Shown: positions 1 to 64,000 of the stretch, piece after piece
Position numbering within the stretch: position 1 is the first letter of the stretch
How the letters are laid out: every line of letters begins with the position of its first letter
Source: Stegostoma tigrinum
Taxonomy: Eukaryota
Assembly (NCBI RefSeq): GCF_030684315.1
Contig: NC_081369.1
Coordinates: 9,710,035-9,774,034, forward strand
DNA length: 64,000 nucleotides
Direction: 5' to 3'
Program-made: the position numbers and the translations under genes
Notes under the pieces: generated by a model
Database searches by the model: none
What the model was told of the DNA's origin: nothing
Seen by the model: only the letters and a program-made list of their open reading frames with translations

Positions 1-1360
1 ATAAATAGGGAGAGAGGGGGAGGCGGACCGAAGATGGAGAGAAAAGATAGGTGTAGAGGAGAGTACAGGTGGGGAGGTAGAGAGGGGCTAGGTCAGTCCA
101 GGGAGGACGGACTCTCTGTCCTGCAGACCCGACCAGTCCCCCTCCACCGCCACCCTCATCCGCCTAGCTGAACTCGTCCTCACCCTCAACAACTTCTCTT
201 TCGATTCCTCCCACTTCCTAAAGACAAAGAGGGTGGCCATGGGCACCCGCATGGGCCCCAGCTATGCCTGCCTCTTTGTAGGTTACATGGAACAGTCCCT
301 CTTCCGCACCTACACAGGCCCCCAAGACCCACCTCTTCCTCCGTTACATTGATGACTGTATCAGCGCCGCCTCTTGTTCCCCAGAGGAGCTCGAACAGTT
401 CATCCACTTCACCAACATCTTCCACCGCAACCTCAAGTTCACCTGGGCCATCTCCAACACATCCTTCACCTTCCTGGACCTCTCAGTCCCCATCTCAGGC
501 AACCAGCTTGTAACTGATGTCCATGTCAAGCCCACCGACTCCCACAGCGACCTAGAACACACCTCCTCCCACCCACCCTCCTGCAGAAATTCCATCCCCT
601 ATTCCCAATTCCACTGCCTCTGCCGCATCTGCTCCCAGGATGAGGCATTCCACTCCCATACATCCCAGATGCACCTGCACATCTGCCAATGTGGTATACT
701 GTATCCATTGTACCCAGTGTGGCTCCGTCTACATTGGGGAAACCAAGCGGAGGCTTGGGGACCGCTTTGCAGAACACCTCCGCTCGGTTTGCAATAAACA
801 ACTGCACCTCCCAGTCGCGAACCATTTCAACTCACCCTCCCATTCCTCAGACGACATGTCCATCATGGGCCTCCCGCAGTGCCACAATGATGCCACCCGA
901 AGGTTGCAGGAACAGCAACTCATATTCCACTTGGGAACCCTGCATCCCAATGGTATCAATGTGAGCTTCACCAGCTTCAAAATCTCTCCTTCCCCCACTG
1001 CATCCCAAAACCAGCCCAGCCTGTCTCTGCCTCCCTAACCTGTTCTTCCTCTCACCCATCCCTTCCTTCCATCTCAAGCCGCACCTCCATTTCCTACCTG
1101 CTAACTTCATCCCACCCCCTTGACCTGTCTGTCTTCCCTGGACTGACTTATCCCCTCCCTACCTCCCCACCTATACTCTCCTCTCCACCGACCTTCTTTT
1201 CTCTCCATCTTCGGTCCGCCTCTCCCTCTCTCCGTATTTATTCCAGAACCCTCACCCCATCCCCCTCTCTGATGAAGGGTCTAGGCCCGAAACGTCAGCT
1301 TTTGTGCTCCTGACATGCTGTTTGGCCTGCTGTGTTCATCCAGCTTCATACTTTGTTATT
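1..1360 (+). mobile_element. Penelope-like retroelement fragment (RT part + GIY-YIG) with inverted terminal repeat at 1-110
   Basis: RT motifs (AMGTRMGPSYACLF, RYIDDC), then after an internal deletion NVVYCIHCTQCGSVYIGETKRRLGDRFAEHL (GIY-YIG). 1-110 is the reverse complement of the 3' terminal repeat at ~1130-1240. Confidence 0.9.
1269..1296 (+). ncRNA. Minimal type I hammerhead ribozyme motif (PLE terminal repeat)
   Basis: CUGAUGA-A-GGGUCUAGGCCC (stem II)-GAAAC-GUC. Conserved core, palindromic ACGU in place of stem III, GUC cleavage triplet. Confidence 0.8.
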
Positions 1361-1591
1361 AAGATGATTAATGCCGCTCCGTCATTACGATCGTGGCTGA
1401 TCATCCATGACAGTGTGTGAGCCTTTGATCCGCTGATCTTTTGAAGGATATTACTGCCATGGATTCAGCGCAACAAAAGTTCACTGGACTTGTTCTTGGG
1501 ATGGTAGAATTCTTCAGTGGAGTGATAGGCAAAACTGAGCCTGCATCCTCCAAAGTTTCACAAAATGACGACGATCTCATTGGAACGCACA

Positions 1592-1912
1592 AGCACTCTG
1601 GAACAGTGGTTAACACTGCTGCCTCAGAGCGCCAGAGGCCCGGGTTAAATTCCATCTTTGGGCGACTGTCTGTGTGGAGTTCGCACATTCTCCCTGTCTC
1701 TAAGTGGGTTTCCTCCGGGTGCTCCGGTTTCCTCCCTTAGTTAAACGATTTGCAGACTAGGTGGATTGGCCATGCCAAACTGCCCGTAGTGTACAGGGAT
1801 TCGAACATGAGGTGGTTTACAGGGGGATGAGTTTGGGTGGGTGCTCTGAGGGTCGGTGTGGACTTGTTGAGCCGAAGGGCCTGTTTCCACGCTGTAGAGA
1901 TTCTACGAAATG
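1592..1912 (+). mobile_element. tRNA-derived V-SINE (HE1-like)
   Basis: tRNA-like head (cagtggttaacactgctgcctca...cccgggtt), V-domain ggtttcctccgggtgctccggtttcctccc, CR1-like 3' end gggcctgtttccacgctgtag. Confidence 0.8.
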
Positions 1913-2670
1913 ACTTAATAGAAAGAAAATGGTCCATCACTGAATATATTTCCCATAGTTGGAGGCTCGAGTACCACGGGACGTTATGAAGCCACTTCGC
2001 ATCTTGATAAGGACTTTTTTTAACGCGTTCCTATTTCTGGCATTATCTTCCCCAGACTATCGAAACATGTATATGAACATGTGTAAATTTAAGATTGATA
2101 GTTTTCTAAATGTCAATGATATGAGGGGATGTAGCTATTGTGTGGGCAAACGGCAATTGTTTGGATGATCAGCCACGATCGTAATGACGGAGCGGCGCTA
2201 ATCATCTTAATATTCCCTCTCCTGTGTTCCTTTATTCCTCTCCTGGAAAGTTTTCATTACTCGCTGACCACAAGACTACCTTCTGACGGAATCACAGCAA
2301 ATACGATAAATAACACATCACACCAGGTTTTGGAGGTCCTCTCAGAAACGCTGAAAATGGGAAGTCTATAATCAATTGAGAAATTGTCGAGTGTAAATGC
2401 TGAATACGAACTAAAATAAATAATGGGATGGAAAATCGAAGTTGTCTGGGCCTTGGCTCTCATAGACTGGCGGATAACACTGATTTTAATTTGCTTTGAC
2501 AAAGGTCTTAGACAATAACATCTTACATGGATGATTTAAGGATTACCTGTAGTTTAATTTTGCAGCTTCTTTTTTGTCACTGCTTATGTCAAAAAACTTA
2601 AGATGTACTTTTTTTCCACCTTGAATTTTCCAGACTTTGCGATCATTTTTTTGGTCTGTTGGAGTCATAC

Positions 2671-2960
2671 ATGAGTAAGAATTAATCACAGTGTAGATGG
2701 CAGAGGCAGGAATCTGGAAGGAGGTATCTATGGATAACTTCGGTCTGCTTGGGCTGTGACTGTTCCAAAGAACTGAAAGCTTCATGTTATCCTTCAGCGT
2801 TCTGCTTCTATATTATCTCTGGTGTGATTGTGGTGCCATTTTATACCAAAGGAGGTAAAAATTCCCCGAATGAAATGTACCCATTTGAGACACAAGGGTC
2901 AGTTGACAAATTGCCCGTGGGTGGCTTGGGAAAAAAAGATCTTTATTGGAGCTGGAGAAA
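2671..2960 (-). pseudogene. Degenerate C1 domain exon (copy 1)
   Basis: tttttgtctgcag| VSPAPIKIF...LTLVSQMGTFHSGNFYLLWYK/NGTTITPEII*KQNAEG*HEAFSSLEQSQP...QIPASAIYTVINSYS |gtatga. Colinear with the copy 2 C1; several stops and frameshifts. Confidence 0.7.
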
Positions 2961-3674
2961 CTGCAGACAAAAAAAAAGCAAAAATCAGGTTTCTGAATAT
3001 ATGGTGAGCATGAACACGACAAAAATGTGTCCTCATCCGCTGCCCGATCCCAAATAAATTACATTATTTTACTGTGGTCCTAAGGGGAGAAACAAGCAAT
3101 CTGTCTAAATTATAAACACAGAGGGATAGTAGCCGATATCGAGCAGCCAGCACAGACGGAGAATCAATATATTAAATATTCGATGGGGTATCGAAAAATG
3201 TGAAGCTGTTGCCAGGAGGACAATCAGAAGTTTTCTTCCCTTACGATAGCGCAGGGCGGGCGCAGTCTCGGGATAAGAAGTCCCTGAAGTAAAAATTAGC
3301 GTTTGAGATATATCCGGTAACATTCTAAGTAAAAACCGGGAGAACTGCGGATGCTGTAAATCAGGAACAAAAACAGAAGTTGCTGGAAACTCTCAGCAGG
3401 TCTGGCAGCATCTGTGAAGAAAATGTCATAGTTTACGTTTCGGGTCTGGTGATCCTTCTTAGATTTTACTGCCGGTAATATTTTAGTTCAAAATTCCATA
3501 CTCCTGAACCAGCTTGTAACTGATGTCCATTTCAAGCCCACCGACTCCCACAGCTACCTAGAATACACCTCCTCCCACCCACTCTCCTGCAAAAATTCCA
3601 TCCCTTATTCCCAATTCCTCCGCCTCCGCCGCATCTACTCCCACGATAAGACATTCCACTCCCGCACATCCCAG

Positions 3675-4544
3675 ATGTCCAAGTTCTTCAAGGGCCGCAA
3701 CTTCCCCCCGACAGTGATCGAGAACGCCCTTGACCGCGACTTCCGCATTTCCGGCAACACATCCCTCACACCCCGCCCCTGCCACAACCGCCCAAAGAGG
3801 ATCCCCCTCGTTCTCACACACCACCCTACCAACCTCCGGATACAACGCATCATCCTCCGACACTTCCGCCATCTACAATCCGACCCCACCATCCAAGACA
3901 TTTTCCCATCCCCACCCCTGTCTGCTTTCCGGAGAGACCACTCTCTCCGTGACTCCCTTGTTCGCTCCACACTGCCCTCCAACCCCACCACACCCGGCAC
4001 CTTCCCCTGCAACCGCAGGAAATGCTACACTTGCCCCCACACCTCCTCCCTCACCCCTATCCCATGCCCCAAGATGACATTCCACATTAAGCAGAGGTTC
4101 ACCTGCACATCTGCCAATGTGGTATACTGCATCCACTGTACCCGGTGTGGCTTCCTCTACATTGGGGAAACCAAGCGGAGGCTTGGGGACCGCTTTGCAG
4201 AACACCTCCGCTCAGTTCGCAACAAACAACTGCACCTCCCAGTCGCTAACCATTTCCACTCCCCTTCCCATTCTTTAGATGACATGGCCATCATGGGCCT
4301 CCTGCAGTGCCACAATGATGCCACCCGAAGGTTGCAGGAACTGCAACTCATATTCCGCCTGGGAACCCTGCAGCCTAATGGTATCAATGTGGACTTCACC
4401 AGTTTCAAAATCTCCCCTTCACCCACCTCATCCCTAAACCAGCCCAGTTCGTCCCCTCCCCCCACTGCACCACACAACCAGCCCAGCTCTTCCCCTCCAC
4501 CCACTGCATCCCAAAACCAGTCCAACCTGTCTCTGCCTCCCTAA
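3675..4544 (+). CDS. PLE C-terminal linker, Cys motif and GIY-YIG endonuclease (open remnant)
   Basis: 289-aa ORF containing PCNRRKCYTC and VVYCIHCTRCGFLYIGETKRRLGDRFAEHL...LGTLQPNGIN. Confidence 0.85.
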   Translation: MSKFFKGRNFPPTVIENALDRDFRISGNTSLTPRPCHNRPKRIPLVLTHHPTNLRIQRIILRHFRHLQSDPTIQDIFPSPPLSAFRRDHSLRDSLVRSTLPSNPTTPGTFPCNRRKCYTCPHTSSLTPIPCPKMTFHIKQRFTCTSANVVYCIHCTRCGFLYIGETKRRLGDRFAEHLRSVRNKQLHLPVANHFHSPSHSLDDMAIMGLLQCHNDATRRLQELQLIFRLGTLQPNGINVDFTSFKISPSPTSSLNQPSSSPPPTAPHNQPSSSPPPTASQNQSNLSLPP

Positions 4545-4766
4545 CCTGTTCTTCCTCTCACCCATCCCTTCCTCCCACCCCAAGCCGCACCCCCATCTAC
4601 CTACTAACCTCATCCCACCTCCTTGACCTGTCCGTCTTCCCTGGACTGACCTATCCCCTCCCTACCTCGCCACCTATACTCTCCACCTATCTTCTTTTCT
4701 CTCCATCTTCGGTCCGCCTCCCCCTCTCTCCCTATTTATTCCAGAACCCTCACCCCATCCCCCTCT

Positions 4767-4794
4767 CTGATGAAGGGTCTAGGCCCGAAACGTC
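4767..4794 (+). ncRNA. Minimal hammerhead ribozyme motif
   Basis: Identical to 1269-1296. Confidence 0.8.
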
Positions 4795-5143
4795 AGCTTG
4801 TGTGCTCGTGAGATGCTGCTTGGCCTGCTGTGTTCATCCAGCCTCACATTTTATTAACTTGCACACTCCTGAAACTAGTTCTTTTCATAATCTATCTGAT
4901 TTGCCGAGTTTCAGATATCAATTCAGGTTTCCAAAGTCTACCATTAATGCGGGTTTCTGACCCGGCTTAGTATTGATGCTGTTTTATGTAGCAGAAAAAA
5001 TGAAACATCAAAATTTGCCACCAAATTACCAGTTTTGCACAGTGTTTCATTGCGAACGGGTTAAAGTGTTTTGTAGCGCGAAAGGTCGCTCATAAGAAGT
5101 GGCAATTGGGCCTCTTGAAATTTCTCGTACCCCCATCACTTAC

Positions 5144-5465
5144 TGCCCAGACATTCCGGTTGGTTCTAGTTCCATTTATAGTAAATTTCCCTGACGGATT
5201 ACTGCACAGTGGTAGATTCCTGAGACCTGAAACGTCGCGTTTCGCAGATCCAAGAAACCAGCTTCTTTATATTTGAGACCAATGTCTTTCCTCTTATCTG
5301 CACTTGTTTGCAGAAATCTATTCTCACTCAGTTTCCACAAACACATCTCGACCCCTGACTTGTCATGAGAAAGGGGCATGATTCATTAAAGCGTGATGCC
5401 TGAGCCCTTTAATATTTCTTCTTCTTTGGGAGTTTGAGATATGCTTTTGGAAGTATCTCGCGCAC
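5144..5465 (-). pseudogene. Degenerate VJ-type V domain exon (copy 1)
   Basis: ttttatttccag| GARDTSKSISQTPKEEEILKGSGITL**IMPLSHDKSGVEMCLWKLSENRFLQTSADKRKDIGLKYKEAGFLDLRNATFQVSGIYHCAVIRQGN, frameshift, then NGTRTNRNVW and gtaagt. Clearly paralogous to copy 2 (GIYHC-VIRQG shared); TAA TGA replace Tyr-Cys. Confidence 0.85.
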
Positions 5466-6711
5466 CTGGAAATAAAATATAAACATCATGTTAGTTAATT
5501 GCAAAATATGTAAAACCAGGCACCTAACAGCACAATTTAACATGGAATTATGAAACAGAAATAAGATAGTAGACCAAAGAACTACAGCTAATTCACCTGA
5601 TGCAGTATTGTGGAAATATATGTTTTGTTTTAATGAGACAACTAGGAGAGACATCAAAGATACCTGTGCTAGTGAGGGCCAGGAGTGATAGGAGCATGAA
5701 CAGAAACTTGACACTGGACAAAACTCCAGCCTATAGTTTCAATGGATGGCTGTCTTCAATGACGGTGTTTGTCGCTGTCAAAGGGGCCTGCTGAGTATTT
5801 AACTTAAAGCTCATCAGCATGACATCAACAATTAGCTTTAGATTTTATTTAACAATTAGCTTTAGATTGCAACCGTTTGGCTATTGGATCGCCCTTGAAC
5901 TCTGCTGTAACACCAGCAGAAAACAACAGGAGATCAAATGTAATCCTTGTATTCCAAGTGAGTTAGTTACAACATCAGTTTGTGGTTCCGTCCCTGCTCA
6001 AGAGCATTAAATGGCAATGTTTTGCCACCAAACCATAAAGGAAACATCATGGGTGACACAGCTTCGCCAACTCAGTGCATTTCAAGGAGTATCTTGAAGG
6101 GAGAACGATAGAAAAGGACATGGTGATGTTTAGAGAGGAAATTGCCCAGCGCAAACCCTTGTGAATTGATGGCACGGCACACATGGCAACGTAATCAAGG
6201 GTCGGAATGTTCAAGAAGCCAAGACGTGATGAGGTCGGAAATTTCCTACACTTCTGTCGCTGAAGGGATCAAAGAGACAGCAAGTTATAACACGGATGAA
6301 GAATGAAAACTTTAATTTCAAGACATTGCTGAATTGGGGATACGTGAAAGTCAGAAAACAGATGATTGACGGTTGAGATGACTCGTTGGGAGGAAAAAAA
6401 GTCGGCAATAAACCGCTAGCTGCCCTCATGTTTACAGAGGGTACAGAATAAGAAACTAACCAGAAGTGCACTTGAGTAGTAAACACTGGAGAGCTATGTT
6501 ACGATCTTAAATGTAGATAGTTTTGCTGAAGTTCAGGTAAGAACTAATATTAGTTTTATTCGCAGTCTGCTTCATCTCAGACAGTTGACAGGGAAGGGAC
6601 TGATATCGATTATGGGACGGTAATCTTGAGACAGAGGCCAAATACAATGGCTTCCTTCCCCAAGATACTGAAATTTTACCTTCGCCCATTGCTTGCAGTC
6701 AGAACACAGAC

Positions 6712-6766
6712 CGAAAGCGTAAAGGCAATGCAGGAATCGCGAGTAAGTCAATGAAATATGTTGCGT
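6712..6766 (-). pseudogene. Possible leader exon of copy 1 (ATG mutated to ACG)
   Basis: ACG CAA CAT ATT... = (M)QHISLTYSRFLHCLYAF G|gtctgt. Exactly 55 nt, phase 1, the same length as the corrected copy 2 leader. Confidence 0.35.
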
Positions 6767-7419
6767 GCTCCTGCACGTAGAAAAACAGTTGTACATTGGC
6801 AGATTGCTAGGACGGGTTTAAAACCTAGTTTAAAACCTCATAATGATAACAGTGTTGATAATTAGTTTGACATTCGAAAATTGTCCTAGAATGCAGAAAC
6901 GAGCAGGACCAAGACGTTGCAGAATTGGGAACACGTGTAAGACAGCAACAATAGGATTGATGGGTGAGGCGACTGTGTGAGAGGCAGGACTGTGGGTAAT
7001 AGACTGTTAGCTCCCCTCAGGTTTAAAGAGGATGCAAAGTGTGAGACAAACTGCAGCTGTATTCAAATAGGAAACGCCAGAGGACGATGTAGCGCAGGCT
7101 TGTAACTGTTTCCAAAAAAATTAACAAACAATTGGGTGCATGCGTTGATTTTGACGTCCTTCCCACGTCTGCATTGGTAACGCTATGTGCTCCGGTTTCT
7201 TCCGACAACCTAAAGATACGTAGGTTAGGTGGATTTGCAATGCTAAATTACCTCGTAGTGTCCAAAGATGTGCAGACTAGGTGGTTAATGTGGAAATACG
7301 GGGAAAGTGTTAGGTGGGCGAACGGTGGGGGGATGGGTCTGAAAATAATAGCCTTCGAAGGGTCGCTGCAGATTCAATTGGTTAAGTCGCCTTTTTTCTG
7401 CACTAAACGGATTATCTGA

Positions 7420-8290
7420 TTCGATAAATTGAACTGGACCCGGGGAATTAATGCCGAGGAATGATGATTGATTACAGAAAGATGTCAATGGTTTGGTTGA
7501 GTGAGCTTTAAACTTGCAAAGGAATTCAATCCGGAGAGGTGAATTTGGAGCAAGCAAATAAAGCAAGGAAATACAATTTAAGCAGGAGGATATTTAGATG
7601 TAAAATAGAAGTCAGAGACTTTGAACTGCATGCCTACAGGTCTTAAAAGTGTGTAAAAGATAGATAAGCTTATGGAATGCTGCCCATTGTTGGATAAGAT
7701 GTGGAATACAGAAGCAAGTAAGTAACGCTGGAATATATACGAATGTGTGCTGCCATAGTGACAGTTTATATACACTCCTGGTGACAATATCGCAGAGCGG
7801 AAATAGTTTTAGTGGAATTACAGACGAGATTTACAGGAATATTTCCATAAATTAAACAGGTCAATTATGAGGAAAGTTTAGATAAGCTCGATTTATTTTC
7901 CTTAGAATCGAAGTGATTCAGGACTGACATAATTGAAGTACACAAAATATTGGGGCCCTTGGTTAGTGTGAACAGGGAAGAACTGTTTCTCCGACTACAG
8001 CGACCCGTTACCAGGGAGTACAGATTTAAGGCGGTCGGCAAAAACAGATCAGAGGCATGGAAAATGTCTTTCTCACCCAGAATGTCTGTACATTCGCTGG
8101 CCAGTTTGCCGGTTGAGACAGAGGCGGAACAAATATCCTTGAAATTTATGCTAACTTTACGTAAGCAGCAGATCTGTTTGTCGTGAAAGGAAGAAGTAAA
8201 ACTAGACTGCTGACCTGGCAAATGGCTAATGTTAAAGGTTATTCGGCGTTTGTGGTTGCAAAGCAAGATAACTTAAGACCGATAACAGGA
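7420..8290 (+). mobile_element. Degenerate CR1 LINE 3' fragment
   Basis: Decayed RT C-terminal motifs (LGLFSLE-like, IEVHKI-like). Confidence 0.6.
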
Positions 8291-8699
8291 TATTTAGACA
8301 TGGACATCTCCTGTTTACACGACTCTTCCCATATGACCACAGATACATGCAAACCTTGTGTAACGGAAGATGACTTCGCCCAGCCTGGAAGACTGGGAGA
8401 AAGCGTATAAAAGAAGGCACATTGAAGATATTAACAGCGATAACTTGAGCAACAATCGAGACCCAAGCATCATGAGAAGGAGACACTGAGCTCAGAACAA
8501 CAACAAGATTATGACTCGTCGCAATGAATCTGGCCAGTTCATCACGTGCAGATGGTATTTAGATTCTAGTCAAACAGCCATATAATATATTGATTGTGTA
8601 CTTACAAAAGTCTAAAGAGTTATAACACAGAGCAAGTTGCATTGGATTCTAATCTGACCGCCTATGCTTTTAACTATTGTAATTTTTCTTTTACCCAGG

Positions 8700-10220
8700 C
8701 ATGGACGTGGGTATCTCTGGCTGGCTGGCAATTTTTTTCCCATATTTCCCGTCCTTAGTTCCCCTGAAGATAATATTCGTAAACTGACTTTTTAAGCCAA
8801 TGCAGTCCTAATGCTGTAGATTGATCCACAATATCCGTAGGGAGGGAATTCCAGGATTTTGAATCAGCATCGTTGAAGGAATGGTGATATATGTCCAACT
8901 CAAATGTTGAGAAGTTTAGAGAGGAACTTATAGGTGGTCGTGTTCCAAAATACCTGCTTCCCTTGTCCTGCTAGATGGAAGAAATCATATGTTTGGAAGG
9001 TGCTGCCGAAGGATCTTCAGCGAATTTCTGCGGTATCTTATGGATAGTGTGCGTTGCTGCTTCTGAGCGTGGATCGTCGGCGTGGATGCTTTGCAGTAAT
9101 ATTGTCTCCAACCATTTCTTAATATCATGTGGGGCCAATCGAATTGGCTGAATACTGGTACCTATAATGCTGGGGAGCATGGGAGGATGCGAAGATGTCC
9201 ATTCACGTGACACTTCTGGTTGAAGATTGCCTCAAATGCTTCACCCTTATTGTATGCACTTATGTCCTAGACTCTTCCATCATTGAGGACACGAATATTT
9301 GCAGATCCTCCTCCTGCCTATTGCTTAATTATCCACAACCATGCACGACTGCACATGGCAGGATTGCAGAGCTTAGATATGATCTGTTCCCTGTGGGATC
9401 AGTTGGCTCTGTTTATCACTTGCTGCTTATGTTATTCGGCAGACAAGTAGCACTGTTTTGAAGCTTCACCGTGTTGAAAGCTTGTTTTCAGATATGCCTG
9501 GATCAATTGCTGACACGCCCTCCCGTGCTCTCCATTAAATCAGGGTTGATCACTTGACTTAAAGTTAATGGTTGAATTGGAGATAGGCCGGATCATGAGG
9601 TTGAAGGTTATGCTGGAGTTCAATTCTGCTGTGTATGATGACCCACAGCACCTTGAGGATTGTCAGTCATGCGTTGTTAGATCTTTTTGAAATCTGTCCC
9701 ATATGCACATTGATAATGCACGCAACACGGTGGAGCCTAGTCACAATTTGAAAGTGGGGCAACAACTCTACAAGGACTATGTGGTGGTCACTTTTAACGA
9801 TACTGTCATGAACAAAGGCAGCTGCAGCTAGCAGATGGGTTAGGATATGGTCAAGTATGTTTCATTCCTCTTCTTGGTTTCCTTACACCTGCTGCAGAGC
9901 CAGACTAGCAGCTCTACCACTTAGGACCCGTCTGCTAGATCAGTAGTCTTACTGCTGAGCCGCTCTTAGGGGTGGACATTGAAATGCCCCACCCATGTAC
10001 ATTTTGTGCCATTGTCATACTCAATGCTTCCTCGAAGAGTTCTTCAACATGGAGGAGTACTCATCCATCAACCAAAGGAAGATGGTATGTGTCAATGAAC
10101 ATGAGGTTTCCTTGCCCATTTTTGACTCAAAACCATGAGGTGCCACAGGGTCCAGAGTCAAAGTTAGAGACTCGGACTATATATCGGTGCCACCACTCTG
10201 GTCATTCTTCTGCTAGTTCC
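8700..10220 (-). mobile_element. Degenerate LINE (CR1/L2 clade) with APE endonuclease remnant
   Basis: GHFNVH (GDFN-like) near 9970-9990 on the minus strand; 3' end family shared with 60640-61370. Confidence 0.55.
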
Positions 10221-11604
10221 AAATAATTGTCTAGATCTATCCTTTGGAATGGTAACAAACAGTTGTATACAATTTAGAGACATGCACCACTTACTCTATC
10301 GAGACCAGTTTTCATTCAGGAAAGGTACAGGCAAGTTCATAGATCTAATAAATCAAATGAATTGTCTATTCTAGAGGTAAGAATACAAATTAAAGACCAG
10401 GCTTTAAATTTTTACTCGAAAAAAGCACAAATGTTTGATGGAGAATAAAGTGATCCGATAAAACATTATTTTAAATTGACTATGCACATTCCTTCCATCA
10501 AATAGCAAATTCCTCAAAAAGGACGTTGCTATTTTATTACAGAAATTTACCTGAGTATTTAAGTAATAACAGGCAATTATAGTCTACATTCAATGACACA
10601 ATAATTTGATACATTACACTGCTTTTCAGCTGACTTTTTAATATTCTTCGGATTTCTTTCACAGCTTGACTGTTCTGGAGTTCTATGAATCTCTTGCTTG
10701 GTACTAAAATTGATGTTTTGGAAGATTGTTAATAGGAGCGGTTTCGCATTTTAGGCTGGTATTCGAAGGATTTATTAGCAGTTTAAAAAAAGTCATAAAA
10801 CCTGAACTACAATACACAACTGCACGCGTCCAACCTAATAATGCCAGTTTTCACAACAATATGAATGCCTCTGGTGATCTCTGGATGACTGATTCACTTC
10901 CCTGCACAGCTCGAGTGTTCACTCCTGTTCGAGTGTAAATGTAGACGCCCTAATCGTTAGTATCAATTCACTGCAAAGTGTTAGCGATTTTACCCTATGC
11001 GTATTACACGGTCCTCAAGTAAAACACTTCTCAGATGCTTAGTTCATTGCCTTTCGTTGTTTTATTGCTGGTGAAACGGAGAAAATGGTGAGTGATAACG
11101 CACAGAAACCATGGTGAATATTGATCAATAAATGCGACCGCGAAAGCATGTAATTACTTCGATTGTTGTATAATATATATTTTAAACGGGCAATGGACAA
11201 ACTGCAGCACGGTTGTAATAATGCTAAAGTTTCCAACCAATTTATAACATGCAAGTAGAACTATGGTATTTTGCTATCTATTTTGATTTCAACGACATTG
11301 TGCTGTTTACGGCTCTTTATCTGTTTATATCAGGAGCGCACTGGGTGTTGGGGAGAAATGAGCCTTCCGCGATAGCTCCCAGTTTGCTTTCGCAAGACCA
11401 ACTTCATTCCTTAGCTCCTGCTGTTCGGTATTCGTCGTTGCAAAAGAAATACTTCCAAAACTGCAAAGATTGGTCATTTACATCTTTAGGAGATGCGCGA
11501 ATGAACAGACCAGTTGTTCACGGCGTTCAGCCGGCTTCAGACTTCGACCTCGGTTGAAGCATTAAATAACTATGAATAGATTTCACGTTGATTCGTGGCC
11601 CTTT

Positions 11605-11730
11605 TTAAAAAAGACAAAATAATTTGCCTGATTTCGACGCGTTTGTCTCAAAGACGTCTCTATAGAAGATGCAAAAATCGAACCTGCTTTTTCCAATGCT
11701 AGTTTCTGCAGCAGCGCATTTCTGCATCCT
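11605..11730 (-). pseudogene. Candidate terminal cytoplasmic exon with ITIM-like IFYRDV (copy 2)
   Basis: tttctacag| phase 0: RMQKCAAAETSIGKSRFDFCIFYRDVFETNASKSGKLFCLF*. Phase matches the preceding small exon. Confidence 0.4.
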
Positions 11731-11921
11731 CTGTAGAAACTAACGATGATCTGCAACTATTTCAGGGCTGACGCCCACTCCGTCTCCCATAAACTAGTTG
11801 CGGTCGCAGGATAGCTGCTTGCAAACCGAGAGTGTGTAAAGTCAAATTTGATTCAGTGCTTGCAGCGGAATGATAATTTCAATTGCTGGTATCCGGCCGG
11901 TAAGAAGTAGTTTTCACATAC

Positions 11922-11959
11922 TTCTACGCTGTGTTTTGAACTGGCGAATCTATTACTTT
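11922..11959 (-). pseudogene. Small cytoplasmic exon (copy 2)
   Basis: attttccag| (E)SNRFASSKHSVE |gtatgt. Phase 1 in matches the TM exon; phase 0 out. Confidence 0.5.
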
Positions 11960-12282
11960 CTGGAAAATTCAGAGGCTCGTCGGAAACAGAAACCATTGGT
12001 TCAAGTAGAATTATTCGTCCTTGGAACACTGATCCCATTTCACACTGCCCCCAACTGCTATCGGTAGACTGTAGGTGTGAGGCTCGAAGAGGAACAGCAG
12101 GTCAGACAGCATCCGAGGAGCAGGAAAGACATCGTTTCGTTCCTCTGATGCTGCCTGACCTGCTGTACTTCTCCAGCCTCACATCGACAGACTTTGTCTT
12201 CCAGCATCTGCCACTCTTACTGTCTTCAAGTCACTGTTATCTGTAGTCTTGTATTAAAATCTATTATTACATCATACCTTAC

Positions 12283-12390
12283 CTTTCTCAAACCGTATTG
12301 TGCTGTGCGACGCGGTGATAATCAGGAGCAGTAGAAGTGCTAGTCCACACACCATGAGGCACGAGTAGAAAAGTGGCACATGGACAAAAT
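12283..12390 (-). pseudogene. Transmembrane exon (copy 2)
   Basis: catcttgcag| DFVHVPLFYSCLMVCGLALLLLLIITASHSTIRFEK G|gtaagg. 108-nt phase 1-1 exon; hydrophobic helix with no charged residue. Confidence 0.75.
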
Positions 12391-13223
12391 CTGCAAGATG
12401 ATAATCAATGTCGACATTAACTTGCACAATGTGCTAGGCTTCTGCTTTATCTTTTGCAAAAGGGGCTAAGAACCGTTTACTCGATAAATTCCTGTGTCTT
12501 CCATAATTCTTAGAACTGGAACAGAAAACGATATAGGATCTTGTTTACATAAAGAAAAAGAACATGCTGTTACCCCTTGGTGTGAATATAGACCTCGGAT
12601 TAGTGTCACTGGCTGAGAGTTCGACTAGTTAGTACTACTATGGGGGGGGGGGGGTGACTTATTTATTCAAAGGCTTGAATCTTTGGCATTCTCAAATCCA
12701 AAGAGAATGATTTTCCAACCATGAGAGACCGCAATCTGTAGTATTTGCGGAACAGAGGCAAACCATGAATATGGGGTTCAGGCTGGAGATTGGAGTTGAT
12801 TCAAAAAGTCGGCAATAACCTTATCGCTGGGCGAAGCAGATTCGACAAGCTTTGAGGCTCATTCCTGCTCCTATTTTACACACTATTATTTTAAATGTAG
12901 TGGGCAAATTTGCAAATAATTAAGTTTAACTGAGAATTTTTTTTTTGTATCGAGTGATGTGACCCGGTTTTGACAACATCGGGCTGAAATACATCATACA
13001 TTTGGTAAATGTTGGTTTTCGTTGATCGTTTCCTTGAGTTTTCCATGCTCTGTCCCCATCTTTAATAATCTATGCTAAATACATGAGTGGCCTTTACGAG
13101 TTCAACAGTTATAAACCCGTTTTCGCAGTCCGTGTCGTACCACGATTAGATTGAGAAACGGTGTAGGTGACAACTGCTGGCGCCTGGAGGGAGATGTCAC
13201 TTACCAAAGAGGTATAATTGGTG

Positions 13224-13622
13224 TCTCTGCCTCCCTAACCTGTTCTTCCTCTCACCCATCCCTTCCTCCCACCCCAAGCCGCACCTCCATCTCCTACCTA
13301 CTAACCACATCCCACCTCGACCTGTCCGTCTTCCCTGGACTGACCTATCCCCTCCCTACCTCCTGACCTATGCTCTCCTCTCCACCTATCTTCTTTTCTC
13401 TCCATCTTCGGTCCGCCTCCCCCTTTCTCCCTATTTATTCCAGTACCCTCACCCCATCCCCCTCTCTGATGAAGTTTCTAGGCCCAAAACGAGCTCTGAT
13501 GAAGGGTCTAGGCCCGAAACGTCAGCTTTTGTGCTCCTGAGATGCTGCTGGGCCTGCTGTGTTCATCCAGCCCCACATTTTATTATCTTGGATTCTCCAG
13601 CATCTGCAGTTCCCATTATCAC
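13224..13622 (+). mobile_element. PLE terminal-repeat mini-insertion within the C1 exon
   Basis: Same 3' repeat as the PLEs; TSD aggtataattggtg at 13210-13223 and 13623-13636; contains two tandem hammerhead motifs. Confidence 0.9.
13466..13523 (+). ncRNA. Tandem (30-nt period) double hammerhead motif
   Basis: Degenerate ctgatgaagtttctaggcccaaaacgag followed by intact ctgatgaagggtctaggcccgaaacgtc. Confidence 0.75.
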
Positions 13623-15108
13623 AGGTATAATTGGTGCTTTTCGGGACAGGCTGCGTCTCGACCATAGCACTAGAAACTTCATCTAGTCCCTCGGTGTTCT
13701 TGATTTTATTCGTAAATATTCCGAACATAGATTCAACGCCATTCCTAAACCAAGTGCGCGTGAAATTTTCCGGATAAAACCCAACTGGTTCACAGTTTAA
13801 AGTTAGCGATGCAGAAGAATTCCCTTCAGGTGGCCCGGGGCTAATAGTTACTGGTGTTGGGGCCGCTGCATTTCACAGAATGAACAAAATCAAGTCAATG
13901 TGTGCTTTTGGGAGAAATTGATTATTATTTTTTTCTAAGATCGGACCGTTTCTTTTTACAACTACTTTCACTCGAAAGTGCAACCTCCTTTTATTTCAAT
14001 ATTACACATGCTCTATGTGCGTATGATCCATGTTTCAGACAGATATTGATGACTGGGTTAATTTTGCCGACGTTAATAACGCCAAGGCTTAAGGATAACA
14101 TAGTTATGAATTACAGGTCGAACTCAGCAGGTCTGACAGCACCTGTAGAGAGAAGATAAAGGTAACGTTTCACGTCCTTCTGAAATTAAGTTACTTGGCA
14201 AAGCAGTCGAAATGATTTTTTAAAAACGAAATTTCTGAGAATAAGCTGATTCGATGATTCTTTGCGTGTTTGATACATACTGGAGGATATATCAATACAA
14301 ACAGCCAGGAATATGCACAGTCTTGATCATAAAATGGGCGCTTAATCTGTGTTGGAATAACTCACAGCTGGAGTATGGCAATCAATGAAATATATTACAT
14401 TCAGTTGAATGCCAGGAGATTTCAGTGAAACTGTGCCTCTGTTTATTTTATTTATTGGGGGTTCCTGATTTGACCTCTGTGTCCGAATCTCCAGTTTCAT
14501 GAGTAAACCATTTAGTCAACGATTAGCAGCTCATTGACATTGAATTCCGTAATTCTGTAATTATGTAAGATTCAATTTCAGGCATATTAATCAACCAAGG
14601 CAATGGTAGGTGGAGAACGTGGATCAAAAAATAGCTAAGCACAGTGTACAGTTCGGAGAGGAGTATAACACTAAGGTTCAGAAACAAGTACAGAAATTGC
14701 TAACAAAGTCAGCAGCAGCTGTGGAGCGAAAGCAGAGCTAGCATTTCGGGTCTAGTGACTTCTTCAGGACTGATTGTAACTCCGAAAAAATCGTATACCT
14801 CCTGAGCATGGAATGAGAGGATGGGGCTGAGCACAATGACACAAAGGTTTTAAGTCCCTTATATGCTTGAACACTGTTCCAAATTTTCGCTGTAATTAAG
14901 TTGGTGAATATGTTTGTTGCCTTTGCAGTTCCAGTCTAACTGATTAATCGGTTCATTTTGTAGTGATCTTCGTGTGACGCTACGTAACTAGCTAACAGAT
15001 TTATACAGAGAACAAGGTCGCAAATTTTATTAATTGTCACCTTTATAGTGACAAAGAGGGTACCATAAAATTGTCTCAAAAAGACCCGGTAGATTATGCT
15101 CAACATAC

Positions 15109-15437
15109 TGATTTAGCGTACACAATTAGTTGAGATCCGGTTCCATTGCCTCTAACTTTTCCCTGGCGGATCACAGTGCAGTGATATATTCCAGCATCTT
15201 GGAATGTCACATGCAGCAGCCGAAGGAACCCGCTGGTTTTACTTTCCATGCTAAGCCTCGTTCTCTCGACTGCGCTGTTACGAAGGTATTCATTCTCGCC
15301 ATGTTTCCACCATAATACCCGTACCCAGGTTTGGTGTTGAGAGAGGCGAAATATGCAGTAGAAGGTGATATTCTGTTCTCTGGATACTTTCACTTCTTTG
15401 GCTGCTTGAGACGCAGTGAATGAAGTGCGACCCGCAG
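15109..15437 (-). pseudogene. V-set Ig domain exon with germline-joined J-like motif (copy 2)
   Basis: Acceptor ttatttctgccag. Open frame AGRTSFTASQAAKEVKVSREQNITFYCIFRLSQHQTWVRVLWWKHGENEYLRNSAVERTRLSMESKTSGFLRLLHVTFQDAGIYHCTVIRQGKVRGNGTGSQLIVY shows B-strand Cys, C-strand Trp, DxGxYxC and a GxGTxxxLxV G strand in one exon. Expected phase-1 donor reads G|ctaaat; next GT (gtatgt) is phase 0. Confidence 0.9.
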
Positions 15438-15880
15438 CTGGCAGAAATAAGCAAACGCAAATTAATTGTAAAAGAAATAACAGCTTTAAATAACTACACC
15501 TGTTTTCAGAGGCCTGCTCAGCTATTCCAGAAGACAGCTAAGAGTGAACCACATTGCTGCAGATCACGCAGGCCGAAGCAAGTTAGGGTATCAGATTTCC
15601 TTCCCTGACGTTAAGGATAGAAATTAATTAACAGATAGTTCTTAACAATAATCGACTACCTTTCCATTGTCATCATTACTGACGCTAGCTTCATATTCCA
15701 AACATACTGTTTGAATTCAAATTAAATTTAAAGCTTCATTACAGCATTAGTTATCACTACGATATCACTTTCTCACTAAACGCAATGATAGACCGGAGGA
15801 ACTATAATCAAGATAGCGGAAATATTTTGTTCTAAACCTTGCGAAAAATAATTCAGAAATATTTTATAAATTAGTGATAC

Positions 15881-15936
15881 CTATGTTAAAAAAATTCATG
15901 GAGAATCAGACACAGTAAAGTAGTGTTGCTTATCAT
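15881..15936 (-). pseudogene. Leader (signal peptide) exon of copy 2
   Basis: ATG ATA AGC... encodes MISNTTLLCLILHEFF then TAA. Removing one T from the T7 run gives ...EFFNI G|gtatca, a 55-nt phase-1 leader exon. Lies 443 nt upstream of the V exon. Confidence 0.6.
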
Positions 15937-16524
15937 TCTGAGCAACGGCAGAAGCGACGGATTCAGCTAATAGCTGCCTGCAGTTACGGCGACTTCACAA
16001 GAGAGAAGAATATGGTTTTGTTTTTGGAGTTAAATCTCATTGACTTTTGGCTTCTTCTAATACGGGTTCAGAAACAGGTGTCGTTTATGAAATGGGATTG
16101 TATAGTGTTTTCCCCATTCGTCTGGTGAATCTCACAAGTTACTGGAGCAGAAGGAAGAGAGTATGTACAGTTTTCATAAACAGAAACTACTTCACGCTCA
16201 CGCAGTCAGTATTGTGTGGTCAAGTTACTGTAACCCAAGCACATTGGACAACAGGAGAGCAGCGAAGGAAATCAGTGTTTTAGCATCTCGTTGTTTTCCG
16301 AATAATTTTAATTCCAAATCACTGAAGACATTCTCATCAATCTCTTCTGTATCCTCTCCATGACCATTGTAAGCTTGTCATTAATACAAATTTTACCTTT
16401 GGACTAACTTGTGTTTTATGCAGTTCTAACGTGACTTCCCCAGTCCTAACATTATCTTGTCTAAGCCCTTCTAGAATCATAGTCATAGAGTCATACGATA
16501 GAAATAGACCTGTGGGTATAATTC

Positions 16525-17918
16525 CTTCCCACCTCGTCCGAAACAACATGCTTGCCCGTCACCTTACTGGACCTTTCTGTTTCCATCTCAGGCTACCACC
16601 TACAAACCGATATCCATTTCAAGCCCACCAACTCCCACAGTTACCTGGAACACACCTCCTCCCACCCACCTTCCTGCAAAAAATTCCATCCCCTATTCCC
16701 AATTCCTTCGCCTCCACTGCATCTGCTCCCAGGATGAAGCATTCCACTCCCGCACATCCCAGATGTCCTCATTCTTCAAGGACCTCAACATCCCCCGCCC
16801 CACGCAGTGGTCGAGAACGCCCTCAACCGCGTCTCCCGCATTTCCTGCACCGCATCCCTCACATCCCACCCCCGCAATAACCGCCAAAAGAGGATCCCCC
16901 TAGTCCTTACATAACACCCCATCAACCTCCGGATACAACGCATCATCATCCGACACTTCTGCATTCTACGATCCGACCCCACCACCAAAGGCATTTTTCC
17001 ATCCCCACCCTTGTCTGCCTTCCGGAGAGACCACCCTCTCCGCGACTCCCTTGTCCGCTTCACGTTCCCGTCCAACCCCACCACAGCCGGCACCTTCAAC
17101 TGCAACCGCAGAAGTGCTACACTTGCCCCCACACCTCCCCCCTCAACCCCATCCTAGGCCCCGTGATGACCTTCCATCATCAAGCAGATGTTCACCTGCA
17201 TATCTGCCAATGTGGTATACAGCATCTGCCGTACCCGGTGTGGCTTCCTCTACATTGGGGAAACCAAGCGGAGGCTTGGGGACCGCTTCGCACAACACCT
17301 ACACTTGGTCCGCAGTAAACAACGGCACCTCCCAGTCGTGAACCATTTCAACTCCCACTCCCATTCCTTAGGCGACATGTCCATCCTGGGCCTCCTGCAG
17401 TGCCACAATGATGCCACCCGAAGGTTGCAGGAACAGCAACTCATATTCGGCTTGGGAACCCTGCAGCCCAATGGTATCAATGTGGATTTCATCAGCTTCA
17501 GAATCTCCCCTCCCCCCACTGCATCCCAAAACCAGCCCAGCTCGTCCCTGCCTGCCTAACCTGTTCTTCCTCTCACCCATCCCCTCCTCCCACCTCAAGC
17601 CGCACCTCCATTTCCTACCTACTAACCTCATCCTGTCCCCTTGACCTGTCCGTCCTCCCTGGACTGACCTATCCCCTCCCTGCATCCGCACCCATACTCT
17701 CCTCTCCACCTACCATCTGCTCTATCCATCTTCGGTCCGCCTCCTCCTCTCTCCCTATTTATTTCAGAATCCTCTACCCATCCCCCTTTTGTGATGAAGG
17801 GTGTATGCCGGAAACATCAGCTTTTGTGCTCCTAAAATGCTGCTTGGCCTGCTGTGTTAATCCAGCCCCACACTTTGTAATCTTGGATTCTCCAGCATCT
17901 GCAGTTCCCATTATCTCT
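16525..17918 (+). mobile_element. Penelope-like element fragment (frameshifted)
   Basis: ORF 17188-17559 NVVYSICRTRCGFLYIGETKRRLGDRF; same family as 3509-4861. Confidence 0.9.
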
Positions 17919-18604
17919 TATGCTTGCCCTTGTCCCTGGTTCCAGCCACATCCTTGAAACAACTACTCTGTCGCCCCCAGAAATAATTTTGTATACTTCA
18001 ATTAGACAATCCTTTACTATTTTAAATTGTTGAGAATATATTATCAGCCTTTTCAACCTCTGCCTCATAGGACAATCTTACCATCTTAGAGAACAGTCTG
18101 GTGAACTCTCATTGTACAATTTCTTTGGCACACGCATCCTTCTTCAGATAGGGAGGCCGAAGCTAAATATAATACGCCATGTGTGGTCGAATAAATGTTA
18201 AATACAATTGCAGCGAGACTTCTTTAGCCCTGTTTGAAGACATGCGCCTCACAAAAAGGTTTATTGAAACACTGAGTATCGAAGCATAAGTGGTTACACA
18301 GGCAGGGATCAAAGTTAAATGAAAGTGGTTTTAGTAAGTACTATTTAACTTATCAAACTAGCCCACACTGACCATGTTCCAAAACCAGACGTGTCCCACT
18401 TGCCTGGACTTGGCAGATATCCCTCCAAAACCTTCCTAATTACGTATTAATTCAAAAATCATTTACATATTTTAACTATACCTGCATCGACCACTTCCTC
18501 TGGCTATTCATTCTTCACATGAACCACTCTCTTTGTAAGAATGTTGACTCGATGTTCTTGGTAAATCTTTCTCTTGTCACCTAAAAACAAAGCCCGCTAG
18601 TTCT

Positions 18605-18890
18605 GAAGCACAAAAGCTGACGTTTTGGGCCTAAATCCTTCATCCGAAAACTTTTCTGATGAAGGGTCCAGGCCAGAAACGTCAGCTTTTGCGCTCCTAA
18701 GATGCTGTTTGGCCTGCTGTGTTCATCCAGCTCCACACTTGTTATTAGATAATGAAATGTGAGGCTGGATGAACACAGCAGGCCCAGCAGCATCTCAGGA
18801 GCACAAAAGGTGACGTTTCGGGCCTAGACCCTTCATCAGAGCCACTTGTTATCTCGGATTCTCCAGCATCTGCAGTTCCTATTATCCCCG
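18605..18890. repeat. Cluster of inverted PLE terminal fragments (three hammerhead motifs on alternating strands)
   Basis: Minus (degenerate, 18605-18645), plus (~18656-18683) and minus (~18812-18839) copies forming hairpins. Confidence 0.75.
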
Positions 18891-21800
18891 CTAGTTTTGT
18901 ACTTCCCTATCCTCAAGAAAAGAGCATTGCTATTCACCATTTTTATGCCCCTTATGATTTTATAAATCTTTGTAAGTTCATGCTTCAACCACTTACACTC
19001 CAGTGGAAAAGTCCCAGCCTATTCAGTGTATTTTAATATCTTTATACTTGCCATTCCCGGCAACATCCTTGGAAAATCTTTTCCGAACACTGCCCAATAA
19101 TATTCTTCCTAAAGCAGGGCGACGAGAACTCAGTGCTCCAGAAGGTGGCTCATCAACATGATGTCCGAATTCGTATACTCAAACGCTTTAGCAAAGTCCA
19201 TGTAGACAACATCCAAGGCATGAGTCATCAATCATGTTCATCACTTACTTGGAAGAAATGAATCAAGTTTGAGAGACAAGGCCTCCAGCGCATAAAGCCA
19301 CGCTGATTTAGCCTAATAAGTCCATTCTTCTCCAAATGCGAGTAAGTAATACCCTTAAAAACATTCTTCAATAATTTCCCTGTGTATACAGATCTGTGAG
19401 CATATTTTCGAAGGCCACTCTGTTCCTCTGCAGTTAACAGTATCATATTATTTATTATGCATTAGGTTGCCTTATTTACCCTTCTGAAATCGCACATGTC
19501 TCCAGTCTAAATTCCATCTATTAGCTTTCTGCCCAAGTTACTAATCCATGGATAGCTTCCTGAATTCTGCAGCTTCTCTCCCTACTGTCAATATAGAATC
19601 ATCTTTATATCATCTGAAAACTTCTTAAGTATGCCCAATAAATTGAAATCTGTTACTTATCATGAAAAACAAGTGACCTAGAACTGAAATTTATGGAACC
19701 ATGCTGTAAACATATTTTTCCAGTGACAGGTCAAACACATTGACAACTAATTATTGATTTCCATGTTGATGCAAATTTGCACTTGGTTTGCAACATGACC
19801 CTTGATATCTTGAGTCATTCAGAATCACAGTACTGATACCCAGCACAGGCGCTTCAAACGAGCCTCATTATCAAGTGCCATTTCATTCGACCTTTGCATA
19901 CTATTTCCATCCAAGCAGCCTCAACTTTATTCTTGAATGCCTCAATTTAACTGCCTTCAGCAAAATTCCAGGCAGTGTTTTCCAAAGCCTAACTACTGGC
20001 TGTGAGAACTTTTATGTTCCCACATCACCCTTGCCTTTTTTGTTAACGTTCTGAGCAGGAACAGCTTCTCTCTGTCTACTCTATCAGGCTCGTCAAAATT
20101 CCAAAATCCTCTCTCAAATCTCCTTTCAGTCTTCATTTTTCTGACTAGCCTGACATATTGAACTTTGCCGAAAGATCTTGCTTCTTAATAATTGTTAATC
20201 TGTGTAAAAATACTTACTTTGTTAGAAACAACATAATTTAGATACTAGCTTACGTAGCTTGAAAAGTCTGCGATTGGTTACATTCATTCACGTGTTTCTT
20301 CATATGGCTAAACAATATAAAATAATTTTAGTGTGTTTTTATTGTTATTGGGTCCATATAGTACACCATTTTCTTAAACATGTGATACTATAGTTGATAT
20401 CGCTTGTATTATTTTACTTTGAGAAACTTGGGCTATATTTTCCACTTGAGAAGGTTGCTGTTGTGGAGCTCGACTGCGTTCTTGTGACCAGAACTTGCAA
20501 GGTGATGGCTGGGTAAGTCGCTCCATTTGAAGCTCCACTCTGCTCGCCAGTTAACTTTCCTTTTCCTTTTTTGCCCTGTCCTTTTCAGTCCCACCCTCAT
20601 CCCCCGCCAATTTAACTACCTACCTACGGAGTTGGAAGCAGTGGGGTCAGGACCGGGAACCATCTGGCGGGAACTGAACAAACGGGCCCCGACCTGCAGC
20701 GACGGCGGTGGATCAAGAGTTGGTGTATTCGGCGGCTAGAGCGGGCCGTTGAGGTGGTGACAGTGGCGAGAGCGGGCCTTTCGCACAGCGGCGGCTACCT
20801 TGGTGTCCGAGCGAATGGAGCGCCGCTTGCATCATTGCCAAGATGGGGACTTGGGACTCTGAGAACGGGGCTTGTCTTTTTTTCCTTTTAGTTCTGGTTT
20901 TTGTACACAAGCGGGCGCCAGTGAACGGCAACTTAGTGCACTTTTTGCAGGACTTGTGTATTCCCATATTTTGTACGTTTGACAAATAAATAAATCTAAA
21001 TCTGACACATAACATGCTGATCCTAGTTCTATGGTAGTTTCCAGTTATCTGAAGAATGCCTGAGGGCGTCAGATCAAATTATATGCTTCCTCGTGGTTAC
21101 TATGCTATTGCTCTCTGTTCTTCACTTACGGTTGTTTATCTTGACAATTTGTTCTTTCGGGTGGCTGAACAAGTACAGGAAAGCTGTGATAAAACATATG
21201 TAACATAAGCCGATTTCATGTTTTGTCGAAGGCTAGCGAAAATCCTAACTAACCCTACTTCCCACTTGTCTCGAAGCTACATGTCCTCGTTCCAACGTGT
21301 GGATCAAATATGTAACTTCTGCTTTGGTGACTTCATTTGTAGCCAGATTTATAACCCTTTCACTAGCTGTTCAACTTCGTTCAACGAAGTGCTGTAAATT
21401 TCCTTCCCAGCGGGTGTGATTGGAGAAAATTAAAATATTTGTCTAAATAACACAGTTGCATATTAATTAAACGACTTCATTGGTAAATCATTGGAATATT
21501 GTTGGTGCATTCTTCATTCTGAATGGATTTTTTTGCATTGATACAACCCATCCCGCGTTACAAAACCTACTATTGTTTTACTTTACCGGTCAATGGAGAT
21601 TGGCCTTCAGGAAACCAACTAAAAGTGTGTCCAATAGGGTCATTGCAGACCTGCAAACTTAGAATAAGATATGAGTCTACTTGCCGTAATGTATTAACTA
21701 TGTGATAGTACACAATCATTGTGATCCATTCAGTCTCAGCAAAATCACGGCAGGTTAGTTATGTAGCATCATTGTCCATCATGAATTTAATTTCTTCCCT

Positions 21801-22689
21801 CGCTTGAATTAATCTTTCTGGATTGAGTCCGAGACGGTGTTTTTTGATAGGTAGCACAACTCCCACATTAACATCGGACACAGCCACAATTGTTTGTTTT
21901 TCCTGACTTATTCCCGCAAATTGATTGATTAGTTTGTAAGAGCTGCCAGAAGTTTTTTTTTATTCGATAATTCTTCAGAAATAAAAAAATACGCATGATG
22001 CTATTTAACATTTTAAACATATTGATATTATCCATATCTGATTTTTGGAAGGTTAATCTTAGAATTTTCGATTTAAGGGAAAGTGATGGCCTAGTGACAT
22101 CATTGCTGGACTATTGGCCCAGAGACCCAGGCACTGTTCTGGGAACTCGGTGTTGAATCCCGATATAGCAGCTGGCTGAATTTATATTCAATGAAAATCT
22201 GTATTTAAGAGCCTAAAGATGACGGTAGTCGATTGGCATGGGAACTCTCTTCTGGTTCACTAGTACATGGATTATATTTACAGTATAGGACATTGGCAGG
22301 TACATGGACAGGAAGGTTTAGAAACATACGGGCCAAACGCAAGGAAACGGGACTAAGTCAGTTTAGGAAAAATAGTCGGCATGGGAGAGTTTACTTGGAG
22401 GGCCCATTCCTGTGCTGTACGATTGTATGACTCGAACTAAATTATCATTACTTCACTTTTGTTATTTTAAATTTACTTGTTCTAGTTTAAAATTATTATT
22501 TGGAGATGAAATTAGGTATTTATCTGTAGATTTGCTCCGGCCAACACTCCCTGTGCGACAATGCCAGTTTATGAGCTTCATTCTCCCGTGTAGTTCACTT
22601 CTCTGGTCTGCTGCTTCTTCACTCTTTGGTTGAATCTTTCCCGTTGCAGGTCTTCACTGGTCGACATTGTTCGCAATGGGTGGACTAGA

Positions 22690-24200
22690 AAAAAGATGTA
22701 AGTTTCGAGGTGGTCACCAGAGATGCTGACAGAGCTCCAGGAAGAAGAGGGAGGTATCGAAGATGGTCCAGGTGAATTTGAGTTTGGGGTGAACGGTGTC
22801 AGTAAAGTTGATGAACTGATCAAGCTCCTTGTGGGAGCATGAAGCAGTGCCAATACAGTCATCAATGTAGTGAAGGAAGAGATGAAGGATAGTACCAGTG
22901 TAGCAGCGGAAGAGTGACTGTTCCACGCATCCAACAAAAAGGCAGGCATAGCCTGGTCTTATGAGTGTGCCCACGGCAAACCTTTTAGACTATAGGAAGC
23001 GGGAAGAGTTAGAGGAGAAGGTATTAAGGGCGAGGATGAATTCAGTTAAGCGAATGAAGGTGTTGGTGGAGGGGCACCGGTTGGGCCTGTGTGTGATGAA
23101 GAAGCGGAGGGCTTTTAGGCCACCTGAGTGGGGGACATAGGTGTGCAGGTATTGGATGTCCATAGTCAAGTTGAAGTCTTGAGGGCCAGAGAATTGAAGG
23201 TCTTGGAGCAGGTGAAGGGCGTGGGTGGTGTCTCGGATATAGGTGGGGAGTTCCTGGACTGTCGGAAAAAATAGTCAAGGTAAGCAGAGATAAGTTCAGT
23301 GGGGAAGGAGCAAGCAGAGACCATGGGGCAGCCAGCTTTGTGGATATTGCGAAGGTGGTAGAAACGGGCAGTACAAGGTTGGGGTCAGTGGGATTGGAGG
23401 CTGTGGCTGGGTGGTTACCTGAGGTGATGAGCTTATGAACAGTTTGAGTGATAATGGTTTGGCGATCAGGGGTTGGGTCATGATCGAGGGGGTGGTAGGA
23501 AGAGGTGTGAGAGTTGGTGCCCGGCTTCAGCCATGTAAGGGTCAGTGTGCCATACCAGTACTGTGCCTCCCTTATCTGCAGTTTTTATGGTGAGTTTAGA
23601 GTTGGACGGGGGAGATGTTGGAGTGAGTGAGAGGGATGGAGATATTGAGGCAATTGATGTCGCCACTGCAGTTGGAAATGAAGAGGTTGGGGGAGGGCAG
23701 GAGGCTTTGGGGTTGTGTCCAGGAGGATGAGTTATGCTGGAGTTGGGAGAAGGGGTCTCCTGGTTAAAGAGACAGGATTCCATATCCAAACATGTACGGA
23801 ATTCATTGATAATGGGAACTGCAGATGCTGTAGAATCCAAGATAACAAAGTGTGGAGCTGGATGAACACAGCAGGCCAAGCAGCATCTCAGGAGCAGGAA
23901 AGCTGACGTTTCGTGCCTAGACCCTTCATCAGAGGGAATTCATTGACGTGTGGGCTCAGGGGAATGAAGGTAAGTCCTTTGCTGAGGACTGTCTGACTAT
24001 CCCTCGGCAGTGAAGGCGAGGTCTGGGGATGGTGAAGACCCGGGAAGGCTTGGGCGTGGGGCTGGGTGTACAGCTGGGAAGTCGGGCTTTCGCTGGGTAT
24101 GAGGTGGAGTTAGTGACGTTGACGGCGTCAGCAAAGTCGGCAACGGGAGCAGCGACGTCGGCGTCGGCGGTCTTATCGTCGGCGGAAGAGTTGTCCAGGT
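22690..24200 (-). mobile_element. Older PLE RT fragment with nested mini-insertion (23810-23934)
   Basis: MGTLIRPGYACLFVG...LHYIDDCIG, IKTADKGGTVLVW (PLE RT). Nested piece flanked by ggaattcattga at 23798-23809 and 23935-23946. Confidence 0.85.
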
Positions 24201-24564
24201 AGAGGATGGTAAAGATAGAGCTGATGATCGCTTGGCGAATAAATTTATAAATATTTTTTATCTTGTCATTGGGAGAGGAAGGATTCAGAAGCTGGTTTGT
24301 AAGTGCGTGAATTTGTTGTATGTAACCATTGATGTCAGGTAATTTAGCGAGTAACTGCCAGTGATAGCGAAAGACAAAGCTTCACTTGATCCAGCGAAAT
24401 ATGGTCACCGATAGCTTAATACGATTCAGAGTACACTTCGAGCTCTTGACGCGATGAAAGTTCAAATCATAAAAGTCTTATAACTAGGATAAGAGGTAGC
24501 CAAGTATTTACTTGCAATAAGCACACTTTATTAATGTTATTGCCTGTTACGCACAGACTTCCTT

Positions 24565-24837
24565 AGTTTGTTTTTCGGTGCAATTGTGCATTGTTTCCAT
24601 TTCCACAACACAGACGTCCAATTTCGAATACACAAACGAAACTTTTGGTCGGCTTCAGAAATTTGCGGATTTGTCTTTCCCACGCGGCTAAGCAAACTAA
24701 TTTTGAGCTTGAAATATGCAAGAATAGTGTGATTACGTTGACATTACACTCACCGAACATGAACATGATTCAATGGCTAACTCTCGAGAGCTTAAAGTAC
24801 AATGTGGTTTGCTTGTGATATGGGGAAGGGTGCATAA
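24565..24837 (-). pseudogene. Possible highly decayed V exon relic
   Basis: Short matches to the V exons: FPISQA vs FTASQA; tgcatatttc shared with copy 2; C-x9-GNG-x3-QL spacing identical to YHC...GNGTGSQL. Could be chance. Confidence 0.25.
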
Positions 24838-27074
24838 CTATCAGAAATTTTGCCATTCTGGCCACGCATTACATTGCCGCAAAAGCCCTCCCTGATGCGG
24901 TTTTCGTCACTCACCAGATGCTAAAATGTACGGCGAGACGACAGTCACTACGAGTAGTACAGAAATTGGAGGAGGCAAGCAGGACGGAAATGTGGGTACG
25001 CTTAGAAGTTAATAGAGGTCACATCTTCAAATGCGTGTTTGTGAAATAAAGTTGTTCAATGGGAGGCAGAAACATTAAATGAAGTTTTGATAGAATGGCG
25101 ATAATGGAGGCTCGGTCATGTAACGTTACGAATAGAGAGTTAATGTTCCAGCTTACAATGAATTCGGAAAACATGAAGATGGAAAAGAGATGTGCAGCAG
25201 CCATGCTCACATTGTTAGGGAACTACTTTTATTTTATTTAAATTGGAAATTCAAAAAAGGATTCAATTTACGGGACAGTAAGGAACAATGGATGTATCAA
25301 TTTTGCTCCTGTTGGACACCAACAAGTTTATTAAGGCAGAGTGAGCCTGCAGGCAAATTGATGTATGGTACAAAGACTAGAGTCGCGATGATTGGGTTTC
25401 TTGTGATCCAGCACGGATTTGAAAGTGGTATCAGTGTAAAGAGGAACATACCCTTTAAAATGAGCAAAAGTGGGCATTTCAACCCTTCCGACTTGCTGTA
25501 AATCACATAGGACGTACCTGTGCTCCCTCCCCCCCACTTCACCTGCAGCATTATCTTGATTATCGGTTGAAATCGTTAATATCTAGAAATCTACATCAAC
25601 TTTGCATTGAATACACTCGATTATTGAGCCTCCATAGTCCTTGGTTAGAGAACTCTACCTCTTTGACATGTCTGTACAGATAAATTCCATCTCATCTCAC
25701 TCCTAAATGACATGATTCGTGTTCTGAAGCGGTGGTCCTAGTTCCAGCCACTTCCTTGCAACAACTACTATGTATCCCCTAGAAATAATTTTGTATACTT
25801 CAATCAGATCACCCCTTATTCAAAGTTCTTGAGAATATTTTGCCAGTCTCCTCAATTTCTTTCTCACAGGGCAATCTTACCACCTCAGAGAACTGTCAGA
25901 TGAACTGTCATTGTACTCTTTCTATTGCAACCATATCCTTCTTCAGGTAGGGAACCAAAGGTGTACACAATACTCCATGTGCAATCTAACAAAGCTTCTA
26001 TACAATTGCAGAAAAATATTTCTTTAGCCCTCTTTGAAGACATGTATCTCACCAAAAAGTTTACTGAAATATTAAGTATAGAAGCAGAAGTGGTTATAGA
26101 GGAAGGGATCAAAGGTAATTGGAGGTAGATTAAATATATACCATTTAACTTATCCTTGGATTGTTGTTGAGCTGTAGGTTACCATATAACCACTTACTCC
26201 GAGTCAGATTGCGAAGGTGAAAGCGAAACTTCATGTTAAACTCTGCAATTGAAGTGATTAAATGGCACCTACAAATTTTGTTACAAGATTTTGTTTTTTC
26301 AAAACCGATTCAGGAAAATTACAGGGAGCAAAATCTGGGAGTTCCAGTTGACCTGACGATGCTGACACAGTGGCCTGATTATGGCGTCCTGCAAAATAGA
26401 AATAAGCTACTAATTGACTGACATGTATTTGTAGCATTTTTAGTTGAAATCTCAACACATCATTGCTTTGGTAATGGGTGTAATTAGTGGTGACAGCTCA
26501 ATGTCATTGGTTTATTTGACAAATGAACAATTTCCAAAAAGAGAATTTGGAATTCTTCAGGAAAAATCAACACTCAAAGAAGGGGTTAAATTGGTTAGTA
26601 AATAAATATTTCAATTGGAATTTGTTGAATTAATAAACATTAATTTTGCCATTATCGGAAGTTGACAGGATTTGTTGAAACACATGACCTTTTTGTTACA
26701 ATCTGCAAAAGACTTGATTATGCTCTATATTAAAGTTTACATCATTGATCTATAACAAAAATAAGATCCCAGTGTTAAATACTGCGGAACCGTACTGGTA
26801 AGTCTTTCAGACAGAAAAGCTCCCCAGCAGACAGCCAATTTGGCCTTTAATTGTTAGGGCAATCTTTTGATTCCAACTTGACGAAGCAATGAATGGAGTG
26901 TTGCGGAAAAATGTATAAGTGGAAGGCCATCTCTGAATTAATTGTTCATTCAGGGAATTTTATAATAAGCTGCTATCAGAAAGTACATTTCAAGTTTGTT
27001 AAATTGACAGATCCAAAGCATGGAGAAGAAAGTGGAAACCCTTCAAAGCACTTCCCACCCAGACGCACCATATG

Positions 27075-27270
27075 CCACTCTGCACAAGGGGCAATTTAGC
27101 ATGGCTAATCAACGTAACCTGTACATCTTCAGAATGTGGGAGAGAATCTACGCAAACACAGAGAGAACCTGTAAACTCCACATGGACACGTGCCCAAGGC
27201 TAGAATTGAACCTAAGTGTCTGGGGCTGTAAGGCAGCAGTGCTAACCATAGAGCCAGTGTACCACCCATA
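27075..27270 (-). mobile_element. V-SINE (HE1-like) fragment
   Basis: Reverse-complement similarity to 1592-1790. Confidence 0.65.
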
Positions 27271-27942
27271 ATTCTGCGAGCTAATGCCACACTGGTGCAA
27301 GCTTTTTTTTCGTTCTTAAACCAATCATCTACTAATTGATGGTTAGTGATGTTTAGCTTTGTGAGCAAATCTGGAGGGATGGAATTAGCTTCTCCTTGTT
27401 GTTGGAGTTAGCGGTATCCTGGATATAGCTCATGGAGTTATAATATTTCGTACTGCTAAAGAGTTCCTAAACATTTTACAAGATACAGTAGAATATGAGA
27501 GGGAATCTTGAGGAGGGGGGACAGGCTTCTAACCCAGAAGTGGTCTATTTATGTCTGTTTTCTTACCTTTAACCATTCGTCTATATATATCAGCATGTTG
27601 CCCTCATCCATTGTGGCGTAATTTTGTTTCCCAACCTTTTGTTTGGGATCTTATCGAAAGCCTTCTGAAAGTCTGAATACAAAACATCCACATTGTTCAC
27701 TCTGTGATAATGTCTAATTGGTTTGTCAAGCCATATTATTTCCCTCTATGCACTCATATCATTGCTCTCTAAGAGCCAAGTAATCATATCTTTTATTTCA
27801 GTGCCTCGATTTTTCATACTTTGCCATCGGGCTAACAGATCTGAAGTTTCGTGCTTCTCCTTTCCAAAACAATAGAGTTATATTTGTAACCATCCAATCT
27901 ACAAGGATTATTCTAAATTCAGCAGTACCTTAACATTACAAG

Positions 27943-28590
27943 TGTAACGATGCTATCACTTTTTAAAGGGTTTTTGTTTTATCCTGTTTTTTTTGCAGAG
28001 ATGTTGTAAAGGCAGAGGTGCCAATGAGTCTATGGAGCTAGAAAGTTTAAAAAGGGAAGGGGAACAGCTAGTTCTCCTACTTGAAAGTTTTCTAGTTTTT
28101 TTCAGCTGTAGCAGTCACTCCATGTTTTGAGGCCAGAAGAGCAGTAAGCTTCAGACAAGGATTACCAACTGTGCCAGAGAACTGACTTTCTCTGAAATCT
28201 CTCTGGATGTTGTTTCCTGCTGCATGTAAGAATCCATATTTGAACTTACCTCTTTACCAACAGGTGTGTTTATGGAATGTTACTATATTGGAACAGTTAT
28301 TTAGTTAAGTTATTCTAAATACCTGAAGAAGGGTTTCAGCCCAAAACATTGACTTTCACGCTCATCAGATGCTGTCTGATCTGCTGTGCTTTTCCAGTTT
28401 CACATATATTCATTGTAAATTCCACTTTCTTTTGCTTGCATTTCAGCCATAGTGTTTCAATAAATGCTGTTTTTCTTAAAGCTGTAAGGTTTGACCCGTT
28501 ACATCACACCTACCCTTAAAATAAGAAAAAAGATAGCATCTTGGCTACCTTCTTAAAACATTTTGGGAGGGTCTACCCTGATCCATGACA
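27943..28590. mobile_element. Solo LTR (Gypsy-like) inserted in an old CR1
   Basis: TGTAAC...ATGACA termini, 4-bp TSD CAAG (27939-27942 and 28591-28594), internal AATAAA; CR1 sequence continues on both sides. Confidence 0.7.
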
Positions 28591-29459
28591 CAAGCAATGC
28601 ATCCACCATCACTAAAGTGGCCTCTTTTAACGCTCTAATTAGGTCTCTGGGATTTAACAAATCCCAACAAATTTCAAATTTTCCCAACACTACGTTTTTA
28701 GCAGTACTAACACGTTGCCACCAGTCTCTTGGCTCTCCATTGCTTTTGGGAGATTTCTTGTATCTTTCTCCACGAAGACAGTCAAAGTTTCTCAGTCTTT
28801 TTCCGAATTTCCTATTACACATTCCAATCACTCCCTGGAGAACATTCCCTTTGCTAATATTATTTCCCCCCCTTTATTTTAGATATCCCTAGAATCTTGT
28901 AATGCCTGATTTTATGTTCAGCATCAGTTTAAAAATTGTTACTAAAAACAACTTTGTAAACTTTCAGCCACATTATAAGATTATCCTGACAGTAGGAACT
29001 GCTGATATAACAAGGTGTAGAGCTGGATGAACACAGCAGGCCAATCAGCATCAGAGGAGCAGGAAAGCTGACGTTTCGGGTCTAGACCCTTCTTTAGAAA
29101 TGGGGGAAGGGAAGGGGATTCAAATAAGTAGGGACAGAGGTGGAAGCAGATAGAAGCTGGATAAAGGAGAAGATAGGTGGAGAGGAGACAGATAGGTCAA
29201 AGAGGCGGACTTCACAAGCTTCAAAATCTCCCCTCCCCGACCGATCCCAAAACCAGACCAGCTCATCCCCGCCTCCCTAAGCTGTCCTTCCTCCCACCTA
29301 TCCACTCTTCCCACCTCAAGCCCCACCCCCATCTCCTACCCACTAACCTCATCCCGCCTCCTTGACCTGTCCGTCCTCCCTGGACCGACCTATCCCTTCC
29401 CCTACTCCCCACCTACACTCACCTTTACTGGCTCCAACCCTACCTTTTTGGCAGACTCT

Positions 29460-29900
29460 CCAATCTGACTTTATATAATGGAAAAATGTTCTTCTCGCCA
29501 TGACCTCCACGTTTGAATCCTTTTCTGGAAACACTCTTTCTAAATTACATATCTCCTCATCTGTCGCTATCAGGGATTGACTCACTCGGTATCTCTTAAA
29601 ATCTTAGTATCTTTACCTGCTCCTACTGGCTCACATAAATAAACTTCACCCACGTAAGTAAATTTGTTAAAGAGATCTGGCTCTTTCTCCTCAACCAACC
29701 TCGCATCAGGTTGTAGAGGAGATAATGGGAACTGCAGATGCTGGAGAATTCCAAGATAATAAAATGTGAGGCTGGATGAACTCAGCAGGCCAAGATGCTG
29801 CTTGGCCTGCTGTGTTCATCCAGCCTCACATTTTATTATCTCGCATCAGGTTGTACATCCTTTATAAGCGTTTTAGCTTCTATTTTGCTTACCATTATCA
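29460..29900 (-). mobile_element. Gypsy protease-region relic with nested hairpin mini-insertion (29716-29839)
   Basis: ...KILRDT...SQSL aspartic-protease-like motif; nested piece has TSD ctcgcatcaggttgta (29700-29715 and 29840-29855). Confidence 0.55.
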
Positions 29901-30604
29901 ATTCAAAACATCTCACTTTCTTTTATGGTTTTAATGTTTTTATTTAGAAGATATAATTGTCCACGTCCCTGTAGAAAATGGCTGCACATTTTTAATCAAG
30001 CCTGATTGATGGAAATGAGTTATGCGGAAGCCAGAGCTATTCTGTTGGCTCCACAGCACATTCCAGGGTGCAAGGCGCGTCTTAGCTGAATGTCATAATT
30101 CAGTTTCCTGTCCGGCTACAAACACTTAGCTCAATAGCTTCACCGGTATTTTGATGAAATTAGAAAGTTAAAAAAAGAAGTCTGAATGACCTTTTACGTT
30201 AACTTTATTCTAAAGGTAGTTGAACAGCATGAAGCCAAAACTGGCTAAGTTTTATTGAGCACCAACGTTGTTTTCAGGAATGTGGCTTCATGTATAAAGT
30301 ACAAATCAAGTGCCATTTGTCTTTTTTTGGCCTTCACCCAAAGTGATTTCACCTTTGCTAATATTTAAACATTGGTTAAACGCTACAATGCACTACCACG
30401 GAATTGCATTCTTTTTTGGTCTCAGATGTTATTAAGTTAAAAACTGCAGTTTTAGCGAACATTATTGGGAAACGTCAACGACATTTTTTAACTTAGGAGG
30501 TTGCATTTCTCGTTACATATCTGCAAAGAGTTTGTATTGATGCAGATGATCATTTTTCAAAACTCTTGTTTGTCATTCACATATATGGCTCAAATGGATC
30601 AGGA

Positions 30605-31062
30605 CTATTGTGGTTCATTAGCTTGATGAGCTGGTTCGTTGTTCCGCAGACATTTCATTACCCCGCTGGGTAACATCATCAGTGCAGCCTCTGACGAAGA
30701 GCTGTTGGGTTTTCCTGCCTGTTATTTCGACTCTGGCGTCCGTTGAGTTGGGTTACCTCACTTCCGGTTTCCTCAGCAGTGGAGCATATATAGGATTTAC
30801 CACTTCTTAGTGGGGAACCAGGCCTTTAGGAATTCCTGCGCTTGTCTCTGCTTGGCCAGTCCGAGGACAAATTGGCGCTTTTCCTTATCCATGTGGATGA
30901 AGATGAGTGAATTTGGTCGTGTCTTTTTGTTGCTAGTTGACACTCGTGTACTCTTGTGGCTAATTTTCTTCCTGTCTATCCAATGTAATGTTTGTCGCAG
31001 TCTTTGCAAGAGATCTTGTATATCATGTTGGTCCTGTCCGTAGTGGGTAGCTTTATCATCAA
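30605..31062 (-). mobile_element. Poseidon-like PLE 3' fragment with hammerhead motif
   Basis: QEFLKAWF GIY-YIG C-terminus; ctgatgatgttacccagcggggtaatgaaatgtc at 30649-30682 (-). Confidence 0.75.
30649..30682 (-). ncRNA. Hammerhead motif of the second PLE family (different stem II)
   Basis: CUGAUGA-U-GUUACCC/GGGUAAU stem II-GAAAU-GUC. Confidence 0.65.
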
Positions 31063-32720
31063 TCACTTCATTAATAGTGTCATCATGCCATTACATGGCT
31101 CCACCCTCATGCTGCTACATCTGATCAGTACCCTTTGGGGAGAGTAATTATCACTCAAGGCAATAATGACAGCTTTAAAAAAGTGTTGAGGTGAACAAAT
31201 AAAAAAAACGCAATGCCACAGATGAAATAAAAACCATGAGACACACATTGTCCGCTTGCTGCAATTAGCTGTTCACTTCTGGCTGCCCCGACATTCTTTC
31301 GGACCAGAACTATTGTGGATACAGGCTACTGGTCTTGTTCTAGTACACTATGTGCCAATAATAGATTAACTTTAAGTTGTGCAGGCCTTCAGGGATATGG
31401 CAGAGGCCTGGTCAAATGTATCTGCGAGTGAGTCTGTGTTTGTAGTAATTGCAGGAATCAACGTTGGTTTCACATTAAGAAGGGCTGAGGGTTGCCACCA
31501 AACCTGGATGTGTCACAAACAGCTCCCAATACCTTCAGATATTCAATTTGTGTTTGCTTCATGGCTAACTGTGTGCCCGGCTGAAAGTAAGTGAATTGCT
31601 CCCTCCCAGCAGGTTATATATCTTTGAGCTATTGTGCCAATTTAGCATTCAATGCTGCTCAAAGTTGATGTCACACGATGGCCTGCAGTGTGGACACTCT
31701 GCATGAAAACAGTGAGCTGCTACATATGGAGGATCACCACTGCAGCTAGAGACCTGTGGACAATTCTGTCATGTTTGGGTACATACTGCTCCACGCTGTG
31801 TTATTTCTGACTCCAGCATCTGTAGTTCTTACTATCTCTGTCTAACATGGTTCTGTCCAATACTTCTGCTTATCATGTTGGCTTGAATGCTTCTGCTTCC
31901 GTCGATACCGCCGTCGTGACATTACATTTAAACTTAGTTACAAATGATTCGACAATAATGCCTGATGTTCTTGCATGAATCATCTGGCTATAAATCAATG
32001 CAGAAATATTTTGAAGTTTGTCAAATGGAAATGTAAGAAAAAAGTATTTCTACAGCAGTTGGTCGTTAATGGTCATATCACTTCGTGCTTCGTTAAAAAT
32101 TTCGCTGCGAGTTCGAACATCGCTGATAAAAATAGACCAATTAAGCATAGTAGCATATTTTCTTAGCTAGTTACACTCTCGCTTGGAAGAAACAAAAATC
32201 TTTTGGAGTGCGTTGCTGTAATTGAATGAAAAGTCATAGCCCTCTTCCAAGCTTTAAGAGAATGCAGTGCCCTCTGGTGGAAAAGTGGAAAGACGCAAGT
32301 GTTAGGATATTTGCTAATCAATATGTTCAGCGATATTATTTACATCACGGACCAGGTAGGACTTGAACGCGGGCGTCCTGACTCAGAGTTAGGGACATTA
32401 CTACTGCACCACAAGAGCGTAAAGATTACTATTGTCTCTGTAACCCTACTCATTGAGTTCAATAAACTGTCGGTATGATAGTCTTAGCAAAGCGGTGCAA
32501 GATTAAAATAACGAATTGGTTAATCTCCCGGGATTTTGCACGGGTCAGAAATTATGATTATTGTTAAATTTGCTTTTGCTATCTTTCATGTCACAAATTG
32601 TCTCTGACTCTGCTTTTGCTTCACTTTTGCATTTCTTATTTGTCTCTTCATTCCTTAGCATCTCCGTCTTGGGGATAAGCGGAGTGTGAAAGGCTTAGAT
32701 GGGCAATTCTTAAAATATAT

Positions 32721-32891
32721 TCAGATGTCACACGACACCAGGTTATAGTCCAATAGTTTTTTTTGTTTGAAATCTCAAGCTTTCCGAGTGCTGTTCCTTA
32801 GTCACTTAACCTGACGAATGAGCAGTGCTGAGAAAGCTTGTGATTTCATTTAAACCTGTTGGACTATAATCTGACGTCGTGTGACATCTGA
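32721..32891. repeat. ~170-bp palindromic element (inverted dimer of a third PLE-type terminus)
   Basis: tcagatgtcacacgac...gtcgtgtgacatctga self-complementary; central ctgacga-(gagcagtgct)-gaaagc hammerhead-like core. Confidence 0.75.
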
Positions 32892-33189
32892 CTTTGTCCA
32901 TCCCAATGCAACAGCGAGGGTCTAGGCCCGAAACGTCAGCTTTTGTGCTCCTGAGATGCTGCTTGGCCTGCTGTGTTCATCCAGCCTCACATTTTATTAC
33001 CAATGCAACAGCGACACTTCCATACCATAACATATATTCGGGAGAGCAATTAGGGCTGGACTAGAAAGTCTAATAAAGGGGGTTGGGGGTGCCGGTGCCG
33101 GGGGGAGGGGGGAAGCGTTTTGGCGGGGGATGGTGGAGGGGAGGTGCGATGCTGAACCTAATTTTACACAAAGAAGCTGAACAAGTAGC

Positions 33190-34060
33190 ACGTGTCAGTG
33201 GAGGCACTTTTCGGTGATAGTGATTATAATTCAGTACGATTTAACGTAATTATACATAAGGACAAAGATAGGCCTAAAAGAGAGGCGCTGAATTGGATGC
33301 AGGCCGATTTTAAAAAGACAATACAAGATCTGGCCGAAGTTGGCTCTGATCAATTGCTTGCAGTAAAATCCACATCAGATTACTAGGAGTCAGAAATAAT
33401 AATAACAGGAATAATAGAAGGGCGAGATCACGATTTCAGAGAACCGAGAATGTTGTGCACGTTCAGGTTTGAAGAACGAAGACGGAAGGACGTTTATGCT
33501 ACACAGAGCCCCCGTAGATGCCCTACAGGGGTATAGGCAATGCAGAGAATTACTTAAATAAATAAATCAGGAGATAGGACAGCGACATGAAAAAAAAATC
33601 ATCTGCGGTTAACATTGTGGAATGTCCATAAGTATTTGTAGGTCAATTTGGGGATATCCAGGGAAAGAGTCGGCCCCATTAAAGACGCAAGTGGTAATGT
33701 ATGTGCCGAGCCTGAGGACATAGCGGTGATTTAAAATGTGTACTTTGCGTCTGTATTTACTACAAGAGACTAACGATGTGGGTATAGAAATCGCAGGCTG
33801 CATCTGTGATGTACGTGAAAAAGTAGCATTGGGAAGGAATAGTTACTAGCAATAGCAGCAAGCATGTGCGTGAATAAATCCCTAGGCCCAGTTAGATATA
33901 TCCAGGCTGCTATGGTAGGCAAGGGACGGGCTTTCAGAGGTTCTGATATTAAGGACGACTCATGTGGTTTCATTACTCAAGAACGGTGCCAGGAATAGAC
34001 TACTAGCCAGAAAGTCTAACATCAAATAATGGGGAAACCATTGCGAATGATTCTGAGGTC
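33190..34060 (+). mobile_element. Degenerate CR1 LINE fragment
   Basis: FGDSDYNSVRF...LNWMQADF endonuclease/RT linker motifs. Confidence 0.7.
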
Positions 34061-34137
34061 CAGCAAGAATATAAAATGTAAATGTGAGCTAAAGGCTTAA
34101 ATTATTTTTCTCTATTTTTGATAATTTTGACATCTAC

Positions 34138-34432
34138 CTGTGGAATGAAAAGTAGGGCTGGCGCTGGCTGGGACCAGGACAGAGTCGTGAGGTACGAGAC
34201 ACGAATAAACAGGGTCGATTTGGATGTGTCGTCACAGAGCTGGTGGCTTCATAAAGCCCATCAGAGTTCTGTTATATAATGGTCTGCTCGTCGATCAGAA
34301 TATCCTCATTTTTGTACCCAGAAATTTCAACTTTCTCTGGGTAAAATTCAGCTGTGTTACACACGAGCAACGGAGAAGTGGATGAACCATCACCAGGTGC
34401 AGAAGAGATCACCTTTAGCGGAGCTGGGGGTG
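34138..34432 (-). pseudogene. Orphan degenerate C1 domain exon (copy 3)
   Basis: ctccttcag| APPAPLKVISSAPGDGSSTSPLLVCNTAEFYPEKVEISGYKNEDILIDEQTII*QNSDGLYEATSSVTTHPN/DPVYSCLVPHDSVLVPASASPTFHST G|gtagat. C-x3-EFYPE and YSCLVxH C1 motifs; one stop, one frameshift. Confidence 0.85.
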
Positions 34433-35389
34433 CTGAAGGAGATTTAAAATAACATTATGCTACTTATATTCATTTCCTTATTGCACTCGAATATATCTTC
34501 GGGAGAGTTTTCAAAATAATTTATTTGAAGTATTTTAATTTTCCTCCTTTGTGTTTAATTTTATTAATTTTTCTTGCTCTCAAGATTCTGTCTGATACCT
34601 TATATGATTCATCAAAACATGTCTGACTCTTAAATAGAATATTTTCTGAAGAAGGTCCCAGACCCGGAATTTCGGCTTTCCTGCTCCGCTGGTGCTGCCT
34701 GGCCTGCTGTGTTCATCCAGATCAACACCTTGTTGTCTCTTAAATACCCGTCTTCCATATCTGGATTAAATTGATGGATGCAACAAAAGTGTCCCACTCA
34801 GTGAGTCACAAATCCTACTTGTGGTGATGGGTAGGAAAACCACGTACATTTCTGCGCCATACCCACCAACCCCATTTGGCACCTGGTTTCATTTCGTACA
34901 GGTTTGTTTTTATTCTGTATATAATGTAAATGCTGCAGTCAAAACATGAAACATTTCATGGATTTTATACTATCAGGAATTTTAAAACTCGAGAAAATAA
35001 ATGCTAAATATATTTACTACTTTAAAAAGTCGACGGAAAAAACTTCATTTTGTCAAATCTTAAAAACTTATGGCACAGAAGTAGAGTTTGGCTTTCTGTA
35101 TGCCAAGCAACTTTCTGCAAGAAATATTCTTCTACCCTTCAGTTTGGTTCCATTTTCACTTGTATTTCAGATTTCTGTAGCAAGTTCACTTGTATTTTTA
35201 GAAGGCTTTCAATGAGGTCTCCCATAATACAGTAGACAGGTATTGGAAAAGCTTCTCTATTGATGATTTCAGCTGTATTACCAAATGATTCTCTTAAAGG
35301 CATATGAGTTCAACATATGTACAAAGATAACAAAGTGTGGAGCTGAATGAACACAGCAGGCCAAACAGCATCTTAGGAGCACAAAAGCT

Positions 35390-35417
35390 GACGTTTCGGG
35401 CCTAGGCCCTTCATCAG
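35390..35417 (-). ncRNA. Minimal hammerhead ribozyme motif
   Basis: Reverse complement ctgatgaagggcctaggcccgaaacgtc with fully palindromic stem II. Confidence 0.75.
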
Positions 35418-35512
35418 AAAAGGGGTGGGGGGAGGGTTCTGAAATAAACAGGGAGAGAGGGGGAGGCGGATCAAAGGTGGATAGAGGAGAAGATAGGGAG
35501 AGAGGAGACAGA

Positions 35513-36342
35513 CATAGAACATAGAACATAGAACATAGAACAGTACAGCACAGAACAGGCCCTTCAGCCCACAATGTTGTGCCGACCATTGATCCTCATG
35601 GATGCACCCTCAAATTTCTGTGACCATATGCATGTCCAGCAGTCTCTTAAATGACCCCAATGACCTTGCTTCCACAACTGCTGCTGGCAACGCATTCCAT
35701 GCTCTCACAACTCTCTGCGTAAAGAACCTGCCTCTGACATCCCCTCTATACTTTCCACCAACCAGCTTAAAACTATGACCCCTCGTGCTAGCCATTTCTG
35801 CCCTGGGAAATAGTCTCTGGCTATCGACTCTATCTATGCCTCTCATTATCTTGTATACCTCAATTAGGTCCCCTCTCCTCCTCCTTTTCTCCAATGAAAA
35901 GAGACCGAGCTCAGTCAACCTCTCTTCATAAGATAAGCCCTCCAGTCCAGGCAGCATCCTGGTAAACCTCCTCTGAACCCTCTCCAAAGCATCCACATCT
36001 TTCCTATAATAGGGCGCCCAGAACTGGACGCAGTATTCCAAGTGCGGTCTAACCAAAGTTTTATAGAGCTGCAACAAGATCTCACGACTCTTAAACTCAA
36101 TCCCCCTGTTAATGAAAGCCAAAACACCATATGCTTTCTTAACAACCCTGTCCACTTGGGTGGCCATTTTAAGGGATCTATGTATCTGCACACCAAGATC
36201 CCTCTGTTCCTCCACGCTGCCAAGAATCCTATCCTTAATCCTGTACTCAGCTTTCAAATTCGACCTTCCAAAATGCATCACCTCGCATTTATCCAGGTTG
36301 AACTCCATCTGCCACCTCTCAGCCCATCTCTGCATCCTGTCA
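35513..36342 (-). mobile_element. Young 5'-truncated CR1 LINE
   Basis: 241-aa open RT C-terminus (WQMEFN...LVRPHLEYCVQFW...RGDLIEVYKI...FFTQRVV) and (TTCTATG)n tail at 35513-35540. Confidence 0.95.
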
Positions 36343-39300
36343 ATAATCCTGACAAGTTAAAGGGGTGGGGATGGAGCCTGTAGAGGTGAGTGTGGGTGGG
36401 GAGGTATGGAGGGGATAGGTCAGTCCGGAGAGGACAGACAGGTCAAGGAGGCAGGATGAGTTTAGAAGGTAGGAAATGGAGGTGCAGCTTGAGGTGGGAG
36501 GAGGGGATAGGTTAGAGGAAGAACAGGTTAGGGAGGCGGGGACGAGCTGGGCTGGTTTTGGGCTGCGGTGGGGGAAGGGGAGATTTTGAAGCTTGTGAAA
36601 TCCACATTGATAGCAATTGGGCTGCAGCGTTCCCAGGCGGAATATGAGTTGCTGTTCCTGCAACCTTCGGGTGGCATCGTTGTGGTATTGCAGGATGCCC
36701 AGGATGGACATGTCATATAAGGAATAGAAAGGGGAATTGAAATAGTTCGCGACTGGGAGGTGCAGTTGTTTATTGCGAATCGAGCGGAGGTGTTCTGCAA
36801 AGCGGACCCCAAGCCTCGGCTTGGTTTCCCCGATGTAGAGGAGGCCACACCGGGTACAGTCGATGCAATATACCACATTGGCAGATGTGCAGGTAAACAT
36901 CTGTTGGATGTGGGAAGTCTTCTTGGGGCCTGGGATGGGGGTGAGGGAGGAGGTATGGGGACATGTGTAGCACTTCCTGTGGTGGCAGGGGAACGTGCTG
37001 AGTGTGGTGGGGTTGGAGGGTAGTGTGGAGCGGACAAGGGAGAGAGTGGTCCCTCTGGAAAGCAGACAAGGGTGGGGATGGAAAAATGTCTTTGGTGGTG
37101 GGGGCGGATTGTAGATGGCACAAGTGTCAGGGGATGATGTATTGGATCCAGAGGTTGGTGGGGTGGTATGTGAGGATCAGGGGGATTCTCTTTTGGCACT
37201 TATTGCGAGGGTTGGGTGTGAGGGATGAGTTGCGGGAAATGCGGGAGACACGGTTGAGGGGGTTCTTGACCATTGCGGGGCCGGGGGGGGCATGTTGCAG
37301 TCTCTTTCCTACCTACTAACCTCATCCCACCCCCTTGACCTGTCCATCCTCCCCGGATTGACCTATCCCCTCCCCACCTGCCCACCCAGACTCAGCTCTA
37401 CTCACCTCCATCCCCGCCCCTTTAACCTGTTTGTCTCTTCTCCACCTATCTTCTCCTCCCATCTTTGATCCACATCACCCTATCTCCCTATTTATTTCAG
37501 AATCCTCTCCCCGTCTCTCTTTTCTGATGAAGTGTTTTGGCCCAAAACGTCAGCTTTTGTTCTCCTAAGATGCTGCTTGCCCTGCTGTGTTCATCCAGCC
37601 CCACACTTTGTTACCTCGGATTCTCCAGCATCTGCAGTTCCCGTTATCTCTGATACAGTATATGCACAGATTGTAGTACTATGTACCTGGAAGAAACAGC
37701 TATACTGCTGAAACCTACCTTGTAAGTTGCAGCACTGATCTCTTCATGGACAAACAAGATGAAGCAGTGACAAAGTGGCACTGGTAACAGCGTTGATACA
37801 TCAATGAGATGGGCGATTGAGAGACACATGTTGCCAGTGGATCCTTGGAAGAACCCAGCTGAATAAATGTTCAACACAACTGTTGTGTTGATATCCGCTA
37901 CAATATGATGATCATCCACTCCTTCAGGTCCAAAGTCCTACTATCACAGTTGGTATAGTTCAGTGACAGTGTTCTGGGACATCCTCAGACTATGCTTACA
38001 CTGTGCTTTGCTCATTTGGATAAATTAATTACATGAATCAAACGCTCTGATCCTGCTATATCTCCTGTACATCTCGATAGAAACTTTAGCTGTGAACTGC
38101 TCATGTGGACACAGTTGGCATCTGTTGCTTTTTGCTGTTCATTTGTTGGTGCATCTGCTCCTCTACTATTTGTGCTTTTGCTTCATTGCAGCAAAAGCAA
38201 TGGTAACTCCTGATAATGGATTTGTGTGAGGAACATTAGAAATAGAACAGGTTCTTAGCAATGTGAACAGTCGATATTTGCATCACTCACAAATCATGGC
38301 ATAACATATTTTGCCATATATTGTGGGGCATCAACATGCCGGCAAAAAATACAATGGATTAACTCCATATGGAAAGTAGATGCTGGGGACCTTAATCACT
38401 GCCACACCAGTCACGCCTTAAAAACACAATAGAAATTTGTAAGCGCTGCATGAATACTGGTCTGTTCTTCTCAGACCCATATAACCAACAAAGACAACAT
38501 TGTATATAAAAATATGTTGCATTTAGGAAACAGTTCTGTGACATTTTTCAGGTCTTTACCTGCTGTGCATCACCTCCCCAACTGATGATCCCAAATTCCT
38601 GTTTCCACTGTATCTACAGAGCTGACTGTGGCCCATTTCCATGACTGCAATTAGATGAACTTCTTGAGTCCCTGAACTGTATGTGATCTTGACAGACTGT
38701 ACCAGGACTCTTGACTGGCAGCAGCCTCCTTGATATGACAAAGGACTACACACCTTTGGCTGATGCACACATCACATGTGTTGCCATATGCAAGCCTCAG
38801 GATATAGATTGTGGAATATTCAGTGATTGTAATTCAATTGAATGTCAAGAGGCAATAGTTAGATCCTTCCTTGCAAATGATGGTCATCGCCTGACACTTG
38901 AGTTGCCTAAACATTATCCAGGTTTGGGATGACAAGTGGCAAGTAATGTCCATATCTTGCTGCAGTTGGACATGAGTAGTCGTTATTGGTGCTGAAAATC
39001 ATGCAATCAACAGCAATGATGACCCTTTCTGAACTTAAATGGGGGTAAGGTCATTGATGAAGCAACTGACGATAGCTGGGCCGAGGACACTCCCTGGAGA
39101 TTGATGATAACACAAACAATCAATTCTATAATGGTCAGAATCCACTAATATATTCATGACATTTCCCCATCATTTACCCTGAACTCATGGCTACATGTAA
39201 ACTGTCAGAATGCATTAAGAGCATGAGGCAATGCTTCTGTCAATATTTCCTCCAGTTGAACTGGAAGGCTGAAATCTCACTAAGTTGTGACAATAATTGT

Positions 39301-39799
39301 CACAGACTATCTGCTCCCTTGGCTCATATGCAGGTCAAGTAATGTCTGCAAAAATTGAATAGTTTAATTGAGACAGAGACACCTCCAACTCTGGTATTAC
39401 CAAGAATGTTGACTTCTCCCAGAGGAGCTTTATGTTTCTCATTTTATGACTCCTAAAATTATTTGCTATTTAAAATCATAACCAGATTCAATTTCATCAT
39501 CATCTTCCTCAGCAGCTTCCTCCTTTCCCATGCCATGAACTCTCTGTTGTTAAAACTCAGTACTTCTTGATATCCTCCATTAAGCCCTGTTCATCCTTCC
39601 TTCCTAACCTCTTGCACTGCCCATTCTCATTGGGAAATGAAGTAAGAATGTGGGGCAGACGGCACCAACTTGATGTTCTCAAAACACTAGTATTAGACTC
39701 TTGCTGTAATGTTCAAACTGCTCTATAAACTCATTCCCTGTACCTTTCCAAACTCCTCCAACCTTACGTTACTTCCCATACCCTTCAGCCTTCTGAGTG

Positions 39800-41025
39800 A
39801 CACAGTTTTTTGAATAAGTGGCAAAGAAGATTGATGAAGGCAGAATAGTGGACGTTATCTGTCTGTACTTCAGCAAGGCATTTGACACATGGGAGAGTGC
39901 TTAGCAAGGTTAGATCACATGGAATCCAGGGAGAGCTAGCAATCTGGATACAAAACTGGCTTGAAGGAAGGAGACAAAGGGTAATGGTGGATGGTTGGTT
40001 TGCAGATTGGAGGCCTATGACAAGCAGTGTACTGCAAGGATCTGTGCTGCGCCAATTGCTTTTCATCATTTACAAGAATAATTTGAGTGTGAATGTAGGA
40101 GATACGATTATAAACTTGTAGATGGCATGGACATTGGTGGGGTAATGGACAGCAAAGGCTACCTAAGAGTTCCATGGGACTTTGATCAGATGGGCCAATG
40201 GGCTGAGGAGTGGCGGATGGAGTTTAATTTAGATAAATGTGTGGTGCTGTATTTTGATAAGGCAACTTCAGATAGGACTTATACAATTAATGATAAAGTC
40301 CTAGGAAGCATTGCTGAACAAAGAGATTTTGGAGTGCAGGTTCATATTTCCTGAAAGTTGAGTCATAGATTGACAAGGTAGTGAAGAAGGCATTTGCTAC
40401 ACTTGCCCTTATTAAGTATTGAGTATCAGAGTTGGAACGACATGTTGTGGTTGGACAGGACATTGGTTAGGCCACTTTTGGAACAGTGTATTCAGTCCAG
40501 TTCTCCCTGCCATAGGAAAGAAATGTAAAAGGATTCAGAAAAGATTTGCAAGGATGTTTTCATGGTTGGAGTGTTTGAGCTATAGGGGAGTCTAATTAGG
40601 CTGGAGCTATTTTCCTTGTATCATTGGTGGTTGTGGGCGATGTTATAGAAGTTTATAAAAATCATGATGGGCATGGATAGACTATATAGCCAAGGCCTTT
40701 TCACTAGGAGCGGGGAGTCCAATATTAGGGGGCATAGGTTTAAGGTGAGAGTGGAAGGATTTGAAAAGCACCTAAGGGGCAACTTTTTCATGAAGACGTT
40801 GCTTTTATTTTTGCATATAATGAGTTGCCAGAAGAGGTGGTGGAGGCCAGTACGATTATACCATTGAAAAGGCATCTGGATGGCTACATGAATCAAAATG
40901 GTTCAGGAAGATATGGATCAAATGCAGGTGAATGGGATTAGATTAATTTAGGATATGTTATTGGCATGAGCAAGTTGAATCAAGTGATCTGTTTCTGAGA
41001 TGATATATCACTATGACCCTATGAC
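39800..41025 (+). mobile_element. CR1 LINE 3' fragment
   Basis: HGIQGELAIWIQNWLEGRRQRVMV...SVLQGSVL; WRMEFNLDKC; tail ctatgaccctatgac. Confidence 0.9.
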
Positions 41026-41824
41026 AGATTGATTTTTATGCCTGGCCTACATGCCAGCACTTGATGACAAAGCGGCAGCACTTTAACAGCTTCCATCCTG
41101 CGGCCCAACTGTAAAAGGAAGCAGTCATATAACTACCTCTCTTCAGCCTCAAAGAGGAGACCTATTAAAAGTAGAGTCAATAGGGATCAAAAGGAAATTT
41201 TTCCAGTGTCCATAGTCATATCTAATGGCAAGATTATTGTGTTTGCAGCAAACTAATTATCATAGCCTTTAGGGAGCAAAATGTTCCACAGGCTCAGCTA
41301 TCTTCAGCTACTTAATGAAATATAGTTTTTCTATTATAAGCCCAAATGCGGGGCTGTTTGACAATGATTTTACAGCAATCAACTTTACTTGCAATTCCTC
41401 ATAAGTCATCCAGTCCTCCATATGAAAGATGTGGCCAGTTTCCAACATAATGTATAAGATCCATGTTTCACAAGGGCAAGTAATTACAATCTCCAATGGA
41501 AGGGAACCTGCACAATTTTCCTTATCATTTATCTAAATTATCATTGTGATAACTCTATAATCATGGCCTGTCAGTAGTGAGGAAGCAGCACCTGAACTGT
41601 GCTTGTATTATGGCTGTGACCACTCTAGCAAGTCAGAGACTCAGTAATTTATAGCAATCAGCTTAAGCCATAACTCCCTTAACCACCTGAAAAACCGACA
41701 AACTGTAAAGCAGGAGTATGATAGAAAATGCATTGTATCTCTGGAAATGAACAGCTGCAACAATTGCTTAGAAACTAAAAACTGTCTAAGAACCAACTAT
41801 TTACTTGAACTTATATATATATCT

Positions 41825-43560
41825 TGGGGTTGTTGACTTGCTCACTGAGCTGGCTTGTTTTCATTCAGAATGATTCACCACCATGCTACGTGACATCATC
41901 ATCTGATGAAGCAATTTTGTTCTACTCACTTGGAATTTGTACTTTCTGGTCTGTTATGTTGAAGTACCGTCATGTTGAGATTTGATTTGTATGGGTTTGT
42001 ATATGGAGTCCAATTCTATGTGTTGTTGATTGCATTATGGTTGAGAACAATGCCTCTAGGAAGTCCTGTGCATGTCTATTTGTGGCTTGGGCGACAATGG
42101 TTACATTGTCCTAGTTAAACTGATGGCCTTCATTGTCTGGGTGTACTTATATGAACAAAAGTTCATGATGTCATTTTGCTGCTAGCCAATATTCTGATGG
42201 CTAGTTTCCATCCTGTCTGCCTTAAGTAATATTTGTTGCAGTTGTTGCATGGTATTTTGTAAACCACATTGGCTCTGCATGTTGTGGGAATGGGACTTTT
42301 ATTCCTTGTGAGTGTTAGCTGTGGGCTTGTGTACTACCATGATTCCCACTAGTTTTAGGAGTCTTGTTGTCAGTGAAGATATGTCCTTCATGTAGGGCAG
42401 TATGGCCAGTGTGTTAGGGCATACTGTGACCTCCTGTTGTGGCCCGTTAATAGGCATCTGTGGGTGAAGTTTCAGAGATATCTGTTCATCATGAAGATTT
42501 TGTATAAGTGCTCTTCCTCTTTCCTGTGTATTTCTGGAGTGTTGCAGTGTGCCATGACACATTTGAATAGTGTCCTAATCCAGCTTTGTTTGTGGACATT
42601 GGGGTAGTTGCTGTTGAACTTGAGGATGGGATCAGTGTGTGTTGCTTTTCCGTATACTGATGTTTTTAAACTCCCCATTGGTCCAAACCTCAATATACAG
42701 AAAAGCACCCCACACTGAACAAATCCTCATCTTCGACACCAACTCCACAACATCCACAAACAAATCAGGATTAGGATACTTTTCAAACGGGTCATGACAC
42801 ACTGATCCAGAACTACACAGGAAAGAGGAAGAGCACCTATACAAAATCTTCACTATGAATGCTGTTAAACTATGAAGCCTGTTAAACTGACAAAAACAGG
42901 AGGGCACAATATGCCCTAACACAATGGCCACACTACCCTACAGGAACAACATTCCATAACTGTCAAAAAGTCTCCTAAAACCACAAGGAATCACAGTAGC
43001 ACACAAGCCCACAGACCCTGTACGACAAACACTCACAAGAATTTAAGATCCCATTCCCACAACATGCAGAACCAATATGGTTTACAAAATACCATGCAAT
43101 GACTGCTAACAATATTACATAACACATTCAGGATGGAAACTAGCTATCAGAATACATGAACATCGGCTAGCTGAAAATGACACGATGGACTTTCCTTCAT
43201 ATCAGTACACTTAAATAACGAAGGTCATCAATTTAACTTGGACAATGTAACCAAAGTAGCCGAAGCCAAATATAGACATGCACGGGAATTCCTGAAGGCA
43301 TGGTTCTCAACCAATAATTTAATCAACAAACATATAGAATTGGACCCCATATACAACCCATATTGATCAAAACTTGAAATGATACTACTCACCATAACGG
43401 ACCAGACAGTATAAATTCCAAGCACTGTAGAACAACATCACCTCACCGCAGCCTTCACTGATGATGTCACCTAGCGTGGTGATGGATCGTCTGAATGAAA
43501 ACAAGCCAGCTTCGTGAGCAAATCAACAACCTCACCCACAACCTGAGGTACAAACCTTTG
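41825..43560. mobile_element. Second PLE family (Poseidon-like), two ~850-bp copies in inverted arrangement
   Basis: 41825-42684 (-) and 42685-43560 (+) both encode VYRKxTHT..., HKPT, VYKIPC and REFLxAW motifs; decayed hammerhead motifs at the outer ends. Confidence 0.8.
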
Positions 43561-45529
43561 CTTGAACTTTAAATATATATTGATTTTTCCATATTTGTGT
43601 ATCATGGCTGCAGTACATACTGCCTGAGACACTCAGCAGCAATTCTCCAAAGATTCTTCAACACAGCCTGCAGAAAGTAAAAAGTCAAGGTTAGTCAGTC
43701 TAAAGAAATGATGTGATATCTAAATTTCTCTCAAAGTCGTTTACTTTTTTTGAGCTGTATATATAACAAATAAATTTCATCAACTATAAATCAAAATCCT
43801 GTAATACCCTGCAAAGCAGCATTGAGGAGAAAGAATAGTGTGCAAGATCCAATCCTTATCAGATGCTTGATAAATATCTTTCCCTCTATTGTAAATTTGG
43901 AAGTGGGGACATTGGCTGATTGTTCAGTGTTCACCACCATTCACAACTCCTCAGATACTGAACCAGCTCATGGCTCAATTGCAGCAAGATCGGGGTGATA
44001 TCTTATTTAGCTGACATTTGGCAAGTAGTATTAGTGTTAAGCAATACCAACAAGAGGGAATGTGATCATTGTGCTTTTACATTCAGTCCCATTACCATCA
44101 CTTACTTCTCAATTAACAATGTCCTGGGGTTACGAATGATCAGAACTGAACTGTACAAGCCATATAAATACCTTGACTATCAAAGCAGGACAGAGGCAAG
44201 CAATCCTGCAGCTTGTTCCTCACTTCTCGATTCTCCAAATTCCATTTATCAATTACTAGTTCAACATCAGCAGGAGTGTTCCCTCTGATTTTCTTTTGGG
44301 TGCACAAAATGGCTGCCCATTGGCATAAAAATGGCTGCAGTAACAGAATGAGCTTGCCTGGTCTAGCATTAGAGTGAAGTCATAAGTTAAGCACAAAGGT
44401 TACTTTGAGAAGGAGGGAACCCAAGGTAACAGGGTCTAGTTGAATAAACAATCATACAAATTAATATACAGCGTGTTCTGTATGTGCAACAACTGGGCAT
44501 TTCTAAGAATTAGCCCAGAAATAAACTGTGCAATGCTGTAAATAAGCAAGAATTGGAGAAAAGCATGACCCTGCAATAACAGATAAATGGTAAATTGAAA
44601 GAACGACAAGGTTACGCCGTGTAACAACATAGAAGCTTAGACAAGTTCATTGTACTGAGAAAGGTGATTGAGTTTAATTCTTATTAATGGAATAAAAGTT
44701 GTATTATTAGGTAAAAAAGTTATTGTACAATATTCAGAGCCTATAAATTTCATCGTAAAAGACAGCATATGATTACAATGAGTTACAGTGAGGCTGCAAG
44801 AAAGAAGGATAGTGTTTACCCGACTATCCAAGGGTGGCTATGAGAGCTGCTCAAAACTCATTTGCTAAATAATTCTAACAGCAGGTGTAACCATCCTACT
44901 TTGTATATAACTGACTTCATCATAGAACTAATATTATGAATCTCATAGCAATTTTACAAATTAATATCCCTTGGTATTTCCTGTGATTAGAATAATAGGA
45001 AATATAAGATGAGCAACAGATTTTGATAAAGATGGGAATTAATACAATGAATAACATAATTTGACCACTCCTTAGGGATATGCAAGTCTGGGAAATGTCT
45101 GAAAAAGAATGTCTGGAAAGTGAATTAATGGGGTGAATTGTAAGATCCGAAGGTGTGATGATAACAATGTCTGGTAACCATCATGAGATCATGGGGAATC
45201 TAGGTCTGTCCATAGCGGTGCCCATCATTGATCAGGTGTTTCACAGGATTTAATGAGTAGATTAAGGGGGGGTAACAATGACAATTTTGCATGTAATTAT
45301 TATACCACAAAATGTAAAATAATGTGTATCCCACTGGGGAAATCAGTGCAATATTAACCTCTCCTCCAACTTGAGCCATCATTTGGAGTGGTCTCAGGCT
45401 TCTCCCACATGTGGTAAAGAACTTGAATAAAGATTAATTGTGCTACTGAACACAGAACTTGAGACTCCTTTTTAACACTTCTCTTCAACAATCTTGTTGC
45501 TGTTTGAAATCCAACTTACAACAGTGATG

Positions 45530-45850
45530 TCATCAATAAACTTACAATTCAGTTGGTGTGGAATTTGGTCACACAGTCGTGTGTGTGCAAGGATCATAGT
45601 AGGGGGCTGAGTACGCACCCTTCAAATGAGATGTTGTCGCCTATCAAATTTATGGTGGTCAGTTGGTCAGGAAGTCAAGAATATGGTTAGAGAGTGGGGA
45701 GCAGCGACGTAGGTCCCTGAGTTTGGAGACAATTTTGTTTGGAATTATGATTCTGAGGGCAAAACTGTAGTCAATAAGTAGGAGTCTGACATAGGTATCC
45801 TTGTTGTCCAGAAGTTCCAGGAGTGAGTGCATGGTCAAGTAGATGGTGTG
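45530..45850 (-). mobile_element. Rex1/Babar-type LINE RT fragment
   Basis: GCVLSPLL...HTHDCV...KFIDD. Confidence 0.65.
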
Positions 45851-48800
45851 ATACCATGAGACTTCGGTTCTGTGTCTGAAAAACAGGGCACAAATAATGT
45901 CATGGAATTTTTAAGGTATCACCCATTTAGTTAGAGGGCAGAATTGAAGGAAATCAGCATGTGTAAGAAAATGGTGCTGAGAAAATTGATGGAGTTAACA
46001 GCTGAAAAATTACCAGGGTCTGATCATTTACATCCCAGCATATGAAGGAAAAATGCCTTGGAAATATTGAATGCATTGGTAGTCATCTTCCAAAATTCTA
46101 CTAATGTGAAACAATTCCAAATTGAAGGTAACAAATGTAGCCCCACTATTTAAAGGAGGAAGAGAAAAATAAACAGTTTTACAAACCTGTTATCTTAACG
46201 TCAGGAGTGGAGAAAATCCTAAAGCTTATTAGAAAAGATGTGATAACAGAACATTTGGAATGCTTTAATGGGATTGGAAAAGGCCAGCATAAGTTTATGA
46301 AAGGCAAATCATGCTAAACAAATTTTGAGGCTGTAACCTATAAAATAGGTAAAGGATCAGTGTCGATACTGATGGTGAATTTGGTAGAAATGAGGATGGA
46401 TTGAATACTTTGGACCTGTTACATGGAGTTTTTGTATTGCACCTTCTTTATGAAATTGCTTCTTGTTTGAATCAGGAGTCAGACTTTCTGTGTGGAGGAC
46501 ATTGTGATTTTTAAGAATGTGATCTCAGAATTTTTGTTTGCATCTTTGAATTTTTTGTGTCATCAGTGTTTATTTTATTCCATTTGACAGAGGAAGTTTG
46601 TTTCCAGCACCATATGATTGAAAATTTTGTTTAAAGTTGATGAAGCTATATTTTTATGATTATAGTGAGGGAAGGTGATACTAAGAAAAGGAAAGGGCAT
46701 GTATATTATTTCCGCTGTGTCACAACAAAGTGACCTCAATATATGGCCATTTCCTTAAAGCTGAGTAGCATGAGATTATTTCCCTTCTTTCACCAAGATA
46801 AATATCTCCAAACAATAGGTATGAACAAGTCAGAAGGCCTCTGAAGTATAACACAGACCACACAAGTTGAAACTGCAGCTGCTTCCTTTTTTTGACAAAT
46901 GGCAGCATTTTACAACAGTAAAGGGAAGTATATTATGACATTTAACTTGTTTGTCACTCGAAGAAAAGTACAAAAGGAAAATTTATTCAGGTAACCTCTA
47001 CTTGAAACTTATTTTTTTTATCATAAACCTTTCAAGTACCAACTGCTGTGCAGTTTCCTTGTTATTCATTCTTGGGAGGTAGACTTCTGTAGTAAGGCCA
47101 GAATGTCTTCCACAATGATCATCTCCCTGAGAATGTGATTTTTGTTTTTTTTTAAGTTACTAGAACTTTTTGTAACAGTTTGATATGACAGAATATGTGC
47201 CAGGTTAATTTAGTTTGCTGTTAACAGTCAACCACAATATTAGAGAATTGGACTCAGTTGAGATTAGATAAGACCATTTTGACTTTTATAACAATCCAAC
47301 AACTTCATTGCCACAGACACTCACTCAGATTTCATTTGCTTACTCCTCCCATTGTTTGGCTTATAAATATCTATGAAATCTAAACTATGTGGAACAAAAA
47401 GGTCTTAAGTTCAATACTCAGTGCTACAGTATCCAAAATTATCTCAAACAAAGTAGGTTCTATATCTGAGATAACAAGTTGTAGAGCTGGACGAACACAG
47501 CAGGCCAAGCAGCATCAGAGGAGCAGGAAAGCTAATGTTTCAGGCCTAGACCCTTCTTAGAAATTCTATCTCTCTAGATTCTATATCTGATCTTATTGCT
47601 CTTGGACTTAGACATGGCATTATCAATTCAGCCAATTTAGGGCAATGATACAAGGAAAAAATGTACAATGTGGTTTTAATGTAGCGCATTTCAAATTACT
47701 AATCACAGCAGAAAATTACTCAAGCTATGATATAAAAGGTCAAATTAGAAACAAATTAGTTTCAGAGATAGTAGGAACTACAGATACTGGAGAATCTGAG
47801 ATAACATGGCATAGATCTGGATGAACACATCAGGCCAAGCAGCATCATGGGAGAAGGAAAGCTGGCGTTTCAGGCATTGATAGGGTCTAGGCCCGAAACG
47901 TCAGCTCTCCTGCTCCTATGGTGCTGCTTGGTCTGCTGTGTTCATCCAGCTCTACAACATGTTATCTTAGAGCCAAATTAGAATGGTTTTCCCTCTGCAA
48001 TACAAAAGAGTGTTGATATTCACTGTTTCTTTCATCTTAAGTTCATCATCCTGTAAAGCTAGTTGAAAATTGTCAATGCTGAAAAAAATCCATTTGGTAT
48101 TTTGATTCTTAAAGAAGAAAAAATCAGCATGATACTCTGAGAGTAAGATGAAGTAATGCACACTGGTTCGATTTATGATTCAAAATTTGTAATCAGAGGA
48201 GAAGGGAGAGAAGTACTCACTGTTTTCTGTACTTAATGCTATACACAGATCATTTTGCTGAATTTGAGTTTCACATTTGTCTTATCAAGTATAACATCTT
48301 CTACATGAAATCTGTCCCAAGCTTTAGCAGGGAAAGTAACAACACAACTTTTCAACAAATTACATTTCACAATACAGGTTGGGATGCAGCAGAAGAAATG
48401 GGTTTGGTTGGACTAACTGGGCCATTCTGTAGACAGCAAGCATGCATTCAATGGGACAAACTGGCACCATCTGTGACACATACGAGATATGACAAATTTT
48501 GTGGAAGGGTGAAGTAAGTTGGTTCAGCAATTTTTGAATTTCCATGTGTAGCATGTTATTGGGCCAAAAACTGCTGTTTAATTTGCTCCATAATAGCAAC
48601 CACTTCTGTTCACTTCATTGTTAATCTACATATAAAACTAAGACCAGCATCTACGGTAAATTTGTAACGCATATAAGTTGGTTAACTAACATGTGGAAAA
48701 TGTAGTCCAGTTTGTCATAGAGAAAGGAAGGCATAAATGCCAACTGGAATGACTATCAATGGCAAATGGAAATAATACGTCTGATAAAGCTGTACTTTGC

Positions 48801-50137
48801 TTTGTCAAGGCCAGGATTATTCTTCAAGCAATTTTTCTGCATTTCAAAGAAACTGAAATCCACTTGTAGATATTTATCCACTTTTATTCAATTCACCACG
48901 CTTCAGTATTATGACAGTAAAATCCGACTCAGTGAAAGTGAAGTCATATTCCACATAGTATAACTACAGTTTAGTTTGCAGAATCAATATATGAGTTATC
49001 TTTTTTTAATTTTAGATGCAGAGAACTATCTTGAGAATGCTGACACATTAATACTCCATTGTGGTTTATTTTGACCCTGTATAAACTTGGATTTAAAAAT
49101 GAACGTAACTGTGAACACAGTATAAAATATCTGGTTCCTCTTTCGGCTTCTCAGCTGCGTTTCTGTGTCCATCAACAAGATTGGGAGTATACGTTGTGTA
49201 TGCTACACTACATCTAATGTATACTTTGATGATTTAAGTGAGATTGATAGCTTTGAAGCAGAACATCCTATTCGTATTATGTTCAGTTTAAGCCAGGATA
49301 TAACAAATGTCTCCATTAAAATAATAGGCAATGTATTTTTGCACACTCTTCTAGTTTAGAAACACACTTTAATGAGTTTATATCGCTCAATCTTAGAGCA
49401 GAGTGGCAGGAAACACTAGTATGATACCTGACCTGCAAATGTTCAATTGCACAATCTCTCATGTAAATTATTGCAATTGCACAACCTCTCACTCTACCAA
49501 ATTCAGATAATAACAGCGAAAGAATTCAAGCGGTTTCATTTTTTTACACCACAAACATGTTTCAGTCTAGCCAAAATGACAAAATATTTTCCATTCAGTC
49601 ATAACATTTACACAGAAAGAAGGTCAGAATTAATCATGACGGCACCCATGATGGAGGAGGCAGTTCAATTGACTGCCATCATTGTTTAAGAACAATGCCA
49701 ACCCTGCTAAGTTAATACAATGTACAGAATTCAAATGATTTTTTTCAGATACTATATATTGATACTATATATATTAAAACATTTTGAGGCATTCACACTA
49801 TGCTGAATTTCAGTTTTTTGGTGCTCAATAGAGTAATTATTTTACCTTATTAGTACCGTGTGCACAGAATTCCAGTACCCATTCATATCGCCGTCCAGAA
49901 TTCTCCACTCCTTATTTACAGTTTGCAGGATGCAGTGCTCAATTTTTATCAAATTTTGACTATTAATTTCTGTCACAAAATATACACATTTTATTGCATT
50001 CTAAAACTTCACGGTGCAACTGCTTCCATTGTATATTAAAACATATTATACCATTATACTAACTTAAAAATTGCAATCCTTGTCAGGGATAATGTACTAT
50101 GTAGTATTTACAAAAGAGCACAGACAGAGTAACATGT

Positions 50138-51200
50138 TATAGAACATAGAACATAACAACACAGTACAGGCCCTTCGACCCTCGATGTTGTGCCGACCTG
50201 TCATACTGATCTCAAGCCCATCTAACCTACACTATTCCACGTACGTCCATATGCTCGTCCAGGGACGACTTAAATGTACCTAAAGTTGGCAAATCTACTA
50301 CCGTTGCAGGCAAAGCGTTCCATTCCCCTACTACTCTCTGAGTAAAGAAACTACCTCTGACATCTGTCCTATATCTTTCACCCCTCAATTTAAAGCTATG
50401 CCCCCTCGTGCTCGCCGTCACCATTCTAGGAAAAAGGCTCTCCCTATCCACCCTATCCAACCCTCTAATTATTTTATATGTTTCAATTAAGTCACCTCTC
50501 AACCACTTTCTTTCTAACGAAAACAGCCTCAAGTCCCTCAGCCTTTCTTCATAAGACCTTCCCTCCATACCAGGCAACATTCTAGTAAATCTCCTCTGCA
50601 CCTTTTCCAAAGCTTCCACATCCTTCTTGTAATGCGGTGACCAGAACTGTACACAATACTCCAAGTGCGGCCGCACCAGAGTTTTGTACAGCTTCACCAT
50701 AACCTCTTGGTTCCGAAACTCGATCCCTCTATTAATAAAAGTTAAAACAATGTATGCCTTCTTAACAGCCCTGTCAACCTGGGTGGCAACTTTCAAGGAT
50801 CAGTGTACATGGACACCAAGATCTCTCTGCTCATCTACACTACCAAGAATCTTACCATTAGCCCTGTACTTTGCCTTCTGGTTACTCCTACCAAAGTGCA
50901 TCACCTCACACTTGTCTGCATTAAACTCCATTTGCCACCTCTCAGCCCAGCTAAGCAGCTATTCTATGTCTCTCTGCAACCTGCAGCATCCTTCGTCACT
51001 ATCCACAACTCCACCGACCTTAGTGTCGTCTGCAAATTTACTAACCCATACTTCTACGCCCTCATCCAGGTCATTTATAAAAATGACAAACAGCAGTGGA
51101 CCCAACACTGACCCTTGCGGTACACCACTAGTAACTGGTCTCCAGGATGAACATTTCCCATCAACTACCACCCTCTGTCTTCTTTCAGCAAGCCAATTTC
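50138..51200 (-). mobile_element. Young CR1 LINE 3' fragment
   Basis: ORFs 50227-50796 and 50959-51171 ([14 protein letters not shown]...KFADDTK); (TTCTATG)n tail. Confidence 0.95.
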
Positions 51201-51409
51201 CGATGCTATAATCTGTTCACCTTGGCAGAGGGGTCAACGTGCAGACCTCTGGAAATAAATTGGGCAAAAAAGGATATTGGGAATCTGAGATTCACTATCT
51301 TAAAGATGTTTGTAACAGCAAATTACACACTGGGCAAGTATTTGCATGCCTGTCGGACAAATTACGAACTGCAAGGCGAGGAAGCATATGCAGGAAGGAG
51401 TGATGAGGC

Positions 51410-54400
51410 TGAGTAGCTTCTTGTTGATTTGCACAGTTGTGATAGTTCAAATATTCCCCTTGTGTCTCACAAATTTTCTCTGAGGCTATGTATATTATTT
51501 TTAGATTCTGGTGCATGTATCATTAGTACGTTATTTATACAGCTATCTTGTACCAACTATAATTTGTTATAATCAATTAGATTTCAAATACATAACTTTG
51601 TCCAATACTGTTATAATACTTGAACAAAAAATGTTAAAAATATAATCAACTTCATTTCAAAAATGTGTCAGTGATGAAATACGGTACAAGAATTCATAAA
51701 TAAAAACAAAGTGCTGGAGAAACTCTGCAGATTTGGCAGCGATCGGTGGGGAGAAACAGACATAACAGTTCAGTGCTATTCTTCTCCAAAAGAATGGTCA
51801 TTAAGGACTCAGCATTAGCACTGTTTCTCTCTACCCAGATGCAGCTGGACCTGCTGACTTTCGCCAGCAGTTTGTTTTTATTCAAGTTTTCCAGTATCCA
51901 CAATAACTTGCTTTTATTTATAAGAATTCAGAACCAGTTTTTTGGTTGCAGTAAGTAGCCCCACAGAGTCTTTCAGTATTCCTTATTTTGGGATGTTGAC
52001 CCAAGAATAAAGAGCAATGAGCAATTAATTGATCAATAATCTATGCAAAAAAGTCGCTTTTATCTGTGAAACATACGTCATAAAAGGCTACTTTCAATGC
52101 AACTTCTTAACACATTACTATTTTTTTCTATCTCTTTCCACAGAAAGTTATAATGATTACTCTCTTACCTGAGTGGTGGACTTTTCCTCTCTGAACCTGT
52201 GGTTTCAAGAGTGGCAGCAAAGCAGATCTCAATAGCTATGCACATTCTCAAATTGGGTCAGTCTACTGTGATTAGCAACAGAATCCTATGTTTTTTTTTA
52301 TTCTGAAGCCTGGATGTTCCATGATAGATTTGTCAGGTTGATAGCTTATGGAGATCGAACCACTGATTGAATCTGGAAGTTTACTCTTCTGCTTAAGTCC
52401 TACCTCACTGTCTGATTTCCAACCTAGTTAGATACATTGCTTCATGGAAAGACATAGGGCAGATTTTTTTGAATGGTGGGAACTTTCTTGACCTGCCCCC
52501 TGAAGTATCTGCAGGGCATTCCCTTTGCTGAAATTGGCTGCCTGTAGACATGTGATGCTCGAAAGAACATTAATTAGAAACTTCCACACCTCACTTGAGA
52601 GGAGCTCCATGACTAGCAACACTGTGGCCCGAGTAACACAATTAGAAGTAGAGGCCAGGACTGGGGCTGAAAGCATGACCAGATAAATGAGGGTAGTGTC
52701 ATGACGAAGAACTCATTAAATTAAGTAAAGCCCTTCTTGACCACAGACATTGGACTGGGGTTTTCTGGTAACTGTTAGAGCACAGGGTTTCTATTGTGTC
52801 TGTACTTGGGAAAAAAACAAAGGTAAGAGGAGAATTGCAGAGTCCAACAGACTGCCATAGAAATAGAATAGAAGAGGGCTTTCTCGAATGATGTGGGATC
52901 AAGGACACTTCTTGAAAATAAAGGACAGTTGGTCACCCTGATATACATAAGAGTAGGGAGAGATGGATGCAGACATTGATAGACTAGCCTGGGGATTTGG
53001 AAGAAACAGTCATGTTGGACATAACTTGATTGGGAAGTGAATACCTGCTGTGGAAAGCAGGCCATTGAGAGAGGTACAAGCCATGTCCCACCTGAGAACT
53101 GAACAGAATGTGTGCATCCCCATTCCCTTAAACACCACCTGCCAGCCTCAAAATTGAAGTTGCAGAAAAACAATCCTAAATGGTCATAAATTGACAACTT
53201 AAGAGTTTCAATTGTTGAAAGAGAAGTGGGGCCAGGATACGCTTCACCCATCTCTGATATTCCTGACACAGTGGGTTGGATAAGGGGCTGTGACAGGCTA
53301 TTCTTGAAATTCTATGTGCAAATCAGCCTGCAAACCATTGAGGGAGATCTGCAACCCTGCCCTTTAGATACTCATTCAAATGCCTTCTTGAAAGCTCTCA
53401 GATGTTACTTTCATAGGTTCCAAATTCTAACATTAATGATGCCAGTGTTAGTGTAAACACACTTTGTCCATGTGAATTTGAGTCATCTGATATGATTTGC
53501 AGATAGGGTGTAAATGGGTGAGCTTCCTGCCTATGGTTATTTGAGATTTCTTAAACTTGCAAAATAAGTTCCTTTGTTGATCAGGGAATACCAACTCTAA
53601 TTTTGAGACAGCATTGAGTGAGCATGGTTGGCCAAGTTCCAACAATGTTAATGGCATCCATTAAAGAGCCTTGAAACATCTGTTGGGTGTCACTGAATAT
53701 TTGGAGAAACAAACTCTAAATCTTTCAGGTGCCCAGGAAGAGTGAATTTGCACTTCTGTGCCCAAAATAGCTAACATTTTGTTGGCAATGCACTACCATT
53801 GACTGCAACACTGACCATACTCCTTCCATCACTTTTACCGCATCTTCCCGTGCTGCAATTGTTCGACACAGGAGCCAATGGATTGACAATTCTTGTGTAA
53901 CTGGTAAGCCGTATCATTAGTATCCCTCCACTTGCACCTAAATGAGGTTTAGGCCTAAAGATCCTTGTCACTGTTTTGAGTGGAAGTTGATGATTGACCT
54001 TATTAAACTTCTGGTGACTTCTTCTCTCACAGGTACACTTCAACAGTCTGTCAACTGTTGATGTTATTTCTATTTTGTGTTTATTCTTTTTAATCCTATC
54101 CCATCATAGATTGGGTAAATGTTAATTAATATCAATCTCAGGTACCCAAAAATACTCTGAAGTTTTTGAACAGCATAATTGGACCTAAGTTGTGCATTCA
54201 AATGTTGGCTGAAGTTGTTCTTTTCAGAACCAATAGATCAAACCACCTGGTACCAGTTTGCAGAAGAGATCTGCCTAATCCTGTGACATGACACTCAAAG
54301 CCATGAGCATAGTTATTAACAGGGCACATACAAGGTGTTTGGCTATAATGGGTGTTCCAGCAATGCGAATTGGCTATAATACAATTGAAAAATGGGAATA

Positions 54401-56878
54401 GTGTTGCTAAAATGCGAACATTGTGCTGGCTATAATGCAAATCCATTGAATACTTATTATTTAATGCACCCATTTAAGAGACTGATTGCAACCACTGAGG
54501 AAGGTCAGGACAGTGTTGTTCACACACAAAGAACAAAGAGCGAAGAAAATTACAGCACAGGAACAGGCCCTTCGGCCCTCCAAGTCTGCGCCAATACAGA
54601 TCCTCTATCTAAACCTATTGTCTATTTTCCAAATATCCCTCTGCTCCCTGCCCATTCATGTATCTGTCATCTTAAATGACTATCTTGCCTGCCTCTACCA
54701 CCTCCGCTGGCAACACATTCCAGGCACCCACCACCCTCTGCATTAAGAACTTTCCACGCATATCTCCCTTAAACTTTTCCCTTCTCACCTTGAAATCATG
54801 ACCCCTGGTAATTCAGCTCTCCACTCTGGGAAAAAGCTTCTTGCTGTACACCGTGTCTATACTTCTTTTGACTTTTTAGACCTCAGTCAGGTACACCCCA
54901 ACCTCCGTCTTTCTAATGTAAATGATCCTAATCTACACAACCTCTCTTCCTAACTAGGGCAACGCCTTGGTGAACCTCCTCTGCACTGTCTCCAAAGCAT
55001 TCACATCCTTTTGGTAATGTGGCCACCAGAACTGTATGCAGTATTCCAGATGTGGTCGAACCAAAGTCCCATGCAACTGTAACATGACCTGCCAACTCTT
55101 GTACTCAATACCCCGTCTGATGAATGAAGGCATGCTGTATGCCTTCTTGACCACTCGATCAACCTGCATTGCCACCTTCAGGGTACAATGGACCTGAACA
55201 CCCAGATCTCTCTGTGCATCAATTTTCCCCAGGGCTTTTCCATTTACTGTATAAAAGTTTGCTCTTGAATTGGACCTTACAAAATGATTCATCTCACATT
55301 TGCCTGGATTGAACTCCATCTGCCATTTCTCCGCCCAACTCTCTAATCTATCTATATTCTGCTGCATTCTTCAACAGTCCCTTTCACTATCTGCTACTCT
55401 ACCGATCTTAGTGTCATCTGAAAACTTGCTAATCAGGCCATCTATACCTTCCTCCAGATCATTTATGTATATCATAAACAACAGTGGTCCCAACATGGAT
55501 CCCTGTGGAACACCACTGATCATAGTTCTCCACTGTGAGAAACTTCCTTCCAATATGACTCTGTCTCCTGTTGCCCTGCCAGTTATCTATCCATCTAGCT
55601 AGTACACAGTGGACACCAAGCAACTTCACTTGCTCCATCAGCCTACTATGGGGAACCTTATCAAATACCTTACTGAAGTCCATGTATACGACATCTACGG
55701 CCCTTCCCTCATCTACCAACTTTGTCACTTCTTCAAAGAATTCTATCAAGTTGGTAAGACGTGACCTTCCCTACACAAAACCATGCTGCCTATCATTAAT
55801 AAGCACATTTCCTTCTAAATGTAAATGGATCTTATCACTCAGTATCTTCTCCAGCAGCTTCCCCAACACTGACGTCAGGCTTACCAGTCTATAAATGCCT
55901 GGATTATCTTTGCTATCCTTCTTAAACAAGGGGACAACATTAGCCATTCTCCAGTCCTCCAGGACCTCACCCATGCTCAAGGATGCTGCAAAGATATCTG
56001 TCAAGGCCCCAGCTATTTCCTCTCTTGCTTCCCTTAGTAACCTGGGATAGATCTCGTCCGGACCTGGGGACTTGTTCACTCCAGTGCCTTTTAGAATACC
56101 CAACACTTTCCCCACCCCCACCATGCCAATTTGGCCTAGAGTAATCAAACATCTAGCCCTAACCTCAACATCCGTCGTACCCCTCTCCTCAGTGAATACT
56201 GCAGCAAAGTACTCATTAAGAATCTCATTCATTTTCTCTGACTCCTCGCACAATTTCCTCTTTTGTCCTTGAATGGGCCAATCCTTTTTCTAGTTACCTT
56301 CTTGCTCCGTATGTACAAATAAAAGGTTTTGGGTTTTTCCTTAACCCTGTTTGCTAAAGATATTTCATGAACCCTTTTGGCCCTCTTAATTTCTTGTTTC
56401 GGATTGGTACTATTTTCCTGATATTCTTCCAAATCTTCGTCTGTTTTCAGTCACCTAGACCTTATGTCTGCTTCCTTTTTCCTCTTTGCTAGTCTCACAA
56501 TTTCACCAGTCATCCATGGTTCCTTAATCTTGCTCGTTCTATCCCTCATTTTCACAGAGACTCATCTGTCCTGCACTCTAATCGACCTCTCTTTAAAAGC
56601 ACCCCACATATCAAATATGGATTTACCCTCAAACAAAATCGATTATGTTTTTATTATTTTGTTCAATTACAATAACAGTATTGGACAAAGTTATGTATTT
56701 GAAATCTAATTGATTATAACAAATTATATTTAGTACAAGATAGCAGTGTAAGTAATGTACTAATGATACATGCACCAGAATATAAAAATAATATGCATAG
56801 CATCAGAGAAAGTTTGTGATACAGAAAGAGAAAAAAAACTTAATCCATCTTGACTGTGCCAAGTTAATATGCCTCAGA
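51410..56878. repeat. Pair of ~240-bp inverted repeats (51410-51647 and 56641-56878)
   Basis: For example attagatttcaaatacataactttgtccaatactgtta is the reverse complement of taacagtattggacaaagttatgtatttgaaatctaat. Confidence 0.85.
54525..56630 (-). mobile_element. CR1 LINE fragment
   Basis: KSPGPDEIYPRLL, ANVVPLFKK, DFSKVFDKVPH, GVPQGSMLGPLLF, KFSDDTK. Confidence 0.95.
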
Positions 56879-57149
56879 GATGGTAGGAACTGCAGATGCT
56901 GGAGAATCTGAGATAACAAGATGTAGAGCTGGATGAACACAGCAGGCCAAGCAGCATCATAGGAGCAGGAAAGCTGACGTGTCGGGCCTAGACCCTTCTT
57001 CAGAAGTGCCATAAAAAAACTCCAGTGGTCCTGGTTTGATTACTTTTTAAGGCTGAGATTACAAAAGTTGCTGAACAAGAACTCAAGGAAAATAAATCAT
57101 CTTCAATCAAGTTACCCTCACTCTTCAAAACTTCAGTGAAAACAAGTGC

Positions 57150-58550
57150 TGCCTGTCGAATGTAACTGTACAAGACAATGTGGCCATTCAAGATATCAAG
57201 CTAGTATATCTCCATTGAACTATGTCCAATACATTTATATTTTCAACATTCTGACATCCTCAAATAAAGGGACCAAAACTACACATGATGTTAAAATGTG
57301 GTCTCAGCAATACCCTGAGTAACTGAAGCATAACATTCTTATTTAATGTTAAGTTTTTCAGGATAGCATTCTGTTAGTCTTAATTACTTGCTGTACCTGC
57401 AAACTGACTTTATGACTCATATTAGGGCATCTAAATCCATCCCCATGTCAGAATTCTCCAGTCATTCTCCATTTAAATAGAACATCGCATTTTTTACAAA
57501 AGAATTCTACCTGCCAACTTCACATTTTTGCACATTCTCCTCCATCTGTCAGATTCTTGCCCACTCACTCGAAGTATGAATTTCTGATTGCATGTTCCTT
57601 ATATCCTCTTTACAACATGGTTTTATGAATATCTTTATGTCACATGCAAACATAACTATTAGATTTTCACTTCCCTCATCTAAGTCATTGAAATGAACTG
57701 TAAAAAGATCAAGTGCCAGCATAAACTAATACAGAACCCCACTCCAGCCAATCAGAAAAAGATGCATGAAAGCATTCTCTATTTTTTTGTCTGCCAGCTC
57801 CTCATCTTCTATCCGCATTAGCCATCGATGTAATCACTATAAAATTCATTCTTACTTCACCCAAGAATTTTTTTGTGGCACATGGCCAACCTCCTTCTGG
57901 AAATCCAAGTACATCAATGGGTAGTTTTTTTAATCCACAGTCATATTACTGCTTTAAAGAACTCCAATAAATTAATTCACAAAGCCAACGTCATTTTCAT
58001 GTATTATCCTGTGTTTTCCTAATTTCCCAGCTATAATCTCCTTGATGATGTACTGTAACATCATCTTCCATGATGGATGTCAAGCTAACTGGCCAGTAGT
58101 TCCAGCTTTCTCTGCCTTTCTCCCTTCTTGAGTACAGGCATTTTGTTTGTTACTTTCTAGTCCAATGAATTTTCCAGAATCTTGAGAATTCTAAAAAACT
58201 ATCACAAACACACCAACTTCCTCATTAACCTCCACTTTTAAGACCCCAGGATGAAATCCAAGCCTTATCAACCTACAGCTCTAACAGTTTTCTCATCACT
58301 GACTCCTTTGTAATTGTAACTTCATGAAGTTCCCGTCTTCTCTTCACCTTCTGATTAACAGCTATTACTGCAACACTTTCTTTATCCTCTAAAGTGAATT
58401 TAGAAGCAAAATAATTGTTAATTTTGATCAATATTTCCTTAATATCAACTGTTAACTCCTAATTCTCAATTACTAGAGGACCAACATATGCTTCACTGAC
58501 TTTGTTTTCCTTTATCAAAACCTGTAGAAGCTCTTACTTGTATTCTCTTC
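57150..58550 (-). mobile_element. Old, decayed CR1 LINE
   Basis: Scattered nucleotide similarity to the CR1 RT; no open frame. Confidence 0.55.
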
Positions 58551-59181
58551 CGTCTGGGTAAATATAAATTGAGGTAGGGAATTGGCAGGCCAGCTTGCCT
58601 ATCACCTATTTCAAATTATCAAACAATTCCCAAATCATCGAAAGCAGTGGCGAATATGTGCTTGAATTCCACAGAAGGAGTAATGAATAAAGAATGAAAT
58701 TTTATTTACAGGCTATCAATGGTGGATTTGCACTCTGTATCCTGGATATGAATGAGGCAATTTATTCTATAACCTTTTGAAGAATGGACACTGAAGATAT
58801 ACAGAATGAGTATGGCTGGGGAACAAGCATTAAATTAGATTTCTGTTTGTTGTACTTTCCTAAATATGGGGTTCCTTCAAAAAAAAGAACAAACTCACAA
58901 TGATTACAGAAAACTGTGGACATCCAGTGAAGATGTTGGCCTAATTACCAAAATTGATCAGAGATAAGGGTATTATCAATTTGGAGATATTAGCTTAGAG
59001 AAGAAAATTAATGTTTAGTGAGTTAACAAATAGTTAAAAACAGAAACTTTCTGACTTTGCAACTCCCTTGGATTATCTCATAACCTCATTTATACACATA
59101 TGCTGCCCATAACAATATTGGTGCTCTCCAAAGAGAACCTATGGTCATTATAAAATACATTTCAGATTGCTTCTTTAACCA

Positions 59182-59384
59182 TCAAGGACACTCAAGGCCC
59201 CTCTCCTTCTTACGGTGTTTCTTGTGTTTTGATGCAGTTCCATTAACATTTCGTCCAGCTCTTGGGTTCACAGCTGGCGTTGAATGATTGTCTTTTCTTA
59301 ATCCTTGTTCTTTGCATATGGAATTCATTGGTATTGGCTCATAGCATCGAACACATTGTCTCGTTTGAGAATTGCCTTTAGGAC
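59182..59384 (-). CDS. Candidate coding exon of an unidentified gene
   Basis: Strong acceptor gttgtttttcttacag, then open frame GPKGNSQTRQCVRCYEPIPMNSICKEQGLRKDNHSTPAVNPRAGRNVNGTASKHKKHRKKERGLECP*. Alternative phase-1 donor C|gtaaga at 59214. No recognisable domain. Confidence 0.35.
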
Positions 59385-59819
59385 CTGTAAGAAAAACAAC
59401 ATGAAATGTAAGGAACAGTATATCTGGAACACATTAGTCACGCTGACAACTTTATTACCTGGAATGGAACTGGACAGAGTCAGTCAAGTTACAGTGTTTG
59501 TTTTGTCAAATTAGTGACTAGACACATTTTATAAAAATAAATCACATTTATATAGTAACTTTCACATCACCCCAAAATACTCCACGTCCTATGAAATACT
59601 TTTGCAAGTGCAGTCACCATTTTATGAATACACACAGCCAAATTGCCAACAGAGTTGCCTTTTCAGCCAGTAATAACACGGTGATCAATTAGTCTCCTGC
59701 AAGATTATTTCAATTTGATACTCAGCATTCATTCGATTTCATGACAAAGATTAATTCCCATAATTATGAGTTCATGACAAATTGTTTCTTCACACGTTGT
59801 AGGCACAGTTAACTAGAAA

Positions 59820-60000
59820 GATTCTGGGTGTATAATCAATACTGAAATGTCATTGTAAGCAAGTGTTGCAATGTATCGTGTGCCATCATTGGGTGACATG
59901 TTAAAAAAAAGCTTCATCTGCTCCGTAAGATGCACACAAAAGATCCCAAAACACAATTTCAAGAAGAGCAGAGATGGTCTTATATGGAATATTATCAAAC
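59820..60000 (+). mobile_element. Deu-domain SINE relic
   Basis: aaaagatccc...tttcaagaagagcag resembles the DeuSINE core. Confidence 0.45.
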
Positions 60001-60456
60001 AGAAAATCTAGCCAATGTGAAGCTTCAAACGAAAGCAAAACACTGTTTAGATTTTAGATTTGCCAGCATCCATAAAAAGGCCCAAAGAAACTCAAAAGGT
60101 CTGGCATCTGTGGAGACAGAAACAGAGTTAATGTTTTAGCTCTAATATGATTCTCCTTCAGAACTTCAAAAGAATCATATGGGAATGAAAACATTTAACT
60201 GTTTTTCTCTCTAGGGAAGCTGTCAGACTTGCTGAGTTTCTACAACACTTTGTTTTTATGTACACATTATGAATGCATGCATTAACCTACAAACCAAATA
60301 TCAATTTGTTTAATTTACAAAATAGAGGACCATTACCATTTTAATAGATGTAACATTTTAACAGATGAATAAATGGCAACAACAGTCATATTACACATAT
60401 GGCAAGCAATAACCATCTCCAGTAATGTGGTGGTGCCGGTGTTGGGGTGGACAAGT

Positions 60457-60631
60457 TCAGTAATCACATGATGCCAGATTATAGTCCAACAGGTTTATGT
60501 GAAATCACAAGCTTTCAAAGCACTGCTTCTTTAGCAGGTATCGTCTTCACCTGATGAAGCAACAGTGCTCTGAAAGCTTTTGATTTCAAGTAAACCTGTT
60601 GGACTGTAGCCCGATGTCGTGTGATTTCTGA
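60457..60631. repeat. Second copy of the ~170-bp palindromic element
   Basis: ttatagtccaacaggtt...aacctgttggactgtag arms; ctgatgaagcaacagtgctctgaaagc core. Confidence 0.7.
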
Positions 60632-63600
60632 CCATCTCTAATCAGAGAGCACCTAACCATCTCCCTTTGAAATACAAAGGCATTAGCATTAATGTCCCAA
60701 AACCAACAACCTACAAATTAATGTTGCCAAGAAACTGAACTGTACCAGCCATGTAAATACTATAGCTATCAATGGAGATCAGAGGCTTGGAAGTCTGCAG
60801 CAAGCAACTCATCTCCTGACCCTCCAAACCCTGTCCACTGTTTGCATGTCCCAATTCAGGTATGCGACAGAATATTTTCCACTTGTCTGAATGTGTGTTA
60901 CAGCATTTTCACTCACGAAACGTGACACAATCCAGAACAAAAAAGCCTAGTTCAGTGGCCCATTCACCAAACTGAAGATTCGCTCCCCACAACATTGATA
61001 ACGTGTGCACAATAAACTGGAAGCAACAGTTGCAGCAATGTGTACCATATGAAAGAAACACTCAGCAACTCACAGCACCATCCAAATCTGCAACTTTTGT
61101 GATCTAAAATGACAAGGTCATATACCGTTGAGAACACCACCTGCAAGTTCCCCTCCATGCCGTCCTACCTTGGAATTATGTCATCGTCCCTTCACTATCA
61201 ATAATCAAGATCTTGGAACTCATTTCCAAAAAGCAGTGGTGTGCCTATATCAAATAGGCTGCAGCAGTTCAAAAATCTGGCATACTACCAGTTTATCATG
61301 AGCAAAAACGGACAGACTACAAATGTTGGTCGTATTAGTGGTGTCATGTTCCATGAAAGAATAAAAAGCTAACATCTATCTAAAAAGAACCAATTCTTTA
61401 AAAGCCTCCTTTTTGCTGCTCAAGAATCCTCAAAGCATGAAGATTTCTACAAAAACAAATCAAAGATATGCTGGCTAATATTCTTTAAGTTCTCCATACA
61501 ACTACTACTATCATATCATGGGACTAGTTTGTATTATGATGTCTGGCTTGGTTGTCCATTCAATCGTCTCTAGAAATGCCAGACAGTGAACAGACCATAG
61601 TGAGCAATTTGATGTAATATACATGGCCACAACAACACTTCACTCATAGTCTGACTGCCTTGTCAATACGCAACACAGATTTGGGAGATGAAGATCAGGG
61701 GCTTTTTGATGACCACCTACATTTGGCCTCCCTGTGTACACAGATTCATTGGGAGTTTACCAGCTAATATCATCACTCAAACCTTTGATTCCCTCAGAGA
61801 TTAAAAATCTGTATACCACAGCCTTGAATATAACTAATGATCAAGTATCAATAGCCCTCTGTGGTAGATGCAGGAGAGAAACTAAATGCAAAAGTTAAAA
61901 ATCAGACTACATTAATTACAAATATTAATTATAATTAACTTGAGACATTTTGAGCTATGAGCCAATGGTAACTGGAATATTAGATATTTTTGATTCTACA
62001 GATTTTGACTGAAAAATGAATTAACAGCTGAAATAAATCAGCTGTCATGTCAAACAAACTTATGGGATTTGACTTCCATTCTGCTCATTCAATGAATTTT
62101 TATTTCATAAACTGAAGGAATGCAAAACAAAACAATATTGTGACAGCAGAAATACCACATTATAAATTGGTGAAAGAAATTTACAGACTAAGACTCAATG
62201 CAGGATACAACTAAAGTTGGAGTCAGTAAAAGAGAAACAATCCAGTTTAAGGAAGTAGCAATTTGTCAACGTGAAAGTTGGCTTTCAATTTTTTCTAATT
62301 TTTAAGAGGAAGCAAAGACTATCAGTGGTAGTGAGTTCCACTGTTTCAGCTGTTAGAATGAACCAGTTAACAAATGGAGGAAATGGTCAGAGTATGTACT
62401 TCAACAAAATGACATTTATGGAACGGGTTTCAGTATGAATGTTGGCTTATTTGGAAATTAGGTTAAACAGATGAGAATTCAGTAGATAAATGACCATTGT
62501 AGTATCTTACAAAGGCAAACAAATCAGAAAACAGTGGATACAAGAGGGGGGGGAAATGCCCTAAGAGGTTAAACGGTATGCTGAGACTTAAAAAGGAGGC
62601 TATTTAAATATAGCAATAGTATTGAATCCAAGATAATATTTAAAACATGGAACTGTTGAAGATAACATAGATATTCAATCTGAAAATGGACATAACCTTC
62701 TTAAAAGTAACGTTTTGTGCTCAAGTCTTGCAGACTTAGTGAACAATGAAGATGAGTAATTCAGTGCATGAAGGCCTACAGATTGAACCAACAAGAGAAG
62801 AGATTTTGTTTAATTGCAAGTAACGTAAACAAAGTAGCTTTCTGAAAAATTGAGAACCAATTTATTTGTTGCACTGGAAGTTCAGTTATGAATTCACCTG
62901 TGTATAATTATTTAAGAAATGTTGAGTTAAACAGATGCAAAAGGTTAGTAATGGTGGGAGAGGAAAATTTATGTAAGAGAGATTGAAAGGAATAATTAAG
63001 GGTTGTGTCACAATAGATGACAAACATTCAGAAAGCTAAGAAGCAATTTCAAACACTTAGAAATCCTTGGCAAGACTTTGAAAAAAAGAATTAAGAAACA
63101 GTCTGAAAAATAAAGGGAAAGGGACATCAGGTGCAGCAAGCAAGCAAATGGCAGCGATGCTAACACCCACCCTTCATTGGAACATATGAAATAGGAGCAG
63201 GAATAGACTGTTTGGTTTCTCACGCCTGCTGGAGAATTCAATAAAATCACGAATAATCTGATGAGACTTTAATTCCACTTCTCAACTACAACTCACTGTC
63301 CCCCGACCCCAATGACTCAACTTGGCCATTAACATTTGACTGCCTCATAGATCAGAAGTCTGTCTAACTCAGTCTTAAATATATTCAATGATCTAACTGC
63401 CACAGCTCTCAAAATAAAGAATTCCAAAGTTTAGATTGCCTTCTGACAGAAAAACTGATCTTCTTCATCTCCACCTTAAATGAGAAACCCAATACTTTTA
63501 AACTGTGACCCTTGTTCTTGATTGTCCTAAGGGGTAACACATTTTCAAGATCTACTCTGTAAACCCACCCTCAGAATCTTATATGATTTAATAACATCAC

Positions 63601-64000
63601 ATTACATTCTTCTAAAATCCAATGAGAAGATTCCAACCTGTTCAATGTGCTGTCATTAAAAAAAAACCCTTACATACCAGCATTAAATTGAGTAATGTTT
63701 TTCTCTCTACTTCTTACGTTGTAAGTATACCCTGTGCTGCAACTGCCCAAAACTGAAGTTGACCAGATGGCCACCTGGGGATGTTTTAGCTGACAAAAGA
63801 TGGGCAAAACGGGTTGACAGTTACTTGCAGCAGATGTTCACAGCCAGACTTGTGGCTTCTACTCAAGGTCACGGGATAAGACAATGAAATATCTCAGTAA
63901 GATAAGACAGGGGCAAGTTAGCAGTGAGGTAGTCCTGATAAGGGAGGCACAAATGAGCAGTTTTTTTTAGCAAACTACTGTAAAAGCTCCATTTAGTATA

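Follow-up and report, generated by a model that had tools for sequence, protein, structure and literature searches.

Three broken V(J)-C1-TM gene copies in Stegostoma tigrinum and their intact relatives in cartilaginous fishes

The minus strand of a 64,000-nucleotide stretch of Stegostoma tigrinum DNA (hereafter, the window) carries two V exons that themselves encode a J-like G strand, together with three exons of the C1-set type and a single TM exon. These exons belong to three gene copies, every one of which is broken. Very probably, they are pseudogenes in a birth-and-death cluster and stem from a chondrichthyan multigene family whose members are type I V(J)-C1-TM receptors that do not rearrange. 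The family is unnamed, large, germline-fixed and built like one chain of an antibody or a T-cell receptor.

Gene copies and their lesions

To detect the exons, a family profile derived from 30 intact relatives was run on every stop-to-stop ORF in the window (2,789 in all). Together with Pfam and tblastn, the profile recovered, with scores far above chance, the same set of minus-strand exons that the initial annotation had reported. Exon order, spacing and phase-1 splice frames are those of typical IgSF genes. The annotation had also described V and a J-like strand as sharing one exon. Indeed, copy 2 has a single open VJ exon, and the only heptamers are CACTGTG words derived from coding YHC codons, with no nonamer beside them. 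Searches of the window for tail or ITIM exons of copies 1-3 (motif scan, tblastn with the tails of all relatives, family profile) produced none; short exons are easily missed in such searches, and short-tailed members of the family exist.

Copy 2 (15936-12283) is the best preserved of the three, with open V and TM exons. Its probable leader exon (15881-15936, 56 nt), recognized by eye only from likeness to the leaders of relatives P0012 and P0045, has an ATG start and an AG/gt donor. A run of seven T causes a frameshift and a TAA at 15888-15886, and a leader of 56 nt is out of phase with the V exon, which starts in phase 1. No indel difference in the leader was found in contigs from two samples. 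The V exon together with its J-like G strand (15117-15437, within ORF 15103-15537; family profile E = 3e-47, Pfam V-set E = 2e-8) starts in phase 1 behind a CAG acceptor, is open over 109 codons and retains the canonical Cys, Trp, DxGxYxC and GNGTGSQLIVY. It is 64% identical to Mustelus P0001 (tblastn, E = 1e-43). The donor of this exon is lost: CT is found instead of GT at the expected phase-1 site (15116-15115), the V/C1 exon junction being inferred from LIVHA/APTPL in Mustelus P0001, and the next GT (15108) leads to the wrong phase.

The C1-set exon of copy 2 (13141-13865; Pfam C1-set E = 1.4e-5, 25.8 bits versus a cut-off of 21) is split into 13865-13623 and 13209-13141 by a 399-bp high-copy repeat (13224-13622, minus strand). 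The family profile matches its first part with E = 7e-28 and its second part (ORF 13112-13234) with E = 4e-7. Both acceptor and donor are intact, and the exon would be 312 nt long and in frame if the insertion were removed. The Cys codon at the F-strand position was considered as a genuine canonical residue and rejected, because the repeat contributes its initial two bases to it, and the empty site reads TCT (Ser). The TM exon (12283-12390, within ORF 12275-12433; E = 0.0065, profile positions 228-268) lies 0.75 kb after the C1 exon. It is 108 nt long, runs open from phase 1 to phase 1 between a CAG acceptor and a G/gtaagg donor, and encodes a hydrophobic core with zero charged residues.

Altogether, copy 2 has four lesions within one 4-kb gene: the leader frameshift/stop, the GT>CT donor, the 399-bp insertion and the F-strand Cys to Ser change. 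Since they are also present in contigs from two samples (both from a single study, and one possibly from the animal whose genome was assembled), they do not reflect errors in this assembly. The contig covering 14125-15315 has 0 differences in the two samples. The earlier description of copy 2 as decayed applies to the leader, the donor and C1, but not to the V exon, which is an intact ORF.

The insertion is a very abundant repeat of retroelement type. A 14-bp target-site duplication, CACCAATTATACCT, lies on both sides of it (13636-13623 and 13223-13210), and both junctions of the repeat are found in contigs of the two samples. The same repeat occupies four other sites in the window, either adjacent to Penelope-like (GIY-YIG) ORFs or within their terminal regions. 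Its summed contig depth reaches millions, compared to about 10-50 for the flanks. A search of the repeat against Rfam identified no hammerhead and no other family.

Copy 3 (5465-2660, minus strand) has stops and frameshifts in both V and C1 exons. The V exon (5144-5465, including ORF 5179-5382; family profile E = 2e-19) has the same VJ layout as in copy 2, with two adjacent stops (5388-5383) in place of the B-strand Cys region and a frameshift near 5190, ahead of the decayed J-like strand. It matches Heterodontus P0006 and Chiloscyllium P0012 at 50-58% (tblastn, E = 3e-27). The C1 exon (2660-2975) is interrupted by three or more frameshifts and by stops at 2810 and 2789, and its B-strand Cys has changed to Ser. 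Too broken to be detected by the family profile, it was matched by tblastn with its closest relative, P0045 (61% over 46 aa, E = 3e-12). A YSC motif, probably read earlier as the F strand of copy 3, is not that strand, as it lies after the G strand and aligns with NTYSGMRPTD in Chiloscyllium P0012.

Copy 1 is represented by a solitary decayed C1-set exon (34142-34436, minus strand) with a stop at 34274-34272, a frameshift near 34213 and the C-strand Trp replaced by Gly. Its pieces match the family profile with E = 2e-12 (ORF 34275-34454) and 8e-4, and the first of them matches Pfam C1-set with E = 0.0038. No V exon (family profile, tblastn), TM exon or tail exon of copy 1 was found in the window, nor was a TM exon of copy 3. 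The claim that all copies are decayed holds for these three, but not for the window as a whole, because the minus-strand exon at 59384-59182, which encodes the cytoplasmic tail and the stop, ends the coding sequence of P0201, an annotated and intact S. tigrinum gene of the family. The exon matches P0201 at 67/67 residues, which identifies the species of the window, and the remaining P0201 exons lie beyond the window end.

The family in cartilaginous fishes

Intact relatives with the same exon order, which the initial annotation had proposed to look for, do exist: genes with the order leader-VJ-C1-TM-tail were found in at least 20 chondrichthyan species. The family is present in every shark, ray and chimaera genome examined and, in the searches done, only there; no V-C1 relatives from birds, reptiles, amphibians or bony fish were returned. 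Family members of one species share one chromosome-sized record. Intact relatives have a V-set and a single C1-set domain (Pfam, E down to 3e-15) followed by a TM helix, and the G strand of the V domain is J-like (GxG[ST]xLxV). Many members have ITIM/ITSM-type tyrosines in the tail; motifs such as VYATLDL...TVYAQ...TYAALDL...TEYAEI were picked out by eye. NCBI labels of the family contradict each other (SIRP-alpha-like, tapasin-related-like, Ig-lambda-like, B7H6-like, NCR3LG1-like), the commonest names being 'tyrosine-protein phosphatase non-receptor type substrate 1-like' or 'SIRP beta-1-like'. The suspicion that the family might be poorly described fits these results: its public names are inconsistent automatic labels, and no paper describing it was found within the limited literature collection searched.

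In V and C1 trees, computed from about 100 columns for about 100 rows and with no outgroup families, the V domain of copy 3 pairs with Chiloscyllium P0012 (SH-aLRT 93) within a clade supported at 98, and its C1 domain groups with Chiloscyllium P0012 and P0045 at 99. Both V and C1 of copy 2 are nearest to Mustelus P0001 and Heterodontus P0160/P0164, and the copy groups with P0001, P0003, P0160 and P0164 with moderate support (SH-aLRT 81-87). Copy 1 forms a long branch in the C1 tree without clear placement. The intact neighbour, P0201, falls in a subfamily distant from those of copies 2 and 3. The positions of copies 2 and 3 in different old subfamilies, with intact counterparts in other sharks, fit birth-and-death turnover. 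These results are in line with the original proposal that a one-V, one-C1 family of cartilaginous fish forms a birth-and-death cluster here.

Probably, copy 2 was disabled fairly recently, whereas its counterparts in Mustelus, Scyliorhinus, Heterodontus and Heptranchias are still intact; the leader frameshift, the donor loss, the retroelement-type repeat in C1 and the loss of the F-strand cysteine knocked it out. Copy 3 is probably an older wreck, whose subfamily is intact in Chiloscyllium, and copy 1 a solitary C1 relic. Judging by their sequences, the three copies themselves are expected to do nothing. As for the intact long-tailed relatives, tail motifs seen by eye suggest that they are inhibitory receptors. 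Presumably, their germline V domain, held on a C1 stalk, binds a ligand, while phosphorylated ITIM tyrosines recruit SH2 phosphatases, as in SIRP-alpha. Short-tailed relatives may be non-inhibitory partners of the long-tailed ones.

Alternative readings of the locus

The family might consist of chondrichthyan co-orthologues of tetrapod SIRPs with one C1 fewer, in which case the locus would be a SIRP pseudogene cluster; we consider this possible but doubtful. SIRP-type names are those most often given to the relatives by NCBI, and the two nearest ESM Atlas clusters, based on language-model features, are SIRP-alpha (0.97, 208-209/256 features). The family profile also matches SIRP-alpha d1-d2 across both domains (62 bits, E = 5e-30). 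However, the same profile gives 65 bits to an Ig lambda-type V-C chain and 54 bits to UrIg2, so SIRP is not singled out, and by sequence profile Ig light chains, SIRP-alpha and UrIg2 lie at about the same distance from the family ectodomain. Moreover, the best 50 Foldseek matches are Fab light chains and TCR beta chains, and, outside the family, the closest V domains come from NCR3-type proteins of Xenopus and turtle multi-V proteins rather than from SIRP (d1). Long tails of the family alternate xTYAxLxL and TEYAxIQ motifs, and the SIRP-alpha tail has a like alternation, but ITIM-plus-ITSM tails are shared by many inhibitory receptors. Word-seeded searches gave no tetrapod SIRP, although the method may simply not reach them. 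Finally, by Pfam and by a structure model, relatives have a single C1, not two, and in copy 2 the TM exon comes directly after its one C1 exon. It had been proposed that the family fits neither NKp30 nor SIRP-alpha. The presence of C1 and its single number fit this, whereas distant co-orthology with SIRPs competes with it as a tentative possibility. Perhaps the family is not a SIRP at all but a separate, undescribed Chondrichthyes-wide VJ-C1 lineage with an NKp30-like V, an Ig-like C1 and its own inhibitory tail. Such a lineage might be as old as the antigen-receptor precursor and form a fourth surviving relic beside UrIg, NKp30 and SIRP, with this cluster as a record of its birth-and-death turnover. 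We consider this, too, possible but doubtful.

It is improbable that copy 2 still works, or has a working allele, with its lesions tolerated. Conceivable ways would be use of a non-canonical donor or of another one, a different leader lying upstream, removal of the insertion as an intron, and C1 folding without the disulfide. True, every canonical residue is kept in its fully open V and TM exons, its acceptors and other donors are intact, and its V branch length (0.30) is near the tree median (0.21). Yet the four lesions are independent, an insertion within the F strand could be spliced out cleanly only through chance splice sites, use of the nearest available GT donor leads to a frameshift, and the 1.1 kb upstream contain no right-phase candidate leader.

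That the exons derive from Ig light-chain or TCR genes joined in the germline, with no separate receptor family involved, is hardly credible: sharks do have germline-joined IgL clusters, some relatives are automatically named 'immunoglobulin lambda-1 light chain-like', and both the structure model and the profile match Fab light chains best, but all close relatives have a TM helix and a cytoplasmic tail, absent from IgL, copy 2 has its own TM exon, identity to the family is 50-66% and that to Ig or TCR chains about 20%, the J-like strand reads NGTGSxLxV and not FGxGTxLxV, and there are zero RSS relics.

Relation to known receptor systems

Genes with an unsplit VJ exon beside C1 are sought as living relatives of the gene into which the RAG transposon moved, and the search for them 'has been of great interest' (PMC12227049). 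The large V(J)-C1-TM family to which we assign the three pseudogenes deserves to be placed properly, by phylogeny and synteny, alongside SIRP, UrIg and NKp30. The locus itself adds little: it shows family turnover by pseudogenisation, partly via a very abundant repeat, and offers three dated wrecks, the intact counterparts of which survive in other sharks. It is the intact paralogues, not these copies, that are suited to the study of function.

The family resembles SIRPs in having a V that does not rearrange and whose G strand is J-like, then C1-set domain(s), TM and, in the inhibitory form, a tail with several ITIM-type tyrosines, as well as in the pairing of long-tail and short-tail members. 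SIRPs have been discussed as relatives of the antigen-receptor precursor (PMC2785349). In contrast to SIRPs (V-C1-C1), the present family has one C1 and was found here only in Chondrichthyes. With UrIg/UrIg2 it shares a germline-joined VJ exon followed by C1, likewise in cartilaginous fish (PMC12227049, PMC10751288), and, searched against PDB, the family profile has UrIg2 (9dmx, E = 3e-35) among its best matches. UrIg2, reported in elasmobranchs only, is a disulfide-linked homodimer with ten IgSF domains (V, C1, then C2-C9) (PMC12227049), whereas the present family is a large multigene one with a V-C1-TM plan and signalling tails, and occurs also in the chimaera Callorhinchus. NKp30 (NCR3) is similar in its non-rearranging VJ-type V with a GxGNGT-type G strand, and Xenopus NCR3 (P0122) is among the nearest non-family matches of the window V exon (E about 1e-4 versus 1e-39 within the family). 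However, NKp30 has a V domain only, without C1, whereas here a C1 exon follows each V exon. PRARP carries an ITIM-type tail, and chicken PRARPs probably have a single V domain each. In two papers (PMC10751288, PMC11599192), PRARP (Fu et al. 2019) is cited among non-rearranging joined-VJ IgSF genes. Finally, the two-domain V-C1 ectodomain is shared with Ig light and TCR chains, which are the best structural neighbours of a modelled relative (Foldseek E about 1e-14). The present family differs from them in having V and J in one germline exon with no RSS, its own TM and signalling tail, and an identity of about 20%.

Three decayed receptor genes and their lesions

The initial annotation described a cluster of V exons that carry a J-like strand, together with C1 and TM exons, all on the minus strand. 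Pfam, tblastn and a family profile confirm these as paralogous exons. Scanning the window for motifs and searching it with tblastn revealed an open V-like ORF (15103-15537, minus strand; Pfam V-set E-value 2e-8) and a V paralogue with two stops (5182-5484, minus), the two being 41% identical (tblastn within the window, E-value 4e-20). The same strand carries three C1-like exons, one in each pseudogene copy: copy 1 (~34440-34140), interrupted once by a stop and once by a frameshift, copy 2 (13872-13618) with a Pfam C1-set match (E-value 1.4e-5) that exceeds the curated cut-off, and the heavily decayed copy 3 (~2975-2660). A hydrophobic exon encoding the TM segment of copy 2 lies at 12390-12283 (minus). 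The family profile, built from 30 intact relatives and run on all stop-to-stop ORFs of the window, matched exactly these V, C1 and TM exons and nothing more (E-values from 3e-47 to 0.0065). Searches were done exon by exon, with no joined spliced model as a query.

Copy 2 is the most complete, and its phase-1 exons are arranged as is usual in IgSF genes. In its probable leader exon (15936-15881, minus) a run of seven T leads to TAA at 15888, and the length of 56 nt puts the exon in the wrong phase. The V exon (15437-15117, minus) is open and canonical, ending in the J-like strand GNGTGSQLIVY, and CT stands where relatives have their splice donor (the reference junction lies between LIVHA and APTPL in P0001, an intact Mustelus protein); the next GT downstream of the lost donor, at 15108, gives a frameshift. 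A 399-bp insertion (13622-13224), bounded by a 14-bp target-site duplication, interrupts the C1 exon (13865-13141, minus) within the codon for the F-strand cysteine position. Two bases of the TGT found there belong to the insert; without it the codon is TCT (Ser). The TM exon is open with good splice sites, and motif and tblastn searches of the window found no tail or cytoplasmic exons for this copy, so that a reconstruction of it as an inhibitory receptor is not endorsed.

The leader and both insertion junctions recur, as does the donor region (0 differences over 14125-15315), in contigs from public runs, which represent two samples of one study, one of them possibly the assembled individual; no indels were reported in the copy 2 contigs of either sample. 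Because they are seen in contigs from two samples, the lesions are not slips of the assembly. The two sampled zebra sharks differ by single bases at 15394, 13775, 11780-11781, 12999 and 13116, the first two of which fall in the V and C1 exons of copy 2.

The other copies are more degraded. The V exon of copy 3 (5465-5144) has two adjacent stops at the expected B-strand Cys and a frameshift ahead of the J-like strand; its C1 exon has lost the B-strand Cys and is broken by two stops and no fewer than three frameshifts. Copy 1 is a solitary C1 exon, disrupted by one stop and one frameshift and carrying Gly in place of a Trp; neither the window-wide profile search nor the upstream region yielded a V exon for it. 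No TM exon was found in the window for copies 1 and 3.

A repeat of ~400 bp occurs at 13224-13622 (the insert in copy 2), 4529-4869, 17544-17914, 1023-1359 and 37307-37647, with many further fragments, and its summed contig depth in public runs reaches into the millions. The full-length copies adjoin or sit within Penelope-like (GIY-YIG) ORFs at 3675-4544 (plus), 17188-17559 (plus) and 36340-36900 (minus), and on that ground the repeat is probably either a non-autonomous derivative of this Penelope-like element or its terminal repeat. The repeat has CTGATGA motifs on the plus strand; Rfam gave no family at gathering score in the window, none at E-value ≤1 in 13100-13700, and no match to a hammerhead model. 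LINE reverse-transcriptase ORF fragments sharing a conserved C-terminal block were also observed at 35610-36335, 50227-50796, 54954-55367 and 55771-56253 (all minus), and take up a large share of the 35-64 kb section.

An intact neighbour and turnover of the cluster

The claim that all copies are decayed holds for the three between 2671 and 34432, every one of which is broken, but not for the window as a whole. From 35 to 64 kb the DNA is mostly Penelope-like and LINE debris, except for the terminal exon of P0201, a Stegostoma tigrinum RefSeq model of a family gene. Its tail matches 59384-59182 (minus) at 67/67 residues up to the stop; therefore the DNA is that of the zebra shark and an intact family gene ends inside the window, its other exons lying beyond the window end. 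P0201 is automatically named NCR3LG1-like isoform X2, and its tail is Lys/Arg- and Cys-rich with no ITIM.

Trees of the V and C1 domains were computed for family members only (~100 columns, no outgroup; SH-aLRT supports). Both domains of copy 2 group with P0001, P0003 (Scyliorhinus) and P0160/P0164 (Heterodontus), at 63-66% identity and with support of 81-87. Both domains of copy 3 group with P0012/P0045 of Chiloscyllium (98* and 99*); the long branch of copy 1 has no resolved place, and P0201 falls in a distant subfamily, kept one-to-one from the chimaera Callorhinchus to sharks. Judging by these placements, the cluster mixes old subfamilies, each of its wrecks having intact counterparts in other sharks. 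Such a pattern is that expected from the birth-and-death evolution proposed in the initial annotation, given that copies 2 and 3 belong to different subfamilies. The locus itself represents ordinary decay within a multigene family, and its interest derives from the family rather than from these copies.

A chondrichthyan family with germline-joined V domains

As proposed, V and J are unseparated in the V exons of the window, and a heptamer/nonamer search found no RSS. The sole heptamers, CACTGTG, derive from His-Cys codons and, as they have no nonamer, are most likely incidental to the coding sequence. They lie on the sense strand of both V exons (15172-15178 and 5205-5211), in Tyr-His-Cys codons immediately before the CDR3-like loop, where VH genes are known to have a cryptic heptamer.

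With the V ORF as a query, phmmer was run exhaustively against 1.84 billion representatives and returned 64 matches at E-value ≤1e-10. The single-stretch matches that were checked are all chondrichthyan proteins of 250-400 aa, in agreement with the suggested cartilaginous-fish family of one V and one C1 domain: they combine V-set and C1-set domains (best Pfam C1-set E-value 3e-15) with a TM helix and often have a tail with tyrosine motifs. Intact examples are XP_007902825 of Callorhinchus and XP_078066559 of Mustelus. They come from species including Callorhinchus, Heptranchias, Heterodontus, Mustelus, Scyliorhinus, Carcharodon, Chiloscyllium, Hemiscyllium, Stegostoma, Pristiophorus, Leucoraja, Pristis, Narcine, Hypanus, Hemitrygon and Mobula, and members of one species share one chromosome-sized record. 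The suspicion that the family may be poorly described also fits: its automatic names are contradictory (PTPNS1 (SIRP-alpha)-like, SIRP-beta-1-like, tapasin-related-like, Ig lambda-1-like, NCR3LG1-like, CD276 homolog, MHC class II beta-like, uncharacterized), and no account of it was found in the literature searched.

Some family models (P0018, P0027, P0055, P0072 and P0103) have no C1 domain and read V-TM-ITIM tail; the V domains of P0055/P0064 and P0072/P0108 are identical or nearly so between C1-less and V-C1 models. The C1-less models reflect either skipping of the C1 exon, yielding NKp30-like or PRARP-like V-only isoforms, or incomplete gene models.

Neither the exhaustive search by phmmer nor word-seeded searches retrieved a bony-vertebrate V-C1 relative, the family being found in chondrichthyans only. 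The sole bird match, P0215, is a true TAPBPL and was rejected. The V domains that come closest from outside the family, those of turtle multi-V proteins, Xenopus NCR3 and a Polypterus V-V protein, match weakly. The turtle proteins (P0015, P0178-P0186), automatically named pIgR-like, titin-like or DSCAML1-like, have 4-14 tandem V domains and are the best non-chondrichthyan matches to the shark V exon (summed E-values down to 1e-18).

Relation to named receptors

Compared with all PDB sequences, the V-C1 stretch of the family profile scored 65 bits with an Ig lambda-type chain, 62 with SIRP-alpha d1-d2 and 54 with UrIg2. The AlphaFold model of P0009, an intact Callorhinchus member, has pLDDT >90 over both domains, a TM helix and a disordered tail. 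Foldseek searches with this model retrieved Fab light chains and TCR beta chains, all at ~1e-14, uniform scores that do not discriminate between families, and two SIRP-alpha clusters rank first (0.97) in the ESM Atlas searched by features. Taken together, these results identify the ectodomain as a V-C1 pair of generic antigen-receptor type. In plan and tail the closest named membrane receptor is SIRP; however, its defining V-C1-C1 architecture is absent from the family, and sequence does not single it out. UrIg and UrIg2 are molecules distinct from the family, UrIg2 having ten IgSF domains (PMC12227049, PMC10751288).
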